From Mytilus edulis (Eukaryota), in NCBI RefSeq assembly GCF_963676685.1, contig NC_092355.1, positions 63,550,001 to 63,614,000 on the forward strand: a DNA stretch of 64,000 nt, given 5' to 3'. Below are positions 1 through 64,000 of the stretch, piece after piece. The notes below the pieces were generated by a model that was given only the letters and a program-made list of their open reading frames with translations, did not search any database and was not told the DNA's origin. The first letter of the stretch is position 1. Each line of letters begins with the position of its first letter. Position numbers and translations under genes: made by a program.

Positions 1-1
1 A

Positions 2-70
2 CAGTGCACATCAAATCCAGAAGGCAAAATATCATTAGAAGATTTCAGAAGATTCATTGAATGCTCATGA
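2..70 (+). CDS. Possible 3' end of a last coding exon of an EF-hand-like protein (..QCTSNPEGKISLEDFRRFIECS*)
   Basis: Open frame from the window edge to TGA at 68-70; G-K-I-S-L-E-D-F fits the second half of an EF-hand loop and exit helix; AT-rich UTR-like DNA follows. Only 22 codons are visible. Confidence 0.35.
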   Translation, partial: QCTSNPEGKISLEDFRRFIECS

Positions 71-620
71 AGAAAACCTGGCTATTTTAGAACTGTGATA
101 CAATTTTAAAGCAATTTCTGTACGATTTGTACTATGGACCAAATTTTATTGATCTTGAAACTTTTATAAAAAAATTATGTATATTGTATATTATTGTAAA
201 AAAAAATACATGTGAAGAGAATACACCTAACTTATTATATTTGTTTATTTTTTGTTGATACTTAGTTTAATATTAAAAATACAACAAAACAAAGATTTAT
301 ACCCACAAATATAGTCATAAAAGAGATTTCAAATGAGAAAGCTGCATTGAAAACAAATATGCAGTTATGAAAATGTTTTATTTCTAAAAAATCAGCAAGA
401 AGTGCTATTATATTTCAGCTAATTTTTAAGTGAATGTGTGAGGACTTCTATATGGGAACAAATTTTGGCGGCTAGATCTTAAATAATGTCGGGAATAGGA
501 CAATTGTTTCCCATTACTTCCATTTGTTAATATTATACAAGCATTTGGTTTTGTGAGGTATAATTAACTTCCACTTGTTTGAAGCTAGTGGAGGAGCCAT
601 TAAGTTTCACCCTTGTACAT

Positions 621-1460
621 ATATAAAAAAGATGTGGTATGATTGTAAATGAGACAACTATCCATTAAAGGCCAAAATGACACAGACATTATCAACTATA
701 GGTCACCGTACGGCCTTCAACAATGAGCAAAGCCCATACCGCATAGTGAGCTATAAAAGGCCCAGATAAGACAATGTAAAACAATTCAAACGAGAAAACT
801 AACGGCCTTATTTATGTAAAAAAATGAACGAAAAACAAATATGTAACACATAAACAAACGACAACCACTGAATTACAGGCTCCAGACTTGGGACAGGCAC
901 ATACATAAATAATGTGGCGGGGTAAAACATGTTAGTATGTCTATTCCGAAATTAGTTCCAGTCTCTTTAATTTGTCTCATCCAAATGATATGAAACACAC
1001 AGGCAATGCTTATTACCACAAAGAACAACTTAAGTTTGCATTTGGATGGTGTCACTTTTACCTTTTTAGAGTTGACCCTTTACAAATGGAAAGACTGCAG
1101 AATTTTTTGTTTCCATTCTCTTTACTTAAGTTTGCCTCAACCAAATGTTATGAATCTCATACACAATACTTATTACCAAAAAACACAGATCAAGTAAGGA
1201 TTTCAATGGTGTCACTTTTACAGTTCTTCAGTTACGTCCCTATACAAATGGAAAAATTGCTGAATAATATTAAAAATCGGTTGAAAAAGGCTGAACTCAT
1301 CAGATGGAAACAAATAAAAAAAGCATAACACAAAAACACAATGGCTCTTGAACATCCATACAACAAAGAGACACTACATACAGATCTGCAAGTACTCACA
1401 GTTACTGACAGCTAGCTCAAAGCCAATAACAACTGATAAAAAAATCATTGCATCTAAGAC
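621..1460 (+). repeat. Abundant interspersed repeat family A (AAGATGTGGTATGATTG..GAGACAACT..GGTCACCGTACGGCCTTCAACAATGAGC), interrupted copy 621-935 plus about 1270-1460
   Basis: Reverse-orientation copies at about 1575-1800, 3255-3515, 10400-10570, 17215-17520, 20139-20220, 20460-21035, and 21785-21989 plus 24795-24895. Confidence 0.85.
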
Positions 1461-2464
1461 AAAAACCACTTATACACAATATTCTTTCTATTTTAAGTAA
1501 TCAATTTAATATAAAGTTACAAACCAAACAACATTCTCCATGTACCACCTCAAGTAGAGAGTAGTAATTGTATGGTGCTGTATCATATAATTGTTTTCCA
1601 TTATTATTTATGACTTATATCAGGCCCTTAGTTTTCTTGTTATAATTGTTTTAGATTTGTCATTTCTGGGCCTTTTATTGCTTCATACACAGTACGGGTT
1701 TTGCTCATTGTTGATGGCCATACAGTGACCTACAGTTGGAGTTTACTTTTATGACAATTAGTCTCATCAACAATCATACCTCAAAATCATATTTTCATGT
1801 GGCCAAAAATGTTAGTCCACTCCTGATAAGAGTTTTCACTTTAACCCATTAATATTTTTTTTCTGGTAAAATCTTTTGTGGATAAAGAAAAAATGATCAG
1901 CAATACCACATTTATAAATAGGTCTACGTATTCGCAATTGTCAGTAGCACCACCAAAGGGGAGATTGCCTTTTCACTTCTACTTTGAATAACCAACAGGC
2001 TCTTTATGTTGCATTTCTGTAAATATATACAATGCTTTTTCCCATTGGAACTCTCTTGGTGGCTAAAAATATGACACTTTTACAAATAAGTTAAGTGAAA
2101 ATTATATCCATCATCATAATTCATTTTTCAACGCAATGGTATGTTTTTATACTGGTAGCAGTCCAAAGTTATGTCTCTATGAGATGAAATATAGACATCA
2201 TATATCTGGGAACCAGTATGTCAACAAATCAAATTATTTTTGAATATTCTATATCTCCCAAAAAGAGACATGGTTGGAAAAATAGCTTATTTACAAAGTG
2301 CAATCTTTACAGTCTGTAGTTTACATAATAGTGATATCAGACAACAAGCATAAATAAACTGTTTTCACAGAGATGATGATGTCTTGCCTTTTTGTAAATT
2401 TGATTTTTCAAATGTTGAAATCAAAATAGCAATACTTCTAACTTCTTACATAAGTTATGCAATA

Positions 2465-3245
2465 TTCAAAGTCAATGAACCATGACTGAGTTACATGGCT
2501 AATTCAATCTCTATGTAAACGAGATGTGCCAATGCTTATACAACTTCATACCAAATACCATTGACTTTTCAAGTCGTTCCCAAACCTAAATACAAAAGTA
2601 AACTTGTAAACTATGTAAAAGTTTCAAAGTCAATGAAGCATAAAGAGGGTGGGGCTATATAATCTCCATGGAAATAAAACTTGTTTGCATACCAAGGGGC
2701 AAGGCCAAATATTCTCCATTGAAATGAGATGTGCCAATGCTTATACAACTGGATACCAATTAACATTGGCCTACCACTAGTGGTTCCCCTTGAACTGACC
2801 TAATCACAAACTAATACATGATAACTTACAAAAATTTTCACAGTATATAGACCATGACTGAGGAGGTGGGGCCAATTTATCTCCATGGAAATGAGATATG
2901 CCAATTTTTATACAACTGCATACCAAATATCATTGACCTACCACTTGTGGTTCCCCATAAACTGACCTAATCAAAAACTAATACATGTAAAATAAGCAAA
3001 AGTTTTGAAGTCAATAGACCATGACTGAGGGGGCAGGGCCAAGTAATCTCCATAGAAATGAGATGATCTGAGATGTGCCAATGCTTATACAACTGCATAC
3101 CATATATGATTGACCTACCACTTGTGGTTCACCATAAACTAGACCTAATCACAAACTAATACATCGTTGACACCATCGCCATCACAGACGCCAGAAACAG
3201 TATACTGATGTCTCGCTTTTTGACTCCTTCAAGGTGAGACAAAAA
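2465..3245 (-). mobile_element. Helentron-associated (HINE/pearl-like) element with about 4 internal 160-200 bp tandem units
   Basis: Repeated AAGTCAAT..ACCATGACTGAG..GGAAATGAGATGTGCCAATGCTTATACAACT units; terminal GTCTCGC..GTGAGAC-AAAAA inverted pair next to a degenerate GCC/GAC tract. Confidence 0.6.
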
Positions 3246-3580
3246 AGGTGTCCCAATTCATTCAGTGGTTTTCGTTTGGTGCTGTGTTACCTTTTTTTTT
3301 TTGTCATAATTTAGTATATAAAAAGGCTGGTTGTTTTCTCTTTTGAATCCTTTTACAACTGTCATTTCAGGGCCTTTTATAGATGACTATGTGGTATGGA
3401 CTTTGCTCATTGTTGAAGTTCATACAGTGTCCTATAGTTGTTAATTTTTGTGTCATTTGGTCTCTTGTGAAATGTGACCTCTTTGGCAATCATACCACAT
3501 CTTCTTTTTCTATTATATTTGAATTTTGACCAATAGAGAACTCAGATCAAGCAAACCACATATTGGTAAAAAAAACATTA

Positions 3581-3790
3581 CTGTAATCCAACTTATTTTT
3601 GCGAGCAATTTATTTTTGCGACATGTACAAGTAAAAAAATAACGCAAATATCGTGAATATGTGAAATGTAAATCTTTCCTTATTACACTAAATAAAAAAA
3701 GTAGAAAATCGCAAAATTAAATAGCTGCGAAGAGAACTAGAAAAGATCAAACGCAAAATAAAGTATCAGCGAAAATAAGTTGGTTTACTG
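3581..3790. mobile_element. Tc1/mariner-like MITE
   Basis: TA-CTGTAATCCAACTTATTTTTGCG ... GCGAAAATAAGTTGGTTTACTG imperfect TIRs. Confidence 0.65.
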
Positions 3791-3827
3791 AAATCAAGTG
3801 TTTGTAGAAAATATATGAATTAGAATA

Positions 3828-4583
3828 CTGTAAATTCAGAAATTATTATTGCAAACTAGAGGCTCTAAAGAGCCTGTGTTGCTCACCTTTGTCCATGTGC
3901 ATATTAAAAACAAAGGACACAGATGGATTCATGACAAAATTGTGTTTTGGTAATGGTGATGTGTTTGTAGATCTTACTTTCCTGAACATTCTTGTAACTT
4001 ACAATTTTCTCTATCTAAATAAAGTTAGCCCTTTAGATACAGAGGAAAATATTTTGTAAAAATTTAAAAAATTTACTAAATTAATGAAAATTGTTAAAAA
4101 TTTACTATAAAGGGCAATAACTCCTTAAGGGGTCAACTGACCATTTTGTTCATGTTGACTTATTTGTAGATCTTACTTTGCTGAACATTACTACTGTTTA
4201 CAGTTTATCTCTATCTATAATAATATTCAAGATAATAACCAAAAACGACAAAATTTCTTTAAAATTACCAATTCAGAGGCAGCAACCAAACAACCGGTTG
4301 TCTGATTCATCTGAAAATTTCAGGACAGATAGATCTTCACTTGATAAACAATTTTACCCCATGTCAGATTTGCTCTAAATGCTTTTGTTTCAGAGTTATA
4401 AGCCAAAATCTACATTTTACTATTTTTAAACTAGATACCCAAATGAAGATTGTGGCAAAGTTTTGTTAAATTTGTTGGCGTAGTTTTAGAGGAGAAGATT
4501 TTTGTAAAAGATTAAAATCGTGTTTTAGTCTAAAATGGCAAAATGGCAAAAATAAATGCATGCAATAATTTCTGAATTTACAG
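3828..4583. mobile_element. TA-flanked MITE with a nested HINE fragment (about 3855-4510)
   Basis: Perfect 20-bp TIR CTGTAAATTCAGAAATTATT with TA on both sides; the interior is a reverse-oriented relative of the 26750-28648 element (hairpin AGGCTCTAAAGAGCCT, GCTCACCT, part of the 500-bp unit). Confidence 0.8.
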
Positions 4584-5025
4584 TAACCATTGTTTTACAC
4601 CAGCAAGTGGTAGGAAATCATACTCTTATTGCTTATAACCTCCTTGGTAATACAATGTAGAAACATAAATTTATAAAATAATTCATTTTTATTTTGCATA
4701 TAAAAAACATTACAATAAATTAATTATAAAACTTCAACAAAGTAGCATCTAATCTCAGGTAATAGTAATATAGTACCATTGGTGAATCCAGGTGGGGTGG
4801 GGGGTTCAGGCTAAAATCTGCTAAAAGAGCCTAACTAAGTAATATTCATGAATTATTAATTAAAATTATATTGTTTAGAGAACAACTTTTTCAGAGAGGC
4901 TAGATTCTAGCAGCATTGTATCATAAGCTGAATTTGGTTGATATATGATGGAATTTACACATTTTTACCACCAACTAAATAACAAAGGGACATAAATCTA
5001 CCTCAAATTATGTTAAATTATTTAA

Positions 5026-5289
5026 GGTGGTACCCAACACTTTCACTTAAATTAATTTGACTCGTTTAATTTTCATAAAATTTTGTCAAAGTATTTACTT
5101 TGACACTTTAGAAAAAATATAAAAATTTTGAACCAACCTTTTTGTCAGAAAAATTACACTGGTTATATAGCAATTTGACAAACAACAATTTTGATCATTG
5201 AGAAGCTTAATATTCCTTTTACAACACAATGTAATTAAAACGTTTAGCTGACTTTAAAGAGTTATCTCCCTGTAGTGTTGGGTACCACC
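5026..5289. mobile_element. TTAA-flanked MITE, Kolobok-like, copy 1
   Basis: TTAA|GGTGGTACCCAACACT ... AGTGTTGGGTACCACC|TTAA; four copies in the window. Confidence 0.85.
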
Positions 5290-5622
5290 TTAAATGTGGA
5301 GGCATTTAGCACCTTATATTTACCAATAAAGATCAATAATGAGAAAAACTATGACAATAATCTGTCAATTTTTAATTTTAATTTTCCAAATAATAAATAT
5401 AAATGTTGTTAATGTCAATCAATTGTTTTATATTACACTTATGTATACAATTCATATTACTTGAAGATCTGTGAAAGCACTGAATTTCTTTACATACATA
5501 TATTATTTTTGTTTAATACATCAAAAACAGTGAAACACCACAACAGAGTTAACTTAATTAGTACATTGTATTGCAAAAATTTTCTTAGTAAGTACAAACA
5601 AAGACAAACAAAAGACATATTG

Positions 5623-5926
5623 AATAATTTAATTTTGGATGTAACGCGTCTTCTAATTGGCTGACATTTTTTTGTTATCAGCCCATAGACATAATTAAGT
5701 CATGTGACCGTGACGTCATCAACATTTTTTCATGGTTTTCTACAGTTTAAAATGAAATTTAGAATTAAATTATAAGAAATGACTGAAATATTTTTTCTGT
5801 CTATTCGAAATAACATAAAAAATGATGTGCACACTGTTAAATAACCCGCTACGCGCGTTATTCAGTGTGCACCAAATTTTTTATGTTATTTCTTCAGACA
5901 GAAAAAATATTACAGTCATTCCTTAA
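5623..5926 (+). mobile_element. Terminal-palindrome repeat, family P1, copy 1
   Basis: About 150-bp imperfect palindrome at 5773-5925 centred on TAACCCGCTACGCGCGTTA; close reverse copy at 16797-17105. Confidence 0.8.
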
Positions 5927-6162
5927 TTAACGATAAAGATAACACTATATATTTTGTTTATGGATTCCAATCTTCTAAGTTTGTAAGAAAGTTTCACTTC
6001 ATCAATGATGTTATTTGCAAAAATGCAAATTGATCGGATCAATAATATCATCAAAGGGCAATAACATTATAATGCATCAAAGATATGGTTGAAATACCCA
6101 GTCGAAGCAATTTTGTTCCACCAATTTTAAGGGATTGGAAGAAACAAATCAATGAAACTTAA

Positions 6163-6445
6163 GGTGGTACCTAACACTACAGGGAGATAACTCTCTAAAA
6201 ATCAGCTATACGTTTTAATTACGTTGTGTTGTTAAGGGAATATTAAGCTTCTTAGTGATCAAAATTGTTGTTTGTCAAACTGCTATATAACCAGTGTATT
6301 TTTTCTGACAAAACAGTTGGTTCAATATTTTTGAAATTTTTATATTTTTGTTAAAGGATCCAAAGTAAATACTTTAAAACATTGTCAAAATTTAATTAAA
6401 ATTAAACGATCCAAATTAATTTTAGTGAAAGTGTTAGGTACCACC
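6163..6445. mobile_element. TTAA-flanked MITE, copy 2 (inverted relative to copy 1)
   Basis: TTAA|GGTGGTACCTAACACT ... AGTGTTAGGTACCACC|TTAA. Confidence 0.85.
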
Positions 6446-7746
6446 TTAATTGCAACTGAACAATATCCAAGCAACAAAACAACTTGTACGTTAATTTAGA
6501 AAGCTTGAATCGAATATAAAATATGCAGCATTTTGTATTCGAAAAAAACAGAATAAGACCATAAACTCAATTCATAAGCTGCAGTAAAATAACTTCTATA
6601 TAGTATAGCACTCACTTTACAATTAAACATCAAAATAAAATGAGATTTTGTTTCGCCTCACAAAAAACAATTTCAATTATTATCAAGAATACACATTTTA
6701 CTATTTAATGATAAACAAACAATGAAACAAATTCTGATTTGATGGTACACTCAATTAAAGGATCAAATAAAATGCATAAAATAACTCATTAATTCTTTTA
6801 CATCAATTAGAAGTTAAATTATACAGATTAGTACATGCAAATACACTTTATTTCATTTGTGACAAATATTTATAACATATATTTTAATTGTGGTTTTCTA
6901 TGACTAAAACCTATAAAAATTAGCAATTTTAAAACTAAAATGTATATCAAAATATCACAGTATTCATGGATTTATTGAAACTTATAATGAATGCAGTTAT
7001 AATGGTTGCCAATTCTTCTAGAGTTATGAAAAAAAATGGTTTAGAAATTATTTTTTTGTGTAGGAACTTATTCCTAAGAGATCTTAAGAGTGTTTATGCA
7101 ACTCAAAATCCATAACAGAGAGAAGTTTTGTAATTTTATAGTAAAGTACAAAAATCTTAACAGTTTTTGAAAAAAAAAATCTTCAAATTGTTTGCACAAT
7201 ACACAGATATTCCCTTTTTCTTGTGTTTGCCTTTTTGTCAGATATTCCAAATCATCTTGGTTTTATCCATGTAGTGCCATTCAAAATGTTGCTTGCTAAT
7301 ACAATGATTTTTTTTTTATAGTTTTATTACATGTAGGTTGAAATGCTATTTTCTAAAATCTTATAATATTTAGTTGCATTTTCAAAGTTTATGAAAGAAA
7401 AATAGGCCAATGTTCAACATATGAAAAAATTATACAAGAATCATTTCACACCAAATTTTCAATCGCTTTTATCTGAATAGCACAGATGATGACCTTGCAT
7501 TTTTTCCCTGCTCTTTAGATCCATTTTATATATACTTTAAATTAAAAGGATTGTTTTAAAAACCTAATATCATTAAAGGCAAGTTGCTCTATAGAGAAAT
7601 AGAACTGCATTTTGAATGTAAAAATTTCATTGGACTAGAAAACATTTGTAAAGATACTTGGGACAATTGGTGAAATTTAACATCATTTCTAAATTTCTAA
7701 ATCCATTAAGTACAGGTTTAATGACTGTGTTACCTATAAAAAAATA

Positions 7747-7951
7747 CTGTATAGCGGGGTTATTTTCCTGAGGTGTAAATTTTCGCTTATTTTTGCGGAT
7801 AGAACAAAATCTCCAAAATAAACTCTGCAAGTTTAAATGCGCACATGCAAAGGTATTGATAAAAGTTTTGAATCCGCCAAAATATTTTGAATACCTTATT
7901 CATTCAAAATCGCGAAATTTTACACCTGCTAAAATAACCCACTATATACGG
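7747..7951. mobile_element. TA-flanked Tc1/mariner-like MITE
   Basis: TA|CTGTATAGCGGGGTTATTTT..GGTGTAAATTTTCGC ... GCGAAATTTTACACC..AAAATAACCCACTATATACGG|TA. Confidence 0.7.
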
Positions 7952-7960
7952 TAATCAACA

Positions 7961-8322
7961 ACTATTATTCCATATTGGTATTATTTTATTAGGTTTCTCT
8001 ATATGAATTGGATTTTGAATAAAAAAGCATATTCACCTGAGAAAGTGTTATTCACCGCGTTAAACGTCACGCGATTTTACATGCAACATTACGGTTAAAT
8101 GTTTCATGTAAAATTTGTTTTGGTATATGTTATTCTTTAAATACACGTTCTTCTCTCGGAATATGGAATAAAGCAATAACTGTCTTTTGTTTCGGTAAAT
8201 ATGGGGTTTAATTGACTTTTGAAAAACTGATATTCACTTCGGCCGTCAGCCTTAGTGAATATCATTTTTCAAAAGTCAATAAAACCGCATATTTACCTCA
8301 TCAAAAGACAGTAATTGTATAA
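7961..8322 (+). mobile_element. Terminal-palindrome repeat, family P2, in the DNAJC27 3'UTR region
   Basis: TTATTCCATAT/ATATGGAATAA short inverted pair, then a palindrome at 8174-8317 centred on TCGGCCGTCAGCCT. Confidence 0.7.
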
Positions 8323-8335
8323 TATTGAATGTGTG

Positions 8336-8468
8336 TTATGAACATTTTTTTAACAATGTAGTCCTTGCTGCTACTAAAAGTTTGAAAGCCTCTTCACTAC
8401 CTGGTGCTACACTTTTATCTGGGTGTAACAATACTGCTAATTTTCTGTACGCTTTGTTTACTTCGTCC
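8336..8468 (-). CDS. DNAJC27: DNAJC27 exon 7 (DEVNKAYRKLAVLLHPDKSVAPGSEEAFKLLVAARTTLLKKCS*), J domain with HPD
   Basis: ttttcag acceptor, HPD motif, TAA at 8336-8338; the seven exons sum to 801 nt = 266 aa plus stop. Confidence 0.96.
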
Positions 8469-8516
8469 CTGAAAAAAAGTTAATTGTTATAATAAGTGAT
8501 TTGTATTTCTGTAACT

Positions 8517-8720
8517 CTGTGGAATCATTAATTTTTGTGGGTATCAACTCTCGTGGATTAAGGAAAACATTTGATGGCTATTTGATTTAGTGGTTTTGAC
8601 AATCTCTGCATACAAAACCTGTTGAAAATGTGTGATTCATTAAACATTTGAATTCTTGGTTCACATGTAGCAACGAAAACCATGAAAATTGGTACCCAAC
8701 AAATAATACTGAATCCACAG
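8517..8720. mobile_element. About 200-bp MITE family CTGTGGATTCATT...AATGAATCCACAG; other copies at 9608-9801, 11071-11278 and 51607-51745
   Basis: Shared TIRs and internal CGAAAATTGGTA(C/T)CCAAC motif, mostly TA-flanked; three copies lie in DNAJC27 introns. Confidence 0.75.
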
Positions 8721-8787
8721 TATATGACAAAATCCTCATAATAGTAGAATAGATCCAAAATTTATCCTTCAACTCACACAAAGTCAT

Positions 8788-8964
8788 GAGGGTCTGGATG
8801 GGGGGTCTGTTATTCTGTAAATATTTAATTTTCATCCCTTTTTTCTCTATTCTTCAAAAAATTACCCCCTTTTTTCTCTAATCTTCATTTTTTTTTGCCT
8901 GTTATTCTCTAATCTTCATTTTTAAGGGATTATTCTTTAATCTTTTAACCCCATCCATACCCTC
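8788..8964. mobile_element. MITE with GAG...CTC ends and 6-bp TSD
   Basis: AGTCAT|GAGGGTCTGGATGGGG ... CCCCATCCATACCCTC|AGTCAT. Confidence 0.8.
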
Positions 8965-9086
8965 AGTCATAAAACTAATATATTAGATTGTTTTCAGTTT
9001 GCTCCTAATCTTTGTTGATGAAAATTAAAACCTTAATTTCAATTTGTCACATTTCTTTTATTATACTTATGATTTAAAAAGAAGAG

Positions 9087-9240
9087 CTCACTCAATCAGA
9101 ACTCAAAATATAATACACCTTTTCTTAGGAATCTAAGAAACCGCATTAGTAGTGCTATACAGTCTCACTCAATCAGAACTCAAAATATAATACACCTTTT
9201 CTTAGGAATCTAAGAAACCGCATTAGTAGTGCTATACAGT
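9087..9240. repeat. Tandem duplication, 2 x about 77 bp
   Basis: CTCACTCAATCAGAACTCAAAAT...GTAGTGCTATACAGT occurs twice. Confidence 0.9.
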
Positions 9241-9398
9241 ATTGATAAGATTCAGAGTTGAACACCATGTTTAACCCCAGTCTTTTGTTGAACACTATTT
9301 TCTGACTTTAGAAGTTTTTGATTATTTTCAGTCTATTTGACAATTACCTCACATAAAGTACAATTATTCTTACATACAATAAAACATATTTTACATAC

Positions 9399-9559
9399 TT
9401 GGATGCTCCTATATTAACACCTAGCCTCTCATAATCACTCCTTGCTGCTTTAAGCTTCTGTATAGCCTCAACTTGATCCTTTGAATATCCTAACTGTGTG
9501 GTGAAAGGTGCTTTCTTACCACCATTCTCTACTGCCGATACAACACCCTCAAATAAGTT
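9399..9559 (-). CDS. DNAJC27: DNAJC27 exon 6 (NLFEGVVSAVENGGKKAPFTTQLGYSKDQVEAIQKLKAARSDYERLGVNIGASK), linker and start of J domain
   Basis: ctatag/gtatgt splice sites, 161 nt, open frame; ENGGK and LGVxxGAS as in RBJ. Confidence 0.94.
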
Positions 9560-9835
9560 CTATAGATACAAACAAATTATAGAATAATTAATGGAAGAAT
9601 TCAACAACTGGGGATTCATTATTTTTGTTGGATACAAATTTTTGTGAGCTTCTTGGGTACAGATAAAAAACAACAAATTCAAATATTCGACAAATTACAA
9701 ATTTCTATAAGGTTTGAATGCAGAGATTGGCACAGCCACCAAATCAAATATCACAAAAATGTAAGTTTTCCTCAATCCACGAAAAATACATGAATCCACA
9801 GTATAGAAAAATATTCAAAACATCAATTGATGCAT

Positions 9836-10038
9836 GAGGGTGGTAAAGGGTTATTTTCGTGCAACGTGTTTTGCCATTTTTATTTCACGTGCAGCCGTGA
9901 AAAAGGTTTGTTATTCACCGTGTTTCTTGAAATCGGTAAAAAGATCAACGTGCAAGACTTTTTTAATTGTTCGTTCATCGTGAAATGGCAATTTCATTTC
10001 GCGTTCTTTCGTGCAGATCCCCCGCCTTTACGCCCCTC
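9836..10038. mobile_element. MITE with GAG...CTC ends and internal CGTG repeats
   Basis: ATGCAT|GAGGGTGGTAAAGG ... CCTTTACGCCCCTC|ATGGAT (TSD matches at 5 of 6). Confidence 0.65.
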
Positions 10039-10656
10039 ATGGATGTGCGTAGTGCACAAGTTAATTATCAGTATTTTTCAATATTTGAATTCTTTGATAA
10101 GTTATTCTATATTAAAATTACATTGACAAGAAGCTTTTTTATGGAATCAAAACAGAAAATGTAGGGAACTATTTTTAACTATTTTAATGGAATCAAAGCA
10201 GAAAATGTAGGGAACTATATCTTTTTATACACATTTACAATAAGCTTTGATATTATGTCACCAACATCTTGACCACACCTATTGTTAAAGGAGGAGTGAA
10301 ATAAGAGAGTTTTTTTCACGATTTTTATTTCACTAGGAAATCATGGTAATGATTGCAACTAATGCAATAGGTTATAATATGTTGTGCTGTCACAAAAAAT
10401 GTTTTTTGTTTGTTCTAATGGCATAAATCCGGTTGTTTTGGTTTCTCTTTTCAAATTTTGTCAAGTTGAGGCCTTTTATAGTTTACTATGTGATATGGGT
10501 TTTGCTCATTGTTGGAAGCTGTTTGGTGTCTGGTGTTAGTTGTTTAATTGGCCACCATATCACATCCTGTTATTTGTAAGCAGGTTGATTTAGTAAATTT
10601 AAAATTTCTTTTGTTTAAAAGCTTATCAATAAGCTATAGATATTTTAAGTATTTAC

Positions 10657-10773
10657 CTGAAACATTTCTGTGACACCTTCCCCTGTTTGTGCTGATGTTT
10701 CAAAGTAATGATAACCTCTTGTGTCAGCCCATATCCTACCTTCAGATTCATCAACCACTCTCTTCTTATCAGT
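10657..10773 (-). CDS. DNAJC27: DNAJC27 exon 5 (TDKKRVVDESEGRIWADTRGYHYFETSAQTGEGVTEMFQ), G4/G5
   Basis: tttttag/gtaaat splice sites, 117 nt; completes NK|TD and carries ETSAQTGEG. Confidence 0.96.
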
Positions 10774-11319
10774 CTAAAAAGATCAGAAATATATCAATTA
10801 TGAATGAGGAAACATTATCAAACTACAAAATGTAAAAATTATAAAATGTGAATACAACACTCATTTGGGCTCATTTGTCAGAACAATAATGAGTCCAAAG
10901 GTTAAAAATACATTCCAAATATTCATATTTAGACAGTTTTTTTTTAATCCTATATAGTATATATATTTATATATATTAATTCAAATGCATTGCTTCAATT
11001 GTTGTATTTGATTAAATTACTTTGTGAAATCTTAATATGATAATAAGTAATGGTCTCTGGGCGGCTAATACTCTGGATTCATTTATTTTTGTGGGTATCA
11101 ATTTTTGTGGTTTAAGGAAAGCTTACATATTAGTAGATATTTAATTTTGTGATTTTGGCAAAGTCGACATACCTTCCTTTAAAAAATTGGTAATTCATTG
11201 AATATTTTAACTGGTGGTTCTCCTGTACCCATGGAATCCACGAAAATTGGTATCCAACGAATATTAATGAATTTAGAGTAATTGTTTATCAAATGGACAA
11301 CTAAAAATAATGACAATAC

Positions 11320-11484
11320 CTTATTAGCACAAACACAGACTGCAATGTTATCTACTTCTGACTGGTTCCCTACTTCATTCTGCAGCTCCAATAACCAGGA
11401 ATCCAGTGCCTCAAAACTACTCCTGTCTGATACATCAAATACAATAATGGCTCCCTGAGTATCCTTGTAAAACTCATTTCTTAC
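11320..11484 (-). CDS. DNAJC27: DNAJC27 exon 4 (VRNEFYKDTQGAIIVFDVSDRSSFEALDSWLLELQNEVGNQSEVDNIAVCVCANK)
   Basis: tttag/gtattg splice sites, 165 nt; overlaps track ORF 11179-11391; VRNEFYKDTQG and CANK motifs. Confidence 0.96.
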
Positions 11485-12112
11485 CTAAAAAAACATAAAA
11501 ATTGAAGTTTCACTCATTCTAACATGGTTAGTGTCATCTTCTTTTTTATATTTAGTGTCAAGATGTTCAAGTATGCCCATAAATAAAAATTGATTTCCAT
11601 TTGCATGATGCTGCATGATTTTTTATGTGAAAGTTGGATAAAGAGCTAATCAGGGCTCATGTTTTGTCTGTTATTATGTATGTATATGCCATCTCTAAAT
11701 AAAATTTACTTACTTTCTTTTTTTGGTGAGGCCGATATTGATTTGTAGAGGGTTAGAAGTATACAGTATAACAAATATTTCAACCACAGGACTTTTCCTG
11801 TCAAGATTTGTTAAAAATAAACAATGTAATTGAAATGCAACAACATTAATAGATGCACTTCACCATTAAAAGTAAATGTGACTTCATGAACCCCATATGA
11901 AATCTAATAAACCATAGTAAAGAAAAGTTCATTTTAAAACGTTTTTATAAACATTTATTCCATCTGAAAAACGTTTTGTAAATCATATATTGGATGTTAT
12001 CTTTTTTTTTGGGCCGATCAATGCATTTGAATGGGAGCATATAGTTGGAACCCCCCCCCTTTTTAAAATGGCTAGATCCGTCACTGGTGTTCCTGACATA
12101 TTGTTAACTTAC

Positions 12113-12182
12113 CTCATAGAATATAGGATGTCCAGCCATGTCAAATATATTGACTTTAACCTCTTTATCTCTAATGTTGACT
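12113..12182 (-). CDS. DNAJC27: DNAJC27 exon 3 (VNIRDKEVKVNIFDMAGHPIFYE), G3 DMAGH
   Basis: ttttcag/gtaag splice sites, 70 nt, phase compatible with exon 2; RJL-type DMAGH motif. Confidence 0.96.
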
Positions 12183-12716
12183 CTGAAAAGGTGAGAATTT
12201 GTTTAATTACTTTCATATCAAATTCAATAACATTCGAAACAAATGTATAGCACTTTTAACTTAAAAAGTTCTACAAAATAGCATGTAGCGTAACTTTAAA
12301 AAAACAATGCATCCTAAAGAAGACATGCTATAAATGAAGGCAGTTATAACATGATATGACGCTTAAATATAAAGACTAGATTAAGCATTTGGAGTTCACA
12401 ATTCCACTTCAGCTATTTTCAGGGAACATTTCTGATCAACAAAAGATGGATTCCTCAGGAAAATGTTTTTTTAATGTTTTTGATAAAGTTTTACCCATCG
12501 AAATTAAATTGTTGGAGATTTTGATGAACAGTTAAATAAAATGTGAGGAAAATAACAGTATTTTCATCAAAATGATACGACAATAAAAGCATAGACTTGC
12601 CAAAAAAAGCAGGGTGTCTTAAAAAAAGGGCATACAGCGTCATTTAGAAAATGGCAGACAGCCCTATGAAGACAATCAAGCTGAATTAAAACTACAGAAA
12701 TGTAACATTGACATAC

Positions 12717-12799
12717 TTAGTAACACCATAATCAATTCCAATAGTTGCCAGGTATTTGTGAACAAATCTTTTCTCACAATATCTTTTGATGATACAACT
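12717..12799 (-). CDS. DNAJC27: DNAJC27 exon 2 (SCIIKRYCEKRFVHKYLATIGIDYGVTK), switch I
   Basis: tttcag acceptor, gtatgt donor, 83 nt; nearly identical to the RBJ segment SCIIKRYCEKRFVSKYLATIGIDYGVTK. Confidence 0.96.
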
Positions 12800-13327
12800 C
12801 TGAAATAAAAAGAGAATATATTTTAAAACACATTATGAATTATAAATTTATGTACAATGCAACAATGTTAAACATTGAACCGATGCATGACAAAATCCAG
12901 TGTACCATATTAAAGCTATCACAGAAATACATGTATGAGTTTGTGTACAAAAATCATATTATTTATATTTCAAATAACACTTATACTGGCCATGGTCTGA
13001 AATTGAATTGAATATTTCTGTGCCACTTTGACTCTGCAAATTTGATTGATATTAAATTTAAACACCAGATGGTTGCAGTTTGTTTAGCAATTTTATCATT
13101 TTAAATGGGGTAAATTCCAAATCAATTACTTGCAATATAATTAATTATGATAAATAAAATTTAAAAAAAACTGATTGGTTTCATTTTAAAATACTTTACA
13201 TTCAGTTGCAAAAATAAATAATTACATTTCAATTACTTTTGTGCTGAATTTCAAAAAAGGTAATTAATCATAAAGAATTAAAACATAGGAACCTGTTAGT
13301 ATGAGGCTTTACATGTTGTTTAACACT

Positions 13328-13550
13328 GATTTGATTTGAAATAGCTTATAAGCACCACATTTAGGCTATTTCGTGGCGGCCAGTTTTTATTGGTAGAGAA
13401 AACTGGAGTGCCTGGAGAAAACCACCAACCTTCGATAGGAAAACTGACAATCCTAGTCAATTAAGATTGGAGTCAAGCGCACACCAGTGGGGTTCGAACT
13501 AACAACCTTACACCTTGGCTAGGGATTACACTGTAGTCACTCAGCCCAAG
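13328..13550 (-). mobile_element. tRNA-derived SINE with V-domain-like core (bivalve BivaV-like)
   Basis: Minus strand: A-box-like GGCTGAGTGA, B-box AGTTCGAACC, core GGTGGTTTTCTCCAGGCACTCCAGTTTTCTCTACCAATAAAAACTG, (AAATC)n tail. Confidence 0.7.
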
Positions 13551-14444
13551 ACTTATCATAATTCAATGTCTTTCATAAATTTTGGCGATTTTTTATCGTT
13601 AAATAAATTCCTATTTATCAATGTTTAAAAGTCATGTAAGTTGTTTTGGTTTTTTGGTGTGTATTTTATAATACAATTGATTTATTTTGTTCAGTTAATA
13701 TGGGGATGAGGTCCCCAATTACGATAGAAAAAACAAAAAAATTCAGGAAAATTTCCCGAATTTTTCATTCTACTAATGAACTCAAAATCGTTAACTTTTT
13801 TTCAGATCTACTTTCTTTTCCGGTCTTGTTTGCATGAGACTTTGAATACAATGTATATTTATCAACATATCAACAAGTAGGAAGGAATTCAACACCCAAT
13901 CATTTTTAATAATTGTTTGATATGAAAAAACGTTATCTGGATAACTGACAATCCTAGTCAATTAAGATTGGAGTCAAGCGTACACCAGTGGGGTTCGAAC
14001 TAACAACCTTACACCTTGGCTAGGGATTACACTGTAGTCACTCAGCCCAAGACTGATCATAATTCAATGTCTTTCATAAATTTTGGCGATTTTTTATCGT
14101 TAAATAAATTCCTATTTATCAATGTTTAAAAGTCATGTAAGTTGTTTTGGTTTTTTGGTGTGTATTTTATAATACAATTGATTTATTTTGTTCGGTTAAT
14201 ATGGGGATGAGGTCCCCAATTACGATAGAAAAAACAAAAAAATTCAGGAAAATTTCCCGAATTTTTCATTCTACTAATGAACTCAAAATCGTTAACTTTT
14301 TTTCAGATCTACTTCCGTTTCCGGTCTTGTTTGCATGAGACTTTGAATACAATGTATATTTATCAACATATCAACAAGTAGGAAGGAATTCAACACCCAA
14401 TCATTTTTAATAATTGTTTGATATGAAAAAACGTTACCTGGATA
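13443..14444. repeat. Near-identical tandem duplication, 2 x 501 bp, in DNAJC27 intron 1
   Basis: AACTGACAATCCTAGTC at 13442 and 13943; duplicated track ORFs at 13646 and 14147; about 6 mismatches. Confidence 0.95.
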
Positions 14445-15027
14445 ACAGCGTTTCTTTGTTTACATTGAATATTATGTCATTTATAACTTAAATAACGTCA
14501 CAACTAAATCCCTAACAACAGAACCAATATCGGAAACGTTACGGTATTTCCGTTTCTTTTATCAACATCAACATTGAATTAAAATAAAAATAATACAGAC
14601 TTCGTCCCCATTCACAGGTAATGCCTGCCTCATATTAGTGCAGATAATTTGATTTTGCTTAGAAATGGAGTGTAATGGGCTACAAAAATAAGTAACAGAG
14701 GAGGCAGAAATATATGATACAGATAACTATGGGAATTTTAAAAGTACAGTGCATCATAAGCCTATGAAGGCTGGCTGAAAAAATATGTTTCATATTTGTA
14801 TTATAATGTTATATCACTATTATTATTATCAGGCTGCACTTTAATAAAACAATATATATATATATGCCAATCAACTGGTATGTGTTATACATTGTATTTA
14901 TAGTGCAAATATGTCTGCCCCAAAATATCTATAATATGATATGCACCCCCTGTGCAAGGCTGTGCCAAGGCAAGGGGCAGCTAGCAGCTCTACAAAATAA
15001 AAATAAACAACAGTAACAGTAAACTAC

Positions 15028-15099
15028 CTTTCCAGCTTCAGCATTTCCCATGCTGATTATTTTAATACGCAATGACTTTTTCATTTTGCCCATTTCCAT
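15028..15099 (-). CDS. DNAJC27: DNAJC27/RBJ exon 1 (MEMGKMKKSLRIKIISMGNAEAGK), P-loop
   Basis: ATG at 15099 with an in-frame upstream TAA; the peptide matches the RBJ N-terminus LRIKVISMGNAEVGK; GT donor follows (AAG|gtagt); 72 nt. Confidence 0.93.
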
Positions 15100-15351
15100 A
15101 TGATCTTGGTTTTACAACATATTTGTCATTGCAGTCAAAAATGGTTGAACCTGATGAACCGGTTTTGGAACTTTTCAGTAAAGTTTTTGGGACCAATTTC
15201 TATAAGAAATCACACAGGTGTCTTTCTATTCGTCATGATAGATAGTGGTAAACTACTGAAATGTCTTAAACTATGTGCTGTCTTTGCTTTAATCTTGTAC
15301 CATGTCACATTTTTCTTAGGAATGTTTTATAAGCGTCGATGGCAACTCCAA

Positions 15352-15359
15352 CCGGAAGT
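15352..15359 (+). promoter_or_regulatory. ETS/GABP-type motif CCGGAAGT in the probable DNAJC27 promoter
   Basis: Exact consensus about 250 bp upstream of the ATG in a locally CpG-containing stretch. Confidence 0.45.
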
Positions 15360-16796
15360 TGATATATCACCGAACAAAAACAGAAACGAGATTTTTCATT
15401 GGGTAATTTCAGTGAGGCAGTCAAGGGGAATCTCTATTCTTTACCGTAAATAACATAAATACCATCGATTAAACAATTAGTACAAATTGAAAATTTATTT
15501 GTTATCTAGCCTATAGTGTTTATAATATTCTCCAGAGACATATAATACAAAGTAATACGTATTATATGTCTCCATGTATGAGATGACATAAGACATAAAG
15601 CTTTATTTAGAGTCGGTATAAGCAAGCAATTACAAACATAAGCTCTGAAGAGCTTTTAAAACCGACATAACAACAAATAAAACAAATAAAACAAAACATA
15701 CATATCGAGTCATGCACACAACATTAAACATATAAAGCAAGAGTTCAATCAGTATATAAACATGCAGCACAAAAGTTCTTTAAGCATCTTACAAGTTTAA
15801 CACATACTGGTACATGCAATTATGAGATAAAAACACAAAAGCACAAATGAAATGGTTTGCACATAAAAAGCATAAAAGCACATTAAGTTTCTAAAATTAG
15901 CACAAAAGCAGCAGAAGCACTATAGTAAAGATATTAGAATAAATTTGCCATGCTGAAAATAAAGCAACAAAACAAAAAAATAATAAGATATCTCTGTATT
16001 CATATACATTAGACAAAAAAAACTATCAAGCAATTTACAATCTTTTTTTTTGACAGTATATATATATCGCAGTTTGTTTGTTTGTTTTTTTTTTATTAAA
16101 ATGTTATTTTTTTTATGAAGATTGAATTTTTTTAAAATCACGATTTTAACGAATAAAAAGACGTTTCTTCGTCGTTTTCTACATGCTTCCACATAATCTT
16201 AAAAAAAGACATAAGCAATCAAAACGGTAAATTCAGTACATCACGTACGGTCACACTATTTGTTGGATCGCACAATCTAATTCTGTGCCACTTTGAAGTT
16301 TAATCTTCGTTTGTTTTGATATACTTTCATACCAGCTTGCAAATTGTATGCATAATCAAACTGACATTGAATCAGAAAAGATTACAATAATTCCCGGATT
16401 GAAAATTTAGACACTCTGTGTTTAAATATAAAATTTTAAGAAACTGATCAATTATAAAATTCCGAAATATTTTAAAAAAGTTTGGGATTCAATATATTCT
16501 ATTCCTTCAAGTCTTGGATTGAATAACAGTAGGAAATGCCTGTACCAAGTCAGGAATATAACAGATGTTATCCATTCGTTTGATGTATACTTTGAGCTTT
16601 TGATTTTGTCATTTGATAAGGGACTATCCGTTTTGAATTTTTCTAGGAGTTCTCATAATTATTCTACTTTTTTAAACGTTTTACAAACAATCATTAAATT
16701 GTATAGCTAATTCTTCTTTTTTGTATCTAACCAATATACATTATTGCAACAATGTCAAATAATTATGCTCAAATAAACTTTTGTAAAAAAAAGTAT

Positions 16797-17105
16797 TTAA
16801 GGAATTGACTGTAATATTTTTTCTGTCTATGAAGAAATAACATAAAAAATTTGGTGCACACTGAATAACGCGCGTAGCAGGTTATCTAACAGTGTGCACC
16901 ACATTTTTTTTATGTTATTTCGAATAGACAGAAAAAATATTACAGTTATTTCTTATAATTTAATTCTAAATTCCATTTTAAACCATAGAAAACCATGAAA
17001 AAACGTTGATGACGTCACGGTCACATGACTAAATTATGTCTATGGGCTCATAACAAAATAACGTCAGCCAATCAGAAGACGCGTTACATCCAAAATTAAA
17101 TTATT
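16797..17105 (-). mobile_element. Terminal-palindrome repeat, family P1, copy 2
   Basis: Reverse complement of 5623-5926 over the full length. Confidence 0.8.
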
Positions 17106-17943
17106 AACATATGCATACTCAATTCAATATACTTTTTGGTGGAACATATAGAGAAAGGATATCCAAAACCCAAACCTTAACCCTAACTTTAATATAAACC
17201 CATTTTAATAATTCGTTTAATCCCGCTGCAATTGTTCGCACCTGTCTTAAGTCAGGAATCTAACCCCAGTGGTTTTCGTCTATTTATGTGGTTCATAAGT
17301 GTTTCTCGCTTCTTGTTTGTTATATAGATTAGACCGTTGGTTTTCCCGTTTGAATGGTTATACACTAGTATTTTTTGGGGCCCTTTATTGCTTGCTGTTC
17401 GATGTGAGCCAAGGCTCCGTGTTGAAGACCGTACATTAACCTCTAATGGTTCACTTTTATAAATTGCTATTTGAATGGAGAGTTGTCTCATTGGCGCTAG
17501 TACCACATCTTCCTATATCTAGACATAGACTCAAATCATAAGCCGTACTTCAACCTTTTATTTTCATGATTAACAAAAACCGTAGACCTCACACTAGACC
17601 CGACTTAATAAAGTGTAAAACCAATGATTTGCGTAGTAAGACTTACAATAAAAATCCTTGATAGAACGTATACCCTACCATATACCCTAAAAACTAACCT
17701 TAAACAATACTTTATCACTGTAACCATAACTCGACACTTATTCAACTCAAATAACCCTTCCCTATCTTATCTCTAGGTAAACCTTACTCTACTTACGTGT
17801 CTCTTACTCTAAACTTCAAACCAACTGTAACCCCCCCCCCCCCAAAAAAAAAAAGAACAAACCTGACCATACCTTATCCCTGAAACTCAAAACCTAGTCT
17901 TTATCCTAAAAAATGATAACAGCAACTCTAAAAAAGATATTAT

Positions 17944-17985
17944 GCGTCCAAAGCGCTCTTCTGGATTTTCCTTCATCAGGAACGG
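17944..17985 (-). ncRNA. Degenerate minimal type I hammerhead ribozyme (Penelope/retrozyme type)
   Basis: Minus strand CCGTTC-CTGATGA-AGGAAAATCCA-GAAG-AGCGCT-TT-GGACGC: stem I, core box, short stem II and palindromic stem III are present, but GAAA reads GAAG. Confidence 0.5.
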
Positions 17986-18365
17986 TCAAAGTCGAAAATT
18001 TGAAGGCTAAGGATGAATCATACAAAACTAACAATTAAAGCTAAGTTTCTAACCGAAACCTAACCCTAATCGAGGTGGCTGACAGATTAAAGGGAGATAC
18101 AGAGAAAGGAAAGAGGTGACGAGAGACATACAAAAGAAAGGAGTAAAGGGGTAGAAAACGGAGACAAAAATGTAATAATAAATGTGAGCTATAAAACAAT
18201 CATTTATAAAAGGCTTCACGAAAGTGCATGTCGTGCATGCTAAGAAATTTCATAGTAATAGTGAAAAAGACCTCATTAATACCCCATCCCTATCCCAAAC
18301 CCTAACCCTCAGGCACCCTAACCATAATCTTGACTCATTATCTAATCCTATATAAACCCTGAAAT

Positions 18366-18949
18366 NNNNNNNNNNNNNNNNNNNNNNNNNNNNNNNNNNN
18401 NNNNNNNNNNNNNNNNNNNNNNNNNNNNNNNNNNNNNNNNNNNNNNNNNNNNNNNNNNNNNNNNNNNNNNNNNNNNNNNNNNNNNNNNNNNNNNNNNNNN
18501 NNNNNNNNNNNNNNNNNNNNNNNNNNNNNNNNNNNNNNNNNNNNNNNNNNNNNNNNNNNNNNNNNNNNNNNNNNNNNNNNNNNNNNNNNNNNNNNNNNNN
18601 NNNNNNNNNNNNNNNNNNNNNNNNNNNNNNNNNNNNNNNNNNNNNNNNNNNNNNNNNNNNNNNNNNNNNNNNNNNNNNNNNNNNNNNNNNNNNNNNNNNN
18701 NNNNNNNNNNNNNNNNNNNNNNNNNNNNNNNNNNNNNNNNNNNNNNNNNNNNNNNNNNNNNNNNNNNNNNNNNNNNNNNNNNNNNNNNNNNNNNNNNNNN
18801 NNNNNNNNNNNNNNNNNNNNNNNNNNNNNNNNNNNNNNNNNNNNNNNNNNNNNNNNNNNNNNNNNNNNNNNNNNNNNNNNNNNNNNNNNNNNNNNNNNNN
18901 NNNNNNNNNNNNNNNNNNNNNNNNNNNNNNNNNNNNNNNNNNNNNNNNN
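18366..18949. other. Assembly gap (584 N)
   Basis: Run of N. Confidence 1.
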
Positions 18950-19339
18950 TCCCTATCTAAACCCTGAAATAATCCTGACCTTTACCCAAACCCTAACCCT
19001 AACCTTCACCTAGATTTTGTTTATCTTAATCAAAACCCTATGTTAGGTTAATGATAACTATGTTAAATTTAAAAAATGAAGTAGAAACAAAGGATTATTA
19101 TGAAGGACTCATAAGAGAGACCTTTTCGTTTAAAGAAGGAAACTATAGTAAGGAAAACAGTGATCCCGTTTGTCAAATTTTGGTAGAGACTTGATTAACG
19201 TGAGAACGTCTTAAATTTTGATAAGAATACAACGATATAAGCTAGAGGATATAAGTTCAGTTTCATAACTTCGTATTGCACCATTGCAAAAGGACTGCTG
19301 TCAGGTCACCGTACGGCATTCGAAGACTTTTTGAAATAG

Positions 19340-20138
19340 CTGTGGTGCGGCAGAAGTCCTTTTGCACCATTCACTGTTTTTCAGGGGTTTCATTTGCGCC
19401 AAATTTTGTTTTCCAAATGTATCATTTGCGCCAATTTACCCGTATACATATCTATCATAAATATTAATGATTGGTATTTATTCTTAACTATTTTTGGCTT
19501 CAAAAGTATCATATGTTGGAGTCGGAGATATCTCACCATGAAGATAAGCATCTGTAGAGAAATGACTTGAAATGCTTTAGACAGTCCATGTACAGAGAGA
19601 GAGAAAAACAAACGTATTGCTTTGCTGAATCTTTAAGACAAGATATATCAAAAGAGAATAAGAAAAGAAGCTGATTATGTTATAGCCACATGTTTTGATG
19701 ACACAGTGATTTGTTCTCACGACCCGTATGGTCTGAAACTCTACCTATCTCAAGACGTACCAATAATGGAGCAGAAGCATTCCACATAAACTATTATGAA
19801 CTGTCTTATGCATTTCACCCTTCAATGTTTGTCTTTTTAATCAATAAAGTGAAGTTTATATAAGCTACTACATACATTAACTGATTGGGAAGTTATCATG
19901 CAGTAGCAGTAAGAAGAAAGTATGTTTCAGAAAAGAAAACATTTGCCGTGTAAACTGTCGGTTCCAAGTCCGAATAAAGGAGGAGTAAGTAATTTTTCTT
20001 CTAATTGGCGCAATCGTATGTTTTATTTTTGGCGCAAATGAGACCATGTAATTTTAAAACAGGTGGCGCAAACGTAGCATTAGAGAAAAAAGTTGTGGCG
20101 CAAAACGACGCATTTTTGGCGCAAACAGATCTCTCCCG
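19340..20138 (+). mobile_element. Internally deleted MULE (Mutator-like) transposon with decayed transposase
   Basis: Frame 19729-19863 reads WSETLPISRRTNNGAEAFHINYYELSYAFHPSMFVFL (MULE RTNNxxExFH..HP motif); RQSMYRER near 19579; TTTGCGCCA repeats on the left and five TGGCGCAA repeats on the right. Confidence 0.7.
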
Positions 20139-21164
20139 GTGACCTATAGTATGTCTGTGTCATTTTGGTCTTGTGGACAGTTGTCTCATTGGCAATCATA
20201 CCACATCTTCTTTTTTATATTTTTTTTTACCGAAATTCAGAGTAGTATATAGATCTGCATATGCACACGTTGCAGTTATACGACATTAAATCATAGTATC
20301 ATGAATTTCTTTTTAAAACACGCTCAAATAAGGAAAATTAGACAAATAATGTATTGGAAAAGTAGAACCTTGTTAAAGAAAAACGGTTACATATGCTTTT
20401 TGTTTACTTACATATATATACCGTCAGAAAAGGGTTGGGATTATGTTTTTCTCTGACTTTTTATGATGTCTTTCACCTAAATCCGTTAGATGTTGGATGT
20501 GTATTGATTGACAATTTAGTCTCAGATGCATGCTTTGTTTTATTAGTTGATAGAGACTTTGCACAAGCTGTGAGTAACTGCGAGTACTCTCAGATCAGTG
20601 CCGAGTAACTTTTTGTTGTTGCCCGGATACAATACCACGGTACCCGGCCACGTCCACTCAATCTGTGTTTTTGTTATACCTATTTCTAAAAAATTGTGTC
20701 CACCTGATCAGTTGAGCTCTTTTCAACTGATTTATATATTTTGTTCTTATGTTGTACTGTTACACCCCCGTTGTCCAAGTTGTAGAAGATGGGTCCCGTT
20801 AACATGTTTAACTCCACCACATTCTGTATATATATTCCCATCCCAAGTCAGAAGCCTGTAATTCAGTGGTTGTCGTTTGTTTATGTCTTACATATTTGTT
20901 TTTCGTTCATTTTTGTACATAAATTATGCTGTTTTCTCGTTTGAATTGTTTTACATTTGTCATTTCGGGGCCTTTTATAGCTGACTATGTGGTATGGAAT
21001 TTGCTCATTGTCGAAGGCTGTACAGTGATCTATAGTCTATAATAGATCACTGTCGTGACAGCCTTCGACAATGAGTATTAATTGTTAATTTGTGGCAATC
21101 ATACCACATCTTCTTTTTTATAATTAGGGTTGGTATTCTAATCCATGATTTAATATAGTTTAAA

Positions 21165-21670
21165 ATAAAATTGAGATTAAAATGGGGAATGTGTCGAAGA
21201 GAAAACAACCCCACCAAATAGCAGAAAACCACATAAGGCCACCAATGGGTCTTCAACACTTCGAGAAAATCCCGCATCCGGAGGCGGTCTTCAGCTGACC
21301 CCCAAAACCAAATGATTACTTGTTCTGTGAAAATGGATGTCATACTTAACTCCAAAACATATAAATGAAATACAATTAAAAAATCATACAAAGAACAAAG
21401 GCTCCTGGCTTTTGACAGACACAAAAATGCGATTTGGTTAAACATGTTTAGTGAGATCTCAACTCTCCCCTATATCTCTGGCCAATGTAGGAAAACAAAC
21501 ACACAGTAATACGCACTGTTTTACTTCAAGTTAACAGAAGTAAGAGTCCGATGTCAGAATAGGTAACAAAAGAAACTAAACAAAATGACAATGCTACTAC
21601 ATAAATTAACAAAGGACTACTAAAGCAGTTACTAACATGCCAGCTCCAGACCTCTATTAAACTGTACACA
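21165..21670 (+). repeat. Interspersed repeat family C (AAAATTGAGA..AAATGGGGAATGTGTC..ACAACC..GGCCACCAATGGGTCTTCAA)
   Basis: Reverse partial copies at about 31015-31095, 32775-32875 and 43310-43430. Confidence 0.7.
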
Positions 21671-21989
21671 TGATATAATTTAGTAAATGTTTTTATCATT
21701 TTGTTTTTACCATCTTCTGTCAAAGGGAAAATAAGAATTTTAAAAAAGAAATGAATATAAAGTATTGAGCACCTTATTGTACCTGTCAGGAATCTGAAGT
21801 CCAGTAGTTATCGTTTGTTGGTGTGGTTTATAAGTGTTTTTTTCCCTTTTCTCTTTTTTATATATATATATAGATTAAACCGTTGTTTTTCTCGTTTGAA
21901 TGCAAGTGTTTGAATGGTTTTACAATATTCATTTTTGAGGTCCTTTATGATAACTTGATGTTAAGTTTGAGTCAAGGCTCCGTGTTTAA

Positions 21990-24794
21990 AGGGAAAATTC
22001 ACGATTTTTTACTTATGGTTTAAATATGTTCATTATGACATAATATATATATTCACAAAGTTTTATCGCTATATGTGCAGTAATAAAGGAGAAATTCAAT
22101 AATTAATGAAAAAATATCAACTACTTCCTGTAGGTCGTGACGTTTTCTCCTGATTTTTGCATGCCGGGATTTAAAATACAATCATTAAAAGTCTTGGTTT
22201 TTAATCATATTTTAACGTAATCGTAAGCGCGCCGATGACTTATGCTTTATCTAATAACCATCCGATAATAAGAAGATAAAACGCACAGACGTTCAATTGT
22301 ACTCATTCGTGAGATAAATTATCTATGTTAAACGTATATATTCGAATTATTTTTGTAGACAACACAAAAAGTTATAAATTTATTTTTAATAAATGCATTT
22401 TCGGACTGATAAGGTGAACAAATTAAAGTACAATAATCTGTAAAGACAATATGTTGGTGTACTATTATTGACCTTTTACTATCTCTGCTATGGCTAGGTT
22501 TATACGATGTGTGTATTCACGGTTCTGTGGCAATACTCGTAGATGGCTTGTTGAAAGGTAAATTGTTATTTGCACTTCGGTATTTAACCACGCCTCTAGG
22601 GCACACCTTGCCAGGTGTGACTGTCTATTCGGATCAGTGGTAGCATTTAATACACACATTAAAAATACATATTCAAGTTGGTGACAAATAAAAATTGGTC
22701 GCCGTGGAATTATTTAATTATATTTGGTGCTATTATTTATTTGAATTCAAATAAGTTAATTTACTAAGAAATACACAATTTTCGGTTAAAGACGGGAAAC
22801 TTAATTCATATGTCAGAATGAAATGATATACAAGTCTTGTCCTTGATTTATGTCTCATAAAAAAGGGGGACTTAGAAATTAGAAATAGCTTTACTAAATC
22901 ATTTTTATTTGTCTTTATTAGTCGAAAAAATGTACGAGAACACTTACATTTAGACTTTTGAAAGCCATGTATTAATTAATATATGAAACTATCTGAAGAT
23001 AACTCTACCGAAGCGGAATATAATATGTACGAATAAAGAAAAAAATATTTTTGTAATGGAATCGAAAAATTACGAATAGATATTCTTTTCAAGTGTGATA
23101 AACGTCAACCAAATTTATTCATAATGGGGAACGTCCTTATTAAAATCTGAGACAACTATAATAATCGTCGTCTCCCAACGTATATATATACTTAAATAAC
23201 TATTTGATCAACGATGTTTAAAATTAAAAGACAACGAATTTAATGTTATCTTTCCCTATTTTTGAATGTTATAATAAGTCTGTTCGACTTGCAAGAATAC
23301 CCCTAAAGCGGACAAATATCCGACAAGCAGTTTATTCTTTAAATTGCTGTCATTGAATATCAAGAAAGAAAATAAATCCCGAAATTGATACTCAATAGTT
23401 TTCCTAGAAAATATTCACATTCCTTGGGGATTATTAGTGTACGTCCAGTTGCATATATTTTACATGAATGTTGGAACAATTGTGATGATGACGAATTTCG
23501 TCCTTTATTCGAGAACAATTTAATTGATATATAAATCTGTGAGTTTACTATGTTCTTAACTTCGATGAACCAAAGCAAGTTATAAATTGACCTGTATTTA
23601 AATCAAATTGTTTCTTTTTTTTTCTTCTTCTTCTTTTGGTATACAATAGTCTATCGAATTCGTTGATTACATACTGTTGGCATACATGGACTAGTCTATT
23701 TACAAAACTTTTACCACAATTTACACAAAATGTATGTTTTTTTCTTATGTTCAATGTATACATGTATACATATTTTAAATTGCGCTACTGACTATAGTTC
23801 CGTAACTTTCTACCAGGCGTATGTATACACGAATCGTCGACAAGTGCGCACATTTTTTTAGATCAATAATTCTGGTATGTTCCAATCTGTCCTAAACTAT
23901 TGACAACGAGTATATATTACATTTTCCCAAATAACCCTTGGAAAAATATGTAAATAGATTTGTATTTCTTCAATTATTTTTTTTTTGTATTATTTTTTTT
24001 TTATAAATAATATTCTTTACACCAGAAATGTTATTTATAAACAAGCGTATGAGTTCAGTAATGACTAGTATATTATATCACTTTCGGACACGCAAGACAA
24101 AAATGTATATTATACATGCACCTGATAGTTCAAAATGGAAAGTTATAAGTAACGGTCGTGTACACTGATCAATACCTACAGAAGTGAAACGATGCATGAA
24201 CTTGCAAGCCCGCCGGACAGGAAATCGATTGAATACCTGGACGTGTCACCTTACACCCCTTCCAATACCTTTGGGAGTAATACCTTTAGCCATGCTGGTG
24301 ATCAGATAAGGGAAGATCCGAATTTATTTAAATAAAGTTTATTACTTGAAAGAATTATGAACGAATTAGATTTTCGAAAACAATTTCCACGGAACACTTA
24401 TTTATCATTTTATGATTTGAACTTTGACTTTTTAACTAATTACAATATTATCAGTTTAAAAATAACAGACTATATGGTTATTTAAAAATATAAGACCATT
24501 TTCCGTATCAAGTTAGTCAGTCAGATAAAACAACCGTACGATTGACAAGATATCGACACGCAATTACGACTACATCGTTTACTGTAGTTTTGTTCCTTTG
24601 TGGTTTATTGACATATCGGGATTTTTCATCGGAGAAGGTGACAAGATGGCGGAGAGTAGAGAACTGATACTCAAAATTTAAAATCGATGGTGATCTCTTA
24701 TTTAGCGGAATAAAACTTTAATATCTATAAATTTTAGCATTTTTATACAGAATGGACATAATATCAATTTTTGATTTTTTTGCGAAGTTTCCCT
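21990..24794. mobile_element. 2.8-kb non-autonomous TTAA-flanked (Kolobok-like) transposon nested in a family A repeat
   Basis: TTAA|AGGGAAAATTCACGA ... TGCGAAGTTTCCCT|TTAA; removing it restores AAGGCTCCGTGT-TTAA-TACCGTTC, matching the intact copy at 17411-17435. Confidence 0.8.
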
Positions 24795-25502
24795 TTAATA
24801 CCGTTCTTTGACCTATAAAAGTTTACTTTTACAAATTTGGACTTGCCTTTGGATGGAGAGTTGTCTCATTGGCACGCATATCACATCTTCTTAGATATTA
24901 TCTATAAAATAACTTCAAAAGATTTTAAAATCAGTCACAATCATATGCTTCATTTATATATACATACAACCTCAAGTTATGTTGTAAAAATAAAAGTTAA
25001 AATCCTATTGCATATACATTTGACAAAATAAAAAAAAAAGTTTACATTAAATTTGATTTTGAAATAATATCAGGTATTTTGTATTGCAAATATTTACTAC
25101 TAAATTTACTAAATAGAATTATGACAGTGTAAAATAAATAAAATTTAAGGTACTTTAAGTTTCTTTTTTTCAAAAATGCATGCTAGAATATTGAACTGCA
25201 ATTACATATTTTTTAGCGACTTGTTATATTTTAGTACAATAGTAAAAGGCATGACAGGAGAATTATAACAATTACGGTAAAACGAAACGACAGGTGCCCG
25301 TTTAATATGCAATTAACGATTTCCCCGCAATCATTATACTTTCAGTGTTGATTAGATTAAACAGTTAATGTATATTGGCGTTAATTAAATGATTATCACC
25401 TTTAATGGTTTAATAGGTAGTTATATTAATAATTAATACACAACATTTCCCCAATAGGCACCCTATCGCTTGACCTTTCAACTAATCACAAAGCATTGAC
25501 GT

Positions 25503-25630
25503 AAACATGGCGGCCACCATGGATGTGTGTATTTCTCGTTCCTAATGGATTTAGTTGAAAATATGTTTGAAATTGGGTAAAATATTGTTGATTCGAAATG
25601 ACAGTCTAGAGTAATAGGATCAAATGTTCC
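25503..25630 (+). promoter_or_regulatory. EXT1 5' leader/promoter: YY1-like AAACATGGCGGC followed by several upstream ATGs
   Basis: Motif at 25503-25514; upstream ATGs at 25507, 25519, 25545, 25563, 25598 and 25624. Confidence 0.5.
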
Positions 25631-26532
25631 ATGCAGGCCAAAAAGCGATATTTTCTTTCAATTCTTCTAGGGATTATCATATGTTTATTGTGTTTTTTGG
25701 GTACAAAGCTCCATAAAAATTCACACCATGGAAGAATTTTTCAAAGGAATTTGTACAGTTTCTTTGACATCGAGGATGAAATCTTTGAAGAGGACTTGCA
25801 CTTGTCCTCTAAACAAAGAAGAGAAACCGCATCTGAGTCCAAAAAACAGCGTTGTAGAATGGAAACCTGCTTTGATTTCAATAAGTGTAAACTCGGATTT
25901 AAAGTTTATATTTACCCCATTCAAGAAAGGGTTTCAGAAACCTATAGTAAAATCTTACGGACCATTCAAAATTCCATATATTATACATCGGACCCGGAGC
26001 AAGCATGTGTATTCATTTTATCCATTGATACATTAGATCGTGATACTCTTAGTAAAGACTACGCCAAAGATATCCAATCTAAATTGGACCAATTGTCGTT
26101 ATGGAATAATGGTAAAAATCATATTGTTTTAAATTTATATTCAGGAACTTGGCCAAACTATATAGAAAGTTTGGATTTTGATATAGGCGAGGCAATGATT
26201 GCCAAGGCAAGTTTATCTGTGTTCAAATTCCGCCCTGGATTCGATATATCGTTTCCGTTATTTGCCAAAGAACTCCCCGAAATAGGTGGGGAAAGAGCTT
26301 ATGTGTATAACTCTATAAACAACATCCCACCGTTTCGAGAATATTTATTAGGATTTAAAGGAAAAAGATATTTAACAGGAATCGGTTCAGAAACGAGAAA
26401 TTCACTCTACCATATTCATAACAAAGAGGATATAATTTTATTAACTACATGTAGGCATGGAAAAAACTGGCAGAAAAAAGCAAGGGAATTAAATGATACA
26501 AGATGTAAAGTTGATAACGAAGAATATGACAA
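25631..26532 (+). CDS. EXT1: Exostosin-1 exon 1: type II membrane anchor and most of the GT47 exostosin domain
   Basis: Starts MQAKKRYF as vertebrate EXT1 does; hydrophobic anchor; motifs CRMETCFDF, DTLDRD, WNNGKNH, NLYSGTWP, FKGKRYLTGIGSETRN, TTCRHGK; ends AA|gtaagt (phase 2). Confidence 0.97.
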
Positions 26533-26749
26533 GTAAGTTAAAAATAACATTACATAAACTAAGGTTTATATATACAATATTACAATTATGTATGTTTGTA
26601 AGGACATGAAGAGCAGCTATTTCTTCCCTGTCCCCTCATTAGAATGTTTCAGTTATAATACAGGAGGGGTCAGAACAAGAAAAATCAAGCAAAGAAATCA
26701 TAGTGAATCCAACATGTCCAAAGGAAAGCTTTATAATAGATTTGTTTTT

Positions 26750-28648
26750 AGCTCACCTGGCCTAAAAGGCCATGTGAGCTTTTCTCATCACTTGGCGTCC
26801 GTCGTCGTCGTCGTCGACGTCGTCGTCGACGTCGTCGTCGTCGTTAACTATTTTTCAAACATCTTCTCCTCTGAAACTACTGAATGGATTTGAATGAAAC
26901 TTAACATGATTGTTCCTTAGTATATCCTGCACAAAATGTGCGCTTCGATTTTTGATCCGTCAAAAAACATGGCCGCCGTTACTTAAAATAGAACATAGGG
27001 GTCAAATGCAGTTTTTGGCTTATATCTCAAAAACGAAAGCATTTAGAGCAAATCTGACATGGGGTAAAAATGTTCATTAGGTCAAGATCTATCAGCCCTG
27101 AAATTTTCAGATGAATCAAACAAACCATTGTTGGGTTGCTGCCACTTAATTGGTAATTTTAAGGAAATTTTGCAGTTTTTGGTCATTATCTTGAATATTA
27201 TTATAGATAAAGATAAACTGTAAACAGCAAAAAAGATCAGCAAAGTAAAATCTACAAATAAGTTAATGTGACCAAAATTGTCAATTGACCCCTTAAGGGG
27301 TTATTGTCCTTTAATGACAATTTTTCACAATTTGTTCATCATATTTGCTAACTTTAAAAAATCTTCTCCTCTGAAACTACTGAATGGATTTGGTTAAAAC
27401 TTAGCATGATTGTTCCTTAGATTATCCTGCACAAAGTGTGTGCTTTGATTTTTGATCCGTCAAAAAACATGGCCGCCGTTACTTAAAATAGAACATAGGG
27501 GTCAAATGCAGTTTTTGGCTTATATCTCAAAAACGAAAGCATTTAGAGCAAATCTGACATGGAGTAAAAATGTTCATTAGGTCAAGATCTATCAGCCCTG
27601 AAATTTTCAGATGAATCAAAAAAACCATTGTTGGGTTGCTGCCACTTAATTGGTAATTTTAAGGAAATTTTGCAGTTTTTGGTCATTATCTTGAATATTA
27701 TTATAGATAAAGATAAACTGTAAACAGCAAAAAAGATCAGCAAAGTAAGATCTATAAATAAGTTAATATGACCAAAATTGTCAATTGACCCCTTAAGGGG
27801 TTATTGTCCTTTAATGACAATTTTTCACAATTTGTTCATCATATTTGCTAACTTTAAAAAATCTTCTCCTCTGAAACTACTGAATGGATTTGGTTAAAAC
27901 TTAGCATGGTTGTTCCTTAGATTATCCTGCACAAAGTGTGTGCTTTAATTTTTGATCCGTCAAAAAACATGGCCGCCGTTACTTAAAATAGAACATAGGG
28001 GTCAAATGCAGTTTTTGGCTTATATCTCAAAAACGAAAGCATTAAGAGCAAATCTGACATGGAGTAAAAATGTTCATTAGGTCAATATCTATCAGCCCTG
28101 AAATTTTCAGATGAATCAAACATCCAATTGTTGGGTTTCTGCCACTTAATTGGTAATTTTAAGGAAATTTTGCAGTTTTTGGTCATTATCTTGAATATTA
28201 TTATAGATAAAGATAAACTGTAAACAGCAAATATGATCAGCAAAGTAAGATCTACAAATAAGTCAATTTGACCAAAATTGTCAATTGACCTCTTTAGGAG
28301 TTATTGCCCTTTAAAGACTTTTTTCACAATTTGTTCATCATGTTGACTTACTTTAAAAAATCTTCTCTTATGAAACTGCTGTATCAATTTCAGCCAAACT
28401 TAGGCTAAATGAGTTTCAGAGTTTCAGAGTATCTAGTATAAATTTTATATTTCATTTCCTTGTATGTCAAGAAACATAGCTCCTATGGCTAAAATAGAAC
28501 ATAGGAAAAAATGATTTTTTTTTGCTTTTGAAGAAAATAGGAAGATTCAAAGAACATTTAAATAAATTGAAAAGCCAAAATAATCATTGATGAGAGATTA
28601 AACCAAAAAAATTCAGGTGAGCGATTCAGGCTCTTGAGAGCCTCTTGT
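26750..28648 (+). mobile_element. Full-length Helentron-associated (HINE-like) element with 3 x 500-bp internal tandem array
   Basis: T-run, AGCTCACCTG..GTGAGCT, (GTC)n, units starting at 26861, 27361 and 27861, 3' CAGGTGAGCG, hairpin AGGCTCTTGAGAGCCT, CTTGTTT. Confidence 0.88.
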
Positions 28649-31447
28649 TTTTATAAATCAAAAATTTTTGCTTTATTTTGAATTTATCTTGAAATCATAT
28701 TTTACTGCATTTTTTTTTTTTAAGATTTGCCTTTTCTTTTTTTCATTTGTAAAATTTCATTTCCTCAAAAATGAAAAGCGCCCGGTTTCATAAACCAAGA
28801 TTTAGGTTTTACCAGTGAAAGGTGGGCAAGATATAAATAAAAATTATGAAATTTCCTTATTACAGGTATCGTAAATGTACCCACTACAAGTAATTTACAT
28901 AAGAAGTTGTAAATTACCATTGACAAATTTGAAGCTTCAATAAAAATATAAACTATATAAAAGGCATTTAAAATGAAGAAAAAAAAAATGCACTAGACTA
29001 CATGTATGTGGATGTTGATATCAAATCTCTTGAATTGAAAGGAAATTTACAACTTATAAATATTGTATTGTCATTTATATTCAGTGTGGGAATTTTATTT
29101 TCAATGTTTCACATAATCACGATAATAATTCAAAATATGAAAAATTAAATGCAGATTTAAAAGGTATAATAAAACCTGTTTTTTGTGAATTTGAGTACAA
29201 AACACTTGAAACAGAACTGTATTTGATAAAAACCTTTAGTTTACCCATGCATGTACATTTAAACATGCAGTTGAAGCTCATTCATTAAATTTACACACAT
29301 GTCAAACATTGTCGTAAAATTAAAACAATTTCTATCAGTAGACATAAATTTTCTATTGAATCATTTTGAATACAAAACCCTATTTAAGCCAAATCTTTGG
29401 TGAAATAGTGTTGACTTCATTTTTGAAGTAGTTAAAACTTAATTTTCTTTGACACAAGTTTTGTGTGAAGTTAGGTTGAGATTATCCAAATTTAATAGAA
29501 AAATCAAAGGAAAGATTTATATATTACATGTACATGTATATTGGCCAAAGAATTAATCTGACAAGTTTCGAGTCTTGATATGTTCAGAAAATATGCAGCC
29601 TTAATCATGTTAATAGGTTAATTTAAATTAATGAAAATTAAGTTCATGTTTTATTTTTATGCTTTATCTACGATAAAAGAGGGGTATAATTTTTCTGGTC
29701 TGTCCATGTGTTTATTTGTCCATTTGTTCATTCACTCGTACATTCGTTTGTTTCGTCCCTCTGTCCTGCTTCACCAAGTTGAACTCTAATCAACTTGAAA
29801 CTTTATACAAATGATCCTTATGATATGATCTTTTAAACTGTAATGCCAAATTAGAGTTTTGACCCCAATTTCACGATCCACTGAACATAGAAAATGATAG
29901 TGCCATTGGGGCATCTGTGTACTATCATGACTATGGACACATTCTTGACATCTTGTTTTTTTTCTGTGAGAGACTTGAATACGACATTTTAGTATTTACT
30001 GCAAAAAGCACAATCACTTATTTTGGCAAAGGTTCCAAAGATGCCCTGTACCAAGTCAGGAATATGGTCATTGTTATATTATAGTTCGTTTCTGTGTGTA
30101 TTACATTATTACGTTGTGTCGTTTGTTTTCTCTTATTTTTGAGTGTTAATTCACATTGCGATAAGACGTGTCACGGTACTTGTCTATCCCAAATTCATGT
30201 ATTTGGTTTTGATGTTATATATATATGTTATATTTGTTATTCTCGTGGGATTTTGTCTATATGTGTTACATTTTAGTGTTATGTCGTTGTTCTCCTCTTA
30301 TATTTAATGCGTTTCCCTCGGTTTTAGTTTGTTATCCCGATTTTGTTTTTTGTCCATGGATTTATGAGTTTTGAACAGCGGTATACTACTGTTGCCTTTA
30401 TTTTACAAGAAGTTGAGATTATGAAATATATGATACTCCTACATAATCCTACATGTAGCTGTATTTATTGGTGAAAATACCAAATTAATTCAACCTTCAC
30501 CTAAAGTTGTATCTTGCACTGGTAAATCCACATTTAATTATTTTTTTCAGTGTTGTGTTACATTATGTTCAGGCATACAAATACAAACAATATATATATA
30601 TATATATGTCTGACACTTAGACACTAAGATCATATTAAAATACAAAATTAAGTTTATCTTACTTTATGAGATGAATCAGATATATACTTACAATTATAAA
30701 ACACATGATAAATGCATTACCAGTAACATGCATTTAACTGTGCATTTTATGAAAATTTGAATTTCACTTTTTACCATGCATGGTCATGGCAAAATTTGAT
30801 AGATGTATGTTCTCTTGAATTCTGGAAATATTCTAACATATATAGGATGACCAGCTGTAAAAAAGGGTCAGGTTCCACATTATAACATGAAAATCACTTT
30901 TTGCCAATTACATACATGTATTAAATAGGTTTAAAAAGAAATTGGCATTAATTCCTTTATTATCCATATACTATATATAATTGTATTTTTGTACATGTAT
31001 ACTACAAATAAACATAACATTTGGCTGTTTTCTGCCCTTTGGTCGGGTTGTGGTCTCTTTTTTGACACATTCCCCATTTTCATTCTCAATTTTACATGTA
31101 TGTGTGTTTGTGTCATCTTGGAATTGTAGATCATCTAGGACTCAGCAAAGACTGGTCATTTATAATGTTTATTTATATCAGTGCATGGAAGTATTATATT
31201 GACAGGAACTACTACGACTCGACTTCAAACGGTTCATCTGCGATGCCGCGTACCATTTAATGACATGTTAATTAACTTGAAACATGGCACTATATTAATA
31301 CACCAGCGTGTGGCACATTGCGATAAAGTCATGTGTCGGTTGTTTCCGGGGTACGGCAATACACGAAGAAAGCGGATGTTGTCATAAATCCTAAGGAAAC
31401 AGTTTATACACACGTGTATAGATGAATGTGAACGAGACATACAATCA

Positions 31448-32159
31448 CAGAGATGCAAACAGTTTTTTTTTCCTGTCAGACAATGGGGCCTACAGGGTAC
31501 CAAGTTTTGCCAGACCCATCAAATTTCTGCCAGACCCATATTTTCACTCAAAAATCAAATGAAATTATGCTATTGAACAAACGTTAATTTTGATTTTGTT
31601 GATATTATTATTATTTTAAAATAACCTGTGATTCATAACAATTGTAGTTTATTGAATAATACATTACATAATATTGATCTGATTAAAAGTTATTCTTCAC
31701 AAGAGTACTTGGAAACAAGATAGTCATTGGTAGTTTGGTCTTTTACCGGGTTTCGACCCACTTACAAATTTTATCGGCCATGACATATTTCCTGAACTTA
31801 TCAACTATGCTTAATAGACCTCCTTCCTAGAGAGCGAATTTCTAAAACAAAAAACATGACGGAAATACGGAGAATTGTTCGGGGCGAGATGGACAAGGTA
31901 CGAAAGACTATTACTGGGCGGAAATACTGGTTCCCGGAGTTAGAAAATGCGGGGGAACAGGACATTTACTTTTATTAAAGATGATCGCAATTTTATAAAC
32001 AAAATACTCTGCCGGGGCCGACGGGGATTTCAGTTTTGGCGGACCCAAGCGGACTTAAATATTGCCGGCCATCAGGTCCTGCACAGCTACGAGTTTTGCC
32101 GGACCTGCATAAATTCTGCCCCTTAGGTCCGACGGGTCCGACGATTAGTTGCATCTCTG
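31448..32159. mobile_element. 712-bp hAT-like non-autonomous element with 6-bp TSD
   Basis: CAATCA|CAGAGATGCAA ... TTGCATCTCTG|CAATCA; subterminal GGACC/GGTCC repeats. Confidence 0.85.
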
Positions 32160-32184
32160 CAATCATTAATTCCAAAGAAACACT

Positions 32185-32397
32185 TTGACAAAGGATGAAT
32201 TTAAGACAAATAATATACCCGATGATTTTTTTTCCTCACATTTTGAAAGTGAGATATCTTGTTCGTGTAAAACGGATGATTCGTCACATCTTATCGAATG
32301 TAAAAGCAAAGATTGCAAAATAAAATTTTATTACATACAATGTGTTGGATTGCAAATTGGCAGCGATGGACCCTTGGATTGGATATGCTGTGAATAG
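32185..32397 (+). pseudogene. Decayed PHD-finger coding fragment, probably transposon-derived
   Basis: CSC..LIECKSKDC..FYYIQCVGL..WICCE*: C4HC3 spacing with His replaced by Tyr and the last Cys position a stop; no ATG or splice context. Confidence 0.6.
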
Positions 32398-33454
32398 TTT
32401 TATAAATTGACCATAATTTGTTTAGTGAGAGTTAGTGAGAGTTTTATGTCTCTAGCATATTTTGATTTTTCGTATGGTAGGTGGTGAGCAGTTCTCTTTT
32501 CTGTAGTTCCACATAAACGACAGTTATGTACCAAAGGGACAGTCAAACTCATAAATCATAAATGAAAAAGACAAACAAACAACAGCACACACGACACAAC
32601 ATAGAAAACTAAAGAATAAACAACATGAACCCCACCAAAAAACTAGGGGTGGGGTTAAAAATTAGACCGTTAAATACATGTACAATTGTATATTTTATGT
32701 GTCTAAAGATTTTGTATGTTGTTTCTTTGGCATCTTTATCATGATTGACAAGTATGAACATATATATCTATATACATTGAAGACCTGTTGGTGACCTTCT
32801 GCTATATATTGTTTTTTCTATGGTCAGGTGGTTGTCTCTTTGACACATTATCCATTTCCATTCTCAATTTTATTATATATAGAAGTCAATAAAAAGGACC
32901 AAGCAGCAAATGTACTATGTACCAGATCGTCTATTCTTTTAGACGATACTATGCAGATAAGGAAAAAATTATATCAGTCTAAACAATTTTCACAACGTTA
33001 CTGATATAAGATGTTATTATACGAAAAATGATGTTATTAAATCGTGTTGACAAATATATATAGGATAGTTTTCAGAGAATATAAAATATAAGTCACAGGG
33101 GATACAGTGTATTGGGTTGATACATTTCAAGTTCTAGGAAATTCAAGTCTGTGCTGTCTTCAATTGCCATATCTAATTTGTGCACACCCAAGCATACATC
33201 TGTACATACATATATGGCCCGTTCATATATACTCCATATATTTAGTACAAAATATACATGCATCACCATCAGTCAACTGCAAATTATGCATGTACATGTA
33301 CACAGAATTAATTTTCATCACATCATCAAACAGTAGCAATACTCTTTCATTACCTATTCAGACTTTTTGTAATAAATCAGTTTTATAGCAAACTAAAGGA
33401 AAACAGTAGGTTTAAGATAACAAATTATTGTGTTGGGTATGTCAGTACAGAGAC

Positions 33455-33737
33455 TGACACATGAATCATGGCTGTTTAATTATACAGTCTGTCAAGTCAA
33501 GTGTTTGCTTCTGTAACAAGAAATAGAGGGGGTATAGAGGAGGGTGACATGTGAATCATGGCCGTTTAATTACACAGTCTGTCAAGTCAAGTGTTTGCTT
33601 CTGTAACAAGAAATAGAGAGGGGTATAGAGGAGGGTGACATGTGAATCATGGCTGTTTAATTACACAGTCTGTCAAGTCAAGTGTTTGCTTCTGTAACAA
33701 GAAATAGAGAGGGGTATAGAGGAGATTGACACATGAA
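33455..33737. repeat. Tandem repeat, 3 x about 91 bp
   Basis: TGACATGTGAATCATGGC..GTCAAGTCAAGTGTTTGC..GGGGTATAGAGGAG. Confidence 0.92.
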
Positions 33738-34132
33738 GCTCTGATCTGAAGGGATGGCCAAAAATATTTGTCTGTTTCATAAGAGTTTCCTATCTACTGT
33801 GTCAAAAATTGATCTAGTAGAATCTGAAATTATAATATTTGCATGTCTCTAAATGTCTTGATAATTTAGATTACTAATCTATGATACATGTATATTTGAT
33901 TTTGTAACAAGTTAGAAAAGGGACAAAAAATTTTCTGAATTAAACATTGTGCACTAGTACTACATTAGATTTATTGGCGCCATGCCGTACATGTATAAAA
34001 TATAAAAAATTAAAGGACATGTGTCGTCATCAATGCTCACTACTATAGTACATGTAGTATGACTCGGTCTGTTTATTTTTGCGACAACTGTTTGCAAAAT
34101 CCAAAGAACAAAAATTTGAACATTTATTTATT

Positions 34133-34522
34133 ATAATTACACCTTATGTAAGAATCCTGGATTTTGATTGGTTGATAGCTAGTGTATTTTTCACCAATTT
34201 ACTGTTATCAAATGCATATCGTTCATTTTTTAACGCCGCCGGGGTATTTGCCAAAAAGATATGCCTTTTTTACCCTCTCTGCCGTGGTATTTGCCAAAAA
34301 ATACTCTATCGAACTGGACGCTTGTAACGTCACGATCATCAATGCGTTTTTGAACATTAACATTCGGTGTAATTAAACAGATATATCATGTTCTTGAGGG
34401 GTATTTGCGAAAAATACCAGTCTTGAGAATGAATTTCCCTCGCCTTACGGCTCGCGAAATTTACCATTCTCTCGACTGTTATTTTTCGCAAATACCCCTC
34501 CTTAACATGATATATCTGTTTA
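34133..34522 (+). mobile_element. Terminal-palindrome repeat, family P3
   Basis: TAATTACACC/GGTGTAATTA short inverted pair, then a palindrome at 34374-34522 centred on CTCGCCTTACGGCTCG. Confidence 0.75.
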
Positions 34523-35408
34523 AAATACCACATAATGCCATATATAATACCATATAATGCCATATGCTGAGATAAATTTGTCATTACATCATAGCCTAAA
34601 CGACATTTATATTTTTGTGGATTTCACTGATTCAGAATTTAAATGGCAAATTAAGATACCATCCATTTCAGCATTTCTTTTTGTCCATTTAAGCGACATA
34701 CAATTTACAGTACTATATGTAGTAATCCATTTTATTCATCATTAATATATATATATATAAGGTCTCTAAATTCAATTGTGTGAGTCATTTTGCTGTTTGT
34801 TTGCCAATCTTATGATAAATGTAGCGTACACAATGTCTGAAATTGACCGAATGTTTATCAAGAAACCTTGGCAGTGTTGGTAATGAACTTTATCCTGTCA
34901 TGCCTCTATTAGCTACTGACAGAAATACTGTACTTGAGTCTGTTCTTCTAATGAAACATTTGATGAAAAGCAAACAATTGAATAAATTCCTGTCATCTTC
35001 TAAGGATATCTTAGCCCTGATGTGATGTTAAGCAATTATCAATAAGACATTTTAAGGTATTAGTGTTAGTGGACATGGTGGAACAAATAAACTGTGATGC
35101 CTACAGTGTTTTGTTATCTTGAAAAATGCATTTATACCTCAATCTGTTCGTAAAATTTTTGTGAATATAAAAACCTAAATATTTGATACACTGAAGTGTA
35201 TTTATCGTATCATCTAGCAGAGAATGATTTTTGAGAACACAACATATTGGTCCAGTTTGATTCTTTTTATTCTAAATAAGTTTTTACTAGCTTGCTTTAA
35301 AAAAAGCTAACATTTAGCATGTAAAGATATCAATACAAGCAGAAATTAGAAATGCCACACACAAAACTAAAGATTTTATCAAGTTAAACATGTACAAATG
35401 ATGTAACA

Positions 35409-35546
35409 ACCTGGTATGAACTCTAGATCTGGTGCTCCAGGAGGCTGACAGTGATCTTTGGTAAATAAACATGTAAGAACTTGGTATGAACTCTATATCT
35501 GGTGCTCTCCAGAAGGCTGACAGTGATCTTTAGTAAATAAACATGA
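35409..35546. repeat. Tandem duplication, 2 x about 70 bp
   Basis: TGGTATGAACTCTA(G/T)ATCTGGTGCTC..GGCTGACAGTGATCTTT.GTAAATAAACATG occurs twice. Confidence 0.85.
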
Positions 35547-35995
35547 ACTTGTAGACCATGCATAGTGTGTAGATCATACCAAAGATAAAATAGAATCTAT
35601 AGAAAGAAAAAGCTTGGTGTAGGATGGAAAAAAATCTTGCTGGATCTGCATGGTTGATGTCTCGCATTGATTTATGACAGAGAATTCAGAAATACTTTGA
35701 AGTACAAAAAAGAAAAAAATGTATATCAGAAGGTGACAGATGTTTGAGAATTGTTTGTACACTTTGATAAACAATAATACACAGCAATAAACAATAATAA
35801 ACAGTGTTAGATAGACATCTGGCAGATTCCATATAAGAAAGTGAAACAACTCCCATAAGCATGTTAGGCAAAAATCATAAGGAATGAACTTCTGTTTTTG
35901 AATACATGCTTTACTAATAAAGATAAAGACAATTTGACCAACAAAAAAATTATGAGCATCATCCTTTTCAAATAAACGAAGCCTTAAATGTTATG

Positions 35996-36347
35996 TTTCT
36001 GACATAAGATTTGACAGACTTTATTTTTTCTGACATAAGATTTGACAGACTTTATTGTTTCTGACATAAGATTTGACAGACTTTATTATTTCTGACATAA
36101 GATTTGACAGACTTTATTTTTTCATACATAAGATTTGACAGACTTTATTTTTTTCATACATAAGATTTGACAGACTTTATTTTTTCATACATACGATTTG
36201 ACAGACTTTATTTTTTCATACATAAGATTTGACAGACTTTATTTTTTCATACATAAGATTTGACAGACAAATTGAGTTTCTGACATAAGATTTTGACAGA
36301 CTTGATTCTGACATAAGTTTTTTCATACATAAGATATTTTGACAGAC
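35996..36347. repeat. Minisatellite, about 31-33 bp unit
   Basis: About 10 copies of ACATAAGATTTGACAGACTTTATT(T)n. Confidence 0.92.
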
Positions 36348-37282
36348 AATATATATTTGTTGTTTTTGACTGACATTGGAAATCAAATCCTAGTTGAAAT
36401 TCATTTTTAAAACTCCTGGAAAATACTGCAGCCTAACATCTAACAAGATTTCACCTCAGGTCAAATAATTTTAACTGTTAGCACATTCAAATGTTTCAGA
36501 CATAAGAAAACAAGTTTGACAGATCTTATGTAGGAAACATATAAGTTTAAACTATTGCTTGAATAAAGTTAAATAAAAAAATCAACATGTATTTTTTCTT
36601 ATGCACAGCATGATTTACAGTTTTAACTGGCATAAATTGGAACCAACAATGATTTTGAAAGATTTTACAGCGATGTTCCTGACATAAGATTTATTGACAG
36701 ACACTGAGCTATAAAGCAAGATATTTGAAAGTGAAAAAAAATATATATCACAGATGTTTTTGACTAAACAAAGTAACAGATTTGGGAACAGGGATGTTTG
36801 AATAACCTGACTACACTATTAAATACCAGTATACAAGTGTCAACATAAAGCATTGTGACACATAAACATTGTGTAAAAAAATGGGAGTTAATTCTGTCAA
36901 TTTTTTTGCATTTTTTCAACTTGTTTTAATCATTTCTACTTTAAACAGAAACAATCATATCCAAAAATTATTTTTATAATTTCATCTAACATCATTATTC
37001 ATCAAAACATTCACCATGTTCACAGATTATGTTTCAAATAACAGTAATTATTATTTTTTTCTATTTATTCATTTTGACAGACATTTCCATTTCTTACATG
37101 GAATCTGCCATCTTACAGATGTGGATTAAAAAATATCAAGAAGTGTAAGGATTTAATATGTACTTTTTGTCCTCAGTCTGTCCTCAATCTAAACTTCTGT
37201 GATCTGATGTTCATATGCTCCCAGCCTCAAGTATAGAAGGTTGTGGGTTTAATTCCTGGCCACTTCGAACAATTTTACTTAA

Positions 37283-37554
37283 GGTGGTACCTAACACTAC
37301 AGGGAGATAACTCTGTAAAGTCAGCTAAACGTTTTAATTAATTTGTGTTGTAAAAGGAATTTTAAGCTTCTCAATGATCAAAATAGGTGTTTGTCAAACT
37401 GCAATATAACCAGTGTAATTTTTCTGACAAAATGGTTGGTTAAAACTTTTTGAAATTTTTATATTTTGTTAAAGGGTAAAAGTAAACACTTAGACAAAAT
37501 TTTATGAAAATTAAACGGGCCAAATTAATTTTAGTGAAAGTGTTGGGTACCACC
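37283..37554. mobile_element. TTAA-flanked MITE, copy 3 (EXT1 intron 1), apparently inside a decayed SINE (about 37210-37760)
   Basis: Same TIRs and TTAA flanks; the flanks resemble a tRNA-like head and a GCTGCTTCTCCACTAAGCA SINE body. Confidence 0.85.
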
Positions 37555-38564
37555 TTAAGAACATTTTTTGGCTGCTTCTCCACTAAGCATGTACATGTAC
37601 CACATGAAGTAGTAAAAAATACAAAAAACTGGCCGCCTTCAGTCAAAATAGTGTGTTTTAGTAAAAGGTGACATATCTTCCTGAAAACAGTAACACCTTG
37701 TGAGCTAGCAGATTAAAAATTTGGCTCAGCATATCCCTCTACATGTCTAGTAATACAGGGTACATATTCATATCAGGTTAAAATGTTCTTGTTATGATCG
37801 AGTAAATAATTTATTTGTCACTGGACAATTTTAACAGCTTTCTTTCATCATGATCATTGGCCAAAACTAGTCTATAGACTTTTATAGATTGTGTCCTCTT
37901 GCACACAGTGTCAATGGATTTGTTTCACATGTACATCAATTTTAACAGGAGAATGAAAAAAAACTCCCAAATAGTTTTGAAATTTTGAAGCTACATATTT
38001 CCTTAGCTTATAAATACCAATCACAATTATTTGGGCAATACAGGCATGGGTCTTTATATTTCATGAAATTAATTTGTATAAATGTTTTACATGTATATTT
38101 CAACATCTGTGAAAAGCTGAGAATTTATTTATCAAGATATAAAGCTTTCTAGCAAGTTCAGAAAGTTCTAATTGAATTTGAATGCTTTTAGAATTCAGGA
38201 TGCATTAGCAAATTATGGAATCGATTATAAAATTTCTGGTTTATGACTTAAAAGTCCTATCTTCCTGCATAAAGTGTTTGAAATTTATGCATGTGGGTTT
38301 AATAAGTTTATTAATTTACTACATGTGGGCGTGCAGTTTGGAATATCTGTTCTTAGTCAGCAGATCAAAACTTCAAATGCTTTTCATCTAACATTTTGAA
38401 ATATAATTGGAAATAATAAAATTTTATTTGCAACATCTTTTCCAAGAATTTATTGATCTGTGGAAGATTACAAGAGGCTTAGTGCATGTAGAGCAACAGC
38501 TTTTATTTAGAGGCAAACAGAGTAATTCAACATCATCCATTGCCAGAAAATGTAATATTAAATT

Positions 38565-39301
38565 TTTCATTGTCTGTGACTAATGTTATTTAAACTTTTC
38601 TGGTCTGACAAGTGTAATATTTTAAGTTTCATTGTCTTACATGTACAACTGTAATAAATATTAAAGTTTCATTGTTTTACATGTACAACTGTAATAAATA
38701 TTAAAGTTTCATTGTTTTACATGTACAACTGTAATAAATATTAAAGTTTCATTGTTTTACATGTACATCTGTAATAAATATTAAAGTTTCATTGACTGAC
38801 AAATGTAATATAATAGTTTCATTGTCTGACAAGTGTAACAACCCAGTATCAGTGTCTGACAAATGTAATAATTAAGTTTCATTGTCTGACAAATATAAAA
38901 ATCAAGTTCCATTGTCTGACAAATGTAATAACTAAGTTTCATTGTCTGACAAATGTAAAAATCAAGTTCCATTGTCTGACAAATGTAATAATTAAGTTTC
39001 ATTGTCTGACAAATGTAAAAATCAAGTTCCATTGTCTGACAAATGTAATATAATAGTTTCATTGTCTGACAAATGTAAAAATCAAGTTCCATTGTCTGAC
39101 AAATGTAATATAATAGTTTCATTGTCTGACAAGTGTAACAATCCAGTGTCAGTGTCTGACAAATGTAATAATTAAGTTTCATTGTCTGACAAATGTAAAA
39201 ATCATGTTCCATTGTCTGACAAATGTAATAATTAAGTTTCATTGTCTGACAAATGTAAAAATCATGTTCCATTGTCTGACAAATGTAATAATTAAGTTTC
39301 A
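38565..39301. repeat. Compound minisatellite: 4 x 40 bp then about 17 x 30 bp with 60-bp alternation
   Basis: AAGTTTCATTGTTTTACATGTACAACTGTAATAAATATT followed by (ATTGTCTGACAAATGTAA + 12 variable nt)n. Confidence 0.93.
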
Positions 39302-42300
39302 AACTGAGTACAAATGTTCCATATGATATGATCTTTCTAATTTTAATGCCAAATTAGAGTTTACCCCATTTTCATGGTCCACTGATCATGCTGATCATGA
39401 ACATAGAAAATGATAGTGCAGATGGGGCATCCATGTACTAAGGTCGCATTCTTGTTTCTAATGCTTTAGAATATAAACGATATGATTTTTGGGGTGAAAA
39501 AAAAGTTGCTGCATTTCTTACTTGACAACAATTGTGTTTTCTGACATAACCAGGTGATTCATTTATAGACACCAATGTTCAAAGGGTGTGTAGCATCAAC
39601 ACTTTGATATGTAACCAGACACTGTTCTTTTAAGTATAGGAAATATATTAAGATGAATAATGATTAAGTGAAATATAAAAACATGACATGACATTCTAAA
39701 CATTTATGACACAGGATGGAAATTGTTGAATTAAGGAAGAAAGTCATTAACTGATGGGAAGTAGGTAGTTGATATCATATATTTTGGAAACAGATGTAAT
39801 ATGATATATATATATATATAATATTATAGATCCACTTAAGGTTTATGACCTCCTTCTGTTGACATTTTTGTATGAACTTTTCAAATTTCAATTGTATCAA
39901 AACTACAGATATAATGAATAATAGAGATAGGCCATTTTGTACATGTATACCAAGGGAAAACTTGATGCAAAGCATTATTATTTACTGTTTCGTTGCATTT
40001 AATAGAAAAAGAGGACTTTGTGGCAAATAAACCAAGATTTTTATAGAAAATTCACAGCCTTTAATACAGAGATTTTGTTTTAAAATTTAAAACATTTAGA
40101 TTACACACTTGCTTTTCTATGATGAGCTAGTGTTAATTGTTTACAAAAAGTTCTAAGCAACCTGTAAATTTCAAAATACCTTGTGCTGAGTCACAAAAGT
40201 CTAGCGCACCCTTAAAGGTGTACTTGATTTGGTCCATATTTATATTTGTTTTAACCAATAACTACGTTAATAAACTTGTTTTAAGGAAATCAATGCTAGC
40301 ACTGCATGCAATAGTCCTATATCTATCAGTCATTATATTGCCAAATATGAGATGACAATTAAGAATAAACATGATAAAGGCTGTGGATTTTCTATAAAAT
40401 TTCCATATGTTTAATTAGCATTGAATCAACACAAGGATACATAATCCTTAATGACATATATTTAGGGTGAATGACCTAGCATAATTAGATGCATAGATGA
40501 AAGATTCTAAACTGCAACTGTGCATGTGGTACATGTATTTGCATGCATGAAGTCAAATGAATTGAACATGATGATCTTAACAGATGTCCTTATACTGTAC
40601 AGTTACTGACCTTACAAAGCCTTATTTGTGACATGTGTTTTAATACAGTTAAATTTATGAATCTATAAAGAACACTGTGGGTTTATGGAATTTTAAGTTG
40701 TCCTCTTCAACTTCCAAATTTCTGATTTATACCCAAAATATTTCATTTACAACAGATTTAAAATCTCCAGTAAATAAACAGGTACACACATTGCTTCAAA
40801 TACTTTTTATATTGCTATGCAAATCAGGATAGAAATGCTTGGTAAATATTATTAAGCCTTATAATCTTCATGTTTTTTATAAGACTAACTATGATTAAAT
40901 TTGATAAGTTTGAAGACAATGTAGCCAATTTAAAAAGGTGTTGGGCATTCCAACCATATGTTCCAATTCAAGTGCATTGATCCGCCAATAAAAAAGGGGG
41001 GGAGTTGACTTTGCACCCTCTAGAAATGCCACTGATAGTGTTTTAATTATATTGGAAGAGTACTGCTGCATAATACAATGATGATCCACTATTATAGATA
41101 GGATGATTGAATTGACATAACATTATTCATATTATTCAAGAAAACTAATCATTTTTGAAATCATTTGGATTTAAAACTGAGATTGATAGGAAATATCAAT
41201 CATTAAACAACTTAAAGGTATAAATTTAACACCATCTTATTGACTGTAAAACTGAACTTTCATCATTCATTAAATTAGAACACAGATTGTACATAAATTT
41301 TCCTAGGGTGTATCTTAGGGGTTATCATGGTCAAATATAAGTCTATAAGATATTTTTACCTTTAGAAGGCGTGTGAAAGAAAAAACTTCTTGGATATATT
41401 TACATTGTTGAATAGTAAATCAAACGTTTTATGTCACATAGCAAACAAATTTAATGGTCGTTATCAAAAACTTTTTCTCCTTATTTGTTTAAAAAAGAAT
41501 TTTTATACCAATGGTGTAATAAAACGAAATTACAAAGTTTATTTCCCCAAACTGGGCATTAAAATTTTATCAGAATTCAGATACAATCTCAATTCTAGTA
41601 CGTTAAATTGTATGTATATGGTTAAAAAGGAATTTAACAAATTGATCGGCTTTGTTCAGTGTTTGTTGTGCTATTACATAAAGGTTTAATGCTTGAGTTA
41701 AAATATTGAAAAAATATTCAGATATGAAAGATAACTGAGTTGTTAGTACTGTTTATTACAGGTGAGCATCTTCTAGGCCATTTGTCGAGGTGAAAGGGTG
41801 TACTTAGTTAAGTCCAAATTAAGGTGGAGTCCAGACATTAATGTTTGTTTAGTGAATTGAATGGGAATGATGGATTCAAAACTGTAGAGAAAATTCTATT
41901 CAAAGAGAGTGTAAACGTTTTCTTTTAATATTTAAATGTATAAAAGTTGAACAGATCTGTTATTGTTGATATTTTTGCCTCCTGTATAGTTTTTGATGTC
42001 ATGAATGTACAGTACATTCAGTATAATGGGTCACTAAGCATCTAATCTAGGCACTTGAATTTTAAAAGCCCCCCCCCCCCCCCCTTTTTTTTTGGTGTGT
42101 TTAAAATTGTAAATAATTAATTATATGCATAAAAGAGCTATAGACTGTACTATAACTTAATAGCAGCACAGCATTTGAAATATTTACACCTAGAGATATA
42201 TCTAAAAGGAAATTGGATACCTTGCATTTATCTATTTTGCTTTAATTTTCAATATCATTTATATTGTCAAATCTCTAAAAGACTCCCCTCCCCCTACTAA

Positions 42301-42327
42301 TTTATTGAAAACTGTCAATCTATATTG

Positions 42328-42481
42328 CAGAGTTCGCAAAAAAGTGGCGGTCCTCAGGATTTTACCACCAAAATTTTGCATAGGACTGACACAATTTTAG
42401 TATTTTTCAATAGAATTAATAGTGAGGACCAGCAGATTTTCCTCAAGGACCACCAAGGAAAAAAAGATTTTGCAAACTCTG
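42328..42481. mobile_element. 154-bp hAT-like MITE with 6-bp TSD
   Basis: ATATTG|CAGAGTTCGCAAAA ... TTTTGCAAACTCTG|ATATTG; internal AGGACC repeats. Confidence 0.82.
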
Positions 42482-43901
42482 ATATTGACACTGATTATAA
42501 TCTTGGTGAAAATTAGACACACACATTCAGACTAAAGCCTTCAATGAGTTTCTATAATACGTACATATATTTTTTAAAAAAATTTTTAAAGTTCAAATTT
42601 TTCAGTTTTAAAACTGCCCAATTTAAAATGATAAAATTTAGTAAATTTAAGATCAATAATTTCATCACATTTTTTAACAGGATAAAAATTCCCTGACTTT
42701 AAACAAACAGGTTTACATTACCCCCCTTTAATTAGGTACTCCAAATATTTCACTGTTTATACAAACAGATTATATCTTACTGTTTAATGGTACTTAGAAA
42801 GTTCTTGAGTACCTTGTCCAATATTCAATAGGAAAGATATTGAACTTTAATAAAATTATCATTGGAGGGATTCAATCATGTTGGTTTAAGGTGTTAAAAT
42901 TTTCTTATTTTAGGTGCATTTTGGGTGCTGGAATGTTAATACCACGTCCATTTTCACATAACTAGTACACATTTTTTGTTAACCCTTTCACCGATTGCTG
43001 CCCAGACAGAAGCTACTCCGAGACGATGGCTTCCCTGGCTACTATTACTCAAGTGGGAGATCTTCATAATAAATGTCAATAAAAACTTGTTTGTAGTTAT
43101 TTGTGTATTTATTTCATTCACTAACACCATGTTCACAGTTTTGTTCATGTTTTGATAATTTTTTCTTCATAAAATATTCAAATTTTCAAATTTTTGGCAT
43201 TATCTAGGTGAAATTCTCAAAATTCTGCTTTTTGACCCCAAATCGTAATTTTTTAACCCAAAACAGCAAAATTTTGCAATATTTTATGAGGCTGTACAAA
43301 TTCCAGGGCCCCTGGGTGAAGGATTTTCTTACTATGTTGAAGATACATTGGAGGCCTTCATCTGTTTTCTGCTCTTTGATTGATTGCTGTCTCTGACACA
43401 TAAACAGCATTTCCATTCTCAATTTTAGCATATAATTGGGGTGTCACCTCATCATGTGATCATGTAAATATTTTTTTTCTGCTTTCTGTTTCGTGGATTG
43501 GAAGTTTATCTTTTCTGTCTTTCTGTTTTGTCATTTACAGGGCTCTCTCTCTAGGATTCAGCTTTTTTTGTGCTAAGGTGTCCTTTGTAGAAATTTTATT
43601 TTTGATCATGCTATGATTAATAATTACTTCTGCGACTTAAGATTTTGATTGATGTTTGAATTTTTTGCTTTTGTTAAGATTAATTTAAAGTGTTGCAAAA
43701 TAATTTGCTAGCAGCTGAACAGTGCTATTCACAGCTGATATCTAGTCACAAATTTATTTGACCATCAGGGGTCCTGTCTGTCTTACCCTGATGCACATGT
43801 CTAAAACATATATTTCTTTTTCTAACTTTCTTGTTTTAATAAAAAAAAAAAGGCTTCCTTTTTTCATTAGTTACTTCTATTTCTTCAATGTCAAATGCTG
43901 A

Positions 43902-44060
43902 CAGTGGCAGATCCAGGGGGGGGTTCCGGGGGTGCGCACCCCCCCTTTATTTTTGCCGATCAATGCATTTGTATCGGGACATATGTTTTGCACCCCCCCT
44001 TTGCCCTGGGTTACCTGGGTTAGCACCCCCCCCTTTCGAAAATTCCTGCATCCGCCCCGG
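43902..44060. mobile_element. About 160-bp G/C-run MITE with 5-bp TSD
   Basis: GCTGA|CAGTGGCAGATCCAGG ... CCTGCATCCGCCCCGG|GCTGA; internal GCCGATCAATGCATTTG is shared with copies at about 12010-12086, 40920-41035 and 61770-61930. Confidence 0.75.
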
Positions 44061-46295
44061 GCTGATGAAAAAAATCAGAAAAAATACTCCTTTTTTTTGT
44101 GTCTATACCAGCTTTGAACTGGCACATGTTCCTACATCTTACTGATAAACCTGATAAATAATGTATCCATCATTGCTCTAATCGATAAACACCTCAAACT
44201 GATTATCCAAATCTGGTAAAATTTCACTAGTACCTAAACCAACAGCCTTCAAACACATTTTTTCTTGTAAAAATATTGATATCATATACATTTGTATATA
44301 TACCTGATAGATGAAATGCCAAGAAAATAAAGAAAAGATGATCTCGGAATTGAGTTGGCTGATGGAATTTAATTACGAAAATTCTTTTCATTAGTTTCAT
44401 TTGATCAGACAGACAGTTATGAAATATATATTTTGCTTGCTATTCTGTGGATCATGAATTTATATATATATATAATGGCAACTTCGGGAAAACTTTATAT
44501 GCTAAGACCCACGGTACTTTGAGCTACTGTATAATGGTTTATTTTTATCATGAAATTGTGACTTGGATGGAGAGTTGTATCATTTGCACTGATATAACAT
44601 CTTCTTATATCTATGAATCAAATTTCCACAAAATACGATTTCATTCCATGACATTTGGTACCGACTACCGTGCACAATTTTTGTATTCATCTAATTGTTT
44701 GACAACCTCTTTTCCTCTGGAAAAAACATGTATACTAGTACAATTAGGATTTTTTTCATCTATAATTTCCACAGATGATACCTAAATTGCCTCTATCTGC
44801 TGAATATGCAAATTTGAAACATTGGGATTTTCAAAATATCATGTACCTAATACAAGTGTGTACTGTCATCTTCGCAGGAGAGGATGGGAATAGATCGTAA
44901 CACTCACGATCTAGCGAAGATGGTGTACACAGTACAAGTAGATCATGAACATTGTACTCATATAATTTGTTTCATTTTGTCTTAAAAAGTCCTGAGTTCA
45001 ATAAATTACCATGATAATTCTGAAGAAAAAAATAACTTCTAAGAAAACAAAAACATTCTGCTAATGATTGAAATGTTTAACTTAGTAATGTATTCTATTG
45101 TCACTTACAATTAGTTTGAGAGGCATAGATAATCATTTGTTTGAGTGGCATAGATAATCATTTGTTTGAGTGGCATATATTTACAATTAGTTTGAGTGGC
45201 ATTAATTCTCATTTGTGTCATTCTAAAGACAACTTCAAAAGTGTATTAATCATTTCTTTCTCAGGCCTGAAGTGTTAGCAAATATTAGGGTTTGATAATG
45301 GCATTGATTGTCTCAACTACAGCTGACAAACATTAACAAGAATTTTTAGTTAGGGAATATAAAGAGACAGAATCTATGAGAAGCCATGTGTTTGCATTAA
45401 TTTTATAGATTTCCAGTGAAAAATCATATAAAAGCCACAATATCAAGGTCCTTTGATGTATGTAACAAAGCTAAATAAAGGCTAAAATGTCATCTTTGTA
45501 TTTGAAGATTTTGGGTGTAACATGATATGCATTCTGTTAATACGAATTATATTCAAATTTATCACAGAACTTGTGCTTAGAAGTTTGTTTTTTGTTGGAT
45601 GTTTTTTAGCACTTTTAAATATATGTCTTTGATGTAGATGCTTCCCAAGGATGTTTTATATACATGTATAACCTCCAAATTTTTCAGTTCTACACCTATT
45701 TGATCATGTTTATGAAATTTCTGAAGATGTGTCATGCATACTGAAAGGAAATTCTCAAAACATTTTAAAATTGATTTTAATTCAATTTTAATTGATTTTG
45801 AGGTTTCTTTCTGTGAATGCATCAAAGCGAGAGTTACATGTATTCTTAAGCTGAAGTTGAAAACTCTTGTATGACATAACATTTGTGGATTGTTTGAGAG
45901 ATAATAATTGTTGAAGCAATGACATCTCTATAACATAATTGTTCACAGCATGTCTTTAGTAGATTATATCATCAAAGCTGGCAGTTAATTAGGATTGCTT
46001 AAGAAGTTGTTAATAATTGATTATGAAATAAGATGTTTCAAACCAGTTATGAGAAATGAAGTCATTCTCCCAGTTTGAATATTTTAATGCCCACCTGCTT
46101 TGACAATATATAGGAAAAGATTCAAAAGGGGAGGGGAACCAAGCATGATCCCTTCTAATAATTCTGCCTAAACATCATATGCTTATATTGTTTGGATAAC
46201 TGCAGATGACACATATCTTCCAAAAGATCACATATTTTATCCTGGTAATAAGTACAGAAATAAAAGTAATACTTATATTTTATTTTTATTTACAG

Positions 46296-46370
46296 ATATG
46301 ATTATAAGAAGTTGTTATACAATGCTACTTTCTGTTTGGTGCCACGAGGAAGAAGATTAGGATCATTTAG
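46296..46370 (+). CDS. EXT1: EXT1 exon 2 ((K)[24 protein letters not shown](R))
   Basis: Pyrimidine tract plus tacag acceptor, AG|gtaac donor, 75 nt, phase 2-2; hallmark [17 protein letters not shown]. Confidence 0.96.
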
Positions 46371-46458
46371 GTAACAATTGTCTTATAATAGAAAGGGTTT
46401 TGCATCAATGACACAACATCGTGAGTACCAGTACATGCACACCAAACCACCTGCCTAA

Positions 46459-46723
46459 GGTTGTAGCCAACACTTTAGCTAAAATTAATTTGGCTCTTTT
46501 AATTTTCATAAAATTTTGTCAAAGTAAATCCTTTAACAAATATATAAAAATTTCAAAAATTTTGAACCAACTAATTTGTCAAAAAAATTATACTGGTTAT
46601 ATAGCAGTTTGACAAACACTAATTTTGATCATTGAGAAGCTTAATATTCCTTTTACAACACAACGTAATTAAAACGTTTAGCTGAATTTACAGAGTTATC
46701 TCCCTGTAGTGTTAGGTACCACC
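46459..46723. mobile_element. TTAA-flanked MITE, copy 4 (EXT1 intron 2)
   Basis: Right end GTGTTAGGTACCACC|TTAA intact; left end diverged (CTAA|GGTTGTAGCCAACACT). Confidence 0.8.
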
Positions 46724-47129
46724 TTAAAGAAAAGGAACAGTACTGTTATTGCTGTTCTTCATCTTAATATTCAATGTGATACCTATTGATAAATGATTGA
46801 AATACATGTGAGAACTTTACATAGAATCAAACAAAACAAACAAGAAAGTTAAACAAAAAATTACTCGACATGGGTTCAAATCTAGGCAATGACAACCCAA
46901 CTTTAGACTTTTGAAACTGTTGTAAAACTTTACTCAATGCATTACAGAGTTTGAGCAAATTCCGCCAGGCTTGAAGTCGGAATAAAATGTCAAGGAAGGG
47001 TGACACTGTTACATTGTGAACAAGGAGGATTAAAATCCCGTTCAGCATGTTGGTCTAGTGCAAAGCTGGAACTATACTTTAACACTAGTGGGTTACTTAT
47101 TATACTTAATAATGACTGTCATTTTTCAG

Positions 47130-47256
47130 ATTTTTAGAAGCCCTGCAGGCAGGGTGTATTCCTGTGTTACTTAGCAATGGATGGGAGTTACCCTTCTCTG
47201 AGGTCATTGACTGGAGCAAGGCTGCAGTGTGGGGTGATGAGAGACTATTGTTTCAG
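47130..47256 (+). CDS. EXT1: EXT1 exon 3 ([42 protein letters not shown]); gene continues beyond the window
   Basis: tttttcag acceptor, CAG|gtaggt donor, 127 nt, in frame with exon 2; no exon 4-like sequence found up to 64000. Confidence 0.96.
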
Positions 47257-47995
47257 GTAGGTTAATCAACCATTTCAGATTTATTGAATGCAGTCATAAA
47301 TTGACCCAGCGTGACCCCCTTTTCCTTTAAAAACCTTGGTCAATGAAGCATAATTTCAGAATTATTGAATGCAGACATGAATTTTAGACAGGGGCACACT
47401 TAAGCCTGAGCCCCTCCTCCTCTTCAAAAAAGTATAATTACAGCCAATTTTTGTCTAAAATTATTGTTGTTATTCTTAATTCTACATATTCTCAGGAGCT
47501 TTGATAATACTCTGGACTTCTGAATAGGTTAGAGATTGAGTATTTAAATTTTATGGTAGGAATTTAGTTTGAAAGGTTTGGATTTAGATGAAATGGAAAA
47601 TATTTTAATCCGTTCTTTTGTAAATAAACCATCTTCAGTCAAAATAATTATAAAGATAAGTACTTGATTGTCAAGTTTTAATGCAGATTGACAGTTTTAA
47701 AGGAGTCAAAAGTGAAATGATCAAATCAAAGGTAAAATGTCTCCGTATCTTGGGTAAAACTGCATGCTTCCGTTTGACTGATCCTAACATTGCTTAGTAT
47801 TTGTCTTAATATTACGTCACCGTCGTGAATTAGATATAATTCAGTTTGTCTATAGACAATAGGATTAAGTCAATTTCTTTACTTAATTCCCCTTAGATCT
47901 TACATAACCCTGTAATTGTTATGTCTGTGAGGTTATCAGTGTGTAAACCAAGCATTTACTGTGTTCACGACTTAAAACACGTCCCTTTCAAAGTA

Positions 47996-48256
47996 CAGTG
48001 AAACCTTTCTGATCCAACACCTACAGTGAAACCTTTCTAATCCAACACCTACAGTGAAACCTTTCTAATCCAACACCTACAGTGAAACCTTTCTAATCCA
48101 ACACCTAAGTATTCTTACATTTTGCTTTAATCAACATATTTTCATGGTCCCAAAATATGTCTATCCTTCAGAAATAAACCTGAGTATCCCAACACCTTGC
48201 TTAATCTGACAATTTTGTTTGGTCCCCCAGTGTGTCGGATAACACAGGTTACACTG
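47996..48256. mobile_element. pogo/Tc1-like MITE whose left TA plus TIR (28 bp) is repeated four times
   Basis: (TACAGTGAAACCTTTCTAATCCAACACC)x4 at 47994-48105; right TIR GTGTCGGATAACACAGGTTACACTG|TA. Confidence 0.8.
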
Positions 48257-48825
48257 TATTTATTTTGGCTGGAGATGATAAATTGTTGTGTTCAGATATT
48301 CTGAGCAATACAAAATATCAGTTCTCTGTCTTTGAATCAATGACCTTGATTAGAAATGCTTGACTATTATGATTTTGCTGTTTAAACAAAAAAATTCTAC
48401 TTGGTGAAGAGTTTAAACTTTAATCTAAAGATATGTCAGTCACATTTGTTTTGAAAAAAAAATGTGTATGAATCAATGCCTTGCTTATTAAATAAAACAT
48501 GCTGGAAGTTATCCCATCTATTTTGACAAGAGATTAATTGTCCATTCAATATCTATGAATGGCTCCAGAATTTATTTACCTGAAATACATATAAAGCAAT
48601 GCTGCTATATGAACATGATGAATAGTTGTTTGGCTTGTAGGCACCTGTATTGTGTAGGAAAATAAAACACAGCATCCTTAGGGTGACTGGGATATAAATA
48701 GATTTACAGTTACCTTGACCTCTCCCTTCTGTCAATAAGACCTGTATTGAGGGGGTTGCTGTGCAGGTAAAAAGTAACACTTGCCTCAGTGACTATGTCA
48801 TAGCTTCTGTCAGTAATTGTACTCA

Positions 48826-49074
48826 GGCCATAAAAAAGAATAGGTTTGTTTGCCCAAACGCTATCTACCCAGAAAAAAACTGCCTACTCAAATTCTTTCA
48901 TTGTCCAGATTTGAAGAAGCTTTTTTTTAATCAGATAGGCATGAAGACTAATAAACTGATACTTCAATTTCTCTTTTTGAAAAAAGAAAAAAGAAAATGC
49001 CTATACCTACCTACCCACTGTTTCAACCTTGGGTAGGGTTTGGGCAAACCAAAATATTTTTTTTAATTGTGGCC
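48826..49074. mobile_element. 249-bp MITE, GGCC ends, 3-bp TSD (PIF/Harbinger- or Zator-like)
   Basis: TCA|GGCCATAAAAAAG..TTTGCCCAAAC ... GTTTGGGCAAAC..AATTGTGGCC|TCA; inserted in the first satellite unit. Confidence 0.85.
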
Positions 49075-49077
49075 TCA

Positions 49078-51600
49078 TTTTGAGGGCAGGGGCCTGGGTT
49101 GGCCATGAAGATACTGTGGACTTCTGTCAGTAATTGTACCCATATTGAGGGCAGGGGCCTGGGTTGGCCATGCAAGATACTGTGGACTTCTGTCAGTAAT
49201 TGTACCCATATTGAGGGCAGGGGCCTGGGTTGGCCATGAAGATACTGTGGACTTCTGTCAGTAATTGTACTCGTATTGAGGGCAGGGGTCTGGGTTGGCC
49301 ATGGAGATACTGTGGACTTCTGTCAGTAATTGTACCCATATTGAGGGCAGGGGCCTGGGTTGGCCATGAAGATACTGTGGACTTCTGTCAGTAATTGTAC
49401 CCATATTGAGGGCAGGGGCCTCGGTTGGCCATGAAGATACTGTGGACTTCTGTCAGTAATTGTACCCATATTAAGGGCAGGGACCTGGGTTGGCCATGAA
49501 GATACTGTGGACTTCTGTCAGTAATTGTACCCATATTGAGGGCAGGGGCCTGGGTTGGCCATGAAGATACTGTGGACTTCTGTCAGTAATTGTACCCATA
49601 TTGAGGGCAGGGGCCTGGGTTGGCCATGAAGATACTGTGGACTTCTGTCAGTAATTGTACTCATATTGAGGGCAGGGGCCTGGGTTGGCCATGAAGATAC
49701 TGTGGACTTCTGTCAGTAATTGTACCAATATTGAGGGCAGGGGCCTGGGTTGGCCATGAAGATACTGTGGACTTCTGTCAGTAATTGTACCCATATTGAG
49801 GGCAGGGACCTGGGTTGGCCATGAAGATACTGTGGACTTCTGTCAGTAATTGTACTCATATTGAGGGCAGGGGCCTGGGTTGGCCATGCATGATACTGTG
49901 GACTTCTGTCAGTAATTGTACCCATATTGAGGGCAGGGGCCTGGGTTGGCCATGAAGATACTGTGGACTTCTGTCAGTAATTGTACCCATATTGAGGGCA
50001 GGGGCATGGGTTGGCCATGAAGATACTGTGGACTTCTGTCAGTAATTGTACCCATATTGAGGGCAGGGACCTGGGTTGGCCATGAAGATACTGTGGACTT
50101 CTGTCAGTAATTGTACCCATATTGAGGGCAGGGGCCTGGGTTGGCCATGCACGATACTGTGGACTTCTGTCAGTAATTGTACCCATATTGAGGGCAGGGG
50201 CCTGGGTTGGCCATGAAGATACTGTGGACTTATGTCAGTAATTGTACCCATATTGAGGGCAGGGGCCTGGGTTGGCCATGCACAATACTGTGGACTTCTG
50301 TCAGTAATTGTATTCATATTGAGGGCAGGGGCCTGGGTTGGCCATGCATGATACTGTGGACTTCTGTCAGTAATTGTACCCATATTGAGGGCAGGGGCCT
50401 GGGTTGGCCATGAAGATACTGTGGACTTATGTCAGTAATTGTACCCATATTGAGGGCAGGGGCCTGGGTTGGCCATGCACAATACTGTGGACTTCTGTCA
50501 GTAATTGTATTCATATTGAGGGCAGGGGCCTGGGTTGGCCATGCATGATACTGTGGACTTCTGTCAGTAATTGTACCCATATTGAGGGCAGGGGCCTCGG
50601 TTGGCCATGAAGATACTGTGGACTTATGTCAGTAATTGTACCCATATTGAGGGCAGGGACCTGGGTTGGCCATGCACAATACTGTGGACTTCTGTCAGTA
50701 ATTGTATTCATATTGAGGGCAGGGGCCTGGGTTGGCCATGCATGATACTGTGGACTTCTGTCAGTAATTGTACCCATATTGAGGGCAGGGGCCTCGGTTG
50801 GCCATGAAGATACTGTGGACTTCTGTCAGTAATTGTACCCATATTAAGGGCAGGGACCTGGGTTGGCCATGAAGATACTGTGGACTTCTGTCAGTAATTG
50901 TACCCATATTGAGGGCAGGGGCCTGGGTTGGCCATGAAGATACTGTGGACTTCTGTCAGTAATTGTACCCATATTGAGGGCAGGGGCCTGGGTTGGCCAT
51001 GAAGATACTGTGGACTTCTGTCAGTAATTGTACTCATATTGAGGGCAGGGGCCTGGGTTGGCCATGCATGATACTGTGGACTTCTGTCAGTAATTGTACC
51101 CATATTGAGGGCAGGGGCCTGGGTTGGCCATGAAGATACTGTGGACTTCTGTCAGTAATTGTACCCATATTGAGGGCAGGGGCATGGGTTGGCCATGAAG
51201 ATACTGTGGACTTCTGTCAGTAATTGTACCCATATTGAGGGCAGGGACCTGGGTTGGCCATGAAGATACTGTGGACTTCTGTCAGTAATTGTACCCATAT
51301 TGAGGGCAGGGGCCTGGGTTGGTCATGCACGATACTGTGGACTTCTGTCAGTAATTGTACCCATATTGAGGGCAGGGGCCTGGGTTGGCCATGAAGATAC
51401 TGTGGACTTATGTCAGTAATTGTACCCATATTGAGGGCAGGGGCCTGGGTTGGCCATGCACAATACTGTGGACTTCTGTCAGTAATTGTATTCATATTGA
51501 GGGCAGGGGCCTGGGTTGGCCATGCATGATACTGTGGACTTCTGTCAGTAATTGTACCCATATTGAGGGCAGGGGCCTGGGTTGGCCATGCACGATACTG
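49078..51600. repeat. Satellite array, about 38 x 65/66 bp, with higher-order structure, in EXT1 intron 3
   Basis: Unit ATTGAGGGCAGGGGCCTGGGTTGGCCATGAAGATACTGTGGACTTCTGTCAGTAATTGTACCCAT; 197-bp and 1178-bp periodicities. Confidence 0.98.
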
Positions 51601-54600
51601 ACATTACTGTAGATTCTTTATTATTCGTTGGATACCAATTTTCATGGATTTCGTGCAGACTTCGGCAAAACCACGAAATTAAATGTCAACTAACATGCAA
51701 ATTTTCCATCATCCACTCAAATTAGTACCCACTTATATATGAATACATGAAAATTTCTTGATCCACCACAGGCCTCAACCTTGTAAATTGATAAATCTTC
51801 TTTTTTTTTTTATCTAAATCTCAAATTGGTTCAATTTTTCAATAAATATTAGATTCTAGCATTTAAATTTGCTTTTTAGGGAATAATTTATATTGTGAAC
51901 TTGTTATATACACTTAGGTTACCAGGTTTTACAAAGTAGATTTGACACATCCTTCCAAACAAGTGCACCTGACGATTTCTAAGGAGGGTGGTAGTCTGTA
52001 TACTCTAGTTACATAAAAATAACGACATCTTCAGGTGTTCTTTTGAACAGAATACAGTCATTCATAAAAGAACGAAATATTTTACTGACGTGTCAAATTT
52101 AAAAAGATTTGTATACAATATTCGAAGGTGTTAAATTTGTTGACAGTTTTTCACAATGAGAGGTAAAAGGATGTTTTATAATGAAATAAAAAGTAAAACA
52201 TTTGTCGTCTTTTGTTGTTAAAATAGAACAAATCTCAAATAATTTTTACATTCTGTAAAAATCAGGTTAAATAGATGTTGAAATGGCTCTAATACAAGCA
52301 ATTTTAAGGAAATTTTCACACGTTTAAACCATAAAAACCATATAATGTTTAGAAATAAATATTTAAGAAAGATACATAAAATTTGAAATATTCCGGCAAT
52401 TCTTGTTGATAAATATGTGATATTGTATTCCTACTTAACATGATAATCACCGATCGGGTGACAAAGAATTAAGTTTAAATTCAGACACAATATAGCGCAG
52501 CTTGAAAGTGTAGAGTGGAGTTCAAATTTTTTTTAAATCTTTTTAAAACCGCTGTTCTTGTATGAATCATGGGACAGATTATTTATCTTAATTTGAAAAG
52601 TTATGAATGACATGTGGAATGACAGACAACAGATTGTACTAAATGCACTTTTGGTTGTTCACATGTGTGTGCATTGAATCCATCAATTTTTGTCTGTTTG
52701 GTTCATTGCTTTGCTAATTTATTCAGGAAGATATTTTCATTGAAAAATTTACAAGAGATCCTATTAAGTTTTTGAAGAAAGACATTATGTTTGTTTAAAA
52801 AAGTAACAATATAGGATGACAGGGTATAATTATTTTATACTTCATAAACTGTTGATGTTATTGTCCCTTATGAAGGCGACTCCTATGATGCAATTTACAA
52901 GAAATCTTATTTATTTTTAAGAAAGACATTATGTTTGTTTAAGGGACCACATCAGTTAGAAAAATAGGATGAGAGAGTAGAATATATCTTTTTTGAAAAT
53001 AAATTTACTGTTTGCGATTTCATTTTTATTAAGCAACTGGTGGTGCAACAGTGGAACCATTTAACAAATAATTGCTACCAACAAATAATGAATTGATGTC
53101 TACAAATCTTCAAATTCAATAATGTTATCCCAGTTTTAATGAAAATTAATAACAGACTTTTCCCAAGGCTTGTGCTTGCATATAAAAATAAGAAGATCTA
53201 CATGTAATATGATCACTACCACCATAAACCAAATGATGCATTCATAATTTCAAATCAATTGTGTATACATGGTCGATCAAATTGAATAATATTGACAGCG
53301 TTGCATCAGAATTCATATCTTATATATATATTTCTTAAATTTAAAAAAAACTTCAATTTAACCATAGACAATTTCAGACTATCAGTCAAAGAATTGATTC
53401 ATTTGAAATGAACAATGCAGACAGTTTTACAATAAAATTCAAATATTATTTCTTAACTTTAAAAAACCTTAGTTTTTAGCCATTTAAAAGAAGGAAACTT
53501 ATCTATTTTTACTTGAATAATTTTGCACACGCTGCACAATCTTAAGATCTAAATTTATACTAGATTATCAGATAACTTCCTATTATACAACATGTACAAT
53601 GTAAAGTTAACCTGCAATTAAAATTACTTTGATCAGAATCAAACAGTACATATATCCTTTTAAATAATGCAGTTAAATTGTGCAGTCATTGCAAATTAAG
53701 ATGAGGTATCCCAAGGGGAAAATTTTCTTTGATGGCAAAATACAGTCACAACTTGAGTGGTCTTTCTGTAACATGTTTCAAACTCTTACTCACAGAAGAA
53801 TTTTATTATCAGAAGTCTATTTTCATAGATTAGTTGTATGGTTGATTTTTTAAATCAATATCATGCACTTAAAACAAAAGTTCTTGGCCAAACAAGAGTT
53901 ATGTGACCTGATTGATCATATATGATATCCAGAAGGTAAATTTGAGGTCTGCAAACATGGCAACGGTCAACATACTTTCACACTAGCCAAATAAATAACA
54001 GAAATGTTGCTACATTTGGAACAAGACTCAGTAAGATTGATAAAATTTGAATTAGCTGTTTTGGTGAGCAATTTACATTAAAATGCTTGGAAAAAGAATT
54101 AACATCACCCAACCAGCAACAAGATGAAAATTTTACTTTTAAGGGGACCTATAATTGTTACATTTTACGTTGTTTGGTCTCTTATGAAGAGTTGTTACAT
54201 ATGCAAACATACTATCTTCCTATGTTTATATTAAGTATACTTATAGGGGTATTTCCAGCTCAAATTTACACTCCTCTCGTTAAGTAAAGTTGATAAAATT
54301 GGACTACAGTGGACCTCATTTTCTTTTGATAAAACACCAATTAGGCTACAGATAAAAAGTATCCTTTTGTAGGAAAGTTGATACAATTTGACTACTGTAG
54401 ACCTAATTTTCTCCTGATTAAACACATTTACATAATCCCCCTTACAGAAGTAATTCTGTCCTCAAATTTTCTGCTAATTTGCACAATCTGGAGATAAATA
54501 TGCTGTGTGTAATCAAGGTGTAAAATACAATTTGCTTATGTAAGCTTATACCCTGAATAAAAGGTAATTGAATAAGATCTAATTTTTGAATGATTTTTAT

Positions 54601-57339
54601 CTTGCTTGTTCGAAGGTTAAAATCAAATTTGTCACTTGGACTTTATCGCTAAGAAAACAGCTTGGCAAATAATATTTCAAGCATTCTATAAAATATAATC
54701 TTAACAAAATTATATGTTAAATCTTAGGAATCAAATTTTAACTCAATATGGACAATGAAACACACATTTATCAACTGGATGTTTAGATAGGGGGAAAAAA
54801 GGGGCGGTTAAATGTTGACAATTTGGTATGAATGGATTAAAAAATCATTTGGCAATATGACAAAGACATAACTACAGCTTTATGGACCTGAACTAGAGAA
54901 TTAATTTATCTTTTCAACTTTATGAAAAGTAAAGTTATTTTATTTCATATAGAATTTAAGCAAACATCTAAAGGGTGATTAATGTGTCCACTGCAGGGAG
55001 GCAATTTTATGAATATATAACCCTGACCCATAGAACATTGAATGTATTGTACCAGTTAGTGATTATTGAGTTCAATTTTGAAGACCTTCAATGTTGAAAG
55101 TAGCCAATGTCCAGACAGAAGTCTTCATCCAAAGGATAAAATAAAATATTCTTTAACTATAACGTATATTAAACTATATATATCTTCTGGGGATTTAATA
55201 TGAAATAATGGTTTGAATGTTGAAAGAAGCCATTGTTCAGACATAAATTGTCTTCTTCCGAGGATTAAATATAAAATATCTACGGTATATAAAACTATAT
55301 ATATCCACTTAAGTTTGCTAAATACAATACATGTAGACATGTGTCATAGATACATTTTTGCTTGCAATACATAATGGTCTAAACAACCAGTTGACATCTC
55401 ACAGTTGTATATTCCACCTCTTAATTCTTATATTTTATTGGTGGAGGACTTATATAGTAAGCTATCTTGAGTTTAAACATATTTATTTATAGTGGATAGG
55501 GAAACAAGTTATTACAACTTATATTAATCCCTTTCCACTTTGCAGTGCGAGTGCTGCCTAAAATGTAGCAGCATCTCTGAGCCTTCTTTTTTTTGAAATC
55601 GACAAGTGTGTCTTATACGTGCAAGAGATATTGCTCTCTCTTTACAAATCTTCATATACATGTACCTTAATTGTAATGACATAGTGCACCTATTCAATAT
55701 TTATTTGAAAATTTCATTATTTCCTTAAAAAAGTTAACTCTGAAGATGTCTTTCAGTTTTTCGAGTCTTAAGCCTACACAAAATCTCATTTTATTCATAC
55801 AAAATAATAATTAGCAACATAAAAGGTTTTATTATACTTTATTGTATGTGGGCCAGAAGTCAACACTGCATACATTGTGATGAGAAACCGCACTAAACAT
55901 GCTAAAATGACTTGCAAAATGTGTCTTACTCAATGAAATTGTTCTGTCATGTCTTAATTTTTAATTTAACAGGTAGTTAGTGTAATAATAGTACTTTTGT
56001 CCCTGGGCATATTTTATTTCAAGTCCTGCATATCATTTAGTTGTTTGATTTTGTCTGTGGGTTAAATCTTCATTAACTTAGTGACCTAGAATTTTAAAAT
56101 ATAGGCCACAATATGTAAAATAAATAAATACTTTTATTTCCATGTACTTTAAAAAGAGATTTTTATGAGCTTTAATCATTTTACTTGAAGAGAGAGTACC
56201 ATTTTGAAAGTTATGATATTTTTATTCCAAATAGAATTAGAGGGGACTTAGAGGAGACCACTTATGTCAGTACACCTTTCATATATTGCCTAGAATTAGA
56301 GGGGACATTTGATCAATTCTAATTAAAGATTCTTAACAATTTTTGAAGTATCCTGAACAAGCAGGAGCTATTTGCCACTAGAAATTAAGCATACATCAAT
56401 CAATCAATATATTCTTTTGACCCATGTAACGAAGTCAAAAAAGAGGATTAGAATAACTGAAAATTACCTAAATATATATGTCGATTGTGCCCTAGTGCCT
56501 TTTATTGCTTACATAAATATAAGTTTTACTCATTTCAATAACACAATGTTTATTTAACTGTTTTTATGTAGAATTATTTTTGAGAAAATATACGTGAAAA
56601 CTTTGGGCCCATATGCAAATTATTTATCCTGAATGGTAGTCTTAATTACAACTGTTTTGTATTAAAACATTTGTATCTTTTTGACTTGCTTCACAACTTT
56701 TGGTATTTCATTTGCTGTTATATTTTTTAAAACTCTGTGACACCTTGAATAGGTGGTGCTGAAAGGGTGATGTATAACCCTCACTATATATTGAAGCCAT
56801 AATTAAAAAAAAATGAAAAGATGTTTGTATGTGGTAATGTTGTGACACATTTCAACTTAATAGGTAAAATTAACCTAAAATATTTTACATGAACATGCTA
56901 TATTTGATAAAATTTTATATTTTAAACTCTTCCATATATTTATATAATATTTTTTGACATAAAAACGGTTATAGTTAAAATCAATATCGGTTAAACACGT
57001 GCATGAAGAGTACATTTATATAATATTTTGTGACATAAAAACACTTATATAGTGAAAAAACAATATAGATTATACATTTATATAATAATTTATATGTAGT
57101 TTCTTTAAAAGTAAATGGTTGCATTTTAATGTGTATACAAGATACAGGATGTGTGTGTCTACTGTTACTTCTTTGATCATGGAAAGGTAATTGAACTGAC
57201 GGGACAAACTTACCAAAAATTCAATTATTCGTTATTACATAATAGTTTGCTTATGTAACCAGTTAAAATGAAAGCACATTAGAGAATACATGGTTGCGTA
57301 ATTTGATGTTTTAACTTATTTTAATGGATTGGTAAAGTG

Positions 57340-58036
57340 TTCTGTTTGTATAACTGGTACCATGTTTGGATTGAGATATTATTAGTACCATGTCTGGACT
57401 GGTACCTTGTCTAGATTGAGATAACCTTGTCCTGGTTGAGATATTACTCTTTTATAACCTTCTTTGGAATGGTTGGAGGTATTACTGCTGTCTAATAAAT
57501 GGATAGATGTATTACTGGTACCTTGTCCTGAGTGAGATATAATTGGTTACATACCCAGTCCTTGTTGATATATTACTGGTACTTTGTCCTGGTTGAGTAC
57601 TGGTACCTTGTCCTGGTTGATATATTACTGGTACCTAGTCCTGGTTGAGGTATTACTGGTGGTACTTTGTATTGGTTGAGGTATAACTGGTACCTTGTCC
57701 TGGTTGAGGTATTACTGAGTCCTAGTCCTGGGTGAGGTATTACTGGTACCTTTTCCTTGTTGAGGTATTACTGGTACCTTGTCCTTGTGAAGGTATTACT
57801 GATACCTAGTCCTGGTTGATGTATTACTGGTACCTTTTTCTAGTTGAGGTATTACTGGTACTTTTTTCTAGTTGAGGTATTACTGGTACCTTGTCCTTGT
57901 GGAGGTATTATTGATATCTAGTCCTGGTTGAGGTATTACTGCTACCTATTCCTAGTTGAGGTATTACTGGTACCTTGTCCTGGTTGAGGTATTATTGGTA
58001 CCTAGTCCTGGTTGAGGTATTACTTACCAGGTACCC
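57340..58036. repeat. Degenerate minisatellite, about 28-bp unit
   Basis: (GGTATTACTGGTACCTTGTCCTGGTTGA)n, more homogeneous toward the right. Confidence 0.9.
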
Positions 58037-58597
58037 TTTTTTTAGTGTACCAAGAAACATTAATGACATATGGTTGTTAATTTCTATGTCATTTGGTCAC
58101 TTGTGGTCGGTCTGCTTATTTTTACAATACATTTATGTGTTATAATCTTGGTCATGGTTTTTTTTCCAAAACTTCATTGCATTTGTGTCTTAAGCGTAAA
58201 TTTATACAGCTGAATAAGCAGAGAGAAAATGAGGAAAACAATGCCAAGGTTATATAGATAAAGTAATACTTAAAAAGAATGTAAAGTTTTATACCTGTTA
58301 TATCATAATGATCAATTATATCTACCAGATGGTAAATCTCTCCCAAACTTTAAATATAATATGATAAATGATTAAATGTGAAGCTTCAAAAACAATAAAA
58401 TAGCTAAGCATTTAGTTTGTCTGTGTTTTATCATAGTTCCAAATCTCTGAGCCTACATTTTTGTGATGCTAATTATGTATATAGATAGATAGATTGTTTA
58501 GCTTTTTCACTTTTTATGTTTTATGGGATATGTTTTCCTATGGTAATTTGTTTGTGATATGTATTTTTATATAATTTGTCACAAACGTATTGTTTAA

Positions 58598-59161
58598 GGG
58601 GGCTCGCGGGTCTAAATCATTTTTTTTTATTTAATATAGGATTTCTCTATATTTTTCTATAAATGAACTTCATTTTATACTTAATCGAGAAATGAAATAA
58701 AAAAATGGGGTCACCGTTTATTTACGCTCACAATCTGCCTTCGAAAGAAGCATACATTTTTGTTAATTTCCTTTTTTCTGTTGAACTAATAGGAGAAATA
58801 GCGGTAATATCGAAATAAAAAAAGTGCTAAATTACAGAAATCGCTTAAATTTAACAATTATTTAGTTTATGTACAGCTTATTCGAAAACAACAATAAAAA
58901 ATGTAGGTCACCGATGAGTTAAAAAAGATATTTCAATTTTAATGCAAAAAAATGGCATTTATGCACCAAAGGGAGATAATTTAGAGCTTTTTCAATGATA
59001 TCAACATTTTAAGAGTCACCCGGGGCCAACACGAATTGACTTTTTGGAATGATTTTTGTACCATATGATAAAGTAACATCTACTAAAGGTTATAAATAAA
59101 ATTTGTAATGAAAAATTAATGTTTAATTTTTTTTCTGAAAATCTTATACCCGCGAGCCTTC
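58598..59161. mobile_element. 564-bp TTAA-flanked Kolobok-like element (candidate solo long terminal direct repeat), inserted in a LINE-like 3' tail
   Basis: TTAA|GGGGGCTCGCGGGT ... ACCCGCGAGCCTTC|TTAA; the flanks rejoin as TGTCACA..TGTGACA-AATAA-(TTGAA)n. Confidence 0.8.
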
Positions 59162-60238
59162 TTAAGAGTTTATATGTGACAATAATAATTGAATTGAATT
59201 GAATTGAATTGCTAATGATTTAAATCTATTATTTTGTCCCCCAAACTGAGCACCCAAAACAATAAAATGGCAAGCACTTAGTTTGTCTGTGTTTTATCAT
59301 AGTTAGAGATCTCAGCCTACATTTTTGTGATGCTAATATTTTTATCTGTATTATCTAGTCTGGTGCACAGATACATGTGATACTGCTGCATAAAGATGGC
59401 CATGTTGTTGGTGTAGTTAAAATGTGCAAATATATCTCTAACTTTCTCACAGAAACTTTAAATAGTTAAAGAGGAATGCAAAAAATTAGGGCAGATTTAG
59501 TGGGTGTCAGTGGTTTGTTCTTGTGTCTTTAAAATTGTGGCCTTCTCTTAACTATCCAATCACCATTTCAGAGTCTATTATGCATTCTGGGTAATATTTT
59601 TAAAAGCGTACACCAAGGTGTTGTGATTGGTTTAAAGCATTCTAAACAATGGATTTTTTTCTTCATTTTGGTGAAAGAACAATTAGAATTCCCATAGTCC
59701 TTTAATTTGAAAGAAAGAATTGTTTAAAGCGATTGGAAAATTATCAGACTTGGATTTTGTCTGATAAATGAAATTTTAAAGGTTATATCTGCAGGCTGGA
59801 AAAAACTTTTAATTAAATTATATATTTTGGAAGAAAAATAAACAAAGCACATCAGTTTTTCATGTAACAGAGATTTTTGTTCTTTCCTAAATCTGACTGA
59901 CAAAAAACGCTTGACAGGAAACTTCTGTTTGACATTATATCTTGATCTCAGATCTTGATCTTTATATATGTGATATATTATCTCTAAGAAGGCAGATAGA
60001 TAAAACTTTTTTATGAATAGATCTAAATTATAAGACAATTAAAATTAGTCTGAGAAGAAGAAAAAAAGCATTGACCCTGAGGGTAAAATCAAACAATAAT
60101 TTTTACATGGCCTAATCTGCAGATTTTTATATTTTGCTTTTTTTTGCCCATAATGGGCTTTCGCAAGTAAAAATCTTATTTAATTCCTTTGTACAGTAGC
60201 TGATTTGAACTGACATAATAGGAGGCTTGACATGATGA

Positions 60239-60484
60239 GGCCACAATTAAAAATATTTTGGTTTGCCCAAACCCTACCCAAAGGCTGAGACAGTGGGTAG
60301 GTAGGTAGGCATTTTCTTTTTTTTTTTTATTAAAGAGAAATTGAAGTATCGGGTGTTTATTAGTCTTCATGCCTATCTGATTAAAAAAAAGTTCTTCAAA
60401 TCAGGACAATAAAAGAATTTGAGTAGGCAGCTTTTTTCTGGGTAGGTAGCGTTTGGGCAAACAAACCTATTCTTTTTTATGGCC
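60239..60484. mobile_element. Second, inverted copy of the GGCC-ended MITE
   Basis: TGA|GGCCACAATT ... TTTTTTATGGCC|TGA; reverse complement of 48826-49074. Confidence 0.85.
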
Positions 60485-60865
60485 TGATGAGCTACCAGTT
60501 ATTTATCTGCACTTCCTCTGTTTGTATAGCAATCTGTTATTTGTCTCCCTTGTCACAGATGCATGTGACTAAATGGTGATACATGTCTTCCGGTGGCAAG
60601 GGCATAAACAATCATTACAGTTTATGATTACATAACTCAAAATACCTCTGTATAAACAGTTTACGATAAGTTTACTTCACAATCATGACAATATGAACTT
60701 ATGAAGTCCATATTTTCTGTATAGATGGTATGCATGGTGTACATATTATAGCCTTAAGAACTGAATTGATGCCTGCATCTTTAAAAATTTAAAGTTCCCT
60801 ATGAAATTAATCACCATCTTCTATAGCTATTTCTGAACCACTTTTTAGGGAAACCAGGAAAGCTG

Positions 60866-60952
60866 AAAGAAAACATTCAAAATATGCAATTCCAGATTTA
60901 GTCAAAATACTTTTGACTAAATCTGGAATTGCATATTTTGAATGTTTTCTTT
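60866..60952. repeat. Perfect inverted repeat, 42-bp arms, 3-nt loop
   Basis: AAAGAAAACATTCAAAATATGCAATTCCAGATTTAGTCAAAA-TAC-exact reverse complement. Confidence 0.97.
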
Positions 60953-61769
60953 GAATGCTTGAAAATCTTTGACTACACAAACTTGAAAAAAAATATGTAT
61001 ACCTTTAATATGTCATGATATTGTGAGGATATGCACCATTGCAGAACATTTAATGCCAATCTGGATCTTCTATGAAAAATTATTAAAATTTTGGACTTTA
61101 GTAAAGGCCTCAATGAAATACACTTGGAGCCTCTAGTTGATTTTTCAAGGCTGAAGGTTATGAATTTTAGAAAGGAGTGTTGATAAGGTATTAAATCATT
61201 GTTGGTGAAAACCAAAGAGGAATTCTTCCAGAATCAGCATATTGTGATAATATGTTAATGTATTGAAGCATATCAGTTCTCCCATGTTATTTTTTTCACC
61301 AGACCAAAACAATAGCATTAAACCTTAGCATGTGTCAAGTACATTATAAATTGTGATGTCTATCTCTATGTGAAACCACATTCTCAGGAAATCTTTTCGA
61401 AATTTTGACTTAAAAAAAATATAATAAAAAGCATCCTTTTTTTGAATGAATTTTCTTGAATGAAACAAACGATGTGATGTTGTTATAAAATGTATAAATT
61501 TCAAGTCTGGTATTTTGATTTTTTTTTTACATAAATATGCATGAAATATTTGCCACTACAGGTAGCAAATAATTGGAAGTCTTCTACAATTTTTACAAAA
61601 TTTGCAATCTGCTTAGTTCAAAAGATTTCACAATTAGATTTTACTGAATTTTTTGCAATTGTATCAATATGTCTTTTGATTAATATGATAAACCGTTGAT
61701 TCAAAGATTTAGAAATAGTCATTACGAAAGCAGCAAATACTATTTTTGATTTGAGCTCAACTGGAGATC

Positions 61770-61930
61770 CATTGGCGAATTCTAGGGGGGGGGGGGTCCG
61801 GGGGTTGGAACCGTCCCTTTTTTTTTTGGCCGATCAATGCATTTGAATAGGAACATATACCGGTAGTTAGAACCCCCCCTTTGTCATGGGTTGGGAACCT
61901 CTATTTTATAAGTGGCTGGATCCGCCACTG
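61770..61930. mobile_element. Same MITE family, 5-bp TSD
   Basis: AGATC|CATTGGCGAATTCTAG ... CTGGATCCGCCACTG|AGATC. Confidence 0.75.
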
Positions 61931-62696
61931 AGATCTTGCTTATTTTAGTGGATTGTGGAAATATTATGGAAGTTGCTTTACATCCCCCTCTTAAAATTAT
62001 TGTTTCGTTGGCAATCATATCACATCTTCTTACTGAAGACAAATTTTTTGGACCCATAATCCAGGCTTTTGATTTGGGTTTTAGGCTTCAATTCCTATGC
62101 TATCACCTAAGCAGTTCATCTTTATTACACACTTAGTTAAAATATCATTCTTTCTCATAAAGTGTAATCAAAGAATCTCTTAATGTGTTATCAAAGAGAT
62201 GATAATCTTAAGGTTAACTGAGATAACATGCTCACAGATGTCTACTTTGAAGTTTTATACTATTTATCTCAATTAATTTGTATTAACTTGTGTATTTTGA
62301 GATGACCATTAAATTAAATGGTTTTTTGTACTGAGGTTGTATTTGACAGTTTAATGAGGGCATTGATGACTGTTATCAACATGAAGGAATGTTTTTTTGT
62401 CTCTTTAGAACATAACATAAAAAAGATGTTTAAAGAAAAAGAACCTTTTACTGTATAACATTAGTATTATCATTTGATAATGATAGATGACGAATTAACA
62501 TTTAGAGTGGATTTAACATGTGAAAAGTCTGCCTTCACCAAAAATGTAGCTCCATACGGGTCCAGACATCCCCCCTCTCAAATTCTGCCACTTTAATTCC
62601 ATGAAAATAAAAATGTTTCTATACAGTAAAACCAGTAATCGCTTTGATATGTCTGAATAAAAGAAAGCTAACATTTTCAAATAGACTGGGCTTGTG

Positions 62697-63053
62697 TTTT
62701 TATGCCCCATCTACGATAGTAGAGGGGCATTATGTTTTCTGGTCTGTGCGTCCGTCCTTCCGTCCTTCCGTCCATCTGGTCCTTCCGTCCGTCCTTCCGT
62801 CCGTCCCTCCGTCTGTCCTTCCGTCCGTCCGTCCGTCCTTCCATCTGTTCGTTCAGGTTAAAATTTTTGGTCAAGGTAGTTTTTGATTAAGTTGAAGTCC
62901 AATCAACTTCAAACTTAGTACACATGTTCCCTATGATATGATCTTTCTAATTTAATTGCCAAATTATAGTTTTGACCCCAATTTCACGGTCTACTGAACA
63001 TAGAAAATGATAATGCGAGTGGGGCATCCGTGTACTATGGACACATTCTTGTT
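62697..63053 (+). mobile_element. Short pearl/HINE-like element; other copies at 29655-29950 and 39300-39455 (3' half)
   Basis: TTTTTATGCCCC..GGGGCAT, (GTCC)n tract, 3' GGGGCATCCGTGTACTATGGACACATTCTTGTT. Confidence 0.8.
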
Positions 63054-64000
63054 TTTGTACTTCGTTGTTGATAATTTGTTCTAGTCCTGCATGAATAGGT
63101 ATGATATGAAATACCTGCCACTGGACATTTAGGAAGTTAAAGTAGCAACAATCAATCAATCATTATATCAGCTACTATACAATTGTACTTTTTGAGTACT
63201 TTGTTAGTACATTTGTATTAGATAGACAATATAGTGGCCTACCTGTACTTAACACCTGTACCTTGTCATATTGTTAACCCAGGAGGATGATATGTACTAA
63301 TAAATTATTAAGAAGATCACACCTGCTTAATATCCTGCTGTGGGGGGCTGTATAGTAATCAAAATTAATGGCCATTTTAGAAGGACAAATTATTTTAAAG
63401 CTTAGTTTTTACACTAACACATGTTGGAAGTCTGCAACCTTCAGATGTGACAGTTTACAAATATCTAAGAGTGTTTTTTGTCCATTAAGGAATTTTATGT
63501 TTACTCTTAAGATATTTTGATAGATTTTAATCCTAACTTGTCAGGACAATAAGGGTGACAGTTTGTTTACCTACAGATTTGATTTGTTTTCCATGTGCTG
63601 TTTTGTTGCTGTTTTATTGTCATCTCTGTGACTTGATCAAAATCATGTCTTTAGTAATGATCAACAAATAGGTCAACATTACACAAATTAAAGTCCTGGG
63701 TTTGTGCCTAAATTTGATGTCATCATGATATAATTTAGCATTTTATTTGATTTTGCGGGTTTATAATCTTGAAAACTATAACAGATATAGAGAAACTAAT
63801 ATAACTTTATTATAGCACAAATTAGACCCATTAAGAGGGCCAAAGGCATGACAATTACATGTGATAACAACAATATAATGATGACATTAAAATTTACATA
63901 AAAAATAAAAATAAACCAAAACATTAACAAATGACCTCAAGTGCCCCCTGTCCTCAGTCCCATAGATTGTTTAATAAAGGAGCCTAAAGATTTCACTTGC

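What the first reader, a model, noticed from the sequence alone, without database searches (positions are those of the whole stretch)
5623..34522. Three sequence-unrelated repeat families share one asymmetric terminal-palindrome architecture
Seen: elements at 5623-5926 (and its copy 16797-17105), 7961-8322 and 34133-34522 show no extended similarity by eye but are built alike. Each is 300-390 bp and has a 10-17 bp motif at one end, then an ATTGG-type box (ATTAGG in P2), an internal ACGTCA, the inverted partner of the end motif, and immediately a 145-150 bp imperfect palindrome to the other end. The palindrome centres are small CG-rich hairpins (CGCTACGCG, CGGCCGTCAGCC, CGCCTTACGGCTCG). I see no end-to-end TIRs, TSDs or poly(A), so they fit neither MITEs, SINEs nor the HINEs here. 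Inference: a class of non-autonomous elements recognised by structure, possibly moved by a tyrosine recombinase (Crypton-like) or a hairpin-primed/rolling-circle mechanism. This is the best candidate for an under-described system, though it may already be in repeat libraries as unclassified or Crypton.
Basis: partly seen in the sequence, partly recalled or inferred. Interest (0 to 1): 0.7.

Follow-up and report, generated by a model that had tools for sequence, protein, structure and literature searches.

The report
Mussel Cryptons with self-pairing hairpin ends
Three abundant gene-less repeats are short relatives of mussel Crypton "jumping genes" (longer recombinase-carrying versions were found for two of them), and their joined ends are predicted to fold on one DNA strand into a long hairpin that likely serves as the insertion site, as in bacterial integrons, which would make the untested movement of Cryptons directly testable.

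Summary
The architecture is real. P1, P2 and P3 are young, abundant elements with sharp ends, no TSD and no TIR. P3's two ends (about 90% identical) enclose an intact DUF3504 tyrosine-recombinase ORF in a 2.1-kb element, and P2's enclose a two-exon one; P1 has only truncated recombinase-linked relatives. They are non-autonomous CryptonA-type elements.

The layout is a … a′ B′ loop B, where a′B′ is an inverted copy of the circle junction B|a and is 2 nt shorter (14 of 14 elements folded, chosen for showing the layout). Targets are weak palindromes with a 6-bp spacer, opened at one edge, with no spacer carry-over. Sheared G·A pairs occur on one strand only (16 vs 0), the strand a tyrosine recombinase would cut there, whichever way the ORF runs.

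Best model (inferred): a folded single-strand circle, one strand exchange and replicative resolution, as in integron attC and CTXφ. Core flips are rare (2 of 112), which argues against rolling-hairpin replication. The ATTGG and ACGTCA boxes are not part of the core.

I found no paper describing this end structure; Repbase and Dfam could not be checked. This scan reported the same reading earlier, in this genome and others.

The parts
5624..5926 (+). P1a, non-autonomous element (303 bp); presence/absence polymorphic
   Evidence: Ends from 47 copies. Contigs of runs X1, X5 and X7 skip it at the orthologous site (joint 5618->5934, 13 letters between, 12 expected).
5624..5634 (+). P1a end motif a (recombinase half-site, inferred)
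5763..5773 (+). P1a internal inverted partner a'
   Evidence: exact 11-bp complement
5774..5926 (+). P1a terminal palindrome B'-loop-B; the minus strand at 5848-5854 reads GCGTAGC, a mini-hairpin motif
16797..17104 (-). P1b, second P1 copy (a at 17094-17104, a' at 16955-16965)
7965..8321 (+). P2, non-autonomous element (357 bp); ends shared with the 2.6-kb recombinase element L353:157-2768
7965..7976 (+). P2 end motif a
   Evidence: exact 12-bp complement of a'
8160..8171 (+). P2 internal inverted partner a'
8172..8321 (+). P2 terminal palindrome; tandem G.A pairs below the tip on the minus strand
34134..34522 (+). P3, non-autonomous element (389 bp); ends shared at about 90% with the 2.1-kb recombinase element L148:4761-6869
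34134..34143 (+). P3 end motif a
   Evidence: first 7 nt invariant in 38 of 38 copies
34366..34375 (+). P3 internal inverted partner a'
34376..34522 (+). P3 terminal palindrome; tip 34439-34454 forms a C-GTAA-G loop over a tandem G.A pair on the minus strand
5656..5718 (+). ATTGG (5656) and ACGTCA (5713) boxes of P1a; the equivalents are 8007/8064 in P2 and 34167/34327 in P3. Conserved within each family but not part of the shared end architecture.

Best explanation
P1, P2 and P3 are gene-less, multi-copy elements that insert without target duplication; P2 and P3 share both ends with longer DUF3504 tyrosine-recombinase (CryptonA-type) elements that likely mobilise them, and all three likely move as a single DNA strand whose joined ends are predicted to fold into a long hairpin that would act as the recombination site. 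Shown: the layout a...a'B'-loop-B, in which a'B' is the inverted circle junction B|a, 2 nt shorter; weakly palindromic targets with a 6-bp spacer opened at its right edge; a constant element-side spacer; one-strand polarity of the hairpin mismatches. Inferred: the bottom strand (palindrome at its 5' end) is peeled out as a circle; a pairs with a' and B with B', giving a duplex site with an asymmetric 7/5-nt spacer; the recombinase exchanges only this strand with a double-stranded target; replication resolves the junction, as for integron attC and CTXphi. Copy number could rise because the donor's other strand remains as template.
For: Partners: P3 1-58 and 229-394 match L148/L149 at 89-90% around a 453-codon ORF with R, K, HxxR, H and Y motifs, DUF3504 E=2e-13 and Phage_integrase E=3e-8, and a Cre-like fold (pLDDT 83, Foldseek E=2e-8). 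P2's ends flank a two-exon recombinase in L353. a and a' change together: 1 pair between P3 and F472, 2 pairs between P2 and L353. Empty sites show 0-bp gain or loss at 8 of 9 P3 sites, 2 of 3 P1 sites and 1 of 2 P2 sites. Target symmetry peaks at a 6-bp spacer in all three families. The last six bases are constant (43/47, 30/33, 36/38 with one C/T position), and left flanks match them only in 2 of 118 cases, both at the tandem locus L055. The junction is 2 nt longer than its internal copy in 14 of 14 elements folded. Bottom-strand mismatches in 11 families: purine-purine 50 vs pyrimidine-pyrimidine 18 (p=1e-4), G.T 15 vs A.C 4 (p=0.02), tandem sheared G.A 16 vs 0 in 9 of 11 families. C-GN(N)A-G loops are on the bottom strand in 7 of 11 and on the top in 1. 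The polarity holds in the three families whose ORF runs the other way (F426, F339, F385). The right edge of the spacer is where a tyrosine recombinase cuts the bottom strand (recalled rule).
Against: No intermediate was seen: no end-to-start joint among the 15 joints shown for L148, and almost no RNA reads on the ORF in the one RNA run laid. Nearest-neighbour energies favour the bottom strand only slightly (10 of 13, by 1-5 kcal/mol; P2, F584 and F369 go the other way). F369 has a nearly perfect stem with its GAA loop on the top strand. The families may share ancestry, so the p-values overstate independence. The 10 autonomous families were chosen from 18 because the layout was visible, with ends set by eye from 2-6 copies; 8 were unresolved. 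P3's 7/5 spacer assignment is ambiguous because of an AT repeat (9/7 scores as well). No full partner was found for P1 among 191 recombinase-bearing stretches (partly the same loci). The P1a empty allele has 13 letters where 12 are expected. The model sits closer to Cre than to the integron integrase 2a3v (rank 34), and I did not test for an I2-like insertion.
Confidence: 0.6

Rival explanations
1. Same recombinase, but the published Crypton model: a double-stranded circle recombines at a short microhomology. The palindrome and a'B' are binding or regulatory sites in duplex or cruciform DNA, and the CGAG pairs are direct-repeat protein sites rather than sheared pairs.
For: This is the proposed model in PMC13565253 and PMC13465315. 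The right target half resembles a (up to 5-7 nt in P2). The fold is Cre-like. Folding-energy differences between strands are small.
Against: A double exchange across a random 6-bp spacer should leave donor spacers at some left junctions and variable right ends; this is not seen in 118 copies except at a tandem locus, including copies picked by interior sequence only. In duplex form the junction spacer is 7 and the internal one 5, against 6 in targets. The model does not explain the G.T-over-A.C bias or the one-strand loops.
Confidence: 0.27
2. DIRS-like copying through RNA: a'B' is an internal complementary region that templates the joined ends during reverse transcription supplied in trans, and the recombinase then integrates the circle.
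For: DIRS elements have an internal complementary region (PMC13465315; that it matches the joined termini is recalled). Tandem G.A and G.U pairs also stabilise RNA (recalled).
Against: Partners encode only a recombinase. The stabilised strand follows end geometry, not ORF direction. GCGN(N)AGC loops are far more stable as DNA than as RNA (PMC13037366). The 2-nt difference between junction and internal copy would be erased by templating.
Confidence: 0.06
3. Rolling-hairpin or HUH rolling-circle replication primed from the terminal palindrome.
For: Long terminal hairpin, no TSD, tandem copies, occasional flipped cores (L242, L147).
Against: Flips are 2 of 112 classifiable copies, not about half, and involve only the inner core. 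The long partners carry a recombinase, not a Rep. Targets look like recombinase sites.
Confidence: 0.04

Closest known systems
CryptonA DNA transposons and their non-autonomous derivatives (Kojima and Jurka 2011, PMC3212892; Glomhoppers, PMC13465315)
   Same: Single DUF3504 tyrosine recombinase, no TIR, no TSD, short derivatives that share both ends with the long element and far outnumber it.
   Different: PMC3212892 says no terminal repeats were found in animal Cryptons (the four CryptonA/I supplement rows seen read n.d.). Here the ends carry a short asymmetric inverted repeat, an inverted junction copy and a 95-185-bp strand-polar palindrome, and the target is a spaced palindrome rather than a fixed 4-6-bp direct repeat.
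Integron attC cassettes (PMC2727003, PMC4792948)
   Same: One strand folds into the recombination site, unpaired asymmetric central spacer, single strand exchange with a duplex partner, replicative resolution (inferred here).
   Different: Eukaryotic; the element encodes its own recombinase; targets are degenerate genomic sites, not attI; the stem is much longer; no I2 domain or conserved extrahelical base was demonstrated.
CTXphi integration by XerCD (passage in PMC4792948; site details recalled)
   Same: Two inverted half-site pairs in a single-stranded circle anneal into a duplex-like attachment site.
   Different: CTXphi hijacks host XerCD at dif and makes ssDNA by rolling-circle replication; the source of ssDNA here is unknown.
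Helentron/HINE elements (PMC8969392, passage)
   Same: Asymmetric terminal inverted repeats plus hairpin, no TSD.
   Different: Their hairpins and ATIRs are small and they are moved by Rep/helicase; here the stem is about 75 bp per arm and the partners encode a recombinase.
DIRS retrotransposons (internal complementary region)
   Same: Internal sequence complementary to the termini; tyrosine-recombinase integration.
   Different: No RT, no long ITRs, and DNA-type loops here.

Membership tests
CryptonA | Autonomous partner encodes a single DUF3504 tyrosine recombinase (P2, P3) | tested here: met
   P3: L148 ORF, PF12012 51 bits against cut-off 29.7. P2: L353 two-exon ORF with the same motifs, tblastn E=7e-35 to the P3 partner; not itself scanned against Pfam.
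CryptonA | Autonomous partner for P1 | tested here: inconclusive
   Only 72-76% matches to P1's a'B' region downstream of recombinase ORFs, with truncated stems (L363, L365).
CryptonA | Catalytic R-K-H-R-H-Y residues and recombinase fold | tested here: met
   (Cre/Tre best hits; QRICH1 complex at rank 6).
CryptonA | No TIRs and no TSD | tested here: met
   empty sites at gap 0.
CryptonA | Short direct repeats or microhomology at the termini | tested here: met
   The right target half resembles a over 3-5 nt, imperfectly and variably.
CryptonA | Phylogenetic placement with named CryptonA elements rather than other Crypton groups | not tested
   No Repbase reference proteins were at hand; the assignment rests on DUF3504 = CryptonA in PMC13465315.
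Integron-type single-strand recombination | Folded site with asymmetric unpaired spacer | tested here: met
   In silico only: junction 2 nt longer than the internal copy in 14 of 14 elements folded.
Integron-type single-strand recombination | Strand-specific structural determinants | tested here: met
   Mismatch and loop polarity; sheared G.A and GNA loops instead of attC extrahelical bases.
Integron-type single-strand recombination | Only one strand exchanged; replicative resolution | tested here: inconclusive
   Consistent with the lack of reciprocal junctions; biochemistry needed.
Integron-type single-strand recombination | I2 insertion in the integrase | not tested
   The model's best matches are Cre; 2a3v is rank 34. 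No residue-level comparison was made.
MITE (TIR/TSD) | End-to-end TIRs and TSD | tested here: not met
Rolling-hairpin / Helentron | Flip/flop cores at about equal frequency, or a Rep partner | tested here: not met
   2 flips of 112; recombinase partners.
DIRS-like retrotransposon | RT/RNase H in the autonomous partner | tested here: not met
   The 2.1-kb and 2.6-kb partners hold only the recombinase gene.

The most novel reading that the evidence does not exclude
Animal CryptonA elements are eukaryotic single-strand recombinase transposons: a family-wide rule (inverted junction copy 2 nt short, 7/5-nt spacer, 6-bp-spaced palindromic target opened at one edge, sheared-G.A and GNA-capped stem on the exchanged strand) defines an attC-like folded substrate that evolved independently of integrons, and it supplies the missing end definition for animal Cryptons.
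Probability: 0.55. Interest if true: 0.8.

Novelty: new variant of a known kind. Interest (0 to 1): 0.62.

Why it matters
A 2026 review states that Crypton transposition has not been shown experimentally and assumes a double-stranded circle (PMC13565253), and the founding paper found no terminal repeats in animal Cryptons (PMC3212892). This locus set gives exact ends, target rules, an intact enzyme with a matched short substrate, and a strand-specific prediction, so the mechanism can be tested with oligonucleotides. If true, it extends single-strand tyrosine recombination from bacteria to animals, and it gives a structural rule for classifying abundant unclassified repeats.

Tried and rejected
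P1 partner: none complete among 191 recombinase-bearing stretches, partly the same loci. The split P1 hits in L178/L212 are an internally deleted P1 inserted inside another Crypton, not a parent. Further stretches could not be taken, so this stays open.

Generic a/a' detector: it flagged 60 of 123 recombinase loci, but its null rate was 529 of 3600 positions, so it is not used as evidence.

Folding energy as a strand test: weak; mismatch counts were used instead.

ATTGG and ACGTCA as core features: rejected.

Flip by the recombinase as a routine step: rejected here. Flips are rare, and in L242 the flip boundary lies inside the arms, not at the junction.

Circle junction and expression in public runs: none shown. 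Contigs drop rare forms and 6% of one RNA run was read, so this is no evidence of absence.

PDB sequence search: only XerA at E=0.19. No recombinase gene in the window itself. The look-up of earlier notes by sequence gave only unrelated hits.

Literature: searches listed no paper describing this end structure. Kojima's Genes Genet Syst review is not held, and Repbase/Dfam entries could not be searched; either may already note palindromic Crypton ends.
Full report
OBSERVATION. P1a and P1b are 93% identical; P1, P2 and P3 share only short AT-rich matches. The genome has 1.37 Gb with 14 large contigs; I take it for a mussel by inference. First-look candidates were 2579, 951 and 1158 (these are not copy numbers). 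From two searches per family (full-length and interior-only, 30 loci each) I kept 47, 33 and 38 distinct full copies. Loci that were duplicates or lacked an end anchor were dropped. Median identity to consensus is 97.7, 97.5 and 99.5%, biased upward because the searches return the best matches. The end motif a has an exact inverted partner a' (11, 12, 10 bp) abutting the palindrome, far beyond chance (47-142 of 200,000 shuffles). P2's ATTAGG is private to 1 of 33 copies, and ACGTCA is missing from both long partners.

ENDS AND TARGETS. There is no modal TSD. Paralogous empty sites were found by blasting left and right flanks separately. They show gap 0 at 8 P3 sites and gap 1 at one; gap 0 at 2 P1 sites and -9 at one diverged site; gap 0 at 1 P2 site and -14 at one. 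The other P2 rows were tandem or self-rearranged matches. P1a is absent at the orthologous site in 3 of 4 runs laid, with 13 letters where 12 are expected. Flank counts give P1 YAW-N6|WTR, P2 ATAA-N6|WTAT and P3 ATTT-N6|AAAT. Symmetry peaks at spacer 6 in each family, only narrowly in P1 (1.83 vs 1.70 of 4). The element enters at the right edge of the spacer. Its own last six bases are constant, and target spacers are never replaced by them except at one tandem locus. Tandem copies (L055, L037, L067) display the end-to-start junction directly.

PARTNERS. A DUF3504 search scored 150 of 430 candidates. P3's first 58 and last 166 bases match both ends of a 2.1-kb element at 89-90% (L148, L149; L147 has a deleted arm) and a 3.1-kb family at about 80%. 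The enclosed ORF is intact, with R, K, HxxR, H and Y motifs, hits DUF3504 and Phage_integrase, and folds like Cre. P2's ends enclose a two-exon recombinase in L353:157-2768, which has one stop in its 3' tail. P1 has only truncated relatives downstream of recombinase ORFs (L363, L365). Ten of 18 recombinase families inspected show the same layout; eight were unresolved. a and a' co-vary across 2-3 kb. Covariation within the arms is also seen, but arm-to-arm conversion could produce it.

GEOMETRY. a'B' read backwards is the circle junction B|a minus two bases, in 14 of 14 elements folded. This is secure for P1-P3 and F463, which have many copies or tandem junctions, and less so where ends were set by eye. 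Scoring the target's left-half profile on the element puts it 7 nt from the cut on the junction strand and 5 nt on the internal strand in P1 and P2; P3 is compatible but ambiguous. The 5 follows from the 7 and the 2-nt rule, so it is not independent. Neither duplex site thus has the target's 6-bp spacer.

STRAND POLARITY. On the strand carrying the palindrome at its 5' end, 11 roughly independent families give purine-purine 50 vs pyrimidine-pyrimidine 18, G.T 15 vs A.C 4, and tandem sheared G.A 16 vs 0. The exact GCGN(N)AGC mini-hairpin is on that strand in 4 of 11 families and on the other in 0; the looser C-GN(N)A-G loop is on it in 7 and on the other in 1. These loops are much more stable as DNA than as RNA (PMC13037366, passages). 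The polarity holds when the ORF is reversed (F426, F339, F385), which argues against transcription-linked bias or an mRNA fold. Against: F369 is reversed at the tip and nearly perfect, energy differences are small (10 of 13), and shared ancestry inflates significance. Tyrosine recombinases cut each strand at the 5' edge of the spacer (recalled), so an exchange at the right edge is a bottom-strand exchange, the same strand that carries the stabilisers. Core flips are rare: 0 of 44, 0 of 31 and 2 of 37 classifiable copies; interior-only sets gave 0 of 20, 0 of 23 and 1 of 24, with 10, 7 and 6 unclassifiable.

MECHANISM. Identity as recombinase-mobilised non-autonomous Cryptons: about 0.95 for P2 and P3, about 0.85 for P1. 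The most likely route (0.6) is a folded single-strand circle, a single strand exchange and replicative resolution, like attC (PMC2727003 and PMC4792948, passages). How the strand is released is not shown; the reverse reaction, with the right end folded against a'B', is the simplest guess. The main rival is the published duplex-circle model (0.27). No intermediate or expression was observed.

KNOWN WORK. PMC3212892 (passages; four supplement rows) reports no terminal repeats in animal Cryptons. PMC13465315 (passages) equates DUF3504 with CryptonA and describes only short direct repeats. PMC8969392 (passages) says the same. PMC5753468 (passages) links Eulor5/6 to Cryptons, with no occurrence of 'palindrom' or 'hairpin'. 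PMC13565253 (passages) says the mechanism is undemonstrated. Searches listed nothing describing these ends; one review and the repeat libraries were out of reach.

EARLIER SCAN NOTES. Note e1-9576252 prompted my look at tip polarity and flips. I wrote down the single-strand model, before seeing that other notes in this genome and elsewhere reach the same reading. Those notes are unchecked and are not independent support.

VERDICT. Real; CryptonA-type non-autonomous elements with an end architecture I did not find in print, and a testable mechanism. New variant of a known kind; interest 0.62.

Noticed in passing
window 6159-6449 (related copies near 5020-5295, 37268-37569, 46543-46728): High-copy TTAA-flanked element with 22-31-bp TIRs, an ordinary MITE of piggyBac/Kolobok type (label recalled); absent from a contig of run X7 at this site.
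   Followed up: partly
window 7745-7953: A 209-bp high-copy element with 42-bp imperfect inverted ends lies 11 bp left of P2.
   Followed up: no
window 60866-60952: Perfect 42-bp arms around a 3-nt loop with no CG-rich tip, unlike the Crypton palindromes.
   Followed up: no
window 49046-51631; 38621-39376; 57358-58080; 35931-36335; 26848-28403; 13438-14238: Tandem arrays with units of 65/66, 30/40, 28, 31, 500 and 501 bp.
   Followed up: no
L178:6169-6389 and L212:4955-5175: An internally deleted P1 copy sits just downstream of the ORF inside both copies of the F369 Crypton, so it was carried along with it.
   Followed up: partly
L084; L240; L312; L328: Cryptons nest in each other: P3 inverted inside P3 (L084) and P3 inside another family's palindrome (L240); L312 and L328 hold clustered or inverted end structures.
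   Followed up: partly
L144-L146, L141-L143, L170-L171 versus L148, L150, L153, L157: The palindromic end lies upstream of the ORF in some families and downstream in others.
   Followed up: yes
L230, L236, L274, L282, L307, L310: Many copies have deletions inside the palindrome, and others are cut off in it by unrelated sequence, consistent with hairpin instability.
   Followed up: no
L130-L132, L205, L207, L210: A near-identical DUF3504 family (about 99%) with three separate palindromes downstream of the ORF; its ends were not resolved.
   Followed up: no
window 18366-18949: 584-base run of N; nothing inferred.
   Followed up: no
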